A stretch of 64,000 nucleotides of DNA from Octopus sinensis (Eukaryota): contig NC_043002.1 in assembly GCF_006345805.1 (NCBI RefSeq), positions 42,470,001 to 42,534,000 on the forward strand. Direction: 5' to 3'. Shown here piece by piece: positions 1-64,000 of the stretch. The position numbers and the translations under genes are program-made. A model generated the notes under the pieces. It saw nothing but the letters and a program-made list of their open reading frames with translations, did no database searches and was not told the origin of the DNA. Within the stretch, counting starts at the first letter, position 1. Each line of letters starts with the position of its first letter.

Positions 1-1544
1 CTAAATAGTATTTTTTAAGTGGTCTCTCTATTGTCAAGTCTAATGAACAATTAATTTGTCTTACTGATTTAAGACATATAATTCCAAATAGCAGTACTTC
101 AGCTGGACAATTCTCTCTCTTTCAATTAAAAAAACTTCTTTACAGCAGGTGATAGACATTTGCTGAATTGTCTTGAAAGTATAGTGTGTACAGTTTGCTG
201 CACTATATATTTCTTAGGTCTGTCTGAGTCACTTTTAATCCAATTAAAGCGAACTGATGACATTTTCCATATCTTCAATGAAACATTTCTGGATTTATTG
301 GAAACAAGAAAACAATAACACACTCTGGTGGTTTCCTGCTGATTTCTCAAGAATTTGAATTGATCATTAAAGTAGTCTCTGCTTACTTATCATGGTTTAC
401 TGTAACCATATCATGGTATCTATGTTCAATTAGTTGCACCTGGTCAGTAATAGTTAAGTGTTTTAAACATGTTGAAAGTACTGTACATGTGACAGGATAC
501 AAATAGTTGACCTTTTACCTGATAGCTTGCTACTCTGTTGTCTTTGCTTGCTGCCACATTTACTAAGTTACCTAGATAGACTTATAATTTTTGTTACCAT
601 ACGTACATGCATGCACACGCATTTTTCTTTTTTTTTATTGATAATTTTCAAAATATACTTTGAATGTGTTGAAAAACCTTATAAACACCTCAGATAATTT
701 AAGTGGCAGGAGGATTTTAAGCAAAAAAAAAAAAAAAAGAAAATACCAAAAGTTTGTAGTTATTCCTGGCAAAGGAAGTTATGTTTAGTTCCCCACTCAT
801 CAGTAGGTTAGCTATATCAAATAATATCAAACTTATCTGTTGTACCACTACTCCAGTGCTAGCCAAAGCACATTTGGCTGCAAGGATTTAAGATAAGAGA
901 TTCTCTGTTTGTACTCTCTGCTATCACAGACATTTACTTGCTTAAGGTCAAGTAATAAAGTAGTAAAGGAAATTGTGTGTCTGTGTGAGAAAGAGAGCGA
1001 GAATCAACCACTATTATTTCTTATGGTAAGATATCTCGGGTTTTATGATAAATAAATTTGAAAATTGCTTTCATTTTAATTATATCTTTATTTTAGCCAA
1101 ACTAAATTATAGTGCTGTTGCCAAATATTTTTATTTGTACAGTTGTAAATTATTTGATTTATTTAGTATCTTATATTGTAGGTTGATATTTTTCCAGAAA
1201 CCTATTATTGTTCCATTAAATTAATTGTTTTACACTTAAAAACCAATATGGTTGGGGAAGTGTTGGATGGAAAAATACATAGATATTGATCTGAAACTAT
1301 TAATTCCTACACTGTAACTATTACAGAAGCCATATTATCAATCTGGCTGTTATTAGTCTCATAGAACTTAACTGTTTACACTTAAAACACAAACATTATA
1401 AAAGTAATGAAACTTTCTCAAAAGTTCTAATTTGTTCAAAATTTATATTATTCTTGTTTAGGAATGATTTAGAACAAAATTTTGAATGTATGTGTATGAT
1501 GTATAACTGTACGTATATGAACATATGTTTTCGCATATCTATAC

Positions 1545-1860
<316 letters not shown>

Positions 1861-2145
1861 TTTCTATTTATTGTTACTGGAAGATATAGTATATTTGGGT
1901 TAATCCCAGTATTCACTCCTCCCCACAAAAAAAAAAATATGTAAAAAAGAAAATGTTGGAACATTTTACATATTGGATGGGATTAATTGCTTTTTTTCTA
2001 GATTTTGCCCTATGGACAATTTGAGCTCACCATTGTATGCTGACATGGGTCTCATCAGTTACACCCTGCACAAGAATATACAATAGTGAACTTTACCTAC
2101 CTATGATACTTATTTATAGCAATGTTGATTGGACCATTGTGATGA

Positions 2146-2190
<45 letters not shown>
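2146..2190. repeat. (ATT)n microsatellite
   Basis: Direct reading. Confidence 0.95.
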
Positions 2191-2192
<2 letters not shown>

Positions 2193-3473
2193 GAGCACAA
2201 ATCAATGCTTGTGGTAAGATATTAATAGCGCACACTTGACTGTTAAGTTCAATGCAGTGTTGACTTAGGTTGCTGCAATTCTCTATCTGAAAGCAGCTAA
2301 TGGAAGTAGAAAAAAATGTTGTTTGGCTATTCTCTAAATCTATTTGAAACAGCAAAAGTTATTCTAAAATGATATAAGAGAGAATATTATATAAAATGTG
2401 TGTTGATATGAGAGAGAGAGAGAGAAGTGGGAAGATTTTCAGATGACAAAAATTATTATTTTCATACATTTAGTGCCGAACAATGCAAGCTCATCATTGT
2501 CAAAATATGTTTCCATCATTTGAAAATATTAGTAATTCGAGGAAATAAAAATGGAATTTTCATGATTGCAGGCATATATTTGTGAAGTTTTCTGTTAATT
2601 ATTTTTAAGAATTTAATTGAATTTTCCTTTTTTTCTATGGATTGGAAGTGGGGGTGAGTGGAATAGATGATGGTGACGGAGGGTTGTTTATTGGTATGAA
2701 ATGCAATTAGCTCTTACATGACTATTTTCAACACCTTCCTCTGGCTATGAGGTGGTGGTAATGGCAGTGAGAAGGCTGAAATGCTCACTGATTCATTTTT
2801 CCCATTCCTCTCAATTCATGGTTCAGATTGTGCATGCATGCATGTGTGTGTGTGTATTCTGCATATATGTTCTGTTTTATTTAGCTATTCTAATTATTCG
2901 TGCATAACTCAATTTATACATATACACTCATTCAACATAGTTTTTTTTTTTTAATTATAATTTTTATTTTGCTATAATTTTTCCTTGATTAATTTTTATT
3001 GTATGTAATTTTTTTTCAAGTATTGTATGATGAAGTGGGAATGAGGTGAACTTGTTTATTAGAACATCTGCCTGTCTGATCAACATTTGCAATGTTACAG
3101 TTTCAATTGCTGCTATATTTGTCCTTCACATTCCACCATCTTCAAACTAAAGAAAGATTTTGGCTGTGTACTGACTGACTTTAGAATATGAAACCTGTCT
3201 AACATAATTTGCTTAATTATTTCTGTAATCCTGCTTTAAGGATGAAAATGTTAGAAGAGAAATGGTATGGTATTGTTATAGCTGTTTTGTTTCTTTAAAG
3301 AAACTCTTTTATATCAAAGAACTATAACTATTCTCACATAAAGATTGTTTGGTTTTACTTATTTACTTACTCCCTTAATTTAAACAATATTGTTATGCTT
3401 ATATTCATTTTGTTTTTGCTTTCTATCTCTTTCTTATTTCACAATTTTAACTTTATTTTCTCTTTCTTTCTAG

Positions 3474-4636
3474 ATTCCGATTCTGATGAAGTGGTAATTA
3501 TCGGCTCAGAAGGCTTAGATGATACAAATGACGGAGATGTTATCTTTGTATCACAGTACAAATCTTCTTCAGAACCCATTACCATAGATTGTACAACATC
3601 TAAAGAAGCAGAAAATGACAGTGCCAAAGTTGTTCATTTAAATGAAGAACAGCACTGTGAAATGGATGAAGATGATGTACAAGATATAAGTACTATTTCC
3701 TCAATTAAACTTGCAGACTTCTGTCAGCGTTCCAGTCAAATCTATAATGACGATAATGATCCCACAGATCAGCTTGTTATAAAGCCCCGTGACTCCCTTG
3801 GATCTTTAAGCATTGGTAATAACTTTGGTCTTTCTCTCTCGGTGGAAGAACACAATAAAACTCAATCAAAGCCAGTAATGGTTGTTGATGTTTCCCCAAG
3901 AATTGAAACTCCAATGGAAAATGATGGTGAGCCTTGTACTCATGAACTGAGTGTTTGTGATAAATGCATACCAGACAAAGAGGAAAATTCTGAATCTCGT
4001 ATGGATTTTAGGACTAATTTTGACAACACTGAGAATAAAGTGATCATGAAAAAAGAAGAAAATGTCTTGCCCCAAAACTCAGGAATTTGTAAATGGAATG
4101 TTGATGAGCCTGTTACGGATAATTGTTCTGGTCAAAAAGCCAGTGGTTTACAACTTCAAGAAGAAGAAGATAATGACACAAGTGTTACAATTACTCCTTG
4201 TAGCCAGACAGCTAATATGTTGTCATCAAAATATGATCCCTGCTGTTCTGATTCTTCATCAAATCCAAATCTTATTTATCATTGTATTAAAGAAAAGAAT
4301 GGCATCAGTGAACACCCTGTGGCTATGTGTCAAAAGCTGAAAACAAAATTCTGCCACTCTTCTGATCCTTCATCGCCAAACAATTCTCCGGATGTTACAT
4401 CGGTAATTGATCATGGCTCCCCTCGAAAGAAGCACATGTTAACTTCACGAACATGGATTCCAGCCTCTGTAATGGCAGAAGAGGATAATCAAAGAGCAGT
4501 AAAGAAAGGTGCTTGTGTAGCTTGCAAAGCACTGGTAAAAGAAGATGAAGGTTCATCTTGTGTTGATCACCATCTTACTTGTAGGGGATGTTTGGAGGAC
4601 AAAGTAAAAGCAGTTCTAAGTCGAAGATGTTTAGAG
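3474..4636 (+). CDS. Coding exon A: acidic/Ser-rich disordered region with SIM-like motifs, ending in the first six ligands of a RING (CVAC...CVDHH..CRGC)
   Basis: Lies within ORF 3395-4648. Polypyrimidine tract plus TAG acceptor at 3471-3473 (phase 1). Donor GAG|GTAAGT at 4636/4637 (phase 0). Confidence 0.88.
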
Positions 4637-5516
4637 GTAAGTTATTAGTTGCATGTAGTTATTTACCGCTCAGTTTTAAAATGCATAATGTGACTACAAT
4701 AACATTTCTAGATAAAACCATATCATTAATAAGATTACATTCAGTTTCTAAACTGCTTCCTTTTTGTTCTATTTCAATAAATTTTGAGCCACAGTAATTT
4801 GCTGATTATTTTTCAGTTGAAGTGTGACTGCTATTTTTTCTTGAAATACATGTCTCCTTGTAAGTGGCCTCTACTCTTTGGAGCTGGCTAGTTTCATGCC
4901 ACATGTGCCCAAAATCTCTAACCTCACTCCTTTCATCACTCATTTTGTGTCCACTTATCTCACTAGGTCCTCCACTTACAACTGGTTTCCTTAGAACATC
5001 AGGTCTTTGGACTTTACTGCAACTGTTAATTTACAAATGTTTCGTTGCTGTTGTTCAGCCTATCTTAGACGGCCTGTGAAAACCAGACCAAGTCATTAAA
5101 AACAGTATTGTATGTCAATGAAATTGTTACTAGGCTAACAAATAGCTGAATTTAAAGTCAATTAGATATGATGATGACTGTTACTGAGGTGCGGCTGAAA
5201 GTGTCAGACTAATTACTCAGAAAAACTGAGTGTTTAAATATCTAAAAACAATGGAGATGAGTTTGACAGGATCAGCTGATTGGACATATAGACAATGAAA
5301 GTCGGCGTGCATTTGGTCTTTAAAACCAAATGGTGATTACTCTATCTTGAGAATAACCACTGTTTAATGAGTATAAGCAGTATGCAATTTTAGTTTAATT
5401 ATCAAAAACAAGTAAATTTGTGATATTTGCAGTAGAATAAACACATAACACATGAAAAATATACATGACACCTTTCTTAAATGGCCATTGCACTTCAGTA
5501 TATAAATACGTATATC

Positions 5517-7090
5517 AAGATACACCTAAAAAAAATATTGCTACTGGTCCCTCACCAAGCTACTTCCCAACTTGCAACCTTTGGTGTAATGCCAAATCTC
5601 ATCCCAAAATTTCCTTTCAACTAACTTCCTGAAACCATTAATATAGATGCCACATGTTTCTGTGTTAACTTCTAAAACATGGTATGATGCCAAATCTAAA
5701 AATGTACTTCCTCACAAACACTTCTGTTAGTGTTTAATATGGACACTGCCATCTTTACTTTTGGGATTTGGACAGCGTGGCCACAAAAAATAAAGAAAAA
5801 GAAATAAGTTGGAAACCATATTGTTATGCTAGAAAACTTTCAATCTGCAGCAAACCAAGTTCTTGACAATGTTAAAGAATGTTTTTTTTTATATATATTA
5901 CAATTAAACTAATTTGAGAGGATATTTTAAAAATCTGTTTTATGTTTAAAGTTGTTATATTTATAATTAAAATTGGAAAAGACATGTCCAGGAAGTAAAC
6001 TATTGTTAATTAAAAGCACATGTGTGCTTGTGCATACATTATATTTACTCATGCAAAGTATACATGCTTTTAGTTTACATAAACATCTCTTTGCTAAAAC
6101 TTGCAAAAACACATTGCACATTACTATAGATAATTTATATTTCATAATTAATTCAACAACTTTTTTTTTTTTGCAATATTTGCTCTCTGGCATTTTCTTT
6201 TATAAACTAAAATAAATGGTATTAATACTGTTTTATAGTCACTTTGGTTTATATGGTGCTTTTAATCCCAGTCTTGAAACAATCTGATCGCAGTTGTTGT
6301 GTGTGTATGTGTGTTAACAGACTGGTAGGGTCAGAATATTAACTTGTTTTTGAAGGACAGAAACATAGACATACATTGATAGGATAAAATGTGTACATAG
6401 CTAGGATAAAATTGCTTGGAAATTAGTTCAGCAAACAAGATGAAGATAGTCAGAGACTATCCTCAAACTTTTTACATAGAATATTCTGTTTTATTTATAT
6501 ATTTACATAAAAATAATAGAATTTGACTCTACTCTGTGTGTGTCCAATATTATTGTGGACTACTTCTTAGATGTAAAGAGATTTAAGTTTCTTCTTCACA
6601 CTTTAATGCAAGCCTTTATGATATTTCTTTATATTTTACTATTTACTTTTTGATTTTTTTTTAATGTATTTTCTTCCTTTATAACTGTTAAAATGTGGTA
6701 AAAACATTTTGAATTGAACAGATGTCTCCATGATTATAATTTGCCTCTGTGTTTCCTAAGTGTTAGCCTAGATAGCCTATATGTACAAAAAGAAAAATAA
6801 CAGATCACTGTAGCAGATTTTGACCCCATGGATTATAACTCAATGAACCTACCTATTCAATCACAGTAATGTTACCTCAAATTCAAGATCCTTTAGTATC
6901 ATAGTAGAAATTTTTGCTGATATTATTATGTTTTAGAAGTTAACACAGAAACATGTGGCATCTATATTAATGGTTTCAGGAAGTTAGTTGAAAGGAAATT
7001 TTGGGATGAGATTTGGCATTACACCAAAGGTTGCGAGTTGGGAAGTTGCTTGGTGAGGGACCAGTAGCAATATTTTTTTAGGTGTATCTT
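5517..7090. repeat. Inverted repeat, ~164-bp arms (5517-5680 / 6928-7090), near-identical
   Basis: Manual reverse-complement comparison: two substitutions and one homopolymer length difference seen. Confidence 0.9.
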
Positions 7091-7516
7091 TGTGTCCATT
7101 TAAAAAAGAGGACAGTCAGAATTCTAAAAATGTTCCATTAATGTATTTGGAATTCTTGTTATGAAAATACCAATTGTTTGGAATGCCAACTTGGATTGCA
7201 ATCTCATAAAGAAATAAGGAAAACATTCTATAGCTGCTGCCTCTATTACTAGGGAAGAAAAGACTCTTTTTTCTTTCAGGTAGTAAGTATATTCTTGTAT
7301 TTGTTCCTTAGTGAAGTCATTTAATTTACTTTGTCACAAATTTCTGTGATAGGGACTATCATAATGTACATGTATGTGTGTTAATAGACTGGTAGGATCA
7401 GAATATTGACTTGTTTTTGAAGGACAGAAATATAGACATACATAGCAAAGATTAAATGGTTATTGTTTGGAAATTAATTCAGCAAATAAGATGAAGACAG
7501 TCAGAGACTATCCTCA
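6304..7516. repeat. Diverged direct repeat, ~150-165 bp (about 6304-6467 / 7371-7516)
   Basis: Shared tgtatgtgtgttaa.agactggtagg.tcagaatatt.acttgtttttgaaggacagaaa ... cagagactatcctcaa. Confidence 0.85.
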
Positions 7517-8246
7517 ATTGTCAATTTTACTGCCAGTTACTATCAAAGTTGACATGAGTTAGACCAACTATTACAAACTACAGGAAAATTCCAATCCCAT
7601 TACTTCTAAATAAATATAGTAAGTGTAACTGGAGAGAAAAATCTTTGGATTATGAAAGATTCAATACTTGAATTTCTAAAAGTAACTGATATGAGACATA
7701 GGCAATCTATCCAACTAGAGTTGTTTTTATTTATTTATTAAATTTTTGCGAGACTTTACCTGATATGCATTTAAACAATATCAATGAATATAATCTAAAA
7801 TAATATGCATTTCTGTTTATTGAGACAATCTTTTTTTACTGATTGTTAATTCCAATCTAAACAGGAAAAAAAACCTATTTAACATTAGTTAAATTAGCTT
7901 TGGCTAATTTATCTAGAAAAAAATTTTAGAAATTTGATTACCTAATCATTTTTTAAAATTATTTTATTTCCCACCTACACACACACGCACATACATGCAA
8001 GTATGTGTGCATGTTGAAAAAATGTATAATCATACTAGTCTTCTTATTCCAGGGAATTAGATTTATGTTTTGAATGGGATTGCAAAAAGCACAATAGTAT
8101 CAGCAAAAATTTCCACTATGTTTGATACTAAAGGATCTTTATCTTGAATTTGTGGTAACATTAGTGTGGTTGAATAGGTAGGTTCATTGAGTTATATTCC
8201 ATGGGGTCAAAATCTGCTACAGTGATCTATTATTTTTCTTTTTGTA
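6784..8246. repeat. Inverted repeat, ~145-150-bp arms (6784-6926 / 8094-8246)
   Basis: gatcactgtagcagattttgaccccatgga...caatgaacctacctattcaa is present as its reverse complement at about 8170-8230. Confidence 0.85.
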
Positions 8247-8982
8247 AGTGTGAATAATTGATAAGTTGCTAAGATCATCATCCAGCTATTAAAACAAACA
8301 TTGAAAGAACTAAGTTTTTAGTTATAGACATCTCCTTTCATATGCCAGTAAGAAAACAGACTCAATATAGACATATGAAGATATATGGTGTTCCAACTCT
8401 AGAATCAAGTAATGATTTAACTCTATTCCCCTGAACTGCCTAAAACTCTACTCTAGATAATCCTATACAAATGTTGGGCTGTATGTTATACCACATTGGT
8501 GTAAGGAAACACAGATCATGCTCCTATACATGTAAGACATCCAGTTGGAATTCTACAGAAAATCTAGGCTGGTTTGCAAGTTAGTGCCAATGCAGATTCT
8601 TTCCAAACTATTATTATTTAGGTGGATTTATATACTACCAAAAGAATCATGAGATTGTTTAAGATTTCATGTATGTTTTTTTTTATCTATATTCACAAGG
8701 ATTCTTCCTATATAACTTGTAAGTCATTGATTTGGTCACTTGCAATACAAATGTAATCTACTGAATAAATGCATATACAAATATATAAACAAGATTAAAA
8801 GTTGTACATTTATTTGTATGCAACAACTCAGGATTAAAAATTGAAAAATTATAATCTAGCTGAGAGAATTAAAGCATAATAATCTCGTCGACTGACATAT
8901 GCTATTTAATACAGTTTTCATAAAGAATCTAAACCATTATTCATTTATAATTCTTAAATAAATAAATTTTTATACTTGTGTG

Positions 8983-9021
<39 letters not shown>

Positions 9022-9120
9022 GAGAGAATTTAAATGTGTGTGTGTGTGTATGTATATATATATATATATATATATAATAGAGAGAATTTAAATGTGTGTG
9101 TGTGTATGTATATATATATA

Positions 9121-9518
9121 ATCTACTTGCAGTATTGCCCGGCGTTGCTCGGGTTTGTTTCGACTCTTTAGAATTGGAATTTTTGAAAAGTAAAAATTTT
9201 GCATTATGTAGCTTGTTATTCTCTTTAAGTGAACATTTTTCTGGTTGAAATACACCGAAAAATGGTGACACAGCAGTCAAAAAATTGTAAAAAAAACAGA
9301 TTTTCATAGAGAAAAAGCACCTTTTTGATGTAAATAATTTTTGGTGTTAACATGGTCCGATTTGAATTTTTTCTTCTACAGAAGGAAGAGCAAGCCTTCT
9401 TCTATCATACTCTCAATTTTGGTCAACTTGCGCCGCAGGGTTTCACAGGAGATAGTGTTAGTTGAAGGCTACCAAACCTGCCATACACAGACAACTTCAG
9501 CTTTATATATAGAGAGAT
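9121..9518. mobile_element. Putative non-autonomous Helitron/Helentron-like element next to (TA)n/(TG)n microsatellite
   Basis: One end reads tacttgcagtattgcccggcgttgctcggg and the other acacagacaacttcagctttatatatagagagat. These resemble invertebrate HINE/Helitron-type termini by recognition only. Confidence 0.5.
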
Positions 9519-9789
9519 GTGTGCACATGAGTATACACACCCTCATATAAATGCAAGTTGTTGCTATTATGTTAAACTGTCGTATGTCCAAATCTGACCA
9601 AATGCAGTTCTTTTGGTCAAACTATCATATCTCAAGCTGCTTCAGATGTCAAGATATCAAAAATTGTCAAAGTGTAGTACAAGTACAGTGGTTTTGCTAT
9701 GGAATGGTGAAACTATTATTGTGTTTTCTGAAAAAGCAACGTTGTGGACTTACGACACTTTTGCATAATAGCAACAAAGTATATTTAAA

Positions 9790-11045
9790 TATATGTAGTT
9801 AAATGCAAGCTACAGTACATATGGTTGGGAACAATATCAGAGGAAGGTTAACAGGGAAAATAGCTTTTGTATGTAGAAGATGCATAGGTACAATAAACAC
9901 CAAAAATGTACAGAAGATAGACTCCATTAACAGCCATTTGAGCCAGCTAGAGGTAGTAGATAGCTTCCGTTGTCTAAGTGACTAAGTTAGTAGCAGAGGT
10001 AGATGCTCCGAGAGCATAGCTGTGAAAATAAGATTTGGCAGGGCAAAGTCCAGAGAGCTCTGATCTCAGCTGGCAGCAAAGGACCTCGCTCTCAGAGTGA
10101 AAGGCAGATTGTATGATGCCTATGTGTAAACAACTATGCTACATGGCAGTGAAACATGGGCTGTGACAGCCAAGGACGTGCATAAGCTTGAAAGAAATGA
10201 AGCCAGTATGCTTTGCTGGATGTGCAATGTCATTGTGCATGTTCGACAGAGTGTAAACATCTTGAGATAAAAGTAAGGCATAAGAGGCATTAGATGTGGT
10301 GTGCAGGAGAGATGACTGCACTGGTATGGTTATGTGATGCATATGGATGAGGGCAGCTGTGTAAAGAAGTGCCAAACTCTGTGTAGGGAACCTGTAGTAG
10401 AGCTATACCCAGGAAGACATGGGACGAGGTGGTGAAGCATGATCTTTGAACTTTGGGCCTCACAAAGGCAATGACTAGTGACTGAGACCTTTGGTGATAT
10501 GCTGTCTTTGAGAAGACCTGTCAAGCCAAGTGAAATCATAGTTGTGGCTGATGCTGGTGTCACGTAACTGGCATCTGTGCCGGTTGCATATAAAAAGTAC
10601 CTTTCAAGCATTGGGCTTTACGGAGGCACAGTGGCTGAGCTTCTTTCGAGTGTTGGTCCTTGTGGAGGCACAGTGGCTGAGCTCTTTGCAAGTGTTGGGC
10701 CTCACAGAGGCCAAATGGCTGAGCTCTTTTTGAGTGTTAGGCCTCACGGAGGCATAGGAGCTGAGCTCCTTTTATGCATTGGGCCTCACGGAGGCAAAAG
10801 TGGCTGAGCTCCTTTCAAGTGTTGGGCCTCACAGAGGCAATGACAGAGGCCTTTAGCTTTATGTCACTCATGTTTGAGAAGCCCCATCAAACTGGGCAAA
10901 ATCGCAGTCGTGGCAGATACCTACACTCTTGGAGCAGTTGGCATTAGGAAGGACATTCAGTCATAGAAACCATGTCAAATCAGATTGGAGTCTGGTGCAG
11001 CTTTCCAGCTTTGGTCAAACTGTCCAACCCAATGATGATGATGAA
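9790..11045 (+). mobile_element. Decayed RTE-clade LINE, 3' part, with 42-bp minisatellite and (ATG)n tail
   Basis: Interrupted frames encode LEVVDSFR, RVKGRLYDAYV, MLHGSETWAVT, LERNEASML and RKTWDEVVKHDL. The 3' tail gttggcattaggaaggacattcag...atgatgatg is shared with the copy at 53-54 kb. Confidence 0.85.
10601..10840 (+). repeat. 42-bp minisatellite, ~6 copies, within the RTE 3' end
   Basis: gaggc recurs at 10623, 10665, 10707, 10749, 10791 and 10834. Confidence 0.9.
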
Positions 11046-14000
11046 TTGCAATTGTGACTGTAATAAAAAATAATGCCATCTGCATTAATGAAAATTACTT
11101 TCAAGAGACAAGGGAGAGAATTCATGTGACCAGAAATTAGGTTTGTTAGTCTGTATTCAATTATGTTCTTCACTGGAAAAGATCATAAATACAAGTATAT
11201 ATTGTGTGTGTGGAAATATCTAACTCTTATTTGTTCATCATCATTGCTTTATATCCATTGCTTATGCTGGCATTTGCTTGATGGGTTCACCACAATCTTA
11301 CTTTGAAGTTCCTGCCATCAACAATAGGTTAGAGAACATGTCTCACTTGTACATTCCATTTTTAGCATGGCTTCTTATGGTTGGATACCCTCCCTAATAC
11401 CCACTAATTTACAGTGTGCTGGGTACATTTTATCATGACACTAGCACTAGACAGCTTTTCTTGTCGTCATCCCCATGTTGTCTCTGTTCATTTGTCTATC
11501 ATTTTGCAGAGTGTACTGAGTACATTCTACTGCAACACAGTTAAAGAGACCCTTCTACCCTGTCTCCATTCATTCAAATCAGCATGATTAAGAAGTGAGA
11601 TAACTAGAATCAGAGAGTGGTAGAAGAGAAAGTATAACAAGAGGAAACAGAAATAGGGGCAAAAGGGTGAGAGATGAAGAATTGATGGAAGAGACAGTGA
11701 TAGATAGCTACATGCTTGTTGTTAATGAGATTGAATAGATAGAAAAACAAGATTTAGAGTGATAAGATGGAGACAGGATGATCATGGAATTCTTACCTAC
11801 TCATTTCCTACTTATTAAGTGTGTCAGTTTCCCTAATGGTTAAAGAGTTCTGTTTTTCATACTTAAGTAATTACAAAATTTACTTTGAGGTTACTCAATT
11901 TGAGGTTTTGCTGCTATGTCCAAAATTTCTTCTCTAAAACCTCTATATGAATTAGATCAACAGCATACCGAAGTTTCTGTTCATAGTTGGTCATAAATCC
12001 TCTGTTATGATCCAGAAGACTTAAGTGAACAAGACAACCATGCCCTGATGGACTGACCCTACCCATTTGCTAAATTTATCACTGAACATATTGATAATTC
12101 ATACTTTTATGACTGCACCTATGTACATGGTGTCTACATGGTGTCTTACATGGCTCTCATAATTCATTTATCTATTGCTGTTTTCTTTAGCAATCATCAC
12201 ATTACAGAACATGGGACCCAGTCAAATACTTTCTCCATGTTGATGTGTGTTAGATATCGTGGTTTACTCTTAGCTAAATACTTTTTTTAGTTGTCTCACT
12301 CGAGAAATAGCATTAACAGTATGTCTTTCTAATCTAAAACCAAATTGGGTCTCATCCTAAGTCTATTTTTAATCAGTTATGCTGTAGCTCTGCCTATAAT
12401 TTTTATAATCTAATCCATTAATTTGATGCTTCAAATTGTTGCTTTTCTGTAGTGCATCTCCTCTACCTGCTGACATTAATACCACTGTACTAATAATTAG
12501 GTATGACGCCTCTCTGTACTATCAGGTTGACTATCTAAGTGATTAGCTTATGACATGTTTTACTGGATAGATGTTTTAAGCATCTCAATGATTGTTCCTG
12601 ATGTTTCAGCTGCCTTCCATGTTTTCATTTTCTTAAACTCCACTTACAAATATAATACTGTCAACTTCAATGGCTGGTCCAGTGGTTACCCCTAGGAAAT
12701 CTTCTGTTGGATGTACTTGGAGTAGACCTCCTTACATTCTACTCATTTAACTCGTGTGCATGTACATATATAAAAATTTGCAACTCATCTACCATCAGTG
12801 CTGCATCCGAAGCTAAGTACCACCTCTGAGCTCCTGTAGAAGTATATGAATGTTCATTATCAGGATCATTATTTTATATAACAAGGGAATTATATCAGTT
12901 ACAGAAATTTACCTGTTAGAAATAGGTTTTATTCTATTGCACACATTAAAAATATCAGTTGAATTTTAATAATGTAAAGGAAAAGAATTTCACCTTTAAA
13001 ATGTTCTGCATTTAATTCCCTTTTGAGCTGAGGATGGACTGTTAGTACAAACTATACAATGAATGTCGGACAGTATGTTTATGGATATGGTTAGGAGTAA
13101 TTTATGGAATATGTCAAATATAAATATAGGAAATAGAGACACTGATGACAGCTCAGGATAACATTACAATTGAACAAAGCTGTCAGGCAAGTGTGAAAAA
13201 ATATATACTGATGCAGATTTTATTTTGTAATGTATGTTCACTATAAGAGATAGGTCATGAAATAAACGTATTGTGCTAAAATAAGAAAACATTTTTTTTT
13301 TAATATTAGCTTGTGAAAATTAATAGCGTAGGCTAATTATAACTTTATTGATAGCAGTTTAATTACCTATTAATATGATGTTCTTCAAAATAACTAATTT
13401 GTACTAGAAATAGCTAATAAATTTCTCTTTTCCTTACAAATTTAGCTTAGTAAGCAATTTTGTTTTATTAGTCTGCTTAAGTAGTTCTTTAAAAAGGGGG
13501 CTGTATAAGGCTTTAATTTGAATGTTATTATGTTTTACACAGTGTCCATCTACTGGTTAGCAATTCATCTGAAGCACTCTTAGATGGAACTAAAAAGAAA
13601 AAGAAAATAGCCATAGTCACAACTAATATATCCAATGCACTGACTGAGGATTATATTCAAATGCTGGGGCCAAATATAAACTGAGTTGGCAGCAATTGAT
13701 TGTTAATTGTGATACAAGTGATGTTAATACTAATGGTAATGGTAATGATCAAAAATGACCAAAACCTAATTTATTCTGTCAGGGAGTTTAGTTTATGGTT
13801 TGTAGATCAAGGATTTTTTTTGTTAAATAATTTTTGCTTGACCAGTTATCGGTCATATGTCAATAGCTTTATTAGTTTTTCTACTTCAGGATATAAATAA
13901 TCAGACATCATTCTAGTCAAATAATTTAATATTTTTCAAAAGAGAATTATCTAGCTTAGCTACTTTCAGCTACAGCAATGTTTCTTATTACTGTTTGTAT

Positions 14001-14779
14001 TAATGATACTAGAGAAACAGACTGGGTTTTATATAGTATCAAGTCTAATATCTCGTTCAGAGATCAAATCTTGCCATGGTCAATACAATAAATAAAAGTA
14101 ATTTTTGGGGCTTAATAAACTATTTTAAGCTTTCCCCTTAAAATAATTAAACCTGAGCTAGCTGACACTAATTGTGTAGATAAGTTATCACTGGTCTGGA
14201 TTTACCAACAAAGTCCACTTATTGAAACCATTTAACTTTATGTCCATTTAAGTATGTCACACCATTTGTTAAAGCATAATCATTAACCTTCCTCTTATCT
14301 TCTCTCTTGAGCATTTCTGACTTCATGTGACTTGTATAAGCTAAAATTATTGTTGTTACTTTTCGTTAGATTGTCCCAGTATCAAATAGCCTATACACTG
14401 TGCCAAAATATATAAGAAGTTTGTTAGTCCTTTCAAAGTTTTGGAGAATCTGAGAAATGTCGACAATTACAAATATGTTGCTCTGCATTGGTTGATTTTA
14501 ACATTTGACATCTCTTAATGTAACTTTACAATCATATCCTTTCCTCCCAAGGAATCATTTTACTTTTCATATCTCTCTCTTCACGTGATTCTAAGCAGTT
14601 TTCACATTAACATGATCATATAACATACCACTCTGTTTGGTTTCTTGAATGCCTGCTGACATCTCTAACTTGTTTTAAACCTTGATTCTAACATTTCTGA
14701 ATCTCTTTCACAGACTTGATTTACATTACTTTCATATCAATTCCTTGTTATTATCCTGCAGGAGTGCAGACATCAACAT

Positions 14780-15950
14780 GCATATCCTCTTGCTAATGTC
14801 TGAAGGAGTTAGCTGGACTCTGTTCCCAGTGTGCCATCCCAGTTTTTAAAAAGAAAATAAGTCACTCACCAGCTTAGTAAATTACTGTCTGATCTCACTA
14901 ACACATCTGAGAGGATGGTAAAATCAAAAATAACTGCCTTTTAAGAGAAAAATCTACTTCTTTCTCCCTACTAACATGGATTTTGTGGTAACAGTGACTG
15001 CCTAAAACAGCTTTTCCATCACTTTGATATCATCCTAAATTCTCTGGGAGAAGGTTACAATACAGATGTCATTTATTTTGACATCAGTAAAGCTTTTAAC
15101 AGTCTATCACTGAATGCGGCTGTGTTTGGCCCACTTCTGTTTATAAGTTACACGAATGACATTGGAAATGTCATCAAAATAGCAAAAAAAAGAAATTGTT
15201 GCAGATGACTGAGTTCCAGAAAGTCATCAAAGATATCTTTGACTGAACAGAACTCTAATTCAATCTATATGCTGTGATTTGATGGGTGAAAAACAACACA
15301 CTGCTAAATGAGGAAACATTCAAGCCCATTTACTTTGGGAAAGGGAACATACTTAAACAGCTGCATTCTTTTCCCTTGGGTGTGGGCTCCCCATAGCACC
15401 AAAAAAATAAAAACATCAGAGACTTAGGTATAACTGTGGACAGCAACTTAAGTTGTGGCACTTACATCAACAATTGACATAGCTTGCGGATTGTGCTTAT
15501 GGATCCCTTGAACTTACCTTTCTAGAGATCCTGAAACCATCATTCTTCTTTTCTCTATGTTTGTCAGGTCACATTGGAACTGAAACACCCTGGCAATTGA
15601 TCACAAAAGAAAGTGATTATAAGTGTTGACTATTGGGATCACTTCAAGAAGCTCAAACTTTATTCTTTTCAATACCACTATGAGCACTACATTATTTATA
15701 AAATCTAGAAAATATTCCATCAATGCCTATGCAAACAATCCTGGCATAAATTTTATTGCAACATAGCAACACAACATTTTTGCCTCGGACAGTCCTGCTT
15801 TATTCAACATTATCCCAAAAGAAATTAATAAAGTAAAAGAGCTCATAACATTCAAATGGTACCTGGACAAATTCCACCAAAAAATACCAGATAGAACACT
15901 CACATCAGAGTAAACAGCTCTCTGTTTGTGTAGGCTATGATGTCCTAAAA
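14780..15950 (+). mobile_element. Heavily decayed CR1-clade LINE reverse-transcriptase region
   Basis: Broken frames give HGFCGNSDCLKQL, DVIYFDISKAF (15065-15097), FGPLLFISYTND, ADD, RDLGITVDSNL and YWDHFKKLKLYS, in the order expected for CR1 RT. Confidence 0.72.
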
Positions 15951-17269
15951 CATTACTTTTAAAAACTATCTTAAATGGTGCTATAAGTTAGATATGGCCT
16001 GGCTAATAATGACTGAAACCTAACTTATTGTGTATGTCGGTTTAGTTTACTATTTGTAGACTCTAGAGGGTTTTTTTCTGTTAAATAATTTCAGATAGTA
16101 TAGTTATCATTAAGATGTCAATAACTTCATTAGGATATAAATAAAGAAAAGACACCATTCTAGTCAAGTAATTTAATATTTTTCAACACTATTTCCCCCT
16201 TTTTCATGCATATTAGCCAGATTTTTTTATGTATGTGTTAAACCTCAATGGAAGAAAGCAACTATTAAAAACAGGTTGTTGTTGTTGCCCTAGTGATCCT
16301 TGATTAAGCAAACTTATGAGCAAAAAGAATTCCTGTCATAACAATTCCATCTTAAAGTATCTAGGTCTATTTTACTCAGTGACTCCTCTCTTGTCTAAAA
16401 TAATAGGGTGTGTTTTTAAAGAAATTCAGTTGCTATTTCTAGTAGTTTGAATGACCACGTAGTGTCTTTTACTGGTTTGTAACTGCTTATATTTTCAACA
16501 ATCAACAAAGAATATCATATTGAAGCAAAATTCTTCTTTAGAAATTTTCAGAGCATTGTAATTCAGTGGCTTATTTGTTTCTTCTCAGAAGCAAATATTT
16601 CCAATCTTGTTTGTCATTTTATCATCCACCACAGGTTTCCTGAATATTAAGAGAATTTATAATTATATGGTGGCTTCCTACTTCATTTGTTGTGTATTCA
16701 GTCTATTAACAATTGCCATACAATTATCATGCCTGGCATGTATTATGTGGCTTCTTATCACATGTGTTTTTGATCAACATTATCATTCAAATACCTGGTT
16801 AGCATTCCTATGAAGATCAAAGCTTTTGTCTTATGTATTTAGGAATGTATTTTATCTAGAGTTGTTTTCGTCATTAAAAATTACTAGTTTAAGAAATCTA
16901 ATTTGGCATTAAAAAATCCAGTCTTACAAGCTAAATATTTTCATTGGATATGGGCAGTCTTTGATGCAGATGAATCTATCCCCACTCCTCTCTTACCAAA
17001 AACAATTTCTGAAGACTTTTGTGCTTTTTACTTTCTTTCTCATCCTTGTTGTTCTACTGTTTATTTACAGTAACTTTGTGGATACTTCCTCCTATCTACA
17101 GCCCAAGAATTTACCCTTATATGTATGTCTACACCAGTCCACTTCATTGTTCAGTTGAATTCCCTTTGCTGTGAAAACCACTTTCATCTTGAATAAACCA
17201 AGAGTTTCTCACCATTCTAGCATGTAACTTTTTCTATGTCTTAAATCATGCAGCCTTTTTTTTTTTTAA

Positions 17270-17489
17270 CCCTTTAGTGTTCAGATTACTCTGTTAAATG
17301 TAATATTTTTTTACTCAAATTGTTTTGAATTAATCAAGCATTATCTTATAGCTTTGAGGTTTCAATGATGTGATTGTTTATTTTTAGAATGTCAATGTAG
17401 GTTAGGTGTGAGAGACTAGATATCGCCCGTTTGAATATAAAACATGTAGAATATCTGGGCCAGATATGGCCAGTTTAAACACTAAAGGG
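17270..17489. mobile_element. piggyBac-type non-autonomous MITE (220 bp)
   Basis: Perfect terminal inverted repeats CCCTTTAGTGTT / AACACTAAAGGG, flanked by TTAA on both sides (17266-17269, 17490-17493). Confidence 0.8.
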
Positions 17490-17589
17490 TTAAATGTTTA
17501 TTAGAAATTTAATGATTTCAAATAGTTTCACAATCACATTTTTTTAAAAGATTTTCTTATGTTTTGCACAGGTATATTTCATGTTTTAA

Positions 17590-17777
17590 TCCTTCAGCAT
17601 TCAGATTACTCAAACAAATCCAATGCTTATTTATTCACATCGTTTTGAGTCAAGATTTCAGTGATGTGACTGTTTTAGAACGATATTGTAGGATAGATGT
17701 AAGAGGCTGGATCTTATTTTCAATGTAAAATGGTAGAATATTTCAGGCCAGATATAGATGGTTTAAATACTTTAGGG
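17590..17777. mobile_element. Second, more degenerate copy of the same piggyBac-type MITE
   Basis: TTAA flanks, tccttcagcattcagattactc start, tttaggg end. Internal similarity to 17270-17489. Confidence 0.7.
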
Positions 17778-20459
17778 TTAAACTTGGTTTCTTGCAGTCA
17801 GTTATCTTAAAAACTGAACTCTGTTGATTTTCCTTTGTATCAGTTATCTTTTCAGTTTAGATTTGATATTAATGTTACTTCTCTCATTGCTTAACTGAAT
17901 ATTCTATAATGAGTAAGTGTTGTAGAATTCAATAGGCACATTGTTAAAAGTCTTAGTTTGGGCAGTTTAATTCAATTTCCTTATTATGGGTTAATTTCAG
18001 GAGTGCATTCAGTTTCAATAAGAAAATTCTTCTAACAAGTTTCCCTTATCTTCTTCCACGGTACCTTTTCATTTCATAATATTGTGGTAGATTTTCCTCC
18101 CTATTGTTCATTTTCAGATGTTATTTCTAAAATCTGTTCTCTCATCATTGCTATTTTCTATTGAATTTGTTGCAGATGTTTCTGTTTGTTTCTCCCCTTT
18201 CCATAGACCAGTATTAAGTATCAAATGTTTGCATTCTTCTTAAATCTGCTGGCAATATCTCACAGATTTTGAACAGTCATGTGATGGTGTTTTGGAAACT
18301 CTTGGTTCCATGCCACTTTTAATCTGGTCATGAATACTCTGCCTTTTCTTCATTCATTTCTATCCTCAATACTGCAATATTTTTATATTAGTAGTTCATG
18401 TAATGTAATAGCTTCTATTATGTTTCTTTTGCACAAGTTTATTGGATTTTCTCTATTTCATCCAAGAGAACAACTATACTTCACAACTCTTCTCTAAATG
18501 TATGCATTATTATTAGTTGGCAGAAAGTTCATTACCTATTAAGTCCTGCCTCTCAACATTATGAGTTCAAATTCTGCCAAGATTATCTTTGCCTTTCAAC
18601 CTATTGGCGACATTAAAATAAGTATGAGTAATAAATAAACTGGCATCAAATCAGTCAATTACACCCCTCTCCAGCAAAAATTAGCCTTGTCTCTAATCAA
18701 AAAAAATTCCCATCCTTTATCATTACTACCATTTTTATTATTCATTTATTATTCCTATTTATAGTCATTGTGCCTGTTTGTTTGCAAAAGAAAATGAATG
18801 TCTATTTTACTAATAACTCTTACTTCTGATTTCTTATTTATTCATTTTTTTTATATATATTGAAATGTCCTGTAATGTTGGAAATATATTTTTGGTGACC
18901 TTGTAGCAATTAAATAAATCATCATTGTTGCTGTTGTAGGAACTCATCACTATCTTGAAATTTATAAAAGCTGTAGTAGTTTCCTCACTCTTTCTCTCTC
19001 TCTCTCTCTCATGCACACACATACATTTGCTCACCTACTAACAAATTTAGTGTTAACTTAACCAGTTCCAGTTTGGTTGTTAAGAGCATAAATTATTTAG
19101 ACAGTAAATATGTAATAACTTTTTTCATTAATGTATCTTCTTTATTTAGTATCGCTGATCCTGTTTCTAAGTATGTGGTCATATGACTTGAACTCCATTT
19201 TAGGCACAGACATTTTGAGATTAAGTAAATGAATAAATATAGATGAGGAAACTGTTAAGATTTGACATCCAAAAATTACAGGTTAGAGTTTGCTCTATTA
19301 AAAATGCTTCAAAATTCTTTCCAATTAATCTCTTATCTTTCTCATTTTTGCCTTATGACTAAAAAAAATTGCCTTGTACTGTTTCCACTAAGGCAACTGT
19401 TACCAAAATTGACAGGCTCGGGTGTTTTAAGGGCTAGAAGAGTTAACTCAGAAGAGATGATATATAGCTAGACAATTTTCATCATCTAGCTTGTGTTTCT
19501 GAGTCAATATCATCTTTGTCTTTTGTAGCTAAAATAAGTATCAGTTTTAATAAATAAATATTTAGTCACACTGTGAGTCTAATTTCATGAACATGATTCC
19601 ATATATTTATATATGAACACATGCTGTTATGATACTCTAATAATTAGTACCAAACTGGTAGGCTACATAACTTGTTAAGTTGTAAAATTAGCCCTTTCTC
19701 TAAGAGAAACAAGTTATATTGGTTTTTATATCTGTATGGATTGATGGTTACTAGAATTTTACATAAATTGTTGAAGTAGACATTTAAAAAAATAGTTTGT
19801 TTATTTTTTTATAGCATCCATAAATAGCTTTTGATAAACATTTCAAAGCTTTCATCGAACATGTTACTATTTCGTTTGACTCACAAGTATTGAAGAGTAA
19901 CAGTTACAGATAACCTCTTAAGTTGAATGCACGGTTGCTCTTTGATTCACAATCAAGATCATTTTGTTTCACTTAAGCTTTTAATACTTTTAATATAATC
20001 ATGATGACTCAGAAGTGGGGTGTTTATTAGACACTTTTCATTATCTAGTTGTTTTTTTTTATTTGATTGCATTCCCTTTATCTATAAGTGAATGGTATAT
20101 AACCTCTTTGTATCAACTCTAATATTTTACTGGTACTCAATACAAAGAAAATGTGGTTGGTTGTGTAACTGTGTGTCTTTCTCAAGGCTCTTGATAACAT
20201 ATATGAAGTAAAGTTGCAACAACCAGAAATCAAAATTGAATCACAGACACAACTCCACTTCTAACACCATTATTAGTAGACTTTAATCTACTAAATAACA
20301 TTCTACCACATCTAACTTCATAATCATTTGGCAGACAATACAGTGAGTATAGTAGTTGGAGAGATAAACTGACAGTAAACCAAGTCCATGGCTTGTCACA
20401 ATTAAGGACATTTGCTTCATTCAAACACTTCCTTAGTCATGACTACAGCTATTCTTTTG

Positions 20460-22200
20460 AACAGTGAACGAAGTGCAAACAACTTTGGATGCAAGCTGTA
20501 CTGTAGGACCTTTGCAACTGAGGGGCTTGAAGATTGTAAGTAGAGGACAGGCCTTTATGGATGATGTGACACTTCTATTGACAGAGAAGCAAATCCTGCA
20601 GAGTGCCCTCTTGAGGCTAGATGAGTTTGTGAAGTGGTCAAGGATGTGATTGAGAGCAAAAAGTCACATAGTCTAAAATTTATTAAGGGAGTTCAAAAAG
20701 AAGTTAAGTTTAAAATAGCTGAAGAAAACATTCTAACAATCAAGGAAGAACCCGTCAAGAGCATGGGACGTGTATACACTTGAACATTGTCAGATAAGAG
20801 TCATAAGATGCAAATTGTAAAACAAGCCAAGGAAGGATTAACAGCAATCGATAACTCAAAGCTACCAGATAAATATAAAATACGATGCTTACAGTTTGGC
20901 TTGTATCTGCCCTTTCGTGTCCACTTTTAATAAATGAGGTGGCATTGTCACGAGTTCAAGTTATTGAACAAAAGTTTAATTTGTTCATTAGAAGGCAGTT
21001 AGGCCTGCCTCGTATATTGAACAGTTCAGCTCTCTATCATAAAACAGGCTCATTGCAGTTACCACTGGCATCAGTAGTCAAAATTTATAAACTAGGCAAG
21101 GTATGGACGGTGATGATACTAAGAGAATCAAAGGATATAGAAATCAGGCATAATTCACTAGATGTAAAAACAACCAGGAAGTGGAAAGCAAAGACTGATG
21201 TCATTCTGTCTTCACTTACACACCGAGATATGGTGGGTGCAATGCAAATTCATTGGAAGGGACTTGGATTTGATGCAGATCGGTTCAGACAGTTTGCAAG
21301 TATGATGCAGAGTGAATGCAGATCTGTTGTTAGCAAGTGTCAAAACAAGGGGAACAGAGAGAGGAGAGCTTCATTTGATCCAATATGCTTAACAAAGACA
21401 GATGATGAAATAGGAAGAACATGTTGAGAGAAAAATAAGTTGGAATGAGATCTGGAGGTGGACAATATCATGGCTAAGTTTTCTGATTCATTCATCTCAT
21501 GATGTCTTGTCATTGCCTACAAATCTAGTAAGATGGAACATCTCAGAAAATGATATATACAAATGCAGCAAAGTCAGAACACTGAAACATATTCTTTCCA
21601 ACTGTTCACTGGCATTGAACAGATATACATGGAAACACAATCTGGTCCTTAAGATTATCTTCAATGCTATAAAGAACCAAATTGCTCTCTTCAACAGTGA
21701 AAAAAAAAACCATTGAAAGTATCAAGCAGAGATTTCATTACTTTCATGCACTCAGGACGGCAGATCCATTTCAAGAAGAAACTTCCTTTGAGCAATGAAA
21801 AGTGGAACGGCTATTGGGAGGTGGCTGCAAATTGACCAAGGTGCCAAGGATTCTTTCCCATCCCAGTTGCGAAAAAAATGGATATTATAATGTGGTGTAA
21901 AAGAAAGTGGTAAATCTAGTTGAGTTAACTACTCCTCATGAAGATAACATGGATGCTGCTCAGGATTGAAAGATTGACCATTATGTAAACCTCCTTGAGG
22001 TATGTGAAGACACAGGCTGGAAAGTGGAGCATTTTCCAATCGAAGTCGGACGTAGAGGATTTGTTGGACACAGTGTGAGGCAACTGTTATTATCGTTGGA
22101 CCTATCTCATCGTAAAGCAAATACCACCATGAGCAATATCCAAACTACAGTGGAAAAGGCTAGCCACTGGATTTGGTTAAAAAGAGACAATGAGTGATGG
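20460..22200 (+). mobile_element. 5'-truncated, decayed non-LTR retrotransposon with C-terminal restriction-like endonuclease (R2 superclade, HERO-like)
   Basis: RT motif AFMDD at 20551-20565, then EEPVKSMG and thumb region (ORF 20885-21427). Zn-knuckle remnant CSKVRTLKHILSNC, and RLE motifs DIIMW, VVNLVELTTPHEDN and PIEVGRRGFVG. Several stops and frameshifts. Confidence 0.78.
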
Positions 22201-22544
22201 CTAGAAGAATATTGAATTATGTCTGATAACCAGTTGATCTAGCAAGCGGGGCCTCATGTTAGTGAGTGGGGTGAGGTAGTGTGCAATAATTTTGATGAGC
22301 AGTAGGCCCCAAAATGGCAGGCATTCTCTCCTGATGCTCCCATACACTTGCTGGCTTCCAGTATGCAGAGTTTTCGGCTAGTAGCACTTGCATGTGCAAG
22401 TTGTTGGGAAAACGTCTTCCATTTACCATTTTCATCAATCTTAGGCTTCATGGCTAATTAGAGAGGACACTGGGGAACCACTTCAATGAAGCTTACTTAG
22501 TACAATATGACAGCATCTGGAAGTAGATACATTATATACATATT

Positions 22545-22545
22545 C

Positions 22546-22615
<70 letters not shown>
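22545..22615. repeat. (TA)n(CA)n microsatellite
   Basis: Direct reading. Confidence 0.9.
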
Positions 22616-22620
<5 letters not shown>

Positions 22621-24587
22621 AAAAGCAGTGGGGAGAATAGTCTTTACAGTACACAAGTCCTACTAAAGACCTTCCTCAACAAACATGAAAGCATAACTAA
22701 CAGTCACTTCAGCAAAGTTTTTCTCCTGAGAGTGAATTTCCTAAAATATATTCACCTTTCAGATCAACCCTATATTGTATGCTGTCCATGCTGGTTTCAT
22801 CACACACTGCCTCCAGTTGAGTTGGTTGTGTTTTCTCTATTTCCTTTTGCAGACAGTTGAATGTGGCACTGTGATGTTAGATAACTAGCACCCCAGTGTC
22901 AAGTATGACTTGCTCTTTGCTGTCTGATTTGTAGGATATGTAGCTAACTCAACACTTCTCAAATATTTTTTAAGATCTTTTTTCTTCAAGTAAATGTGAA
23001 GCACTCATAGCTCTCCTAATTTTTTTCTTTTTAGTTATTTCCTCAGTATTTATAGTTGTTTATACCAGAAAGAATCATCTCATTTGAACTATTTCATATG
23101 TGAAATATTTTCTCCTTTTTTGTTTCTCGTCTTTCATTAACAATATTCTGAATTGTGTGTTTGTGTGTGTTTAAATAGGCGAAAATGTGCTTGTAGCTTT
23201 TGTACACCTTCTTATACTGGTTTCTGGTAATACAGTAAATTTCCAATTTGTATTATGTTAGATCAGTATTTGAAGAAAAAATTTATACGGGATGAAATTT
23301 CCAATGGGATACAAATGGAATGAAAAGATTATAACTGGGCTTTCAGATGATATTCAATAGGATTTGTAGGGAGACAGCTGATTGCATTTAGTGAGCCTTT
23401 GTGAGCCTAAACACTTCATATCTAATATTCTCTATATATAAATATATCTTTTATCAGTGTTTGATTAAAAGCTGCTGTGACCCACATTTGATAAGATTAA
23501 CTTGAAGAAGAAAGGAATATGGAAGTGTTAGATTAATAATTTCTTTAGAATTTTCTGTGTAATATAAACAAACTGGGAAAATGAGTTTTTTTAGTTGATT
23601 GTTATTGAAATTGTTCAGAAGTTTCTTAAAGAGTTTTTGTAAGTGGTAGGCAAGGCACAGTTATGGCTATTGATCTTAGGATGTAGAAATAAGGAAACAA
23701 TTAGCAAATTGTGAAGCTAAGGTCAATTAAATGATGGACTGAGGAAATACAAATGGCAAGAAGCTGAGTGCTATAATTTTTTATATTGTTAAATATTAAA
23801 ATAAATATCAGAATATTTCTAGGTTTGGGAAATACAAACAGCTGGTTCACATTTCCTTGATTACAACCATTTTGGGTTGTAAAAATATAACATTGATTTA
23901 TTTAAATTCAATTCTATTTGACAAGCGACTTGAGTATAGTTGAAAGCATTAAGAGTTATTGAAGATTTTTCTTAATTATAGACTATAAGATGTGGTTGTT
24001 GATATCTTGTTTCATTGACAAGATGATTCAAATTAGAGTTAAACAGAAATATGCAGCTGTGTCAACCATTCCAACTAATGCTAACTGAAAAAGCAGAGGA
24101 AATATTGCTAACATTCAGTAATTTGTTTATGTGTATGTATGATTATAGAAGTGAGTTCCTGGACATGCCCTGTAATTATCTTACATTTTCTTATTAAATC
24201 CAAACTTCACCATTATTTTTTAAAAATTGTATGAACTATAGACTAGTAGCAACATTCATAATTTACTGAAATGTTGTCTTAACATTGTAATGTCAATTCT
24301 AGCACATTTAGATGACATAGTCCAAAGTTGTTCACAAGATCAAGTATACCAGTAATTATTAACATTGGCTTCCAGTTTTAATGAGAACTATTTTTGCTTA
24401 AATTTTCTTACCAGAACTATTATTCATGAGGTATAAGGATTCAAAAGACTTTATCTTAGATCATGGTAATCTTGAACTGGCTAGCTTGCCACCTAAACAT
24501 TATTACTTGATAGTTTTGGGGGTGATTTTTAAGGATCAGGATAATATTCAACTGCATAGGATGAAAATGAATAGCCAATAATATGAT

Positions 24588-24755
24588 GGTGGGAGTTCAA
24601 ATTCCACCGAGGTCGACTTTGCCTTTCATCCTTTCGGGGTTGATTAAATTAGTACCAGTTACGCACTGGGGTCAATATAATCGACTTAATCCATTTGCCT
24701 GTCCTTGTTTGTCCCCTCTGTGTGTAGCCCCTTGTGGGCAGTAAAGAAATAATAT
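24588..24755 (+). mobile_element. tRNA-derived SINE fragment (second family)
   Basis: B-box-like gagttcaaattcc followed by gaggtcgactttgcctttcatcctttcgggg. Degenerate relatives at about 14050, 18560, 31810 and 58090. Confidence 0.65.
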
Positions 24756-25599
24756 GATGGTCTCAAACATAATATCAATTCTACTTTTACATATCTGCTT
24801 TCTGACCAGGGTTTATTTTTACTTTTGTATTGAGGCATTGAAGTGATGGTAAGAGGCCTGAAACCATTAATATTACCAGTTACCACTAGATCAACTAAAT
24901 TGTATCTGTTTGCACACCCGTGTGACTTCAAGGTTTCTTTTTTGTAATTCAATGATTTTTACAGTGTATTTTGTAATTCAATGATTTTACAATAACTCAG
25001 TATCACAGTAAAGATAGTCAGGTGCTGTGACTTAGCATAAAATAAATGTCTGTATTGTGAAACACAACACTGGTGCCAGCTGTCTGCTATAAGCTCAACT
25101 ATAGACCATAGCAATGAACAACAATTCTTGCTCTTGTAACTTTACTATTCAATGTTTCTCTTACTGTCAAATGTTACATGGGGTAAGGGGGAGACTTTCT
25201 TGTGTCACTTAGCTCTGAAATGTTTCAAAGATAGTGAATAGATAAAAAATATAGTTGTGAAAGGTTACTTGTAATATTAGCACTTTTTTTTTTCCTTTTG
25301 AAGCTCTTTATTTTTCATTTTAACCCAATTGATGCCAACCTAGTTGACACTGCCCCAGGGTATATAATACAAAACATTACTTGATTTAAAATGTTCGTAT
25401 TAAATCAAAACTTTATTTTGCATAAAAACTTTTCTTTTACTTACATTCCAAATATCAACTTAAGTAAATAGTTATTTTATCAAATTCCACCAAATTCTTG
25501 ATTATTTTCAAGATTAATTGAAATTCACATACAGAATATTTCATAAACAAAATATGAATATGAGAGGGTTGAACTGCATATGTTAACTAAATAGTTATA

Positions 25600-26003
25600 G
25601 GTGCAGGAGTGGCTGTGTGGTCAGTAGCTTGCTTACCAACCACATGGTTCTGGGTTCAGTCCCAGTGCATGGCACTTTGGGGAAGTGTCTTCTATTATAG
25701 CCTCAGGCCAACCAAAGCCTTGTGAATGGATTTGGTAGACGGAAACTGAAAGAAGCCCATCGTATATATGTATATATATATATATATATGTGTTTATGTG
25801 TCTGTGTTTGTCCCCCCCAACATCGCTTGACAACCGATGCTGGTGTGTTTACATCCCCATAACTTAGCAGTTCAGCAAAAGAGATCGATAGAATAAGTAC
25901 TAGGCTTACAAAGAATAAGTCCTGGTGTCGATTTGCTCGACTAAAGGTGGTGCTCCAGCATGGCCGCAGTCAAATGACTGAAACAAGTAAAAAGAGTAAA
26001 GAG
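25600..26003 (+). mobile_element. Full-length tRNA-derived SINE (family A)
   Basis: A-box-like tggctgtgtgg, B-box-like ggttcagtccc, central (TA)n and 3' gactgaaacaagtaaaa(a)gag. Highly similar to the copies at 33.3, 57.5 and 58.4 kb. Confidence 0.88.
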
Positions 26004-26314
26004 TATAGTAACACGACCTGAAAACTGCAGACTTCTGTTTCACAACCACACATACCATTTAATCATCATTATCATCGTTTTAACGTTCACTTTTCCATGT
26101 TCACAAGGGTTTGATGGAATTTCAGGCAGATTTTTTTACATCCCTTCCTGTTGCCAATCATCAGCTCTTTCCAAATAATGTAATATTTCTCCATAATCAG
26201 GTATGTTTTTCAGAAGATTGGTCATGAAGGACATTACTTGCATGATGGTAGTAACACTTGTTTACTATGATCACATAATGTTAAGGTGAGACGACAGTGA
26301 CACACACACAAAAT

Positions 26315-26426
26315 GGGCTTCTTTCAGTTTCTACATACCAAATCTACTCAAGGCTTTTGTTGGCCCGGAGCTATAGTAGAAGACAGTGTGACTGAACCCA
26401 GAACCATATTGTTGGAAAGCAAACTA
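26315..26426 (-). mobile_element. Partial SINE family A copy, inverted relative to 25600-26003
   Basis: gggcttctttcagtttc...gctatagtagaagaca...gactgaacccagaaccat is the reverse complement of the SINE 5' half. Confidence 0.7.
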
Positions 26427-26789
26427 ATCAATTATTAAATTTTTTTTTTTTTTTACATCTAGTAATCAAACATGCTAGAAGAAAATCTCAAATCACACTG
26501 AATTTCCTTCAGTTTGGAACTTATTTGCTCAGAGCTCTACATAATCAGGGGTGGCTTCAGCTAAACAATGCCCAAACTTCAGTGCAAGTTGAACATCGAG
26601 CAGTCGCTGTGTATTGAAATTATAAGAATAGATACTAATACGCTAATGAGTTTGTGTTTGGTTTTGATAGCTTTTTTAGTTTAAACACAACTAAATTATT
26701 ACCAACTAGCTGGCCCCATGCCTTCAAAAATGACAGCTAATTGTAGTATTTTATATGTAAATAAAGTAAAAAATAAGGTACATAGTAAT

Positions 26790-27500
26790 CAAACAAACAT
26801 TCACATCCCTTGCACACACATATACACATATACTCACACAGAATTGAAACACTGTTTGACTTTTATTTTCAGTGTTGAATGTTCACCATCCCTCTTCCAT
26901 TGCATACACAAACATTCACATGACTCCCTTTTACATACACAAACATATACTCATGCAGAGTTGAAACGCTGTTTGATTTCTTTTTTTCGCAATAGAACTT
27001 CCATCATCCTACTACCAAGATTGCCATCACCCCTTCCTTCCTTATTCATCTGTCACCCCTTCCTTTCTCATTCACATGTTGTGACAGAGAAAGACACAAG
27101 AGTATTATTTTTATAGATAAGGTATATAATAATCACACAAACATTCACATACTTCGCTTGTACGCGCACACTCATATGCTCAGAGTTGAAATGCTATTTG
27201 ATTTTTCCTTTCACAGTTGAATGTTCACTCACACATACAAACATTCACATTTTGCCATCATCCTTCCTTCCTTATTCATCTATCATCCCTTCCTTTCTCA
27301 TTCATGTTGTGACTGAGAAAAATACAAGAGTACAAGTGTCTATTATAAATCACCATCCCACTTCCATTGCATGCGCACACACACACACACCTCATTTTTT
27401 ACATACACGCATGCATATACTCACACAGAGTTGAAACACTGATTGATTTTATTTTTCACCCCTTCCTTTCTCATTCATATGTTGTGGTGGAGAGACACAA
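26790..27500. repeat. Degenerate tandem/segmental repeat, irregular units
   Basis: ttgaaa.rctgtttga-like, acaaacattcacat and ccttcctttct(c)attca...tgttgtga motifs each recur 3-4 times. Confidence 0.65.
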
Positions 27501-27666
27501 GAATATTATTATAGTAGATTCTTTGTAATATTACAAAAAGAACCCACATGTTCACACATTCTACAACAAAACCTCTTACATGTACATACACACACTTGTC
27601 TAGATTTCCTAACCCACGGCGATGGCAAATATGAAACTGATACTGTATTTAAATCTTCAAATTTTA

Positions 27667-27715
<49 letters not shown>

Positions 27716-27724
27716 TACACACGA

Positions 27725-28050
27725 GTGTGTAGTGGGACATAGTCCTTAAACACTGAGGATGTGTGGAAACTAGAAAAAAAAATGAAGTAAGCATGCTTCA
27801 CTGGATATATAATATTAGTGTGCATGACAGTATTAAAGAGCTGAGAGAAAAACTGGATGTAAGAGGAATTGAATGTAATGTGCAAGAGAGAAGACTGCAA
27901 TAGCATGACCATGTGATACGATCACCACATAAAGAAGTGCTACATTCTCAAAATGAATGATACCTGTGAAAGACCTGGGACAAATTAGTGAAAACTGATC
28001 TCAAGAGGTTGCATCTCATGGAGAGATGATCATGGCCTGTTTTAATTGGT
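27725..28050 (+). mobile_element. Old RTE LINE 3' ORF fragment
   Basis: Broken frames give LNTEDVWKLEK, EVSMLHWIYNISVHD, LREKLDVRGIECNVQERRL and KTWDKLVKTDL, homologous to ORF 53159-53761. Confidence 0.65.
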
Positions 28051-31000
28051 AATTTGTGATGTGACCAACAAAGCAAGAACGGTGATTCAAAAGTCACAAA
28101 AAGTGGTAGTTCTGTAAATTTAGATATATGCACCATTAAGTCTACTGTTGCTGCTCACACTTTGTCACCCTCTAATTTCTTCATCACTCACTTTCCTATC
28201 ACCCTTCCTACACTCTGTTCCTCCATCATCCCTCTCTTCACTCAGCCTGTATCATCCCTCTCTTCACTTGGCCTCTATCACTCAAGCTGGCCCATCTCAA
28301 AGTCTGTTTTATAGGAGACTACATTGGACCACATACACTCAATACATTCTACCTCTTCTTCCCCTTCTGTACTGCCTGTCATCTGTTTGCTATCATTCTT
28401 TTGCACTTTTACTTCAACGCATTCAGATCCCTGTCGTTGCTCCTATCTCCAGGAACACATATGCCTTCTATTATCCTTTCTTGGCTATGTTGCCACTCTC
28501 TTTCTGCCATCATACTCTTGCTCCTTATCTTCCTCACATCCCAGATCTCTGTCATCTTTTTGCCTTTTGTCATTTCCTTACCTGCCTAGCCAAGTTGCCT
28601 TGATTACACATGTACATCTCAATAAACTGACTACAACCCATTTTGAAATCTATATACAAAATCCTACACTGAACTGAATCTGCCAGTATGCTCTACTTTC
28701 AATCACCCTTCTTATTCTGCCTGTCATCACTCTGCTTGGCTCCTTTTGCTATCATACTTTTGCTCCTTTTCTTCTTCACATCTGTATCTAATATTGCTCT
28801 TATCTCCTGGAACACATTGCCTTATATTATTCTCTATCTACTTAGCTATGCTGTCTCAGAATGTACCTGTCTTAGAATACGAAGTGCCTTTATCACCCAA
28901 TCCCTATATCATGCATCCCTTTTAACACCATCGTTTATGCCTCTATCAGCCACACCTCTGACTTTTTAAAGAGGTTGCTGACTCTTTAAAGAGGTTGTGC
29001 AGTTCTGAGCTCCTGTCAGGCATGTTGTGGACATGGATATCTCTCTAGTGTTGTGGACATGGATATCTCTCAGTATACTCATAAAAGTGCATAGTTACCT
29101 TGTCAAGGACATGACTCAATTTTAGTGTTGGTGCCAAGAAAAGTAGTGCAATACATTCTGTAAAGTGGTTTGTGTTTGGAAAGGCATCCAACCATTGAAA
29201 CTGAATCAAAAATGAAATGCATTAGTAAGATGTGGTTCTCCAATTCATCTAGGTAAGCAGTTCACTTGAATACATACTGAATATGTACTTATTCTGATCA
29301 GAGTAAGCCATCCAACCGCTATCATCATGGAAAGTTGGCAATAAACAATGACAATAATGATAGTGTGTGTGTGTGTGTGTGTGTGTGTGTTAGTGTTAGA
29401 AGTGGATGGTTCTCAACTGCAAGAGAATGGCATAAATGAATAGATGGTGGAATGAACTAACTATATGTTGTATGTTTAGCATTACTTTGAGGGTCTGATC
29501 TCGTGTTCATTGTGTTGTGCACCAAAAGTTAGTAATCATTGTATATAAAAGGTAATCATTGTTGAATGGAAATGAAATATGTATGTTAGATGAAAAGATA
29601 TTATTTGCTGATGTTAGACTGAGTTTAAGCAAATCCACTATAATTGTAAGCAGCCAGTAATTATTGTAGTCCAGTGAACTTGGTTCGCTTTGCTTGGAAA
29701 GACCTCTAGCATAGCAGTATCTGATTAAATAAGCCATTCAAATAACTTTTCTCTCTCTCTCTCTCTCTCTCTCTGTTTTTTTTTTTCCACATTATCATTC
29801 TTTATTGCTGTTGTTTAACCCGTGTCAGTTCTGAGATCAAATTGGCTCCTAATCAGATATTCCAGCCATGGCCATTCTCCTTCTTATAGTGCATTTAGAA
29901 CTACATTATTCACTGTGCCCAGTTTTGAAGACAATAGGATGACTTGAATGTAACTTGACTACTACTACTAGCAGTTTGAGTGATCGTGTAGAAGCTTCCT
30001 CTCGTTGGTTTGCATCACTCTTTATTGTTAGATATGCTATCATATCATAAGATGTAGAATTTCTGGTCTCATTTTGAAGATGGTTAAAAATTTGTGAAAA
30101 TTAATTTTAGCTGCTACATTGTGAAAGTGACACAACTATATAGCAATTCATTTATTAGTTCAATGCAGTGGTAGTGATTGGGGAGTGTTCACAAAAATTT
30201 GAATTTAGATCTCGAATATAAGGCACAGCAGGTAAGATAAAAACAGCTGCAGATATTAAGCTGCTATAAATTAAGCAAAAATCTACTTCATCCGTGACAA
30301 CATGGTTAAATGGACACTAACCTAAGAAGTGTGATGATAGTGATTCTGTTTTTAAACTCTTGAACTTTGATTGACCTTTTCATGTCTAAAGTTATTTCTG
30401 TTATAATCTGTCAGCTGTTATGCTACCACTGTTTTAAATGCAGATTGATACATGCATTCTGATCCTTCATTCATAGTTCATCATTGAAGCAGTTGGATGT
30501 ACTGATGATGATTGACAACCATGCAAAACAGCTTAATAATAATGTTAGTGGTAGTGGTGGTGATGATGATAATGTAAAAAAAAAAAAAAGTGGGGGGAAT
30601 ATTTTCACCAGAACGCACAGCTGTTACTTTTATATTTTTATGTAACTATCATTCTTAGATCACTTAGCAGTGGGGAAAAACACTAGAGAAGGCAAATGAT
30701 CAATCAATAAAATGCATATTTCTGCCATGAATGCAACTTGTTTGAATAAAAGACCATCTTCTTTAGACTACATGAATGTACATGTGTATGCACATACAAT
30801 ATACCAAGTGGGATGGAGGAGAAAGTGTTAAACTTAGCATGCTAATGTTATTTCTTCTTCAATTTCTATGTTTTAAATTGAAAGTGGTTATAATATTTTG
30901 AAGTAGTGAAGGAATTTTTTTCACAAGTGAAAAAAAATATATTGCAAAATTTTCACTTTAAGGCTTCTGGCTAACATGTTAGTTGATATAAAAATAACAT

Positions 31001-31394
31001 TTTTCATTATTGATATTTTTCCATATTTTTTTTTATGGAGCTGTCCTCTATTTATGTTTTATTTTAATAAAGTAATAATAATGTTATTTCTTAACATTTT
31101 AAACTTTAATATACTAATTTTAAAAATCAAATTGCAGTAAGGAATATATTTACTGTGTGTTTGCACATGTGTGTGTGTGAGTTAATACCCCAGAGGAAAT
31201 TATTTTTGAAGGATTCTTTAGTTGTGTGTGTGTAATATTATAGGTTATAATTGGAATGCTAGGTTTCCAATATATATATAAATATATTTATTTATATATA
31301 CTTAAATTAGACTTTAAGATATAGGATTCTCATACTTTCATCAATGTACACATGAATAAATCTGTTTATTTATATATTCATACTTTTTTTTCAG

Positions 31395-31443
31395 ACATCT
31401 GTAAAGTGCCTAGAAGCAGGCTGTAACAATTTCTATTCAAAAC
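31395..31443 (+). CDS. Coding exon B (49 nt): TSVKCLEAGCNNFYSK, supplies RING ligands 7-8
   Basis: tttttttcag| acceptor and C|GTATGT donor. Phase 0 to 1 fits both neighbours. The C-x4-C completes the RING begun in exon A. Confidence 0.85.
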
Positions 31444-32853
31444 GTATGTATATTCTCTCTCCCTCTCTCTTTCTCTTTCCTTGCAGCAGTTTATTTGTTT
31501 TAACATAGTTTTCTTTTTCTTTTTCTTTTTTTTATGAAGCATTACTTTTTTTTTATATGATTATTGAAATTTATAATGATAGGAAGCCCCAAAGGGTCCA
31601 AGATAACATGTAGTTAACAATCATTTCCAGAAGCAGTATTCTTAGCAAGAATTTAGGAATATTGAGTTTACTTGCTCATCTTCACCCATTCCATTAAGGA
31701 AATTATTATGAGTGCACAAATAGAGATGTTCTAGTGTTGTTTACCTAGAGCAACAAATTGGCAGTCATTCGAATGTCTGCTAGAAAACCTTGTGGTATTT
31801 ATTTTGGCCCTCTGCACTTCGACTTCAAATCCTGCCATGGTCAATTTAGTATTTTATCTTTCTGGGGTTATAAAATAAAGTACTAAATACTGGGGTCAAT
31901 TCCTCATCTCTCTCTGAATTGACTACACTATACCATGAAAAGGGTCATGGAAAACTTCTTACACCATCCCTTTCTTTAGAAATGGATGAGCTGAGTAAGG
32001 GGCTAAGTAACCTCTTCCTATAGAAAAGCTGCCATGGAACAGAAATATATGTAATTTAAAGTTTAGTTGTTCACAATAACTGCATTATTCTATGCTTAAT
32101 TATTAAATTTTCAATAGTATGTATTAAGCTCATTATCCAAAATAGATAAAGCAAATTTCACTATTTCACTAAAATTTGGTCAATAAAAAAGAAATTGTAT
32201 GCAAGGTGGTTAAGCAAATAAATTGAACTATGTAAACAAAGGAGTTTATGTTGGTATGGATATATAAAAATGTATGTAAATTGAGAAAGTGCTAGATAAG
32301 AACAAAGAAAGAAAAATCAAAATATTGGATTCAAAACTGTAAAAGATGCTTATGCCATTGTAGATCCACTCAAATCCATATCAAGAAAACAAAATATATA
32401 TTTCAATTTATTAAATGTAACAGAGAATTTTGTGACTGGTAGTTTTAGAACTGGTCACATGTGGATACAAATTTTATTTCAAATAGTAACTGTACAAAAC
32501 ACTACACTGTATTTTATTTTTATATGATTTTAGTCACAAAGAAGGGAATATGCTTACAACTTTCACAGGCCCTCTAAGACTAGTGAGATTGGCACAAATG
32601 ATGGTAAGCTTGATCAGCTATAAGTTTACAACAGCAAAGAAAATATGTGCTATGAAGGAGATAGCAGACATTTAATATTTGGGAAGGAAGGATTTAGTCA
32701 TGGTGGTTAGTGTAGGGTCTGGGAAGTGAGACATAGAACAGATGAGAGGGAAAGCAGTTATTCTATCTAGTGAGCTGGGGTGGAAGTAATATGCAACCAC
32801 ACAATCTCTCCTTTCTCTGATTTATTATTTTTCCTTTCCATTCTATTTTCCAG

Positions 32854-33086
32854 ATGAACTGAGGCGTTGTTTGCCTGCAATGATAGTGGATATTCTTGAA
32901 GAAGTTCTTGAACAATATTATGTTGATTTCATAACAAATATGCTAATGAAATCCTATTCTCCAAGTGATACCTCTGTGGGGCCTGATAATGAAATGACTG
33001 TAGGAGAACTTGAACGTCCTCGAAAGCGGTTAGCAATCAGTTATGATAGCTTACCCGAAAACTGGGTTGAAATGGAATCAAAATTT
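32854..33086 (+). CDS. Coding exon C: post-RING helix (HELRRCLPAMI...) and linker to the pre-catalytic LPENWVEM motif
   Basis: ctattttccag| acceptor and TTT|GTAAGT donor. Overlaps ORF 32871-33098. Phase 1 to 0. Confidence 0.88.
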
Positions 33087-33322
33087 GTAAGTATTTGAAG
33101 AAATAAAACGCAAAAATATTTTTCTGACATTCAATAGTTGAAAACTTTAACCAATCGTTTCTTAAAACTTGTTCTTCATTTGAAATATTTAAAGCACATT
33201 CAGTTATTTATAGCCACCCAGTACCACTTAATTTTCATCTTTTATCAAATAGATTGGTTGTGTAAATTTATGAAATATAGCATGAATTAAGTAACCATTT
33301 TTATATATAAGTGTTCACAACA

Positions 33323-33702
33323 GACGTAGGAGTGGCTGTGTGGTAAGTACCTTGCTTACGAACCATATGGTTCTGGGTTCAGTCCCACTGCATGGCACCT
33401 TGGGCAAGTGTCTTCTACTATAGCCTCGGGCCAACCAAAGCCTTGTGAGTGGACTTGGTAGTCGGAAACTGAAAGAAGCCTGTCGTATATATGTATATAT
33501 ATATATATATGTGTGTGTATGTTTCTGTGTCTGTATTTGTTCCCCCAACATCACTTGGCAACCGATGCTGGTGTGTTTACATCCCCGTAACTTTGCGGTT
33601 AGGCTTACAAAGAATAAGTCCTGGGGTCGATTTGCTCGACTAAAGGCGGTGCTCCAGCACAGCCACAGTCAAATGACTGAAACAAGTAAAAGAGTAAAGA
33701 GT
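33323..33702 (+). mobile_element. tRNA-derived SINE (family A) with an internal ~30-bp deletion
   Basis: Same sequence as 58404-58788 but lacks the cggcaaaagagaccgatagaataagtact segment. Confidence 0.88.
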
Positions 33703-34130
33703 AACAAATCCCTTCAGCCATGATTTACTTGTCTTGGATTCTACTGTATGACTACTTCTTAGAGAATCAAAGTTTGTTTTATGTTGCAAGTATAAAAATG
33801 ACACTATGGTTAAATTGTTGTCCTCAACAGAAGCTGATTCCCTACAAACTTTGAGCAGCTTTTTAAAATTGTGTTGATTTTTGTAAATCATAATACATGG
33901 CAGTAAGAATTAAAATTTTCATGCGGTAAAGATAAAGGGGGGAAAAAACATTAGCTCAGTGACTGGTGCAATTAGTCATTGAGCTAATATTGTCTTTCCT
34001 CACTGCATAATTATTTTTAATTTGCTTCATGTTAGCACTAACTTAACTATTGTTTTTCATGCAGATGGTCTCTTAGTTATATATTTCTTTAAAGAAATAA
34101 CTGTAATAACTGTTCCTTTTGTTTTTTCAG

Positions 34131-34276
34131 AGTAATCAGCTATTCGTTCTGGATTCTGATTCTCAAGAATATGTCAATGTGTCTAGAATGTTTTTGTCTT
34201 CAATGCATTATCCAGCCACTGAAATAGTACGAATCTCTCGAATCCAAAATCCTATTTTATGGAAATATTACTGCTT
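34131..34276 (+). CDS. Coding exon D: start of PARP catalytic domain (SQEYVNVSRMF...IVRISRIQNPILWKYY)
   Basis: gttttttcag| acceptor and TT|GTAAGT donor. Typical EY..V...F and I.RIQN..LW..Y pattern of PARP7/11/12/14-type domains. Confidence 0.9.
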
Positions 34277-35269
34277 GTAAGTATTATTTTTGTAAACTGG
34301 TTATAAAATAAAGTACAAATTGCCTGTGTGAAGAAGAACCTTAATGTTCGTGTCAGTAGACGCCACACTCTCTCACTGTGTGTGTATGTTGGTTTCAACG
34401 CTGATTTCAATGAGCTGATCGAAGAATCGCTTTTTCCTTAGCTATCTGACCAATAACGATGGGATAGTTGTTGCAGGAGTTCTGTTTTAAAATTTGTGAC
34501 TTTCTACTGTGTTCATATTTTAAAGTTACTAGATAGTTAATCAAACCAAATTTGGTTGTTACATTTAGCAGATCAAACACTCATCTAGAAATTTCGCTCT
34601 ATGATGTGGATACATTCCTAAAACTAGATCCTAAAGACAAAGCTGCTGCTGCTTTTTGTAACCAGAGTATTGTTCAGCTCTGGTTAATCTACTGACTCTC
34701 TCAAAAGCTTGAGTGAGGCTCATGTATTTTGGATGGCACTGATACTATATACAAAGTTCTTAAATCTCATTCAAAAGAATAAAGAAAGGTGTATGATTAA
34801 TTGACAGATATTTACTGATGAACTGGTTAAGAAATGGTTTTAAGTATATACTCTGAAGAAAACAAAGATGTTTTTTCTCTCTTCTGTAATATTTAGAGGA
34901 GAATGTAGGTATTGAGTAGGAATAAACATTATTTTTAATTTTTTTTTCTTACAATAGTGATTCTGGTACTTCTGTTTCTTCTATTTCTCATTTGAACATG
35001 TTTGGGATTGGTTTAACAAGTGTGAATATTTGCAATTGTTTGAACAGATGATTTATTGTTAGTCTTTTTGACACCAATCAGTTAGTAGCAAAACTAAAGT
35101 GAGTTACCTTGACTGTTGCAAAGAAATGAAAGATGTTTACTATGGCTTGATTAACACTGAGAATAAGGTTAGATTTTATGGCATGTCCCTTAACGTTTTT
35201 ATGCCAATCAAGTTTAACCTGAAAGATTCAAATATTGTTCCTTTTATTATTTTATTCAATATGGTTGCT

Positions 35270-36600
35270 GGCGCTGCATAAGAACACCCAGTAAACTTTG
35301 TAAAGTGGTTGGTGTTGAGGACATTCAGCCAAACAAATCATGCCAAAACAAACATGAAACCTAGGTAGCTCATCAGCTGACCAGCTTCTGTTAAACCATC
35401 CAACTCATGCCAGCGTGGAAAACGGACATTAAATGATGATAATGATAATTATTTTCTCTACTATTTGCAAAAAACAAAAAAAAAAAACTTTTTCTTTTTC
35501 ATTTTACAGAAAAAAACGTGAGATGGTACAAGAGAACGATGGTCTTAATGTTGAAGAAAGACAACTATTCCATGGTACAAAAAGCAAAGTGGTTGAACCT
35601 ATATGTCGTAAGGGATTTGACTGGAGGCTCTGTGGAAAACATGGTACTGTTTATGGACATGGTAAGTAGCTTTTATTGTGTGCTGCATTATAACTTTTAT
35701 CTAAATAACATAAAAAGTAGGAGACATGAAATATGTCAAAAAGGATTCAGAAAAATTAATTTTTTATACCCAAAGAATGGTTTGAACATTGTTTAAACCC
35801 TTTTATTTAATCTACTCAATTGAAGGCATCGTGTTTGTCCAGTACAATTTGATTGAAAAAAAAATGAAATTTTTTTGTTTAAAAATATTGGTCCATTGAT
35901 TTTCTCATCTAAAAATTTCTACAAAAGACACACACACACACAATGTCATGAGAAATTACTAAGCATATTCTGAAAAGTGGTTAGTATTGGGAAAGGTAGA
36001 AACCATGCCAAAGCAGACATAGCAGTATGATGTAGTCCTCCAACTTGTTGATCCATCCAACCCATGCCAATATGGAGAGTAGGCATTGATTGACAATGAT
36101 GATAATGATCATCATCATCATTGATTTTATGTCTACCCTTCCATGCTGGTAGGACTTTTTGAGGATTACAACTCTATTAGTCACCCCTTACAACATGCTG
36201 GTATGTTGTGCATATTCAGTAAGGTGATTAGCATTGAGACGGGTATTCAGTTGTAGAATAGTATCTATTCTAAAAATTGGGATACAATTACCAGATGAGG
36301 TTTGAGCCTGGTGCAGCCTCCTGGCTTGCCAGTTCCCAGTCAAACCGTGCAACCTATGCCAGCATGAAAAACAGATGTTAAACAATGATGATGACAATCA
36401 TAGATGCACACACATGTACAGTGGGTTGTTACACTGTTTCTTTCAACCAAATTTTATTTACAAGGCATTGATTAGAAGGGTATCCAACTTTAGAAACCAT
36501 GCCAAAACAGACAACAGAGCTTGGCACAGTCCTCCAGCTTGCCAGCTCTAGTTAAATCATCCAACCCAGCATAGAGAACAAACATTAAATGACGACGATT
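35270..36600. mobile_element. Cluster of short RTE-3'-tail-derived interspersed repeats
   Basis: At least four degenerate copies (about 35270-35445, 35980-36150, 36230-36400, 36470-36600) of the ...ccatccaacccatgccagcatggaaa...ttaaatgatgat tail. Further copies at about 11220, 26060, 29180 and 46430. Confidence 0.6.
35510..35661 (+). CDS. Coding exon E: PARP NAD-binding His motif and D-loop (ERQLFHGT...ICRKGFDWRLCGKHGTVYGH)
   Basis: attttacag| acceptor and G|GTAAGT donor. His at 35571-35573. Overlaps ORF 35433-35669. Confidence 0.93.
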
Positions 36601-38797
36601 ATTGGTCCCCCAAAGTCTATGTTAGAAAACACTTGCAAAAGACGCACATATAGTTGCCAAGCAAACTGTATCCTTTTAGAATTTACTTATCATATCCTTC
36701 GTGTCATTTTTATCACATCCCTAAATAGAATGAAAAGCTAATTTGATTTGTGTAGGATTTGAACTGGAAGATAGAATACCATAAAATGTTTATTTTGGTG
36801 TTTATCTCTTCAGAAACTTACTATAAAAATGCATTTTATAATATATAATAATTGGTCATTAAAACATTCTGGTGCTAGAGATTGTGTTGCTGGCACTACA
36901 ATACTACCTGCTCTGCTGTGGCTTCCTCAAAATATAACTATCCCTCTTATGAGATCATTCTCTCACCTTAACAGACATTAAAACATGTTACTTTAAATTG
37001 AAAACTCTGAGATTTGTCTCCCTTGTATACATTAACATTCTCCAGTGACAGCTCTTTTATAATAATGAAAATACAGTATTTTCAATTCTGGTCATTTTTC
37101 ATCACCCCACATCAATAGCAACAGTGCTTAATCTAATTTTCCACAATGCTACATTCATAAACCATGAATTGAAAAATTCCTTTTATGGTAGATTCCAAAA
37201 TTATTGAAATATCTTCAAAATGCTGGGTATCTATCTTCCATATTGGACTCACCGAATTAGGAAGCTTTTAGTGCCAAAAGTGGACCATCTCTATTATTAT
37301 TTGAAACTGCCCACAAAGTCTTCAAAATTCACTATGAAAACAGCGATTGAAGCCTTAAGGCCTAATGTTAATTAATTTACGTTATCTATGAATTTTTGAA
37401 AATTAACCTGCATTATTGTTCTCAACATAGATGCATCCCTATAGGTTCTTATGTATTTCATTTCACTCCAGTTATTTATATACTTCCCCACTCTTGCTCT
37501 ACACAGTCGTTTCAGTTGCTAGATATAACACCCAAATCACCTTCAAATAATACCTTATCTGAACAAAGAAAAGACATGTTGGGTCAAGCAGTTATAAATT
37601 TAGAAATATAACTAGATGGCAAGTTCTAGAATGCATGTAATCATAGATTTGCTTAATCAGAGATGACTAATGGTTAAGTAACAACTGAGATAATATTCCT
37701 TACTATAAAACAGTGGTTCCCAAACTGGGGTCCACAAAAGTAGCACTGGGGGTTCTGTGAACTAAATTCAAAATTTCATATATATATATATATATATATA
37801 TGTACACTCACACACACACACAAGCATATTAAAAGAGTATTTTCAAAATGCAAAAACATTTTCATTTAATCAACCAAAATCAATAACCTTGGGAGATCAT
37901 AGGTGCACAACCTAATTCTGCTGTCATCATGCTGTTCTAAGAAACCAATAATCTTATGGTGCTTGTCTCCTCTCCCACTTCAGCTGGCCATTAGTTTCTC
38001 AGTGGGAAGCTCTTTTACATTTTGATAGATTTTAGCTTTAGTCCATGCCAGATCCCATACACTCTCCTCACCCAGTATATTTGTTGGGATTGTTTTAGTT
38101 ACCAACCACTTAACAAACTATACTGTGTTACATAATAATTACGAAGTGGGTGACCTCAAAAGAGAATAATACCAAATACATATTGCTTTTAAAAAGTGGA
38201 TCATGTTATATCAAATCCTAATAGCTACAAGTCCATTTAAATATTTCAACACTATACAAAATATGCCTCAGAGTGTAAGTGAAAGGAAGAGTGTCCAAAA
38301 AGAGTTTATTATAAATGCAAACACCAATTCCTAACAGACGCATTATAAATATTAGATAGTACAAGATAACTCCACGAAGAAGAGAACTACCCTAATATCA
38401 GCATTGTTTGATTGAATGAAAATGTACTATAGTATATCCCTGACTAAATTTTAACTGCCTCCAGGTTTTAAATCAACATATTAGATTTTGTTAAACCTTA
38501 TTACTTAATTAGTATAGCAGATGTAATGATCATATCTATGTTATGCAAATGTCTCAAGAGATCAGACTTATCAAGTTATGTACACTACATGTACTAAAGA
38601 ATTTGTAGTGTTGCTTTAGCCAACTGAACTGCTGTAAAAATTATAATTAGCTTACAAAAAGAGTGTGTTCAGGTTCCTATATCAAGTGAAATAATGTAAC
38701 TATCATACTATTTAATAATGTAATTATTATTTTTACCATACCTTATCAATCACTACTACAATTTACTTAAGTAAACTTAGGCCATAATTTAAATTGG

Positions 38798-38903
38798 CAT
38801 TATCTTACTGACTCTACTCAAAGCATTACAAACCCCTAGATAGAATATAACATTATCTTACTGACTCTACTCAAAGCATTACAAACCCCTAGATAGAATA
38901 TAA
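38798..38903. repeat. Perfect 53-bp tandem duplication
   Basis: cattatcttactgactctactcaaagcattacaaacccctagatagaatataa occurs at 38798 and again at 38851. Confidence 0.95.
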
Positions 38904-39093
38904 AAACGACAAAACAATATGATTTGCACATACATAGACAGCTTATACTTCTGTGCCACTATAATCTTAGGGAAAATATTGCAAAAAGCAATAGAGTGTA
39001 TTGAGATAATGTAAAATTCACTTAGATTTACTACATTTCTATTTTTCACTTTTAATTGTATCCTCTTTTCATTTTTTTTCTTTTTCATTGTAG

Positions 39094-41063
39094 GCTCCTA
39101 CTTTGCGGGCGAGGCTTCATACTCTCATCAATTTACTGATGACATTCGTATTAAGCGGCAGCGTCCAATTCCAGCTGGTCGTGTTAGTTCTAACAACATT
39201 GCAATGACCACTAAAGTCTTCTGCAATCCTTACAATAAAAATGCTTTCCTCAAGTTGAGTCCAAGTATTAATATTCCAAGTATGAACCCAGCTGCACCAC
39301 TGCAATTAACAGGCTATACAAGTTCAGTGACCACCTATACTGCTCAAGGAAGCATAATGGCCAGTTCTAGTAACAACCCATTTGTTAGTCAAGCTTTATT
39401 AGGAGCTGCACCTCCTGGAGCTGGATCAAATATATGTTGTCCGACTATCAAAGCTACTAACAATCCAAACACTGCTGTAAACAGAGTACCGTCTAATCGC
39501 ATAAACATTGTCATGATGCCAATGACAGATGCAGACAAGAACCAAACTGTTCAGAATATGCCTAATATGCAAGACACTTCATCAGTTGGCATTGCTCCTA
39601 ATGTCCCATCATCTTCTTCATCTTCAACACCCTCATCATCATCTTCATATTCATTACAAAATTTGACTGTATCCTTTCCTTCCAGTGGTAATGTTGGCCC
39701 TACTGTAACTGCTAACAATACAGTTATGCAGTCTCCGCTTGTGCTGTCAACAGCCCCTAAACAGCTAGTACACCAACAACTGCAGACAGTGCCAGTGACT
39801 AGCACACCTCAACATATCCCTCTGGTTGTACCCTTCCAGGCAGGAACTGCTGTTAATCCCAAAAGCCATTTGGCTTCACACTCACACTCTAAATTAATCT
39901 TTGGAGGATTGTCACAACCACAACAGCAAATGCAACAACAGCAACAACAACAACAGCAGCAGCAGCAGCAAAAATACCTTCTGCAGCGCATCACACAACG
40001 ACTTCAAACACAACCCACACAACGACTGCAGGCACAAGCAACACAACGACTCCAGCAACCAGCGATACCATCGCAGGCGCTGCAGTCACAGCAACTCTCA
40101 CAAGCTCAACAGCCATTATTGCAATTGCAGGCTGTGCAACAACTACAACCATCACCGCAATTACAGACTGCTGCACAAGTTCCACAGTTAGCCCAACCGC
40201 AACATCATCAGCAACCACAGCAAGTTGGGCCAACACTGCAACAGGTCACATCAACTTCAGCACCTCAGCTGATAACACTTGGAGAATTTTTGTCCCCTTT
40301 TCAAACAGGAGCTTCGGCAGCTAAAGTTAACATGGTGTCTCACACCCAGCCGAAACTTGTTTTTGGAAGAGTGCCATCTCAACAACAATCTCAGCAACAG
40401 CAGCCTCAGCAACAAGTAATGGCCCAGCAAGCTGGTGTACCTCCACAGAACCAACCCCAAGCCCCACCCCAGCATATACAAGCTGCACAACAAACACCAC
40501 ATCATTTACATCACTATCACCATCACCACCATCACCACCACCATCACCAAGCCCCAGTGCAACCACAGCAGCAACCCCAACAAATATTCCTGCGGAAAGG
40601 TTTTGTTGTGCCCATTCCACCAGGAACTTCTGGTCCTAAAGTCAGCACTGTTGGCCATTCACAATCCAAACTAATAGTGAAAGTACCACCAGCACCACCA
40701 GCACCATCCCAACAACAACAGCTGGTCCCACAGACCCAGCCTCAGCCCCCTACCCCACAAGCAATCCAGGCTCAACAGACAGCAAACACACTCCAACTCT
40801 ACTGCCAAAATGGAGAACCCCATACGACACGGACCTCAATACCTACAAACTGCACGCGGAAAATGTTCATTGCCAAAGTTCTCGTGGGCAAGTACACAGG
40901 TGGTAACAGCAGCCTGAAGAAAGCCCCACCTTTATATCCATGTGCCGAACCATTTGGAAAATGCTATGACTCTTGTGTAGACAACATATGGGACCCAAAG
41001 ATTTTTGTTATATTTGATAGTGCCCAAGCTTACCCCGATTATTTAATAGAATATGTTGTATAG
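39094..41063 (+). CDS. Terminal coding exon F: GSYFA...ASYSHQF, ~570-aa Q/P/H-rich insert, then the rest of the PARP domain (KMFIAKVLVG...YDSCVDN..DPKIFVIFDSAQAYPDYLIEY)
   Basis: tttttcattgtag| acceptor at 39093. The frame is open from 39096, runs into ORF 39204-41063 and ends at TAG. Confidence 0.92.
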
Positions 41064-41103
41064 TGATAGACTGATTTTTATATGAAACACTCTTGATAGC
41101 ATA

Positions 41104-41109
41104 TCTCTT

Positions 41110-41142
<33 letters not shown>

Positions 41143-41165
41143 GTCACTCTCTCTCTCTTTCTCTC
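41104..41165. repeat. (TC)n microsatellite just 3' of the stop codon
   Basis: Direct reading. Confidence 0.9.
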
Positions 41166-44100
41166 CTATCATGGTAAAGTTGACAAATACCAAACTGTAT
41201 AAATGGAACAGATTTTAGTGGGGAAAAGACTATGAAAAGAAGTGGGTGAAAGTGTTTACCTTCTTTTTTTCTGGTCTACATTTTCCTTTTTATATATTTT
41301 CTTTTTCTTTATTAGTATTTTTATAGTTTGTGTTGAAAATTTAAATGCATGTATATTTTTGTTAACAATGCTTTTATCATTATCATAAGTATTATTGTTT
41401 GAAAATTAACTTTGCTATTTTTAACTTTATTTTTTTGTTTACTTCTAATCTTATTATTATTATTATTCCTATCTTGCACTTGTTGCTTCATAGTGTCTTT
41501 TAGGTACGCTGATAGCTTAGTAAGGAAAGGAACCATTTTTTTTTTGTCTTTTTCATCCTTTTAAATTTAAGCTGTTTAAATTGGGAGAAAAATCTTTTTA
41601 GAACACATTAGATCTTGTATAAATGTTTCTTTAGAATTGGGTACCATAACCAGTTTACATAGAATTTTAATACAACTTTTCTAATTTTTAATACTAATAT
41701 TTTAATCTAAGGCTGCCCTCTTATCACCTGCTCCTATTGACCCCCTTTTTGAGAAAAATATTCATTATCTTTTCTCACATTCATTTGCTTTCCCCGCCCC
41801 CTTATGCTTTAAACCTCACTATCTTCTCCATTATCTTTTTGTTTCCGACTATTCATGAAGGATTGCTATTATAAGTGGTTTGTTATGTATGTGTGTGTAT
41901 GTGTGTATGCATGCACGTGTGTGCATGCATTCTTGATAAGGTGTGCTTATAAATGTCATTTGTTACATTCTGATATCATTGGCAGTCATTTGCTAGCAAG
42001 AGATATCTTGCATGAACATATTTGTGTAGTATCGTCAGTTTGCAATGCTCAACACAATTAAATTTAAAGAAATAAATAAATGCCTCGGTTTAATTTTCTT
42101 TAATTAAATATACACCATTTTCCCCATAAAGTCTTTGTATATTCTGGATTAAAAAAAAACAACTTATAACTGATTCTTAATTTAGAAATATTTGGAATTT
42201 TTACAAACTTATGTCAATTTCATTCCTCTCTCAACTACAGCTTCTGTTTTACTATTTTTTTCCCATTGTCTTTAACTAAGAAAATTTCTCTAACTTATCA
42301 CCCTCTTTCTCTTCATCATTCTTCATATAAAATGTTTCTTCTCTCTCTCCCTCCCTCTCTCTCTCTCTCTCAGTATTTTCTACCATTGATGTATCTTCTG
42401 TTATCTATCTTTATTCACTTTTCATTTTCACTATATCTCACCAGCTGTCTTGTTCTCTGTTTCTTCATGCCCTTCTGTTCCCACCCCTTTGGAAAAACAA
42501 TAATCAAACAAAAAATATGAAAGAAAATTTTTCTTTAATACATTCTTATTACAAATATTTTGTGATGTGTTTTTGTTTATTTTTTTTCTTTCTTTTAACT
42601 GATTACTTCAATGTTTTATATAGTCTGGTGATATATTTAATATGCTGTAGGGTAGGCAACTTATGTATATAGGGTTTAATTGAATCCAATTAAATATTTT
42701 TAATAATTAGCACTTCTATTCAATATATCTTAATTGATAGTTGTTCCTTTTTTTGGGTTTTTTTTTAAACAAATGAAAATTTAACACAAACCAAATCTCA
42801 ATTAGCATTTTGTAAATGTTGGTGCTGCTGTAATATTGTTATTCTTATAATCATCATGTGAACAAACTCTAAAGGTTTATAGAGGTATAATTGTGATATT
42901 CTTGAAATATGCATTCTTAGCAATTGTAGATGATTAATATGTAGGAAGAGTTTTAAAATGACAAAAAAATCTTACACACACCTACACACAAATTCTTACT
43001 TGACTTTCTACAATAAATTCATTCCAATAACTCTTATTGAACTTTTGCTTATTTGTACTATTTGTATGGGGATGGCTATATTTAACAGTCTTTTAATGGG
43101 GGGCTTCTATTTTTCTCTGTTAGTAAGAGTTATAAAATTGTCGGGGTGTTTTTTTTTTATTTTGGGAGCTTTTAAAACATTTTTTCTTTGTCATAAATAT
43201 AAAAGTCTTTCTGCATCATATTTGGTGTAACTGCCAGAATTTTCCTGACTGTTACTGTATACATTTGGTATGCTGGCCTCTGCCATAAATTTGGTATATA
43301 TATTTCCATCAATATATACAACAAAAACAACACACACAGTATTTTTTTTTTTAAATTTCTTTATCACATATCAAGTTTTATTGATTGTTTAACAAGTAGG
43401 CTGATATAGAACACTTTCCTACAAAATTTAGTTATTTTGATGGTGAAGTATGAACACACTAATTGATGTAATTGTTTTGCTGAATCAGCACATTATCTTG
43501 CATCTGTAACTGAGAGGCTGCTAAATCACATTTTCACTAAGCTCTACTTGTATGTGTGTGTGTATGTATATATGCATGTGTGTGTTACTTTAATATCACT
43601 AGGAATAGGTGAGTTTTTTTTTTCTTTTCTCCTGGGAGTAGGCCTTTGTAAGTAGATTTGTCAATTTTCCATTCTATTTCTCCTCAATACAATTTAGTAT
43701 AAAATACAATGATAAACAAAGCAGCTAATTAACACTTTGGTATATTATTTACATTTTAGTAGTTTGACCAACACAAATTATTCTTGTGGAAATTATAGTT
43801 GGTTGTTTGTGATAGAATTACATTAATAGTATTTTCCTTGTTTTTAATATTTGCTATCTTCATTATAGTGGAGGTGTTAGTTGGTATCAATAATGTCTTC
43901 ATTGTAATGGAATGTAACATTGGTGAGCTTTGTTACTTTACTACAAGGGGACTTTGATGTAATTGTGCTGTTTTAGATGTTTGCATTTCTTCTAACAGAA
44001 ATTGGTGACCTATTGGCAGTTTCGGTATCCTCTCTTTTTGTTGGGATAACAATTTTGGTGTCTTCACTGCTATCAGAGTATTGCTGTGATGATACATTGG

Positions 44101-44781
44101 TTTGCTTCATTATGAAAGAAAAAGACGTGGCTGCATGAATTCAATAGTTTTCATTATTGACTGCTATGTAGTGTAAACAGAATTTAGTATGAATATCCTT
44201 TGTCTGGAAACAGTGTAATTCATGCACATTAACCCTTGACATTATCTTGGATTAAACCTACTCTGGTAGGTATGAAGTACTTGTGGTTCAGTTATACTCT
44301 GCATTGACCATATGTACATTACTATAGGAAGCTCTTTATGCTATTATTAATATTGTTATTAACATAATTATTATGCTTTCCTTTTTGCTTTTTTTCTCAT
44401 ACTTTCAACACTGGTGTATTCTGTGAAAAGTCTGGACTACAAGAATATCTGTGACAGTATTGTGATTTGTTTAGTATAATTACACCATCCTGTTTTCTGC
44501 CACTAGCTATTCTCTCTTAATCACTGTCACAAAGGTGTCAAACAAATCAGGAGTATATATTTTGTATGGAGACATCTCATGTTCAGTCTCATCATCTGCT
44601 GAACATTACATTAATTCCTGCCTCTTCTATCCATATTTCCAAGTGGATAGAATATACCACCATTTATAAACAACTTAGGCTAACTAGTTTTTGAGGTTTC
44701 TGATAAATTTGCTTTATTCTATATTTAAGTTCTACATTATAAGTAAAGAAATAAGTGCATATGAGTATGTGTGTATGTATA

Positions 44782-44815
<34 letters not shown>

Positions 44816-45434
44816 ATATATATATATAAAGTGTGTGTGTGTGTGTGCTTATATATAGTGAATTCTTTATACAATTCATATTTCACACTACTATGATCTT
44901 AATGTGAATTAACTTTTACAATATTCCTAGCTGATTTTATATCCATTGAAGTTGGTTCATTTTTTGGTCACTTTCTAAATATTATTTTGTCCAAGTGGTG
45001 TTTATAATTGTTGTCACTTTTCGTTTGCCAATTCATTGGTTGTTCCATTGTCATTGGTCAAATTCACCATTTTATTGGTCTATATGAACTTTTACTTTTT
45101 AATCATTGTCATATTGTCAGTTTTCATTGTCCAATTCGGTGGTTGTCTTATTCCCTACCTGCCAATTTCATCACTGTAACCAGCAAATTGGAGCAAAAGG
45201 AAAAGCAACTACACTCATAAACACAACCTTAAAAAAAGAATATTTAGAAGCTGGCTAGGACTTAGAAATTCAAAATAATGAATGTTTATCAATAAATATA
45301 AAACCAACTTAAAAATATTGTAAAACTGTTCATCATAAGATTGTGCTGGTGTGAAATTAAAGTTGCAATTAAAAGAATTCAGTTTAAATATACTATACAC
45401 TCTACACTCCTTCAGTGACAAACTTTAGCATTTG

Positions 45435-46064
45435 AACATACATACATACATACCTCCACACATACAACATATATATATGTGTGTATGTATATATATATAT
45501 GTGTGTATGTATATATATATATATGTGTGTATGTATATATATATATATATATGTGTATGTATATATATATATATATATATATGTGTGTATGTATATATAT
45601 ATATATATGTGTATTATATATATATATATATATGTGTATATATATATATATATATTGTGTATATATATATATATATATATGTGTATATATATATATATAT
45701 GTGTTATATATATATATGTGTATATATATATATGTGTATATATATATATATGTGTATATATATATATGTGTATATATATATATATGTGTATATATATATA
45801 TGTGTATATATATATATATATGTATGTATGTATGTGTATATGTATGTATGTATGTATGTATGTGTATGTATGTATGTGTATGTATGTATGTGTATGTATG
45901 TATGTGTATATATATATATGTATGTATATATATATGTATGTATATATATATATGTATGTGTATATATATATGTATGTGTATATATATATGTATGTGTATA
46001 TATATATGTGTATATATATATGTATGTATATATATATATGTATGTATGTATATATGTATGTATG

Positions 46065-46100
<36 letters not shown>

Positions 46101-46421
46101 TGTATGTATATATATATGTATGTATATATATATGTATGTATGTATATATATGTATGTATGTATATATATGTATGTATGTATGCATATGTATGTATATATA
46201 TATATGTATGTATATATATATATGTATGTATATATATATATGTATGTATATATATATAATATGTATGTATATATATATATATGTATATATATATAATATA
46301 TATGTATGTATATATAATATATATGTATGTATGTATATATATATATATATATGTATGTATATATATATATATGTATGTATATATATATATATGTATGTAT
46401 ATATATATATATATATATATA
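45435..46421. repeat. ~1-kb compound (TA)n/(TG)n/(TATG)n microsatellite
   Basis: Direct reading. Source of the ORFs 45412-46480. Confidence 0.97.
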
Positions 46422-48053
46422 ATATCATTGATTTAATGTCCAGTTTAACATGCTTGCATGGGTCAGATGGGATTTGTTGAGGTAAAGTTTTTTTACAATC
46501 AGATGCCCTTCCTGTTGCTAACTCTTGTTTTCAAACAAGGTAATATTTCCCAATGACTGGACATGTTTCCATGGAAGACTGAAAATGAATGACACCACTT
46601 ACTTGATAGTGACACTTGTTAACAAACTCATGTCAAGATGAGGAGGTACAAAGATACATACATATAATATTGCATGAATTTCTTCAGGGAGAAAACTGAC
46701 TAAAATTTTAAATAGTTTAGTTTAGTGTTAACAACAAGAATCTACAGTAATCATAGAGCAAGATAAATTTATAGTCTATACTGGTTTTATTTCACATACA
46801 AAGTACTTAAATTTTTACTAGCCATTTGCTCGTCAATTCTATCAACTTAATGTATTTTGTTGCTGAAAGCTTGCTGGAGTAAAATGCAAGAATACGAATT
46901 TATCTATTTGTGTGTGTATATTTTACTCGTAAATTATTGTAACATCAGCTCTTGTATTTTCATAAATATTTAGTAACACGAGTAAACCTGAGCCTATTTG
47001 CTCTGCTATCTCTTAATACCACACTAAGTTTAATAATTAATGAGAGCCTAAATATTAATGACTGGTTAGGAATGTTATACAAGTTGAATCCTCTGCTAGG
47101 TTTAGAATTTGACAATTTGCCTCCAACTTGACTATTTAAAAGCCAGTCCAAACTACCTGGTGACATTGACATCATTTTAACAATTACAAACCATAGTAAA
47201 CAGAAGATTGCACAAATTACTAAAGTTGTTAACAGTTGGTAGTGTTGAATCTGGTACTGAAAATAAAATATTTAAATTTGTTCATATTTTCCTTGTCATT
47301 CCTTCTAAGAAAATATTAAATTTAACAACTTATTTGTGAGCTTTTCATTCCTTAACTGAGCTGTAACTGCCATGTTACTTTCTTTATCTACATAATTTGT
47401 TTAATTAAGTTGGAATTGGCACATGATGTAATTTATCTGACTTATTATAATTCTTTACACCCACTCCTTTTTAAGAATTTGCCAAATTTTTTTCTTTCAA
47501 CTTGCAATGTAAACACAACTCAAATGTATGCATACTGCCTTGTTTAAAGTTTCTGCCCCCCCCCCATAAATTCCCCTATGCAACCACACAATTTTATTTT
47601 AAAGTAAGTGTTAGTACATACATATACACAGAGCTTCCTCTTCTCTTTCCCTATTTATAAACACACACACACACACACTCACAAGCATACACTTAACATA
47701 TATAAATACATTCCAAAGATGAATTTTTTTTCTTTCTTTATAATTACTCCAAACAACTAGGTCCAAAATAGTAAGGGGAACTGCGCAACATTTAAAATTA
47801 AAAGAAAACAAAAAAAAAATTATCAAAAAAGAAGCTTCTGTCTTGTACAGAGTGAAACTAAAAGAACTTCTGGTATTGCATATTGCAATTATGTGTGCCA
47901 CTTGCAAACTTTTTCTTCTTTTATAATTCTGAACTTTTTGTTTTATTTATATTATATTGTGTGCCAATTAGTGATCATTTATGCACACAACACACGTAAA
48001 TGATATCTTGTGAATTCAAATCATTAAATTTTTTTCCTCTCTCTGTAACTACA

Positions 48054-48098
48054 TTATTATTATTATTATTATTATTATTATCATTATTATTATTATTA
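48054..48098. repeat. (ATT)n microsatellite
   Basis: Direct reading. Confidence 0.9.
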
Positions 48099-49228
48099 CA
48101 AGTGGAAATTTTGGTCACTAATTTCATGTGACTGTTATATTACCTGTTCCGTCAACATTTTAGTGGTCAAAACCCCATTTTTTTCTTTCTTTTCATTTCT
48201 TTCCACTCTACAATTTAAGGATATTTTTTTGTCAACAGCTGTCTAAGACCATTTATAACTATGAAGGTATTATCATTATTTTTTTATTTTTTTATTTTCT
48301 ACCCCAAAGATTTGCAGCTCAAGTGACAATCATGTAACTCTCAAATTATGAAAGTTGAAATTTAAATCAACAGTACCCTACAGCCCTCATTTTATTTCTC
48401 TTTGCCCTGTTCTGCTTCTTACCCCCTCCTTTCTTTCACATCACTCCTCTTTCTACCCTATGCTATTCTTTGCGTGTTGGACTTTTAAAATAGGAGTGAA
48501 ATGAAATATTTGGATAAAATATGCATTACTTTTTTTCAATGTAAGCAAATATTTAATAGCTACATACACTCCTTCCCTCTTCTCTCTCTCTTTCTCTCCT
48601 TTTTTTTTTTACCCCTTGTTCCGTTTTACTATAATGGACAAGGTAAACCGACTTGAAAGATTCACTAGTCTACAATTGATTAAATCACACAAGCTGCCCA
48701 TTTTTCTATTAATGTCTAATATAGCAGTTATCAAATGTTGTTTTGTAAACAGCTTTGATAGTTCCTTGCCTTGCATTTATTGATAGTTTTGTGGGGTGTG
48801 GTGCTCTTTTTTCAAACTTCCTTACCTTTCAATGTTTCTCTTATTCACTCCTTCTCCTCCTCTCAGTTTTTTGTTTTTTAATGTTGCACAATGACAAACT
48901 TTGAACTTCAAGGCTATGGGCTTACTCTTCCCCTTTCTGAAAGAAAAAGAAAAAGTGAATGTATCCCTTTTTTAGATGTGTGCCTCAAATTATATATAAC
49001 AAAAAAAAAACTACAAAAAAATTTTTATAGTTGTCATTTGTTTAAATAACAATTGATTTGAATGCAAAACAAAATTAGAGTTGTACACAGGCTATGTATT
49101 TTTTTATTTATTAAAAATTTTTTAGACCTCTTGCTAGCTTTTCATCAACAGAATTGTTCTCTGTTACATTAATTGAATGAAGAAAAAATAGAAACAGAAA
49201 GAAAAGAAAACTTTCTTTTCACTTACAG

Positions 49229-49312
49229 AAAAACAAAGGCTCTCTATTTTAGATGGTAATAAAATGTTGCATTTACACCTTTCTCAGGAAGAGAAATATG
49301 AGCATATGTATG
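49229..49312 (+). other. Candidate orphan 84-nt exon (phase 1-1): KQRLSILDGNKMLHLHLSQEEKYEHMY
   Basis: Acceptor ctttcttttcacttacag|, donor ATG|GTAAGT and one open frame. No partner exons identified. Confidence 0.3.
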
Positions 49313-52300
49313 GTAAGTATTAGTGCATTGTCAAGAAAGGTTGGTGGAAGAAGACAAGAAAGGTTGATTGTGCTAGTATACAGATGAGATTTTTCTTAGT
49401 TATTCTGATTAGTTTTGGTTTGTAGCATAAATTGGAAATAAGTACTGTTTAGAGAATGATTGTTTTTAAGCTAGTCCAAGAACTTGATACTTCTCAGCAT
49501 TCACCAGTTGTGTGCTATCTTTATACATGCATGAGTGGTTGGACACAGCTAAATACAGACTACAAAAGGAATTCTTTTTAATCATTGTTTGACCAGACAG
49601 TCTGAATAAGTTATAAGCAGCTAGAATCCTAAGATCTTGCTAAGCATTTGGTATATTTTTCAGTTAAGTTTTTGCTTTAAACTGAAGATGTATAAAACTG
49701 TGGTTGTTACATCTATCCCAAACCATTGTGAAATCTGCATTCTGAAATTCCAGAAGCTATCCTGTGTCTAGGATACAAACACATTTGCAGTCAGTCAGAT
49801 AAATATATTTACAATACCATATTCCCAATAAAGTCTTTGACAGTGCTTGACCTACAAGCATTGAAAATAAAATTCTCTCAGTGAAATTTCATAGGTGTGG
49901 CCATTTTATTTGTATGAAATAAGAATTCAGAATCTCTAGACAATTTGTGAAATGATTAATAGAAACTATTAAGATACCCAAGAAAGGGACAAAAGCAACA
50001 TCGAGAAAGTAGGCCTTAAACGACAAACTTTTAGTATGTCCTCTGAAACAGTATCATTATATCATGAGAACAAAAAGCTAAAGCCATGTCATTTTCAATA
50101 TTACTGATCTATACTTATTCTACCTAGAGACTGTTTATGCTCATTTCAAATTGCCTAAACTGAGATCCACTTAACCAAAGCAAGAAGTGTTACTACATAT
50201 GATTATTCGTCTCAGTAAATGATACACTGGGACTGGCTCCCACTGTTTGGAACTTTAAAATTTTATAGAAATTGGTGAAATTTTGATGCTTTCTTTCTTC
50301 TGGATTGTGACTGGGTCAAGGAACTACTCTCAATGGTTTTAGTCAATCAGCTTTACCTCCAGTATTTAGCTGTTTGATAAAATAAATACCAGAATGAAAT
50401 ACTTTTGATATGGAAAGATGTCAACACATACACACACAGATTCTGTTTTCCAAATTATACTTCCAATATATTAGCCAACCTGGACTTAAAGTAGAAGACA
50501 TTTACAACAGGTGCCATACAGTAAGATGAGATTCAAAACTACATGGTTACATGCAGACTTCTTAATATATGCCTGTATGTTTAGGGCCTATTTTTTTCCT
50601 TAAGTACATTGCTAAGAAAGTAAAGCAGTTTTAACTGAGGATTGAAACAGCTGTTGTGGAGATTAATTTTAGTATGTTTGTTGAATTTGCTTATTTACTA
50701 TAAAGCACTGTTCATTTACTCCTCATCCTGATGACTGTAACAACTCTACCAAAGAGACCAAGTGAGATATACAGTCCAAAAGTAATACTATGTATATGAA
50801 GAATGAATTGGTGTTGAAAAAAATGTCAATGAATTAGAGCCAATAGTGAAATGTAAGGGTATGTAGTAGCACTTTGGATATCAAAATAATGATAAGCATT
50901 TTAATGCAGGAAATAAAAACCAGTCAGAGGAAACTAGTTGTGATCTACATTGGCAAGAATCATTTAATAAAGTTCACATAAATTTCTATGCCATAGAGAG
51001 ACATGAATATTGACTATTGCTGTAGGGGGACCTGAATATTTGAACAGAGTATTTCTTCAATTGAAGAGAGTTATCTCTTCTATTTAGGAACAATATGTTA
51101 TGTTAAGTATATTATGCAGAAAATGTGAAATATAGTGTAACCATGTTCAAACATTTTGAATGCATACCTAGTATGATTATATTGATTGAGCATAAATTGG
51201 AAGCAAACTAGAAATATTTAATTGTGCCTTAGAGGGATTTAGTTAATGTCTTGTACTTTTAGGGTTTTCCCTTTACTATCATATTGACTTGGGCATTAAT
51301 GTTGATATACTTTATTATCTTTCCATTTAATCTATTGTGAAATGATTCAATCTTGGCACTATTAACTACCGAGTAATGTGTTCATTTCCCATTAGGTTCA
51401 ATGAATTATTTTCTCTTATCAGCTGTGATTCTAAATATTTGGTCAGGGCATGTTCAATGAGATATGAAAGTATATGAATGTAAACCTCTTTAGCTGATTC
51501 AGACATTGACTCTTTTTCCCAATCACTAAATCAGTGATGCCAATTATCATTGTACTTTCAACAATCACATATCCAGAAAGTTGAGTTTTTTTCATTATGG
51601 TATACTATTTTAAATTTCCATCAACTTCTAAATTTTCAAGAAATTTTTAAAGTGAACTGTGTTAGAATAAAAAGAGTGCATTTTTATGAGATTTTTAGTT
51701 CTAAAGGAGAGGATTAACCAATTGTCCTATGAAGAATTTCTTACCCATTTATATTAGAAGTGTTCTCCTTGTTAAATATCCCAAGCACACTTAACCAGCT
51801 CAATCCTATAGAAAACTGTAATATTGTTTCTATTATTACTCTACAAATATACCCCTTCAGATGGCCAATATTTTATAGGGACTGACAACTGGAAGAGCCA
51901 AGTCATTAAGAGCTCTGGTTCACAATATTACTTGGAAAGTAGCCCAGACATTGTTGCTGAATAAAGACATAGGTCTGTTTGAAGACCTTTGCCATGCTGG
52001 AACTGATAGGATCTGAACCTGGGATACAAGGGACTAATGTTTTTCAGTTGTATTGTTTGAACATGTTCTTTTTTTTAGCCAATGAATGGCTTAGGCATTG
52101 ATACCATATTGTTTTCAAATGTAATCTAATGTTGCAATGAATACTTAGATTTAATTGCAACAAATATTGGCTACATGAAGACTCATCAGCATCTTAGAGT
52201 GATAACTAATAATATGATGGCTGTAGCATGCTAAAGGCTAAAAAAATTGATCTTATTGGTTTTATAAAAGTAACATTAAAGATATTCATTTTACCAAGCA

Positions 52301-53159
52301 TGCAGGTAATATGGCTGATAAATTAATTACTTTCACATTCTTTAAAAAATATTGTTAAAAAAAAAGTAAAGCTCAATGTTGAAAGGAAGAAACTAATCTA
52401 GAGTTAAATATAACAAGTGCCTATGCTGTTTTATTCTGAAGTACAAATTTCTATTGAAGAGAAAACCTTGTTATTATGACAAACAAAAGATTATTTAGAT
52501 AAGACATTCTAGTTTAACTTTTAATTGAACAGATATGGTAAAACTGGACTGTATCAAATAAGTGTATGAAGAAGTTTTCTGTAGCCAAGATATCTGAATA
52601 GTTTGATTACACAAGGATAATATCGACAGCTAAACAAATGAAACCTTACACAGTATTGGATTAAGAGTATGGCATGTAATATGTACAGACTTGAAAATAC
52701 AAGTTAATTAGCTTTTGGTTTTTCCATCTCTGTCTCAGTGGTTAAGAACAGATAAAGTCATTAAATTACAAGCTAGATAGCCTGTACATGTAGTCAGATG
52801 TTCTCTGCCCACAATGATTATGATAAGATAATACACTTGTTGTTTTGTTGCGATGCAATTTGCAAAGTAAATGTAAAAGATTGAGAGGTGACTATAAAAA
52901 CCATTTCAGTTGCCAGGCACCATTAAAATACAATAAATATTTTGGATTTTTTGTAGACCTTATCACCATAGTTTGATTTTGGGAAGTTAAATTCATGCAA
53001 AACCAATGGATAAACAATTCAAATGCAGAGTATGTTAAACTGTCCGAATGCTGATAAGTAGCTACAGGGAAGTTTAAAAATTCTGTTTTAAAAGTTTTCA
53101 GGTTAAATCAGTTGAGTTGTATGTACACACACAGCATGATTAAGGGATCATACATTCTA

Positions 53160-54650
53160 TGTTTATTTCTCTAGAAGTAGTTGATAGCTTCCGTTATTTT
53201 GGTGACCAAGTCAGTAGTGGGGGTGGGTGTGCTGAAAGTGTAACGGCTAGAGTAAGAATAGCCTGGGCAAAGTTTAGGGAGCTCTTACCTCTGTTGGTGA
53301 CTAAAGGCCTCTCGCTCAGAGTAAAAGGCAGACTGTATGATGCATGTGTACGAACAGCCATGCTACATGGCAGTGAAACATGGGCCGTGACTACTGAGGA
53401 CATGCGTAAGCTCGTGAGAAATGAAGCTAGTATGCTCCGTTGGATGTGTAATGTCAGTGTTAATAGTCGACAGAGTGTAAGTACCTTGAGAGAAAAGTTG
53501 GACCTAAGAGGCATCAGATGTTGTGTGCAAGAGAGACGATTGCGCTGGTATGGTCATGTGGTGAGAATGGATGAAGATAGGTGTGTGAAAAGGTGCCACA
53601 CCCTGGCAGTTGAGGGGACCTGTGGAAGAGGTAGACCCAGGAAAACCTGGGTCGAGGTGGTGAAGCACGACCTTCGAACTCTAGGTCTCACCAAGGAAAT
53701 GACCAGAGACCGAGACCTATGGAAGTATGCTGTGCGTGAGAAGACCCGGCAAGACCAGTGAGAACAATCAAAATCAAATCATATATCAGAAAGCAGGGGT
53801 TAAGTGACCCATCCGTTCGTGTCCGCTGTCAGCCTCGTCTGGCACCCGTGCCGGTGATACGTAGAAGCACCATTCACTCGTGGCCGTTTGCCAGCTCTGC
53901 CTGGCCTCCGTGTCGGTGGCACGTAAAAGCACCATCCGTTCGTGTCCGTTGCCAGCTACGGCTGGCCCCCATGCCAGTGACACGTAAAAGCACCGTCCGT
54001 TCGTGGCCGTTTGCCAGCTCTGTCTGGCAACCGTGTCGGTGGCACGTAAAAGCACCATCCGTTCACGTCCGTTGCCAGCCTCGGCTGGCCCCCGTGCCGG
54101 TGACACGTAAAAGCACCGTCCGTTCGTGGCCGTTTGCCAGCTCTGTCTGGCCCCGTGCCGGTGACACGTAAAAGCACCATCCGTTCGTGGCCGTTTGCCA
54201 GCTCTGTCTGGCAACCGTGTCGGTGGCACGTAAAAGCACCATCCGTTCGCGTCCGTTGCCAGCCTCAGCTGGCCCCCGTGCCGGTGACACGTAAAAGCAC
54301 CGTCCGTTCGTGGCCGTTTGCCAGCTCTGTCTGGCCCCGTGTCGGTGGCATGTAAAAGCACCATCCGTTCGTGTCCGTTGCCAGCATCGCCTGGCCCCGT
54401 GCCGGTGACACGTAAAAGCACCATCCGTTCGTGGCCGTTTGCCAGCTCTGTCTGGCACCTGTGCAGGTGGCACGTAAAAAACACCCACTACACTCGCGGA
54501 GTGGTTGGCGTTAGGAAGGGCATCCAGCCGTAGAAACACTGCCAGATTTGACTGGGCCTGACGAAGCCTTCCAGCTTCACAGACCCCAGTTGACCCATCC
54601 AACCCATGCTAGCATGGAAAGCGGACGCTAAATGATGATGATGATGATAC
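53160..54650 (+). mobile_element. Relatively young 5'-truncated RTE LINE: intact C-terminal 200-aa ORF segment, 61-bp minisatellite in the 3' UTR, (ATG)n tail
   Basis: ORF 53159-53761 (FRYFGDQ...LHGSETWAVT...RRLRWYGHVVRM...GRGRPRKTW) is typical of RTE ORF C-termini. The tail ends gatgatgatgatgat at about 54648. Confidence 0.92.
53810..54485 (+). repeat. GC-rich 60-62-bp minisatellite, ~11 copies, two alternating variants
   Basis: gta(a/g)aagcacc recurs at 53861, 53923, 53984, 54046, 54107, 54168, 54230, 54291, 54352, 54412 and 54474. Confidence 0.95.
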
Positions 54651-54658
54651 ACACACAT

Positions 54659-55225
54659 ATCATCATTTAACGTCTGCTTTCCATGCTAGCATGGGTTGGA
54701 CAATTTGACTGAACCAGATGGCTGCACCAGACTCCAATCTAATCTGGCCGAGTTTCTACAGCTGGATGCCCTTCCTAACACCAACCGAGAGTGTAGTGGG
54801 TGCTTATATGTGCCACCAGCACGAGGGCCAGTCAGGCAGTACTGGCAACGGTCATGCTCAAATTGTGCTTTTTATGTGCCACCTGCACAGGAGCCAGTCC
54901 AGCGGCACTGGCAATGACCTCACTCGAATGTTTTTTCACATGCCACCAGTACAAGTACTTGTAAGGTAACGCAGGTAACGATCACGCTCGAATGGTGTTT
55001 TTAATGTGCCATCGGCACAGAGGCCAGCTTGTTGCTCTGGCAACGATCTCACTTGCATGGTACTCTTAGTTCTCCACTAGCATGGATGCCAGTCATCGAA
55101 TTTGATTTTGATTTCACTTGCCTCAATAGGTCTTTGTAAGCAGTGTTTAGTGTCCAATGAAGGAAAGGCACACAAGTAGACTGGTTACACCCCTGGCAAA
55201 GGCCACAAGGTTATGGTCTCATTTG
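54659..55225 (-). mobile_element. RTE 3'-UTR-only copy, tail-to-tail with the preceding element, with ~4 diverged ~60-bp units
   Basis: Reverse complement of the same tail (ggatgcccttcctaacaccaacc) and of the units (ggtgcttttatgtgccacc...). Confidence 0.8.
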
Positions 55226-55650
55226 CATATATATATACATACATATATATATATATATATATATCCATTAGTGTTGTCAACACTTCATGTGTGCATACAT
55301 ACAGTCAACCTGTACCAGCAAGCAATGTGTAATCTGATGTCAAATTTGTTAATCCAATTTTTTAAACTAATTTGGGGGGGGGGTAAATAAAAGATAATAC
55401 TGAATAAATTCAAAAATACCATACATCTTTTGAATTCTTGGATATAGCAATTCAAGAATATTATTTCTAAAAAGATCAAAAGATGAAACTACAATTAGAT
55501 AGCATTGGATTTATTCAGTGTTGGCTTTTATTTACTCAACTATTGTCCTCTTTTTAGCACTGTGTAAACTGTTGTCTGTTTAGACATTGTATAATTATTT
55601 CTATTTTCTTTTTCTTTTTTGTCAGTAATCATCACCATTAAGAGTTTATA

Positions 55651-55946
55651 GTGGAGGCACATGGCCTAGTGGTTAGAGCAATGGACTCGCGGTTGAGGGA
55701 TCACAGGTTCGAATCTCAGACCAAGTAATGTGTGTGTTTATGAGCAAAACACCTAAGCTCCACATGGCTCCAGCAGAAGGTAATGGTGAACTTCTGCTGA
55801 GTCTTTCACCACAACTTTCTCTCACTCTTTCCTCCTGCATCTAGCAGCTCACCTGCGACAGACCAGCGTCCCGTCCAGGTGGGGAACCTATCCGCCAATG
55901 AAACCAGCCCTTATGAACCAGGCATGGCTTGAGAAGAAATAAACAA
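55651..55946 (+). mobile_element. tRNA-derived SINE (third family)
   Basis: tRNA-like head tggcctagtggttagagc...ggttcgaatc followed by an unrelated ~220-bp body and an A-rich end. Confidence 0.7.
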
Positions 55947-55989
55947 GAGTTTATAAGTTTCAGATGCATTTAGAGGATAATTTTCATTC

Positions 55990-56430
55990 ATTGGTTCTGT
56001 ATGAATGTAACATGACCAAACATGAGCTATAACTTTATTTCCTATTGAAGAGGAATATTTATAATAACATGGCTGTGGAATAGTGTTATAAATATTCCTG
56101 ATCAATGGGAAATATTCATGGATAGGGAAGAACAAATAGTGTATATCTACAGGTGTTCTTTCCTGGAAAAACATCCTTCCAAGGAAGATACAACAAGCTC
56201 CTTAAAGTATCAGACACTATTAGAGAAAGAAGAATTTGCTTTGCTGAGTATTAGAGAACTAAAAAGGTGTTGGTTAGTGACATCCTACTGAGAATACTTT
56301 GAAATGGTTGTCCTACAAAGACACCAATCAATTTAAGCTTGATGATACTCAGTATCATGAGAGGAATTATCAAATACCTTGAAAGAAAGTGAGTGGGTAT
56401 TAGGGTCATGAAAAACTCCAAGCAAGCTTG
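55990..56430 (+). mobile_element. Very old RTE-like LINE C-terminal fragment
   Basis: Broken frames give SWKKHPSKE, KLLKVSDTIRERRICFAEY and LVSDILL, resembling RTE-X-type ORF ends by recognition. Confidence 0.45.
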
Positions 56431-57474
56431 ACCTACTCATGAGAATGAAATCAACAGAAGCTTTTCACACCTTCCTTAAAGTTTTGATAACTTTTCTCAC
56501 AAGAATTAGGTATTCTTCAATTTTGCCTATTCATACAAACCAGGGGAAAAAAAATGAAAATTCTTTCAGAATGGTGAAAGAAGAACATGCTAATATACTA
56601 AAGGTTACCAGTCTTTCACATCAAGCAATATCTACTTTGCACTTCCAATAAGTTGGAATATTCAGAATACATGTACAGAAAACAACATCGAACCACACTG
56701 TGTAATAGACAATGAATCTGGAATGGTAAGAACTAGAACACTGAAGCAGGCAATGATTTTGATGAAATCTACAAATATAGTGAGAAAATGTGTTAGATTG
56801 ATGATTTTAGCTTCTACTTAGCTTCAACTGAATTTTTACTAGAACCTGTCAGCAGAAACTGAATTGGCTTTTGTCATACATTTTAAAATAATATTAAGAC
56901 CAGAGGTTGAGTTGATTAAAGGTATTGATTTGTGTGGAAACACCTATTAACACGTTATTAGAAACACTGATCAAGTGGTTAAGACATGTAACTAAAACCC
57001 TTCTCTTTCCAAAGACTAAGTCCTTTGTTGATGATGGAATGTGAAGCTATCCACAGAAGCCAAGTAATAAGGGAGTTGAAATGAGTTGTGGGCACAAGTT
57101 GCACACTGAAAACTAGCTTATTTGTATGGGGTATCTTAAATACAAATGGTATTACAACAAATGATCCAACTCTCAATGCCTTCCTTATAGTCTAGTGGAA
57201 AACTATGCAACTCATACAAAATTTAATCATAGTTTAACTCTTGATACTAACTCGGGACCACCTCTCATTCTCTGGTACCAACTCTCTGTTTTAAAGTGAT
57301 CTAAATTAAAAGTTTCAAATTTTCAAGTTAATTCATGTTCCAAACAATGTTCCAGCACAATTATGACTGCCATTTTACTAAATTCTTCATAACTTTCAAA
57401 ATTAATTGAAACAAAAGTAGTATATTTCAACAAAATATGGTAACAAAATGTTTAAGGAAGATCTAGAGAGAACC

Positions 57475-57873
57475 TTTCTTTTATTCTTTTATTTGTTTCA
57501 GTCATTTGACTGCGACCATGGTGGATCATCACCTTTAGTTGAGCAAATCGACCCCAGGACTTATTCTTTGTAAGTCTAGTCCTTATTCTCTCAGTCTCTC
57601 CTGCTGAACCGTTAAGTGATGGGGACATAAACACACCAGCATCGGTTGTCAAGCGATGTTGGGGGGACAACACAGATACACAAACATATACATACATATA
57701 TATATTATATATGACCAGCTTCTTTTGTTTCCGTCTACCAAATCCACTCACAAGACTTTGGTCGGCCCGAGGCTATAGTAGAAGACACTTGCCTAAGGTG
57801 CCACGCAGTAGGACTAAACCCAGAACCATGTGGTTGGTAAGCAAGCTACTTAGCACACAGCCACTCCTGTGCC
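57475..57873 (-). mobile_element. tRNA-derived SINE (family A), minus strand
   Basis: Reverse complement of the 58404-58788 copy. Confidence 0.88.
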
Positions 57874-58403
57874 TATACCTATCAATGTTATTATCAAAGA
57901 TGTGACAAAGACTCAATGTTAATAAGTTTATAGTCTAATAATTGCATATGTTAATCATCATACATAATAATTTCTTGCATAAGGCCATCAATTTTTGTAG
58001 GGAAAGCATATGGTTGATTGCATTAACCTCTCTACTTACAATTTCTTAACTGGCTAGCAGTATTTAATTTCAGTCTACAATCCTATGCATAATGAGTTCA
58101 AATTCCACCAAGATCGACTATACTATTCATCCTTTCAAAGTCAAATAAATAAAGTACCTTTCAATTATTACGATTGATTTAAATTCCTGCAATGCATCCC
58201 TAGATGAAAATGGAAAATATAACAGAAGAGAAGCTGCGAGATCAAAGTTAATCTCACTCAGAACATTGAACATGCACGTTTGGGCATCCAGCTTGTCACT
58301 TTGTTTCAAGTTTAAGTTTCAAACACATACAGACGCACAGCAACATTTCCAACACAGTTCTCTTGATATCAATACTAACAACATAAAAATTATAAAGGAA
58401 AAA

Positions 58404-58788
58404 GTAGGAGTGGCTGTGTGGTAAGTAGCTTGCTTATGAACCACATGGTTCCAGGTTCAGTCCCACTGCATGGCACCTTGAGCAAGTGTCTTCTACTATA
58501 GCTTCGGGCTGACCAAAGCCTTGTGAGTGGATTTGGTAGACGGAAACTGAAAGAAGCCTTCGTATATATGTATGTGTGTGTGTATTCGTTGTGTGTCTGT
58601 GTTTGTCCCCCCAACATCGCTTGACAACCGATGCTGGTGTGTTTACGTCCCCGTAACTTAGCGGTTCGGCAAAAGAGACCGATAGAATAAGTACTAGGCT
58701 TACAAAGAATAAGTCCTGGGTCGATTTGCTCGACTAAAGGCTGTGCTCCAGCATGGCCACAGTCAAATGACTGAAACAAGTAAAAGAG
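58404..58788 (+). mobile_element. tRNA-derived SINE (family A), full length
   Basis: gtaggagtggctgtgtggtaagtagcttgc...gactgaaacaagtaaaagag. Confidence 0.9.
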
Positions 58789-61695
58789 AATGTTTGTTTA
58801 GTTGTTTTATTTGGCTGAATCATTTCCAGTGGCAACAAGAAACATCAGTTTTAAACATTTAATACATAATACATCAAAATTTATCCCTGCATACCTTCAT
58901 TTTGAGTTGTTTTTTTCTTTTTTTGACCAAGAACATATTTCTCCTATTTTCACATCTTACCAGACGATCGCTTTCCCATTTTCTTTTTCAACATTGATCT
59001 GAAAACCTTCGTTTCGTATTTCTCGATATATAGTTTGTATTACGCATTATTTTTACTTAATACTTAATTTTAAAAAATAAATACGAAAATTAATTTAATG
59101 TTTTTTTCTAAATTAGAAATAAGCAATAAAAAAACTTATAGTGATAAGAAATATGAGCGAGTCTATATTCACACGTCAATACAGTCATCCGAATTCCACA
59201 ACACTATAAAATGACAGCATTCCGATTATAGCAATTCAATTAAACACTGTTAACGTTTTCGTTACGCCTATCAGTTTTCCATAGAAGAAAAAAAACTCTT
59301 TGGTATTCTTTCGTTACAAACAGCTAGTGTACCTTGGACAACAAAATGCAGTTCCCTCTTTTTAAAGATGGTAGATATAATTTCAAGGAGATTAGGATTG
59401 TTGTTTCTAGCAGAGTATATTAAGAGTACTTATTCTATCGATATTAACGACAGCTTTTATTTTCTCCAGTTTAGAAGTCGTGTGTCACTAGATTCTGTTT
59501 AAAAGTTACATAGCGTCTTGTTTCGTACAAAATGAATTATAAATGATTCACCGAATTAAAAAAATTTATGGAAGATTTAATAAAATCCAAAATCCAATGA
59601 AATTCGTTACTGTGTGTATAGGAAATAATTCAATCAATTTGAGGTCTCGATAAGAGCAAGGAAGAGTGTATAAAGAACTTCGAGGAATGTCACTCGGAAA
59701 ATGGTTGTTGGATATCAGCTTCAAGTATCGGGAACCTTTACCTAAGTATGGAAATAATCATTAATCCAATGAGTTTTCATTGTTAAAAAAAAAAGGTTTA
59801 ATTCTCTTAAAACTATGTTGGCTATGTGTTATTCGACGGACGGATGAGCGCATATAGCGTAAGTCAACGTAGCGACCCAGCACTAACGAAACATTTATCG
59901 ATTTTACTATGCCCAATTTGTATTTTCCCCTGACGATAGATGAACAAGTTCATGAAAAATTGAACTGAGTAGTAACATTATATGAACCGCTGGTTTTTAC
60001 AAGCTCGTAATATGTAATACAGGTAGTAAACAAAAATAAAATTGAACAGAGTGGTGACATTTAGTTGAGATGACCTGGAAGTTGTTGCTCTTCGATTACT
60101 ATCGCAAACAGTAGTAGCTTTCTTCAAGTGAATACAAGTCGTTGATTGGTAAAAATTACCCAAATACGACAACTTTAACACGAAATAACTTCTAAAATAC
60201 GAAATTTTGTCAAAAATGTTGAAAGTAAACCGTGTTCAGCATGAGAAATTACACCAGCATACGAAGTTTCAATAAAAAAAATCTGTGAGCGAAACTGAAC
60301 AGATCCCTTTCTAGATATATGATACCATTATTCAATGTATTCTTCCTATGAGCCACAGAAAGAAGCCTGTTGGTGATTGCTTGACCTGGTGGAAATAGGA
60401 GACAACTTTCCCTCAAATCACGTCAGACCAATGCATTCGATTAAAAATTGTACAAGGTGGAGCCCCAGCACGGTCACAGTCTAATTATTAAAAAACAAGT
60501 AAAAGATAAATGATACTCTTCTAAAAATCTGCTTTTTTATGCTTAACATGTTCAGAAATTAAAATCCTTGTACTCTAAATAGATAGTTGGGCGATGATCA
60601 AAACTTCTGTTATCAGTGCCTGAAAACAATGTCCGTCTGACGGTGTGTAGATAATGGTATAGACTATCTTTGGAAAACGTGGGTACGTAGAATGGTGCAC
60701 TGAAATGGCTCAACCGAGATTCCGGTTTATTTAATTCCTACTCTGTTCACAAGGAACTGAGTATCAGTGGGCTCTAACATACTTGATTTAGTGAACCGCA
60801 AAAATTTTATTAAAATCATACACTGCGGTCTGAGAAAAAGTTATTATCTAAGTGACCAATTCCTGAGCAAAAAAAAAAAAAAAAGCAGCGGAAACAGACC
60901 TGGGATGGATTTTTTCAGTTTGGTTGCTAGCGCCTCCAAAAATTAAAGCTTACCGAAATTTTTTAATTCGACACAATAATACACTTGTCCAAACTAAATT
61001 GCTGGAGTAATTTCATTTTTTTTTCTGGAAAATATTTTAAAATAGTTACAGAGGTTTAAAGTTTGATCATTTTTCATCCAGTCAAGAAATAGGGTTTGGA
61101 AGCTGTCATTTTGTGCGTGACAGCACATTTTGTCGTCAACAATCTGAAAATAGCATGTAATTTTCTTTCATGTAAATAAATGTTTGTGTTAATTTAAAAG
61201 ATTTATCCAAGAAATCTTATTTAGCAGTTATTTTTAGCACACTTCACAACCACCTCAATGCTCAATGAAAGAAAGAAACCATAATAAAAACGAAGTTACA
61301 GGAGTTTGCTGCTATAATCACACAGAACACAGCGTCAAATTTGTCAACACGTACTTCCTCGAAGATAAAAGATTTTTCAAAGACTGCTGCCAACACATAC
61401 TTCATTGCAGATAAATGACGTTTCAAAGACTGTTACTACGGCAACAAGCAAAAGAGTTCTTATGTTCCGCTTCTTACTATTGAAACAGCCATGAATGTGT
61501 CTGTGGCTTAAGATGGCTAGAATTACCAAAATTTTCAAACTTTAATTACTGGTAACTCTTAACTTACTGATTTATAGAGAAAATTACTTTCATGTCATTA
61601 ATTAGCCGATAAAAGTATATTATTACACTGAATATGAAATCAATTTGAACGAAAAAATGACGCTGGCAACCAAACAGAAAAGATCCTCTGAGGAT

Positions 61696-61842
61696 CACTA
61701 GTGTAGATAGGTATGGGGGGGGGCGGTACTTTTAAAGGGGCACCACTTTTGGGTCTGACATAGACAATGTGTTTTTTGTGGGGTCCGGGGGCGGAAAACG
61801 GAAGGGCCGCCGCGGGCAGCACACACTCTAGGTACGCTAGTG
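61696..61842. mobile_element. GC-rich MITE-like insert with imperfect terminal inverted repeats
   Basis: cactagtgtagatagg ... tctaggtacgctagtg (12/16 match as an inverted repeat), with a sharp GC contrast against the flanks. No convincing TSD. Confidence 0.4.
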
Positions 61843-62489
61843 CCCGAGATGTAAATTAATTAAAAATTAATTAAAAATAGATTTCGGTGGAGGAGGTGAA
61901 TCTGATTTTTTCTTTTTATTGAATGGTGTTAATTCAACGACATATTTTTTACATTACTGGATTTTATTAATATAATCGTCACCGCTTATCTCAAAATAGC
62001 TGGAGATATATCAGTTTCTCTACTGATTGAAGCACCCGTTTGACTTAATTTTCCATGGAGCAGATAAATCTGGATATTTTTTCCAGTCATACTTTTAAGC
62101 AAAAAGTAAATAAATGCAACCGCCATCGTTAACTCCAGTGAATATTCCACTTGTTCAAGCGACAAAACAACTGACTCGTTGAATTATAGATGTATACAGT
62201 TGCATATTCGCAACGCTTGGTTCGACCCAAACTTACAGCCGAAGGTTGGAACACAGACTTTCACTACAATATTGTGAAGTGAACCATCATAGCACCATAC
62301 TTCCCAAATATCTATGTACAAAGCAGAATCTCCACCCACTACGTTACTTATATTTTGGCCTGTTGATACTGAACGTACACTTGAGTGAAATTCCTCTCCT
62401 CTCCATTATACATACATACGAACGTAGTAGATAACAGCTAGCCTTTGGACACATCTTGGACCCTGTTGTGTCCACTACTCTGACTGGTT

Positions 62490-62625
62490 GGTATTGGCGC
62501 AATTTGTCTTTGGGTCTATCGCGCGCCAATATGCAACCCAACCAATCGCAGCCTTCAAATAAGGTCACGTGTGACAGCGTGCTTTTCTACCTCAACTGAG
62601 CCTATAACTCCTTATAAAAAAAAAC
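62490..62625. promoter_or_regulatory. Promoter-like motif cluster: three CCAAT/ATTGG boxes, E2F-like GCGCCAA pair, E-box GTCACGTG, TATAAAA
   Basis: ATTGG at 62493, CCAAT at 62526 and 62542, CACGTG at 62566 and TATAAAA at 62613, in CpG-rich context. No transcript evidence. Confidence 0.35.
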
Positions 62626-62933
62626 ATAACTTTTCCTCGTCTCGATGTCTTTGGTTTCAGACCTTTTAAGGTCTAACCACTGACCACACAAGACACCGCC
62701 AGTTCAAGCGACAACACAACAGCAGCCACATGGAGACTCGTCAACTTCGTCCAACAGCATTCAGCGACCTCCATCTCTGTCGCCACCATTTGTCCTAACG
62801 TCAACATCTCTCTACGTACTCGCCCAGGTTATAACACTGCGCTGTTCGTGAATTACTTCACCATGGATCAACAGCGAATATACAACCTGCAAGAACTCCT
62901 TGCTAGTACCAGATATCATACCAAACAATAAAC

Positions 62934-62939
<6 letters not shown>

Positions 62940-62978
<39 letters not shown>

Positions 62979-62994
62979 ATATATATAGATAGAT

Positions 62995-63032
<38 letters not shown>
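62940..63032. repeat. (TA)n(GA)n microsatellite
   Basis: Direct reading. Confidence 0.9.
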
Positions 63033-63037
<5 letters not shown>

Positions 63038-63063
63038 CAGTAGAATTATAGTTTAGCATCAGT

Positions 63064-63570
63064 TCAGTTCTTTGTAGATCTAAAATCAAAGACGTTCCAC
63101 CCACGATCACCCTGCTCTTCCCATAGGGCTTTCATATCTTGGAATATATTATCTAATGTACCCTCACTTTTTTCTTGAAAACTCCCTAATTGGTTCATGT
63201 CTATCAATAAAGTTGCCGTTGTTTCTATTTAGCCAAAACTGAGCTGTATGTTTAGCGGCGTTTCTGCTGTATCCCTCTTGCCTTTTTGCATATCTGAAAC
63301 TATATTGTCCTGCGCCTCCTCATTTTTTCTTTAAGATGGTAAGCTGTTGTTAGAGGGAATTTTTGCTGCTATTTTTAGTAAATGGAGTGACGGTGTATAG
63401 GTCCCATCGTTGGCTCGTGAGGTTGTCTGTAACTCAAAATTGCGTCTAAGTTGACTTCGATTTTGCCACACAATCGAGATCAATAGTACGAATACTATAC
63501 TGAAGACAGTCTTAGCAATATTATAGACCCTCAGCGAAAGTGATGCATGGAGTTTTGTGTACACAACCAT
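63064..63570 (-). pseudogene. Possible interrupted coding remnant with an N-terminal hydrophobic segment (type II membrane protein-like)
   Basis: One 169-codon frame from ATG 63570, broken only by two TAA codons. Hydrophobic stretch TVFSIVFVLLISIVW. No family recognised. Confidence 0.22.
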
Positions 63571-64000
63571 GGCATACTATATAGATTAACACTGAGCCCT
63601 TGGACCTGCCGGTGCTAGGATAGTATGCAGTCTACCACGGTGTCAAAGAGTATAGTCAGGGCTATCTACCTTATCTTTCAGATATTTCAGAGATTAAATA
63701 TCTTCAGATATTTCAGAGATAAAACACTTCGTACATTGTAAAGGAATTACACAAATAAGAAATATTGAATCTTATATTATTTTATATGATAAAGAAATTA
63801 CACAGATAAATCAAGACAATCTATTTTAACGGTAAACACTTATTATGTCATTAAGGAACAATAGAAATAAATCATCTGAATTTTTCCTCGTCGTCTTCCA
63901 GTAGAAATGATCAAGATGTGACTGGAAAAGTTCAGTACCAACGCCTCTCATTTTTCTCAGAATCATAGTTTTAGCATCTAACCATGATCGCTCAATGGCC

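What the first reader, a model, noticed from the sequence alone, without database searches (positions are those of the whole stretch)
4514..33086. RNF216/TRIAD3-like RBR RING1 fused to a PARP domain, with no IBR-RING2
Seen in sequence: the spliced protein reads CVACKALVKEDEGSSCVDHHLTCRGCLEDKVKAVLSRRCLE|TSVKCLEAGCNNFYSK|HELRRCLPAMI. This is C-x2-C-x11-C-x3-H-x2-C-x2-C-x19-C-x4-C followed by EL...LP..I. From memory, it closely parallels human RNF216 RING1 (C..C...E...CADAH.FC..CL...L.CMEGSC...F...ELEKVLPQTI). Established knowledge: RBR RING1 docks E2~ubiquitin, while catalysis needs the IBR-RING2 cysteine. Here no IBR or RING2 follows; a ~55-aa linker leads straight to the PARP pre-catalytic LPENW motif. 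Inference: a chimeric gene in which an E2-recruiting module is wired to a mono-ADP-ribosyltransferase. It would be a single-chain analogue of ubiquitin/ADP-ribose coupling such as DTX3L-PARP9.
Basis: partly seen in the sequence, partly recalled or inferred. Interest (0 to 1): 0.85.

Follow-up and report, generated by a model that had tools for sequence, protein, structure and literature searches.

The report
RNF216-derived RING1 fused to PARP
This octopus gene joins the front half of an RNF216-type ubiquitin ligase (SUMO-binding motifs, first RING finger, following helix) to a PARP12-like ADP-ribosyltransferase domain; the fusion is real and shared by molluscs, an annelid and a brachiopod, but the residues RNF216 uses to hold its E2 enzyme are not kept, so the proposed ubiquitin/ADP-ribose coupling is unproven.

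Summary
Six GT-AG exons (3474-41063, + strand) splice in frame into a protein of at least 1236 aa. It has N-terminal SIM-like motifs, a C3HC4 RING with a C-x4-C last pair split over exons A and B, a conserved helix, and an H-Y-I PARP domain.

The RING is an RNF216-type RING1:
- An orthologue profile hits RNF216 as the only RBR ligase in the PDB (E=1.6e-6).
- hhalign against RNF216 orthologues gives 97.4% (E=1.2e-11).
- The AF2 model's best fold match is RNF216 (8eb0).

No IBR or RING2 lies anywhere in the 64-kb window.

The architecture is not unique to octopus. It defines an uncharacterised family in molluscs, an annelid and a brachiopod. A sister subfamily still keeps the RNF216-like N-terminal domain and the IBR (RING1-IBR-PARP). 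This shows that a PARP12-like domain replaced the catalytic RING2.

The aromatic positions conserved in RNF216 RING1, including the tested E2-contact Y519, are polar or variable here.

My best reading is a mono-ADP-ribosyltransferase steered by SUMO/ubiquitin-system modules. I obtained no RNA evidence for octopus.

The parts
3474..4636 (+). Exon A (387 codons; begins with the last two bases of a split codon, so at least one upstream coding exon is missing). Mostly acidic and disordered; ends with the first six zinc ligands of the RING.
   Evidence: AG acceptor and GT donor. Colinear with orthologues. Profile A1 hit E=4e-6. Single copy in the genome.
3474..3560 (+). SIM-like cluster: acidic/serine-flanked hydrophobic cores (DSDSDEVVIIGSE and GDVIFVSQ). 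It corresponds to SIM 2 and SIM 3 of the triple motif at the extreme N-terminus of orthologues.
   Evidence: Motif scan of octopus and 17 orthologues. This is motif-level evidence only. RNF216 is drawn with SIMs in PMC9834252 Fig. 1a.
4514..4636 (+). RING1, ligands C1-C6 (C-x2-C-x11-C-x3-H-x2-C-x2-C) and the central helix.
31395..31443 (+). Exon B (49 nt): RING1 ligands C7 and C8 with the RBR-type four-residue zinc loop II (C-LEAG-C) and the start of the shared [FY]-P/S-x-S/H-E-L motif.
   Evidence: Splice sites. A1 profile hit. Loop II of 2-4 residues is described as the RBR type in PMC9834252.
32854..32951 (+). Exon C, first part: ELRRCLPAMIVDILEEVLEQYYVDFITNMLMK, the equivalent of the RNF216 RING1-IBR helix. 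It is longer and more hydrophobic here.
   Evidence: A1 hit E=4e-11. Aligned to RNF216 ELEKVLPQTIL.... Predicted as a helix in AF2 models of orthologues.
32952..33050 (+). Exon C, middle: cysteine-free variable linker of about 33 aa, where RNF216 and subfamily B carry the IBR.
   Evidence: pLDDT below 50 in the orthologue model.
33051..33086 (+). Exon C, end: start of the PARP catalytic domain (LPENWVEMESKF). The RNF216-like helix and the PARP start lie in the same exon.
34131..34276 (+). Exon D: N-terminal strands and helix of the PARP domain (…RIQNPILWKYY…).
   Evidence: Splice sites. Alignment.
35510..35661 (+). Exon E: PARP core with the catalytic His (LFHGT).
   Evidence: Pfam PF00644, 31.2 bits against a cut-off of 26.7, for 35511-35660..
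39094..39144 (+). Exon F, start: GSYFAGEASYSHQFTDD, holding the catalytic Tyr.
39145..40853 (+). Exon F, middle: in-frame Q/H/P-rich low-complexity insert of about 570 aa inside the PARP domain.
   Evidence: Insert length varies from 69 to 672 residues between the Tyr and Ile motifs across the family.
40854..41063 (+). Exon F, end: C-terminal PARP strands with Ile at the third catalytic position (PKIFVIFD), followed by the stop codon.
   Evidence: Pfam PF00644, 22.5 bits. H-Y-I triad.
4637..31394 (+). Intron 1 (26.8 kb). It holds repeat-derived ORF fragments and no IBR- or RING2-like coding sequence.
   Evidence: Six-frame search with the RNF216-type IBR-Rcat profile gave a best E of 2. ORF pieces have no Pfam hits. 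No residues are missing relative to orthologues at the A|B junction.

Best explanation
Shown. Window positions 3474-41063 hold one protein-coding gene. It belongs to an old, uncharacterised lophotrochozoan family that arose when the catalytic half of an RNF216-type RBR ubiquitin ligase was replaced by a PARP12-like mono-ADP-ribosyltransferase domain. The replaced half was the IBR-RING2 helix, the RING2/Rcat domain and the C-terminal helix. A sister subfamily (B) still has the RNF216-like N-terminal domain, RING1 and IBR in front of the PARP domain. The octopus gene belongs to subfamily A. That subfamily has also lost the IBR, carries tandem SIM-like motifs at its N-terminus, and has a long disordered insert in a PARP loop.

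Follows from established knowledge. Without a RING2 cysteine the protein cannot act as an RBR ligase. An RBR-type RING1 with a four-residue zinc loop II is not expected to discharge E2~Ub directly. The H-Y-I triad predicts mono-ADP-ribosylation.

Inferred. The retained RNF216 parts work as targeting or regulatory modules. The SIMs would bring the enzyme to SUMO-modified proteins. The zinc-bound RING1 plus its amphipathic helix would serve as a protein-interaction platform (for ubiquitin, a ubiquitin-system partner, or self-association). The PARP domain then mono-ADP-ribosylates nearby substrates or itself.

The architecture and origin deserve about 0.9 confidence. The targeted mono-ART mechanism deserves about 0.4.
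For: Gene model:
- All splice sites are GT-AG and in phase.
- Colinear 40-48% identity to full-length orthologues; 88.8 bits to profile A1.
- Uninterrupted RING+PARP CDS on a 3-kb Logan contig of a relative, as expected of a cDNA-derived contig.

RNF216 origin:
- A1 against the PDB gives RNF216 at 1.6e-6, with no other RBR ligase at E up to 10.
- hhalign gives 97.4%, E=1.2e-11, over 81 columns, against a profile that itself matches human RNF216 at 3.3e-89.
- Foldseek's top hit is 8eb0 RNF216, TMq 0.64, rmsd 2.8 Å.
- A search of 1.84 billion proteins with A1 returned RING+PARP proteins and RING1+Rcat proteins with RNF216 spacing, plus fragments carrying neither motif.

Subfamily B:
- Keeps the IBR (E from 1e-7 to 1e-14, no Rcat).
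- Some members (Haliotis, Lingula) keep the RNF216-orthologue N-terminal domain (E=4e-11 and 1e-8).

Single origin: one branch separates all 51 PARP rows from all 48 RBR rows (SH-aLRT 97).

Spread: bivalves, gastropods, a chiton, the annelid Owenia and the brachiopod Lingula.

PARP domain:
- Pfam PF00644.
- The orthologue model matches PARP12 at TM 0.92 and 38-40% identity.
- H-Y-I in 32 of 43 sequences and H-Y-V in 3; the regex missed a motif in the other 8.

Constraint: the eight zinc ligands are invariant in 43 distinct sequences, and the helix motif LPxMVV[ED]ILE[DE]KL is strongly conserved.

SIM cluster: conserved at the N-terminus of subfamily A.
Against:
- The first coding exon was not found.
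- No cephalopod protein model was retrieved.
- SIMs are motif-level predictions only.
- No binding partner of the RING1-helix is known. The one complex prediction, with ubiquitin, gave no answer.
- The 570-aa insert might impair catalysis.
- The RBR rows of the tree were chosen by similarity to the PARP-class profile, and the tree has only 97 columns.
Confidence: 0.6

Rival explanations
1. RING1 still docks an E2~ubiquitin conjugate and places it next to the PARP active site. One chain then couples ubiquitin and ADP-ribose, for example by ADP-ribosylating ubiquitin or the E2, or by discharging ubiquitin onto ADP-ribose.
For: - The RING1 fold, all zinc ligands and the RBR-type loop II are kept.
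- In RBR ligases RING1 binds the E2 canonically, and the domain that followed it received ubiquitin (PMC9834252). A PARP domain now sits where that acceptor domain sat.
- Subfamily B keeps RING1-IBR intact.
- A hydrophobic or Pro residue after C7 (column 52) is kept.
Against: - Column 11 (RNF216 Y519, whose mutation lowers E2~Ub discharge) is K/Q/S in subfamily A and D/E/S in subfamily B.
- Column 36 on the central helix is Y in 71% of RNF216 orthologues but Q/K/R here.
- Columns 16, 28 and 42 lose their aromatic residues.
- The IBR-RING2 helix that binds donor ubiquitin is gone.
- E2~Ub binding to RNF216 was undetectable without allosteric di-ubiquitin even with the whole RBR present.
Confidence: 0.2
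2. Ubiquitin-reader model. The RING1-helix (with the IBR in subfamily B) keeps the RBR allosteric ubiquitin site. It steers or switches on the PARP domain in response to ubiquitin chains such as K63.
For: - In RNF216, HOIL-1, HOIP and Parkin the I44 patch of an allosteric ubiquitin binds the RING1-IBR helix (PMC9834252).
- That helix is the best conserved non-zinc element of the family.
- Some subfamily B members also keep the N-terminal domain shared with RNF216 orthologues, and PMC9834252 draws RNF216 with a CUE domain.
Against: - Subfamily A, which includes the octopus gene, lacks the IBR strand that completes the site.
- The helix residues differ from those of RNF216 orthologues.
- The complex prediction with ubiquitin gave no answer, which is not evidence either way.
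Confidence: 0.15
3. Annotation artefact. Exon A belongs to another transcript, or the RING-like exons are chance cysteine patterns or a decaying remnant of an RNF216 gene next to an unrelated PARP gene.
For: - A 26.8-kb intron separates exon A from exon B.
- No octopus RNA evidence was obtained.
- No cephalopod protein model was found.
Against: - The RNF216-like helix and the PARP start lie in one exon (C).
- Orthologues in three phyla carry the same continuous RING-helix-PARP protein, with no gap at the junctions.
- All reading frames are open, and the zinc ligands are invariant.
Confidence: 0.04

Closest known systems
RNF216 (TRIAD3), an RBR E3 ubiquitin ligase (PDB 7m4m, 8eb0)
   Same: - RING1 with the same ligand spacing, including the four-residue zinc loop II.
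- The [FY]-P-x-S-[EQ]-L…L-P motif and the following helix.
- SIM-type motifs N-terminal of the RING (PMC9834252 Fig. 1a legend).
- Subfamily B also shares the N-terminal domain and the IBR.
   Different: - No RING2/Rcat with its catalytic cysteine, no IBR-RING2 helix and no C-terminal helix. In this gene there is no IBR either.
- The aromatic RING1 positions conserved in RNF216 orthologues, including Y519, are not kept.
- A PARP domain follows instead.
PARP12 / PARP7 / PARP11 group of mono-ADP-ribosyltransferases
   Same: - The catalytic domain is closest to PARP12: TM 0.92 and 38-40% identity for the orthologue model.
- The next-best sequence hits after the orthologues are PARP12-like proteins.
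- H-Y-I triad.
   Different: - No WWE domain and no CCCH zinc fingers (Pfam finds only PF00644).
- RNF216-type N-terminal half.
- Variable disordered insert inside the catalytic domain.
DTX3L-PARP9 (and DTX2-PARP7) ubiquitin/ADP-ribose coupling
   Same: A RING-type module and a PARP-type module act together, here in one chain.
   Different: - In the Deltex systems the RING-DTC domains perform the coupling, and PARP9 does not catalyse it (PMC12687431).
- No DTC domain is present here, and the RING is of the RBR RING1 type, not a canonical RING.
- E2 binding is not supported by residue conservation.
Other PARPs with ubiquitin-system modules (Dictyostelium U-box-macro-PARP, fungal UBCc-PARP6/8, UIM-PARP10)
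   Same: A PARP catalytic domain fused to a ubiquitin-pathway module, as catalogued in PMC2964712 and PMC4245714.
   Different: Term look-ups in these two surveys (RING, ubiquitin, IBR, Lottia/mollusc) turned up no RBR-derived RING1 or RING1-IBR fused to PARP. The module here is a truncated RBR, not a U-box, an E2 fold or a UIM.

Membership tests
RBR E3 ubiquitin ligases (RNF216 subfamily) | RING1 of the RNF216 type | tested here: met
   A1 against the PDB gives RNF216 at E=1.6e-6. hhalign gives 97.4%. Foldseek's top hit is 8eb0. The octopus protein scores 88.8 bits against A1.
RBR E3 ubiquitin ligases (RNF216 subfamily) | IBR (BRcat) domain after RING1 | tested here: not met
   The linker after the helix has no cysteines (the only Cys past the RING lies in the helix motif). 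No hit of the RNF216-type IBR-Rcat profile in the protein or in any frame of the window. Subfamily B relatives do have it.
RBR E3 ubiquitin ligases (RNF216 subfamily) | RING2/Rcat with the catalytic cysteine | tested here: not met
   No Rcat motif and no profile hit in the octopus gene or in any of the 51 PARP-class rows.
RBR E3 ubiquitin ligases (RNF216 subfamily) | Canonical E2-binding surface on RING1 | tested here: inconclusive
   Y519-equivalent and helix aromatic positions are not conserved. Binding itself cannot be tested here. No suitable E2 sequence was available: the only intact intronless E2 found was RAD6-like.
PARP / ARTD family | PARP catalytic fold (Pfam PF00644) | tested here: met
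   Exon E scores 31.2 bits, above the 26.7 cut-off; exon F scores 22.5 bits. The orthologue model matches PARP12 at TM 0.92.
PARP / ARTD family | Catalytic triad H-Y-E (poly) or H-Y-I/L/V (mono) | tested here: met
   LFHGT, GSYFA and PKIFVIF give H-Y-I in octopus and in 32 of 43 family sequences. Enzyme activity itself was not tested.
PARP12 / PARP7 / PARP11 orthologues | WWE domain (and CCCH fingers in PARP7/12) before the catalytic domain | tested here: not met
   Pfam finds only PF00644 in the exon pieces and in full-length orthologues. True PARP12-like hits in the same search carry PF02825, PF25261 or PF18044.
Deltex-type RING-DTC ubiquitin/ADP-ribose couplers | DTC domain next to a canonical RING | tested here: not met
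   No Pfam family other than PARP in the exon pieces or orthologues. The RING is of the RBR RING1 type.
SUMO-targeted proteins with clustered SIMs (RNF4 / RNF216 style) | Two or more hydrophobic SIM cores flanked by acidic/Ser residues within a short stretch | tested here: met
   Two motifs in octopus exon A; typically two to three, often at the extreme N-terminus, in most subfamily A orthologues. SUMO binding cannot be tested with these tools.

The most novel reading that the evidence does not exclude
The RBR scaffold was kept because it still presents ubiquitin (as E2~Ub or as a bound chain) to whatever domain follows it. With a PARP domain in that place, the family would be an animal enzyme that ADP-ribosylates ubiquitin, an E2, or ubiquitylated or SUMOylated substrates. 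That would make it an endogenous, single-chain writer of mixed ubiquitin/ADP-ribose marks built on an RBR platform.
Probability: 0.1. Interest if true: 0.9.

Novelty: new variant of a known kind. Interest (0 to 1): 0.6.

Why it matters
RBR ligases are defined by RING1 handing ubiquitin to a catalytic RING2. Here evolution removed RING2 and put an ADP-ribosyltransferase in its place. It kept that arrangement in at least three phyla, with an intermediate form (RING1-IBR-PARP) still alive.

This gives ubiquitin/ADP-ribose cross-talk research a natural, testable fusion. It asks what an RBR RING1 (with or without the IBR) does when it has no RING2 to serve.

I found no description of this architecture in two family-wide PARP surveys or in full-text searches. 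The proteins are already in public databases without a function.

Tried and rejected
- **PDB search with exon A alone.** RNF216 appeared only at E=6.3, which is not significant. The orthologue profile was needed.
- **Pfam on exon A and on the orthologue RING pieces.** No RING family reached its cut-off.
- **A Pfam accession for an RNF216 RING, guessed from memory.** It does not exist in this library.
- **Cephalopod or own-locus protein models.** Three word-indexed searches covering lengths 360-2080 aa returned none.
- **First coding exon.** A naive scan of window 1-3473 and of 30 kb upstream found no convincing Met+SIM exon.
- **Canonical RNF216 or a subfamily B gene in this genome.** Not found with two proteins and one profile. 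Because genes here are matched exon by exon and short exons score poorly, this does not show absence.
- **Complex prediction of the RING1-helix (P0001:434-536) with octopus ubiquitin.** No answer, score 0.02. This is neither support nor evidence against binding.
- **E2 docking test.** Not run. The only intact intronless E2 ORF in the genome is RAD6-like, not a UbcH7/UbcH5 type.
- **Pseudogene or artefact reading.** Rejected on conservation.

Full report
**What is in the sequence**

The window is AT-rich eukaryotic DNA. It comes from a 2.72-Gb genome, at contig C6:42470001-42534000.

On the + strand, six open segments join through AG acceptors and GT donors with matching phases:

| Exon | Coordinates |
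|---|---|
| A | 3474-4636 |
| B | 31395-31443 |
| C | 32854-33086 |
| D | 34131-34276 |
| E | 35510-35661 |
| F | 39094-41063 |

I did not find it in the window or in 30 kb upstream.

**Is the gene model right?**

I could not get RNA evidence for octopus. The runs that hold exon A are only guessed to be RNA.

The model rests on comparison instead.
- A search with the C-terminal PARP piece found full-length mollusc proteins of 880-1190 aa. Those that are not truncated carry the same C3HC4 motif roughly 230 residues before the PARP His.
- They align without a gap at the octopus exon junctions.
- The spliced octopus protein aligns colinearly from the RING into the PARP core at 40-48% identity, E down to 1e-69.
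- It scores 88.8 bits against a RING+helix profile built without it (A1).
- The same profile, run on all six frames of the window, picks exons C, A and B as its three best hits.
- One relative's protein (P0010) is encoded as an uninterrupted 2.7-kb CDS on a 3-kb contig of a sequencing run, as expected of a cDNA-derived contig.
- Exon C holds both the RNF216-like helix and the start of the PARP domain. The chimera therefore does not depend on the long intron.
- The locus is single copy.

**Is the RING an RNF216 RING1?**

Yes, by four independent lines.
- Exon A alone was not significant against the PDB (E=6.3). The orthologue profile A1 hits RNF216 (7m4m, 8eb0) at E=1.6e-6 over 78 columns with all eight ligands in register. 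No other RBR ligase appears at E up to 10.
- A1 searched against 1.84 billion representative proteins gave 154 hits. By motif these fall into two classes, plus fragments carrying neither motif. One class has the RING followed by PARP motifs. The other has the RING followed about 160 residues later by an Rcat motif, which is the RNF216 spacing.
- A profile of that second class (A3) matches human RNF216 at 3.3e-89 over the whole RBR. A1 against A3 by hhalign gives 97.4% probability, E=1.2e-11, over 81 columns.
- An AF2 model of the RING+helix (mean pLDDT 72) has RNF216 8eb0 as its best Foldseek match: E=1.1e-3, TMq 0.64, rmsd 2.8 Å. Other RBR RING1 domains reach TMq around 0.5 and ordinary RINGs stay near 0.4 or below.

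Features shared beyond the ligands are the four-residue zinc loop II and the [FY]-P-x-S-[EQ]-L…L-P motif leading into the helix. A 2-4-residue loop II is the RBR type, against two residues in canonical RINGs (PMC9834252).

**Is there a hidden IBR or RING2?**

No.
- A profile of the IBR-Rcat region of 37 RNF216-type proteins finds nothing in any frame of the 64 kb (best E=2). The positive control works in the same run.
- Pfam IBR hits in the genome lie on other contigs.
- The octopus protein lacks no residues relative to orthologues at the A|B junction.

**The family and its origin**

Named members come from bivalves, gastropods, a chiton, the annelid Owenia and the brachiopod Lingula. They are listed as 'uncharacterized protein' or 'Poly [ADP-ribose] polymerase', and one as 'RNF216-like'.

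A tree of the RING+helix puts all 51 PARP-fused rows on one side of a single branch and all 48 RBR rows on the other (SH-aLRT 97). It has only 97 columns, and the RBR rows were chosen by similarity to the PARP-class profile.

The PARP-fused side has two groups:
- **Subfamily A** holds the octopus gene. It has no cysteines between helix and PARP, and no IBR.
- **Subfamily B**, together with a long-branch pair, keeps a clear RNF216-type IBR (E from 1e-7 to 1e-14 on the IBH half of the profile — that is, the IBR half — and none on the Rcat half). Some members (Haliotis, Lingula) also keep the roughly 70-aa N-terminal domain found in invertebrate RNF216 orthologues (E=4e-11 and 1e-8).

Subfamily B is therefore an RNF216 whose IBR-RING2 helix, Rcat and tail were replaced by a PARP domain. 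Subfamily A went further: it lost the IBR and begins with two or three acidic-flanked SIM-like motifs. RNF216 itself is drawn with SIMs and a CUE domain (PMC9834252 Fig. 1a legend).

I found neither a subfamily B gene nor a canonical RNF216 in this genome with the queries used. Given the exon-by-exon matching, that does not show absence.

**The PARP half**

- Pfam PF00644 hits exon E above its cut-off and exon F below it.
- An AF2 model of a compact orthologue (P0044:387-739; mean pLDDT 82) has a confident RING, a long helix, a disordered linker and a confident PARP domain.
- The nearest solved structure is PARP12, at TM 0.92 and 38-40% identity.
- The triad is H-Y-I in octopus and in 32 of 43 family sequences, the mono-ART type.
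- There is no WWE or CCCH domain.
- The roughly 570-aa Q/H/P-rich insert in exon F is the long end of a variable insert present across the family.

**How it most likely works**

Shown:
- The protein has a zinc-ligand-complete RBR-type RING1, a conserved amphipathic helix, SIM-like motifs and an H-Y-I PARP domain.
- It lacks every element that carries ubiquitin in an RBR.

From established knowledge:
- Without Rcat it is not an RBR ligase.
- RBR RING1 domains hold E2~Ub in the open state and do not drive direct discharge (PMC9834252).

RNF216 orthologues conserve C at column 9 (human C517), Y/F at column 11 (human Y519, whose mutation lowers E2~Ub discharge), F16, F28, Y36 on the central helix and F/Y42. 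Both PARP subfamilies have polar or variable residues at all of these. They conserve a different, largely charged set instead (E34, K38, K44, K46) and a more hydrophobic helix.

Canonical E2 docking is therefore not supported, though not excluded.

I commit to a targeting/adaptor reading. The SIMs, and in subfamily B the RNF216-like N-terminal domain and IBR, bring a mono-ART to SUMO- or ubiquitin-marked sites. RING1-helix acts as an interaction or regulatory platform. I put about 0.4 on this mechanism, 0.2 on E2~Ub recruitment and 0.15 on a retained allosteric-ubiquitin reader.

A complex prediction of the RING1-helix with ubiquitin gave no answer.

**Comparison with what is known, and novelty**

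- The protein is not a member of the RBR family, because IBR and Rcat were tested and not met.
- It is not a PARP12 orthologue, because it has no WWE or CCCH domain.
- It does not work like DTX3L-PARP9, where the RING-DTC part does the coupling and PARP9 does not (PMC12687431).
- PARPs fused to other ubiquitin-system modules are known: U-box, UBCc and UIM (PMC2964712, PMC4245714).
- Neither those surveys nor full-text searches mention an RBR-derived RING1 or RING1-IBR fused to PARP.

I rate it a new variant of a known kind. It is real, old and conserved, it is already present but unnamed in databases, and its function is unknown.

Noticed in passing
protein P0037 (scallop): A protein named mind-bomb-like carries MIB, ankyrin and ZZ Pfam domains plus a PARP catalytic domain. 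This is another ubiquitin-ligase-module + PARP fusion in molluscs.
   Followed up: no
window 39145-40853: In-frame Q/H/P-rich insert of about 570 aa inside the PARP domain. Across the family the distance between the Tyr and Ile motifs ranges from 69 to 672 residues.
   Followed up: partly
window 20461-22194 and 53159-54530: ORF fragments inside the 26.8-kb intron and downstream of the gene, with no Pfam hit. The stretch 53740-54530 is a tandem repeat with a period of about 36 aa in an open frame. Probably transposon remains.
   Followed up: partly
window 45412-46480 and 1454-1944: Kilobase-scale TA/CA-type microsatellite tracts that stay open in several frames and produce spurious long ORFs.
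   Followed up: no
L004:272-754 (G000:C4:33355571-33356053): Intronless 160-aa RAD6/UBE2A-B-like E2 ORF. It was the only full-length single-exon UQ_con match without a stop codon in the genome search.
   Followed up: partly
G000:C3:112788153-112790420 (L009, L010): Polyubiquitin gene with at least ten head-to-tail identical 76-aa units in one 813-aa open frame.
   Followed up: no
proteins P0053, P0054, P0057, P0062 and about 15 others: Many database 'proteins' of 370-630 aa match the RING profile only up to column 46-49 and end there. That is exactly the octopus exon A/B boundary. They look like ORF calls running from exon A into the intron on genomic contigs, which suggests the intron position is conserved in other species.
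   Followed up: no

What the first reader, a model, noticed from the sequence alone, without database searches (positions are those of the whole stretch)
39094..41063. PARP catalytic domain split by a ~570-aa in-frame polyQ/polyH/Pro-rich insertion
Seen in sequence: the conserved PARP motifs run in order FHGT (exon E), GSYFAGEASYSHQFTD (39093/39094-39140), then 572 codons of low-complexity sequence (39141-40856). They resume at RKMFIAKVLVGKY...YDSCVDN...IFVIFD..QAYPDYLIEY. The insert has no stop codon and lies inside one exon, whereas the AT-rich introns of this gene close frames quickly. Established knowledge: in PARP7/PARP12 only a short loop joins the YS helix to the MFxAxVL strand, and PARP11 and PARP6/8 carry inserts of a few tens of residues there. 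A ~570-aa insert is far larger. Inference: the fold may still assemble around a giant disordered loop, placing a condensate-forming, prion-like region inside the enzyme domain. Alternatively the insert is an exitron removed in some isoforms.
Basis: partly seen in the sequence, partly recalled or inferred. Interest (0 to 1): 0.92.

Follow-up and report, generated by a model that had tools for sequence, protein, structure and literature searches.

The report
PARP enzyme domain split by giant loop
The last exon of this mollusc gene really does encode a PARP12-like ADP-ribosyltransferase domain interrupted by 572 low-complexity residues, but this is the extreme case of an old, unnamed lophotrochozoan PARP family that all carry a variable disordered insert in that same loop.

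Summary
One exon (39094-41063, +) encodes GSYFAGEASYSHQFTD, then 572 stop-free codons (39141-40856), then the C-terminal third of a PARP catalytic domain. The other five frames carry 22-35 stops, and shuffles average 25.

I rebuilt six exons of the gene (3474-41063, 1236 aa). With the insert removed, the domain matches a PARP12/TIPARP/ZAP profile end to end.

The insert is not unique. About 55 relatives from gastropods, bivalves, a chiton and an annelid carry a low-complexity insert of 59-399 residues at the same loop. Canonical PARP12/TIPARP/ZAP have 9-10 residues there. These relatives form one clade (SH-aLRT 98).

Transcript-sized contigs and RefSeq models keep the insert. An AlphaFold model of an oyster orthologue with a 350-residue insert packs both halves into one ART fold (TM 0.92 to human PARP12), with the insert disordered.

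The window's insert is the longest seen. It holds polyQ and polyH runs and a triplicated ~35-residue motif not found in other species. Exitron splicing is neither shown nor excluded. The condensate idea is untested. No cephalopod relatives were retrievable.

The parts
3474..4636 (+). Exon 2 (phase-1 start). It encodes the acidic N-terminal region with two SIM-like motifs (SDSDEVVII, DGDVIFV) and the first half of a Cys/His zinc-binding module (CxxC...CxxxHHxxCxxC).
   Evidence: AG/GT boundaries and an open frame. tblastn with mollusc orthologues. Weak zf-RING_14 match, E=0.08, below the Pfam cut-off.
31395..31443 (+). Exon 3, a 49-nt micro-exon encoding TSVKCLEAGCNNFYSK plus one base. This is the second half of the zinc-binding module.
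   Evidence: Found by motif search in the 28-kb intron. It has AG/GTATGT boundaries, its phase links exons 2 and 4, and its length matches the orthologues' CxxxxCxSYYPxSELK.
32854..33086 (+). Exon 4, the helical linker running up to the 'LPENWxxM' entry of the PARP domain.
   Evidence: tblastn E down to 3e-9. Boundaries.
34131..34276 (+). Exon 5, the start of the catalytic domain (…RIQNPILWKYYCL).
   Evidence: tblastn E about 1e-10. Boundaries.
35510..35661 (+). Exon 6, carrying the catalytic His (LFHGT), GFDWR and CGKHGTVYGH. It ends in phase 1.
   Evidence: Pfam PARP 31.2 bits against a 26.7 cut-off, profile positions 46-84. tblastn E about 1e-21. Sequence.
39094..39140 (+). Start of exon 7: (G)SYFAGEASYSHQFTD, the catalytic Tyr strand and the Ser-Tyr helix.
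39141..40856 (+). The 572-codon in-frame low-complexity insert (Q/P/S/T-rich, basic, almost no acidic residues).
   Evidence: No stops against about 25 expected. No Pfam domain. Unique in the genome apart from microsatellite tracts. Homologous in position to the 59-399-residue inserts of relatives.
39819..39926 (+). Copy 1 of a ~35-residue motif (..VVPFQAGT..K..L.SHSHSKLIFG..).
   Evidence: Pairwise local scores of 51-62 against a shuffle mean of 19-20, sd 4, max 44.
39914..39971 (+). PolyQ tract (QQQMQ followed by 12 more Q) encoded by mixed CAA/CAG codons.
40284..40388 (+). Copy 2 of the ~35-residue motif.
40509..40549 (+). PolyH tract (HHLHHY then 10 H) encoded by mixed CAC/CAT codons.
40599..40703 (+). 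Copy 3 of the ~35-residue motif.
40857..41063 (+). C-terminal third of the catalytic domain (RKMFIAKVLVGKYTGG…YDSCVDN…PKIFVIFD…QAYPDYLIEY) plus the stop codon.
   Evidence: phmmer against PDB gives PARP12 8XPX/2PQF/6V3W at E=4.7e-14. Pfam PARP profile positions 161-197. tblastn E down to 2e-32.

Best explanation
The window holds a single-copy gene for a protein of at least 1236 residues. It belongs to an unnamed, ancient lophotrochozoan PARP family, not to PARP12 or TIPARP proper.

The architecture, from N to C terminus, is: an acidic region with SIM-like motifs; a RING-like Cys/His zinc module; a helical linker; and a PARP12-like mono-ADP-ribosyltransferase domain with the H-Y-I signature. 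In that domain the short surface loop (9-10 residues in PARP12/TIPARP/ZAP) between the Ser-Tyr helix and the central MFxAxVL strand has been replaced by an intrinsically disordered segment.

The segment is translated as part of the last exon. The two halves of the domain fold together as a normal ART fold and the segment projects from it as a loop. Loop length drifts widely between lineages, from 59 to 399 residues in the relatives. In this genome it has grown to 572 residues through glutamine and histidine tracts and a threefold duplication of a ~35-residue motif.

What is shown: the coding status, the position of the insert, its homology of position across the family, its retention in other species' transcripts, and the predicted fold in an orthologue. 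What is inferred: that the octopus-type protein folds and is active in the same way, and that the loop acts as a docking, regulatory or localisation region.
For: The frame is open against expectation. The six-exon model has all AG/GT boundaries and one continuous frame. The profile of 80 canonical domains gives one domain of 230.9 bits without the insert, and two abutting pieces with it (positions 4-131 at 142 bits and 134-199 at 79.6 bits).

The motif-to-motif gap is 9-10 residues in canonical PARP12/TIPARP/ZAP, 59-399 in about 55 relatives, and 576 here. The annelid Owenia has about 361 residues at the same site. On a tree built without the insert columns, all insert-bearing sequences form one clade (SH-aLRT 98) and the window's protein nests among molluscs (95).

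Genomic single-ORF fragments from bivalves start at the same acceptor, just before GSYFA. Contigs of 3.0-4.9 kb that encode 904-1323 residues, and so must be cDNA-like, keep the insert. The AlphaFold model of oyster P0009 has both halves at pLDDT above 90 and the insert below 50. Foldseek gives TM 0.92 to PARP12 2PQF over 530 alignment columns. The gene is single-copy and the insert is not repeat-derived.
Against: No transcript evidence is available for this species. No cephalopod relative could be retrieved, so when the expansion happened is unknown.

The fold was predicted for an orthologue with a 350-residue insert, not for the 572-residue protein of the window. The single-sequence AlphaFold run on the window's exon was uninformative: even the genuine C-terminal half scored pLDDT below 50.

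Enzymatic activity has not been tested in any family member. One deposited Lymnaea model removes the homologous segment as an intron. Exon 1 was not found.
Confidence: 0.8

Rival explanations
1. Exitron. All or part of the insert is an intron inside the coding exon, removed in frame in some or most transcripts, so the working enzyme has a short loop.
For: The deposited Lymnaea stagnalis model P0086 leaves only 17 residues at the site. The genomic sequence L011:9456-10595 is nonetheless one open in-frame ORF of 379 codons, so that model uses an in-frame GT...AG inside the exon. In the window there are a few weak in-frame GT/AG pairs, for example 39280 to 40308, 1029 nt.
Against: No internal GT in the window's insert matches the donor consensus at 7 of 9 positions or better, whereas four of the five real donors of this gene do. 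Only two internal AGs have a good pyrimidine tract. Transcript-sized contigs from at least seven other species and the RefSeq isoforms of Biomphalaria keep the insert. An open frame kept over 572 codons, and over 59-399 codons in relatives, implies that the segment is translated. The Lymnaea model may simply be a gene-predictor choice.
Confidence: 0.15
2. Decayed enzyme. The insertion has wrecked the ART fold and the protein survives for its N-terminal zinc-finger/SIM functions only. The PARP halves would be relics or a pseudo-enzyme.
For: No activity data exist for any family member. The ART domain is interrupted close to the NAD-binding Ser-Tyr helix.
Against: Both halves are strongly conserved: up to 65% identity to Haliotis over 189 insert-free columns and 72-77% in the C-terminal piece. 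The catalytic His, Tyr, Ser-Tyr and the Ile position are kept. The split state has persisted since before the mollusc-annelid divergence. AlphaFold packs the halves confidently in an orthologue.
Confidence: 0.1
3. Artefact. The open frame is a chance product of CAA/CAG/CAC microsatellites, a misassembly, or a retained intron wrongly read as exon.
For: The segment contains trinucleotide-repeat tracts that also occur elsewhere in the genome.
Against: The repeat tracts cover only about 150 of the 1716 nt. The rest is unique sequence, yet it has no stop where 22-35 occur in every other frame. The same exon layout, with an in-frame insert, is seen in independent genomes.
Confidence: 0.02

Closest known systems
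Human PARP12 (ARTD12) catalytic domain, PDB 2PQF / 6V3W / 8XPX
   Same: It is the best solved-structure match for the C-terminal piece (E=4.7e-14) and for the orthologue model (TM 0.92). It shares the motifs FHGT, GxYFA, SYS, MFLAxVLVG, YDSCV and IFVIF..Q.YPEY. It has the same H-Y-I type signature expected of mono-ADP-ribosyltransferases.
   Different: PARP12 has 9 residues where this protein has 576 by the same measure. PARP12 carries CCCH zinc fingers and WWE domains, and this family has neither. Pfam finds only the PARP domain plus a sub-threshold RING-like match. On the tree the family is a separate clade, and molluscs and Owenia also have ordinary PARP12-like genes.
TIPARP / PARP7
   Same: Similar catalytic motifs. 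Some database entries of the family are auto-named 'PARP7S'.
   Different: TIPARP has a 10-residue loop, a CCCH finger and a WWE domain, and it falls in the canonical clade.
Unnamed lophotrochozoan 'uncharacterized protein' family (e.g. Haliotis, Mizuhopecten LOC110441771, Saccostrea LOC133186799, Biomphalaria LOC106060478, Owenia fusiformis)
   Same: Same architecture, and the same exon boundary just before GSYFA where genomic fragments were seen. The insert sits at the same site and has a similar acid-poor, S/P/Q-rich make-up. The window's gene is a member of this family.
   Different: Their inserts are 59-399 residues. Fourteen of 56 carry a PxPAH motif that the window lacks. The window alone has the long polyQ/polyH runs and the triplicated ~35-residue motif.
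Split accessory domains of human PARPs (RWD in PARP6/8, KH in PARP9/10/14; Suskiewicz et al. 2023, PMC10450202)
   Same: These domains are contiguous in structure but interrupted in sequence by long, mostly disordered insertions. Sequence methods detect them only after the insertion is removed. The same behaviour was seen here with Pfam and with my own profile.
   Different: In those cases the split domain is an accessory domain. Here it is the catalytic ART domain itself.

Membership tests
PARP / ARTD catalytic domain (Pfam PF00644) | Match to the family profile above the curated threshold | tested here: met
   Exon 6 alone scores 31.2 bits against the 26.7 cut-off. Exon 7 alone scores 24.5 bits and the C-terminal piece 23.4 bits, both just under. 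The spliced protein scores 215.9 bits against a profile of 80 canonical domains, and 230.9 bits with the insert removed. Orthologues score 75-90 bits on Pfam.
PARP / ARTD catalytic domain (Pfam PF00644) | H-Y-[E/I/L/Y] NAD-binding signature in order (His in xHGT, Tyr in GxYFA, third residue in the strand before Q.YP.Y) | tested here: met
   The window has FHGT, GSYFA and PKIFVIF. The last aligns to PARP12 PSIFVIF. That this Ile column is the triad position rests on established knowledge of PARP1 E988 and the PARP10/12 Ile, not on a test made here.
PARP / ARTD catalytic domain (Pfam PF00644) | A single compact ART fold | tested here: inconclusive
   Met for the oyster orthologue P0009 (TM 0.92 to 2PQF). 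The single-sequence run on exon 7 was uninformative.
PARP / ARTD catalytic domain (Pfam PF00644) | NAD+-dependent ADP-ribosyl transfer | not testable with these tools
   This needs a biochemical assay.
PARP12 / TIPARP / ZAP subfamily | CCCH zinc fingers and a WWE domain N-terminal to the catalytic domain | tested here: not met
   Canonical hits carry PF02825, PF23466 and PF25261 among others. Family members carry only PF00644. The window's upstream exons encode a CxxC...HHxxCxxC...CxxxxC module instead.
PARP12 / TIPARP / ZAP subfamily | Groups with those proteins on a tree of the catalytic domain | tested here: not met
   It forms a separate clade, with SH-aLRT 98 on each side.
Lophotrochozoan split-ART PARP family (unnamed) | Low-complexity insert between the SYSHxY(T/S)D helix and the MFxAxVLVG strand, the RING-like Cys/His module, and acidic SIM-like N-terminal motifs | tested here: met
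Exitron | Internal GT-AG segment of a coding exon, length a multiple of three, open frame, with both spliced and unspliced mRNAs observed | tested here: inconclusive
   The open frame and the length condition are trivially met. The splice signals are weak. No RNA data exist for this species. One spliced gene model exists in Lymnaea.
Prion-like / condensate-forming low-complexity domain | Q/N-rich composition recognised by a prion-domain predictor, and demonstrated phase separation | not tested
   Only the composition is known: Q 19%, N 5%, a polyQ tract with 13 consecutive Q and a 10-residue polyH run. No predictor or assay was available.

The most novel reading that the evidence does not exclude
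The disordered segment inside the catalytic domain is a functional module that has been kept at one loop for more than half a billion years. It could be a tether for substrates or partners, or an auto-modification or localisation platform sitting beside the active site. Its length and content would then be tuned lineage by lineage. In this cephalopod-like genome it has acquired polyQ and polyH tracts and a triplicated basic/hydrophobic motif, which would give the enzyme a new localisation (for example nuclear speckles or condensates) or a new regulation. Together with the SIM-like motifs and the RING-like module, this would define an undescribed class of enzyme linking SUMO/ubiquitin and ADP-ribosylation.
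Probability: 0.3. Interest if true: 0.75.

Novelty: new variant of a known kind. Interest (0 to 1): 0.55.

Why it matters
Catalytic ART domains of PARPs are treated as compact units of about 200 residues. In the human family, long disordered insertions are described only in accessory domains (RWD, KH).

Here a whole animal clade keeps a PARP whose catalytic domain is split by a hypervariable disordered segment of 59-576 residues at one fixed loop. If the enzyme is active, this is a natural series for asking how much disorder an ART fold tolerates, and what a loop next to the NAD site can contribute, such as recruitment, auto-modification or condensation.

There is also a practical consequence. 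Such genes are missed or mis-modelled by domain searches and gene predictors: Pfam sees only half the domain, and one deposited model splices the segment out.

Tried and rejected
1. Cephalopod orthologues. Two word-indexed searches and one exhaustive HMMER search of 1.84 billion representatives returned no protein similar to the insert and no cephalopod entry. The expansion therefore could not be dated.

2. Exon 1. A search for the family's N-terminal motif (M...P-I/V-I/L-I) found nothing convincing in window 1-3473 or in 20 kb upstream.

3. Single-sequence AlphaFold of the window's exon 7. Mean pLDDT was 35.7, and even the true PARP strands scored below 50. It says nothing about disorder except for a polyQ helix.

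4. Transposon or repeat origin of the insert: rejected. Only the CAA/CAG, CAC/CAT and Ser-codon tracts recur in the genome.

5. The top hit of the exhaustive search (P0150) is an unrelated triple-PARP tandem protein, not an orthologue.

6. The triplicated motif was searched for in all retrieved proteins with a small HMM, with no significant hit.

7. P0162 looked like a spliced isoform of Dreissena P0017. It is a diverged paralogue or a different species with a shortened insert, not an isoform.

8. Three literature searches found no description of this family or of a split ART domain.

9. MAFFT alignment A3 misplaced the window's first 16 residues and was not used.

Full report
**Observation**

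The frame 39015-41063 (+) is open from stop to stop. A pyrimidine-rich tract ends in AG at 39092-39093, so the exon begins at 39094 with a Gly codon split G|GC. It encodes GSYFAGEASYSHQFTD (39093-39140), then 572 codons without a stop (39141-40856), then RKMFIAKVLVGKYTGG…YDSCVDN…PKIFVIFD…QAYPDYLIEY, with the stop codon at 41061-41063.

The other five frames of the 1716-nt segment contain 22-35 stops. In 2000 shuffles the reading frame held a mean of 24.9 stops and never fewer than 10. GC content rises to 0.40-0.51 in the segment, against about 0.3 in the flanking introns.

**Gene model**

I used tblastn with mollusc relatives and then read the splice sites. This gave six exons:
- 3474-4636
- 31395-31443 (a 49-nt micro-exon)
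- 32854-33086
- 34131-34276
- 35510-35661
- 39094-41063

All six have AG/GT boundaries and compatible phases. Together they read as one open frame of 1236 residues, of which the insert is 46%. A first exon carrying the start codon was not found in the window or in 20 kb upstream. The genome is 2.72 Gb and the gene is single-copy; the next best match to the C-terminal piece is 49% identical.

**Which enzyme it is**

The C-terminal piece matches human PARP12 catalytic-domain structures best (8XPX, 2PQF, 6V3W; E=4.7e-14). Exon 6 alone passes the Pfam PARP threshold (31.2 bits against 26.7; profile positions 46-84). The C-terminal piece maps to profile positions 161-197.

I built a profile from 80 canonical PARP12/TIPARP/ZAP catalytic domains. 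With the insert deleted, the spliced protein matches it as one domain (positions 4-199 of 209, 230.9 bits). With the insert present, it matches as two abutting pieces, positions 4-131 and 134-199.

So the insert replaces the short loop between the Ser-Tyr helix and the central MFxAxVL strand. The His, the Tyr and the Ile-type third position are all in place. By established knowledge of the family, that signature belongs to mono-ADP-ribosyltransferases.

**The insert is a family trait**

The closest database proteins are unnamed proteins of about 900-1190 residues. They come from Haliotis, Gigantopelta, Patella, Batillaria, Biomphalaria, Bulinus, Bradybaena, scallops, oysters, mussels, unionids, Mya, Mactra, Solemya, a chiton, and the annelid Owenia. 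Pfam finds only the N-terminal half of a PARP domain in them.

I measured the distance between the GxYFA…Y motif and the MFxAxVLxG motif. It is 9-10 residues in well over 100 PARP12/TIPARP/ZAP sequences, 59-399 in about 55 relatives, and 576 in the window's protein. Owenia has about 361.

I then built a tree from the catalytic domain with the insert left out. All 39 insert-bearing sequences, plus one Lymnaea model discussed below, form one clade (SH-aLRT 98). This clade is separate from PARP12/TIPARP/ZAP (98). The window's protein nests in the mollusc part of the clade (95). Mya and Owenia also have ordinary PARP12-like genes with short loops, which fall in the canonical clade. The family is therefore a distinct paralogue, and the insertion site is at least as old as the mollusc-annelid split.

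The inserts share a make-up: S/P/Q/T-rich, few acidic residues, usually a basic cluster right after …YTD. Fourteen of 56 carry a PxPAH motif. Otherwise they do not align with one another. Length goes down as well as up, for example 187 against 33 residues in two related bivalve sequences.

**Is the insert translated?**

Several relatives are ORFs called on genomic contigs that begin at the same acceptor, just before GSYFA, and run through the insert to the stop (P0151, P0153, P0158, P0184). The single-exon layout is therefore shared.

Seven relatives of 904-1323 residues sit on contigs of only 3.0-4.9 kb (P0007, P0008, P0011, P0013, P0016, P0190, P0235). A multi-exon gene cannot fit that space in genomic DNA, so I take these contigs to be transcript assemblies. 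All of them keep the insert (82-317 residues). The Biomphalaria RefSeq isoforms keep 353 residues.

There is one exception, the deposited Lymnaea stagnalis model, which leaves 17 residues. The genomic sequence there (L011:9456-10595) is nonetheless one in-frame ORF of 379 codons. That model therefore treats the segment as an in-frame intron. This is either a predictor artefact or a real exitron, and I cannot tell which.

In the window, none of the 67 internal GT sites matches the donor consensus at 7 of 9 positions or better, whereas four of the gene's five real donors do. Only two internal AGs have a strong pyrimidine tract. Only weak in-frame pairs exist.

**Fold**

I ran AlphaFold2 on the oyster orthologue P0009 (1007 residues, 350-residue insert) with a 69-sequence alignment. 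The results by region were:
- zinc module and helices (residues ~335-430): pLDDT above 90
- first part of the PARP domain (460-595): pLDDT above 90
- last part of the PARP domain (930-1007): pLDDT above 90
- residues 596-910, the insert: pLDDT below 50

Foldseek aligns the model to PARP12 2PQF_B with a TM-score of 0.92, normalised to the target, over 530 columns that span the insert. The two halves are therefore placed as one ART fold.

A single-sequence run on exon 7 was uninformative.

**What is particular to this genome**

The insert is 1.4 times the longest seen elsewhere. It contains:
- a polyQ tract with 13 consecutive Q, encoded by mixed CAA and CAG codons
- a 10-residue polyH run, encoded by mixed CAC and CAT codons
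- three copies of a ~35-residue motif (…P-F/I-x-x-G-x-S…K-V…H-S/T-Q-S/P-K-L-I/V…), whose pairwise scores lie 8-10 standard deviations above shuffles; this motif was not found in any other retrieved protein

Apart from the microsatellite tracts, the DNA is unique in the genome. So the insert is not a transposon.

**Interpretation**

The best-supported reading is a real, translated, disordered loop inside an otherwise intact mono-ART domain. It was inherited from an old lophotrochozoan family and enlarged here by tract growth and internal duplication.

Its function is inferred only. A surface tether for partners or substrates, an auto-modification region and a localisation signal are all possible. 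From general knowledge, His tracts are associated with nuclear speckles and Q-rich tracts with self-association. Nothing here tests those ideas.

The rivals are an exitron (about 0.15), a decayed enzyme (about 0.1) and an artefact (about 0.02).

**Comparison with what is known**

A survey of human PARP domains describes split RWD and KH domains with long disordered insertions, but no split ART domain (PMC10450202). Three full-text searches found no description of this family.

I rate the finding as a new variant of a known kind. It is still notable because the catalytic domain itself is split and the site has been held for so long.

Noticed in passing
window 3474-3560 (exon 2 start); the same region in all relatives: The N-termini of the whole family carry two or three SUMO-interaction-like motifs, which are V/I quartets flanked by acidic/Ser runs (in the window SDSDEVVII and DGDVIFV). 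Nineteen of 31 full-length relatives also have an exact PLDLS, a CtBP-binding-type motif; the window's protein lacks it. Combined with the RING-like module, this recalls SUMO-targeted ubiquitin ligases.
   Followed up: partly
window 4490-4636, 31395-31443, 32854-32900: A conserved Cys/His zinc-binding module (CxxC…C..HHxxCxxC…CxxxxC) is split over three exons. It gives only a sub-threshold Pfam zf-RING_14 match (E=0.08). It is predicted with pLDDT above 90 in the oyster orthologue. Its fold class was not identified.
   Followed up: partly
L011:9456-10595 (Lymnaea stagnalis GCA_964033795.1, CAXITT010000192.1): The deposited gene model removes about 285 codons of an uninterrupted in-frame ORF as an intron. 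This is either an annotation artefact or an exitron.
   Followed up: yes
window 20400-21720 (+), inside the 28-kb intron, and 53144-53761 (+): These are open frames resembling reverse-transcriptase/LINE C-terminal regions. They are probably decayed retroelement fragments.
   Followed up: no
window 25633-25969, 33315-33723, 57452-57905, 58390-58797: There are four copies of a short interspersed repeat, recognisable by the same pseudo-translation in the ORF lists. One copy lies in the intron between exons 4 and 5.
   Followed up: no
window 45402-46530: A microsatellite block of about 1.1 kb (TA/CA-type, reading as [10 protein letters not shown] in all frames). Similar shorter blocks lie at 1500-1900.
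   Followed up: no
window 53740-54610: A tandem array whose unit is roughly 30 codons, open on both strands, lies next to the LINE-like fragment.
   Followed up: no
relatives P0210 (Biomphalaria) and P0184: Other lineages grew their inserts by their own tandem repeats (NPIQNVQQGLSSQ units in Biomphalaria, GGQPAHP units in P0184). Expansion by internal repetition therefore recurs in the family.
   Followed up: partly
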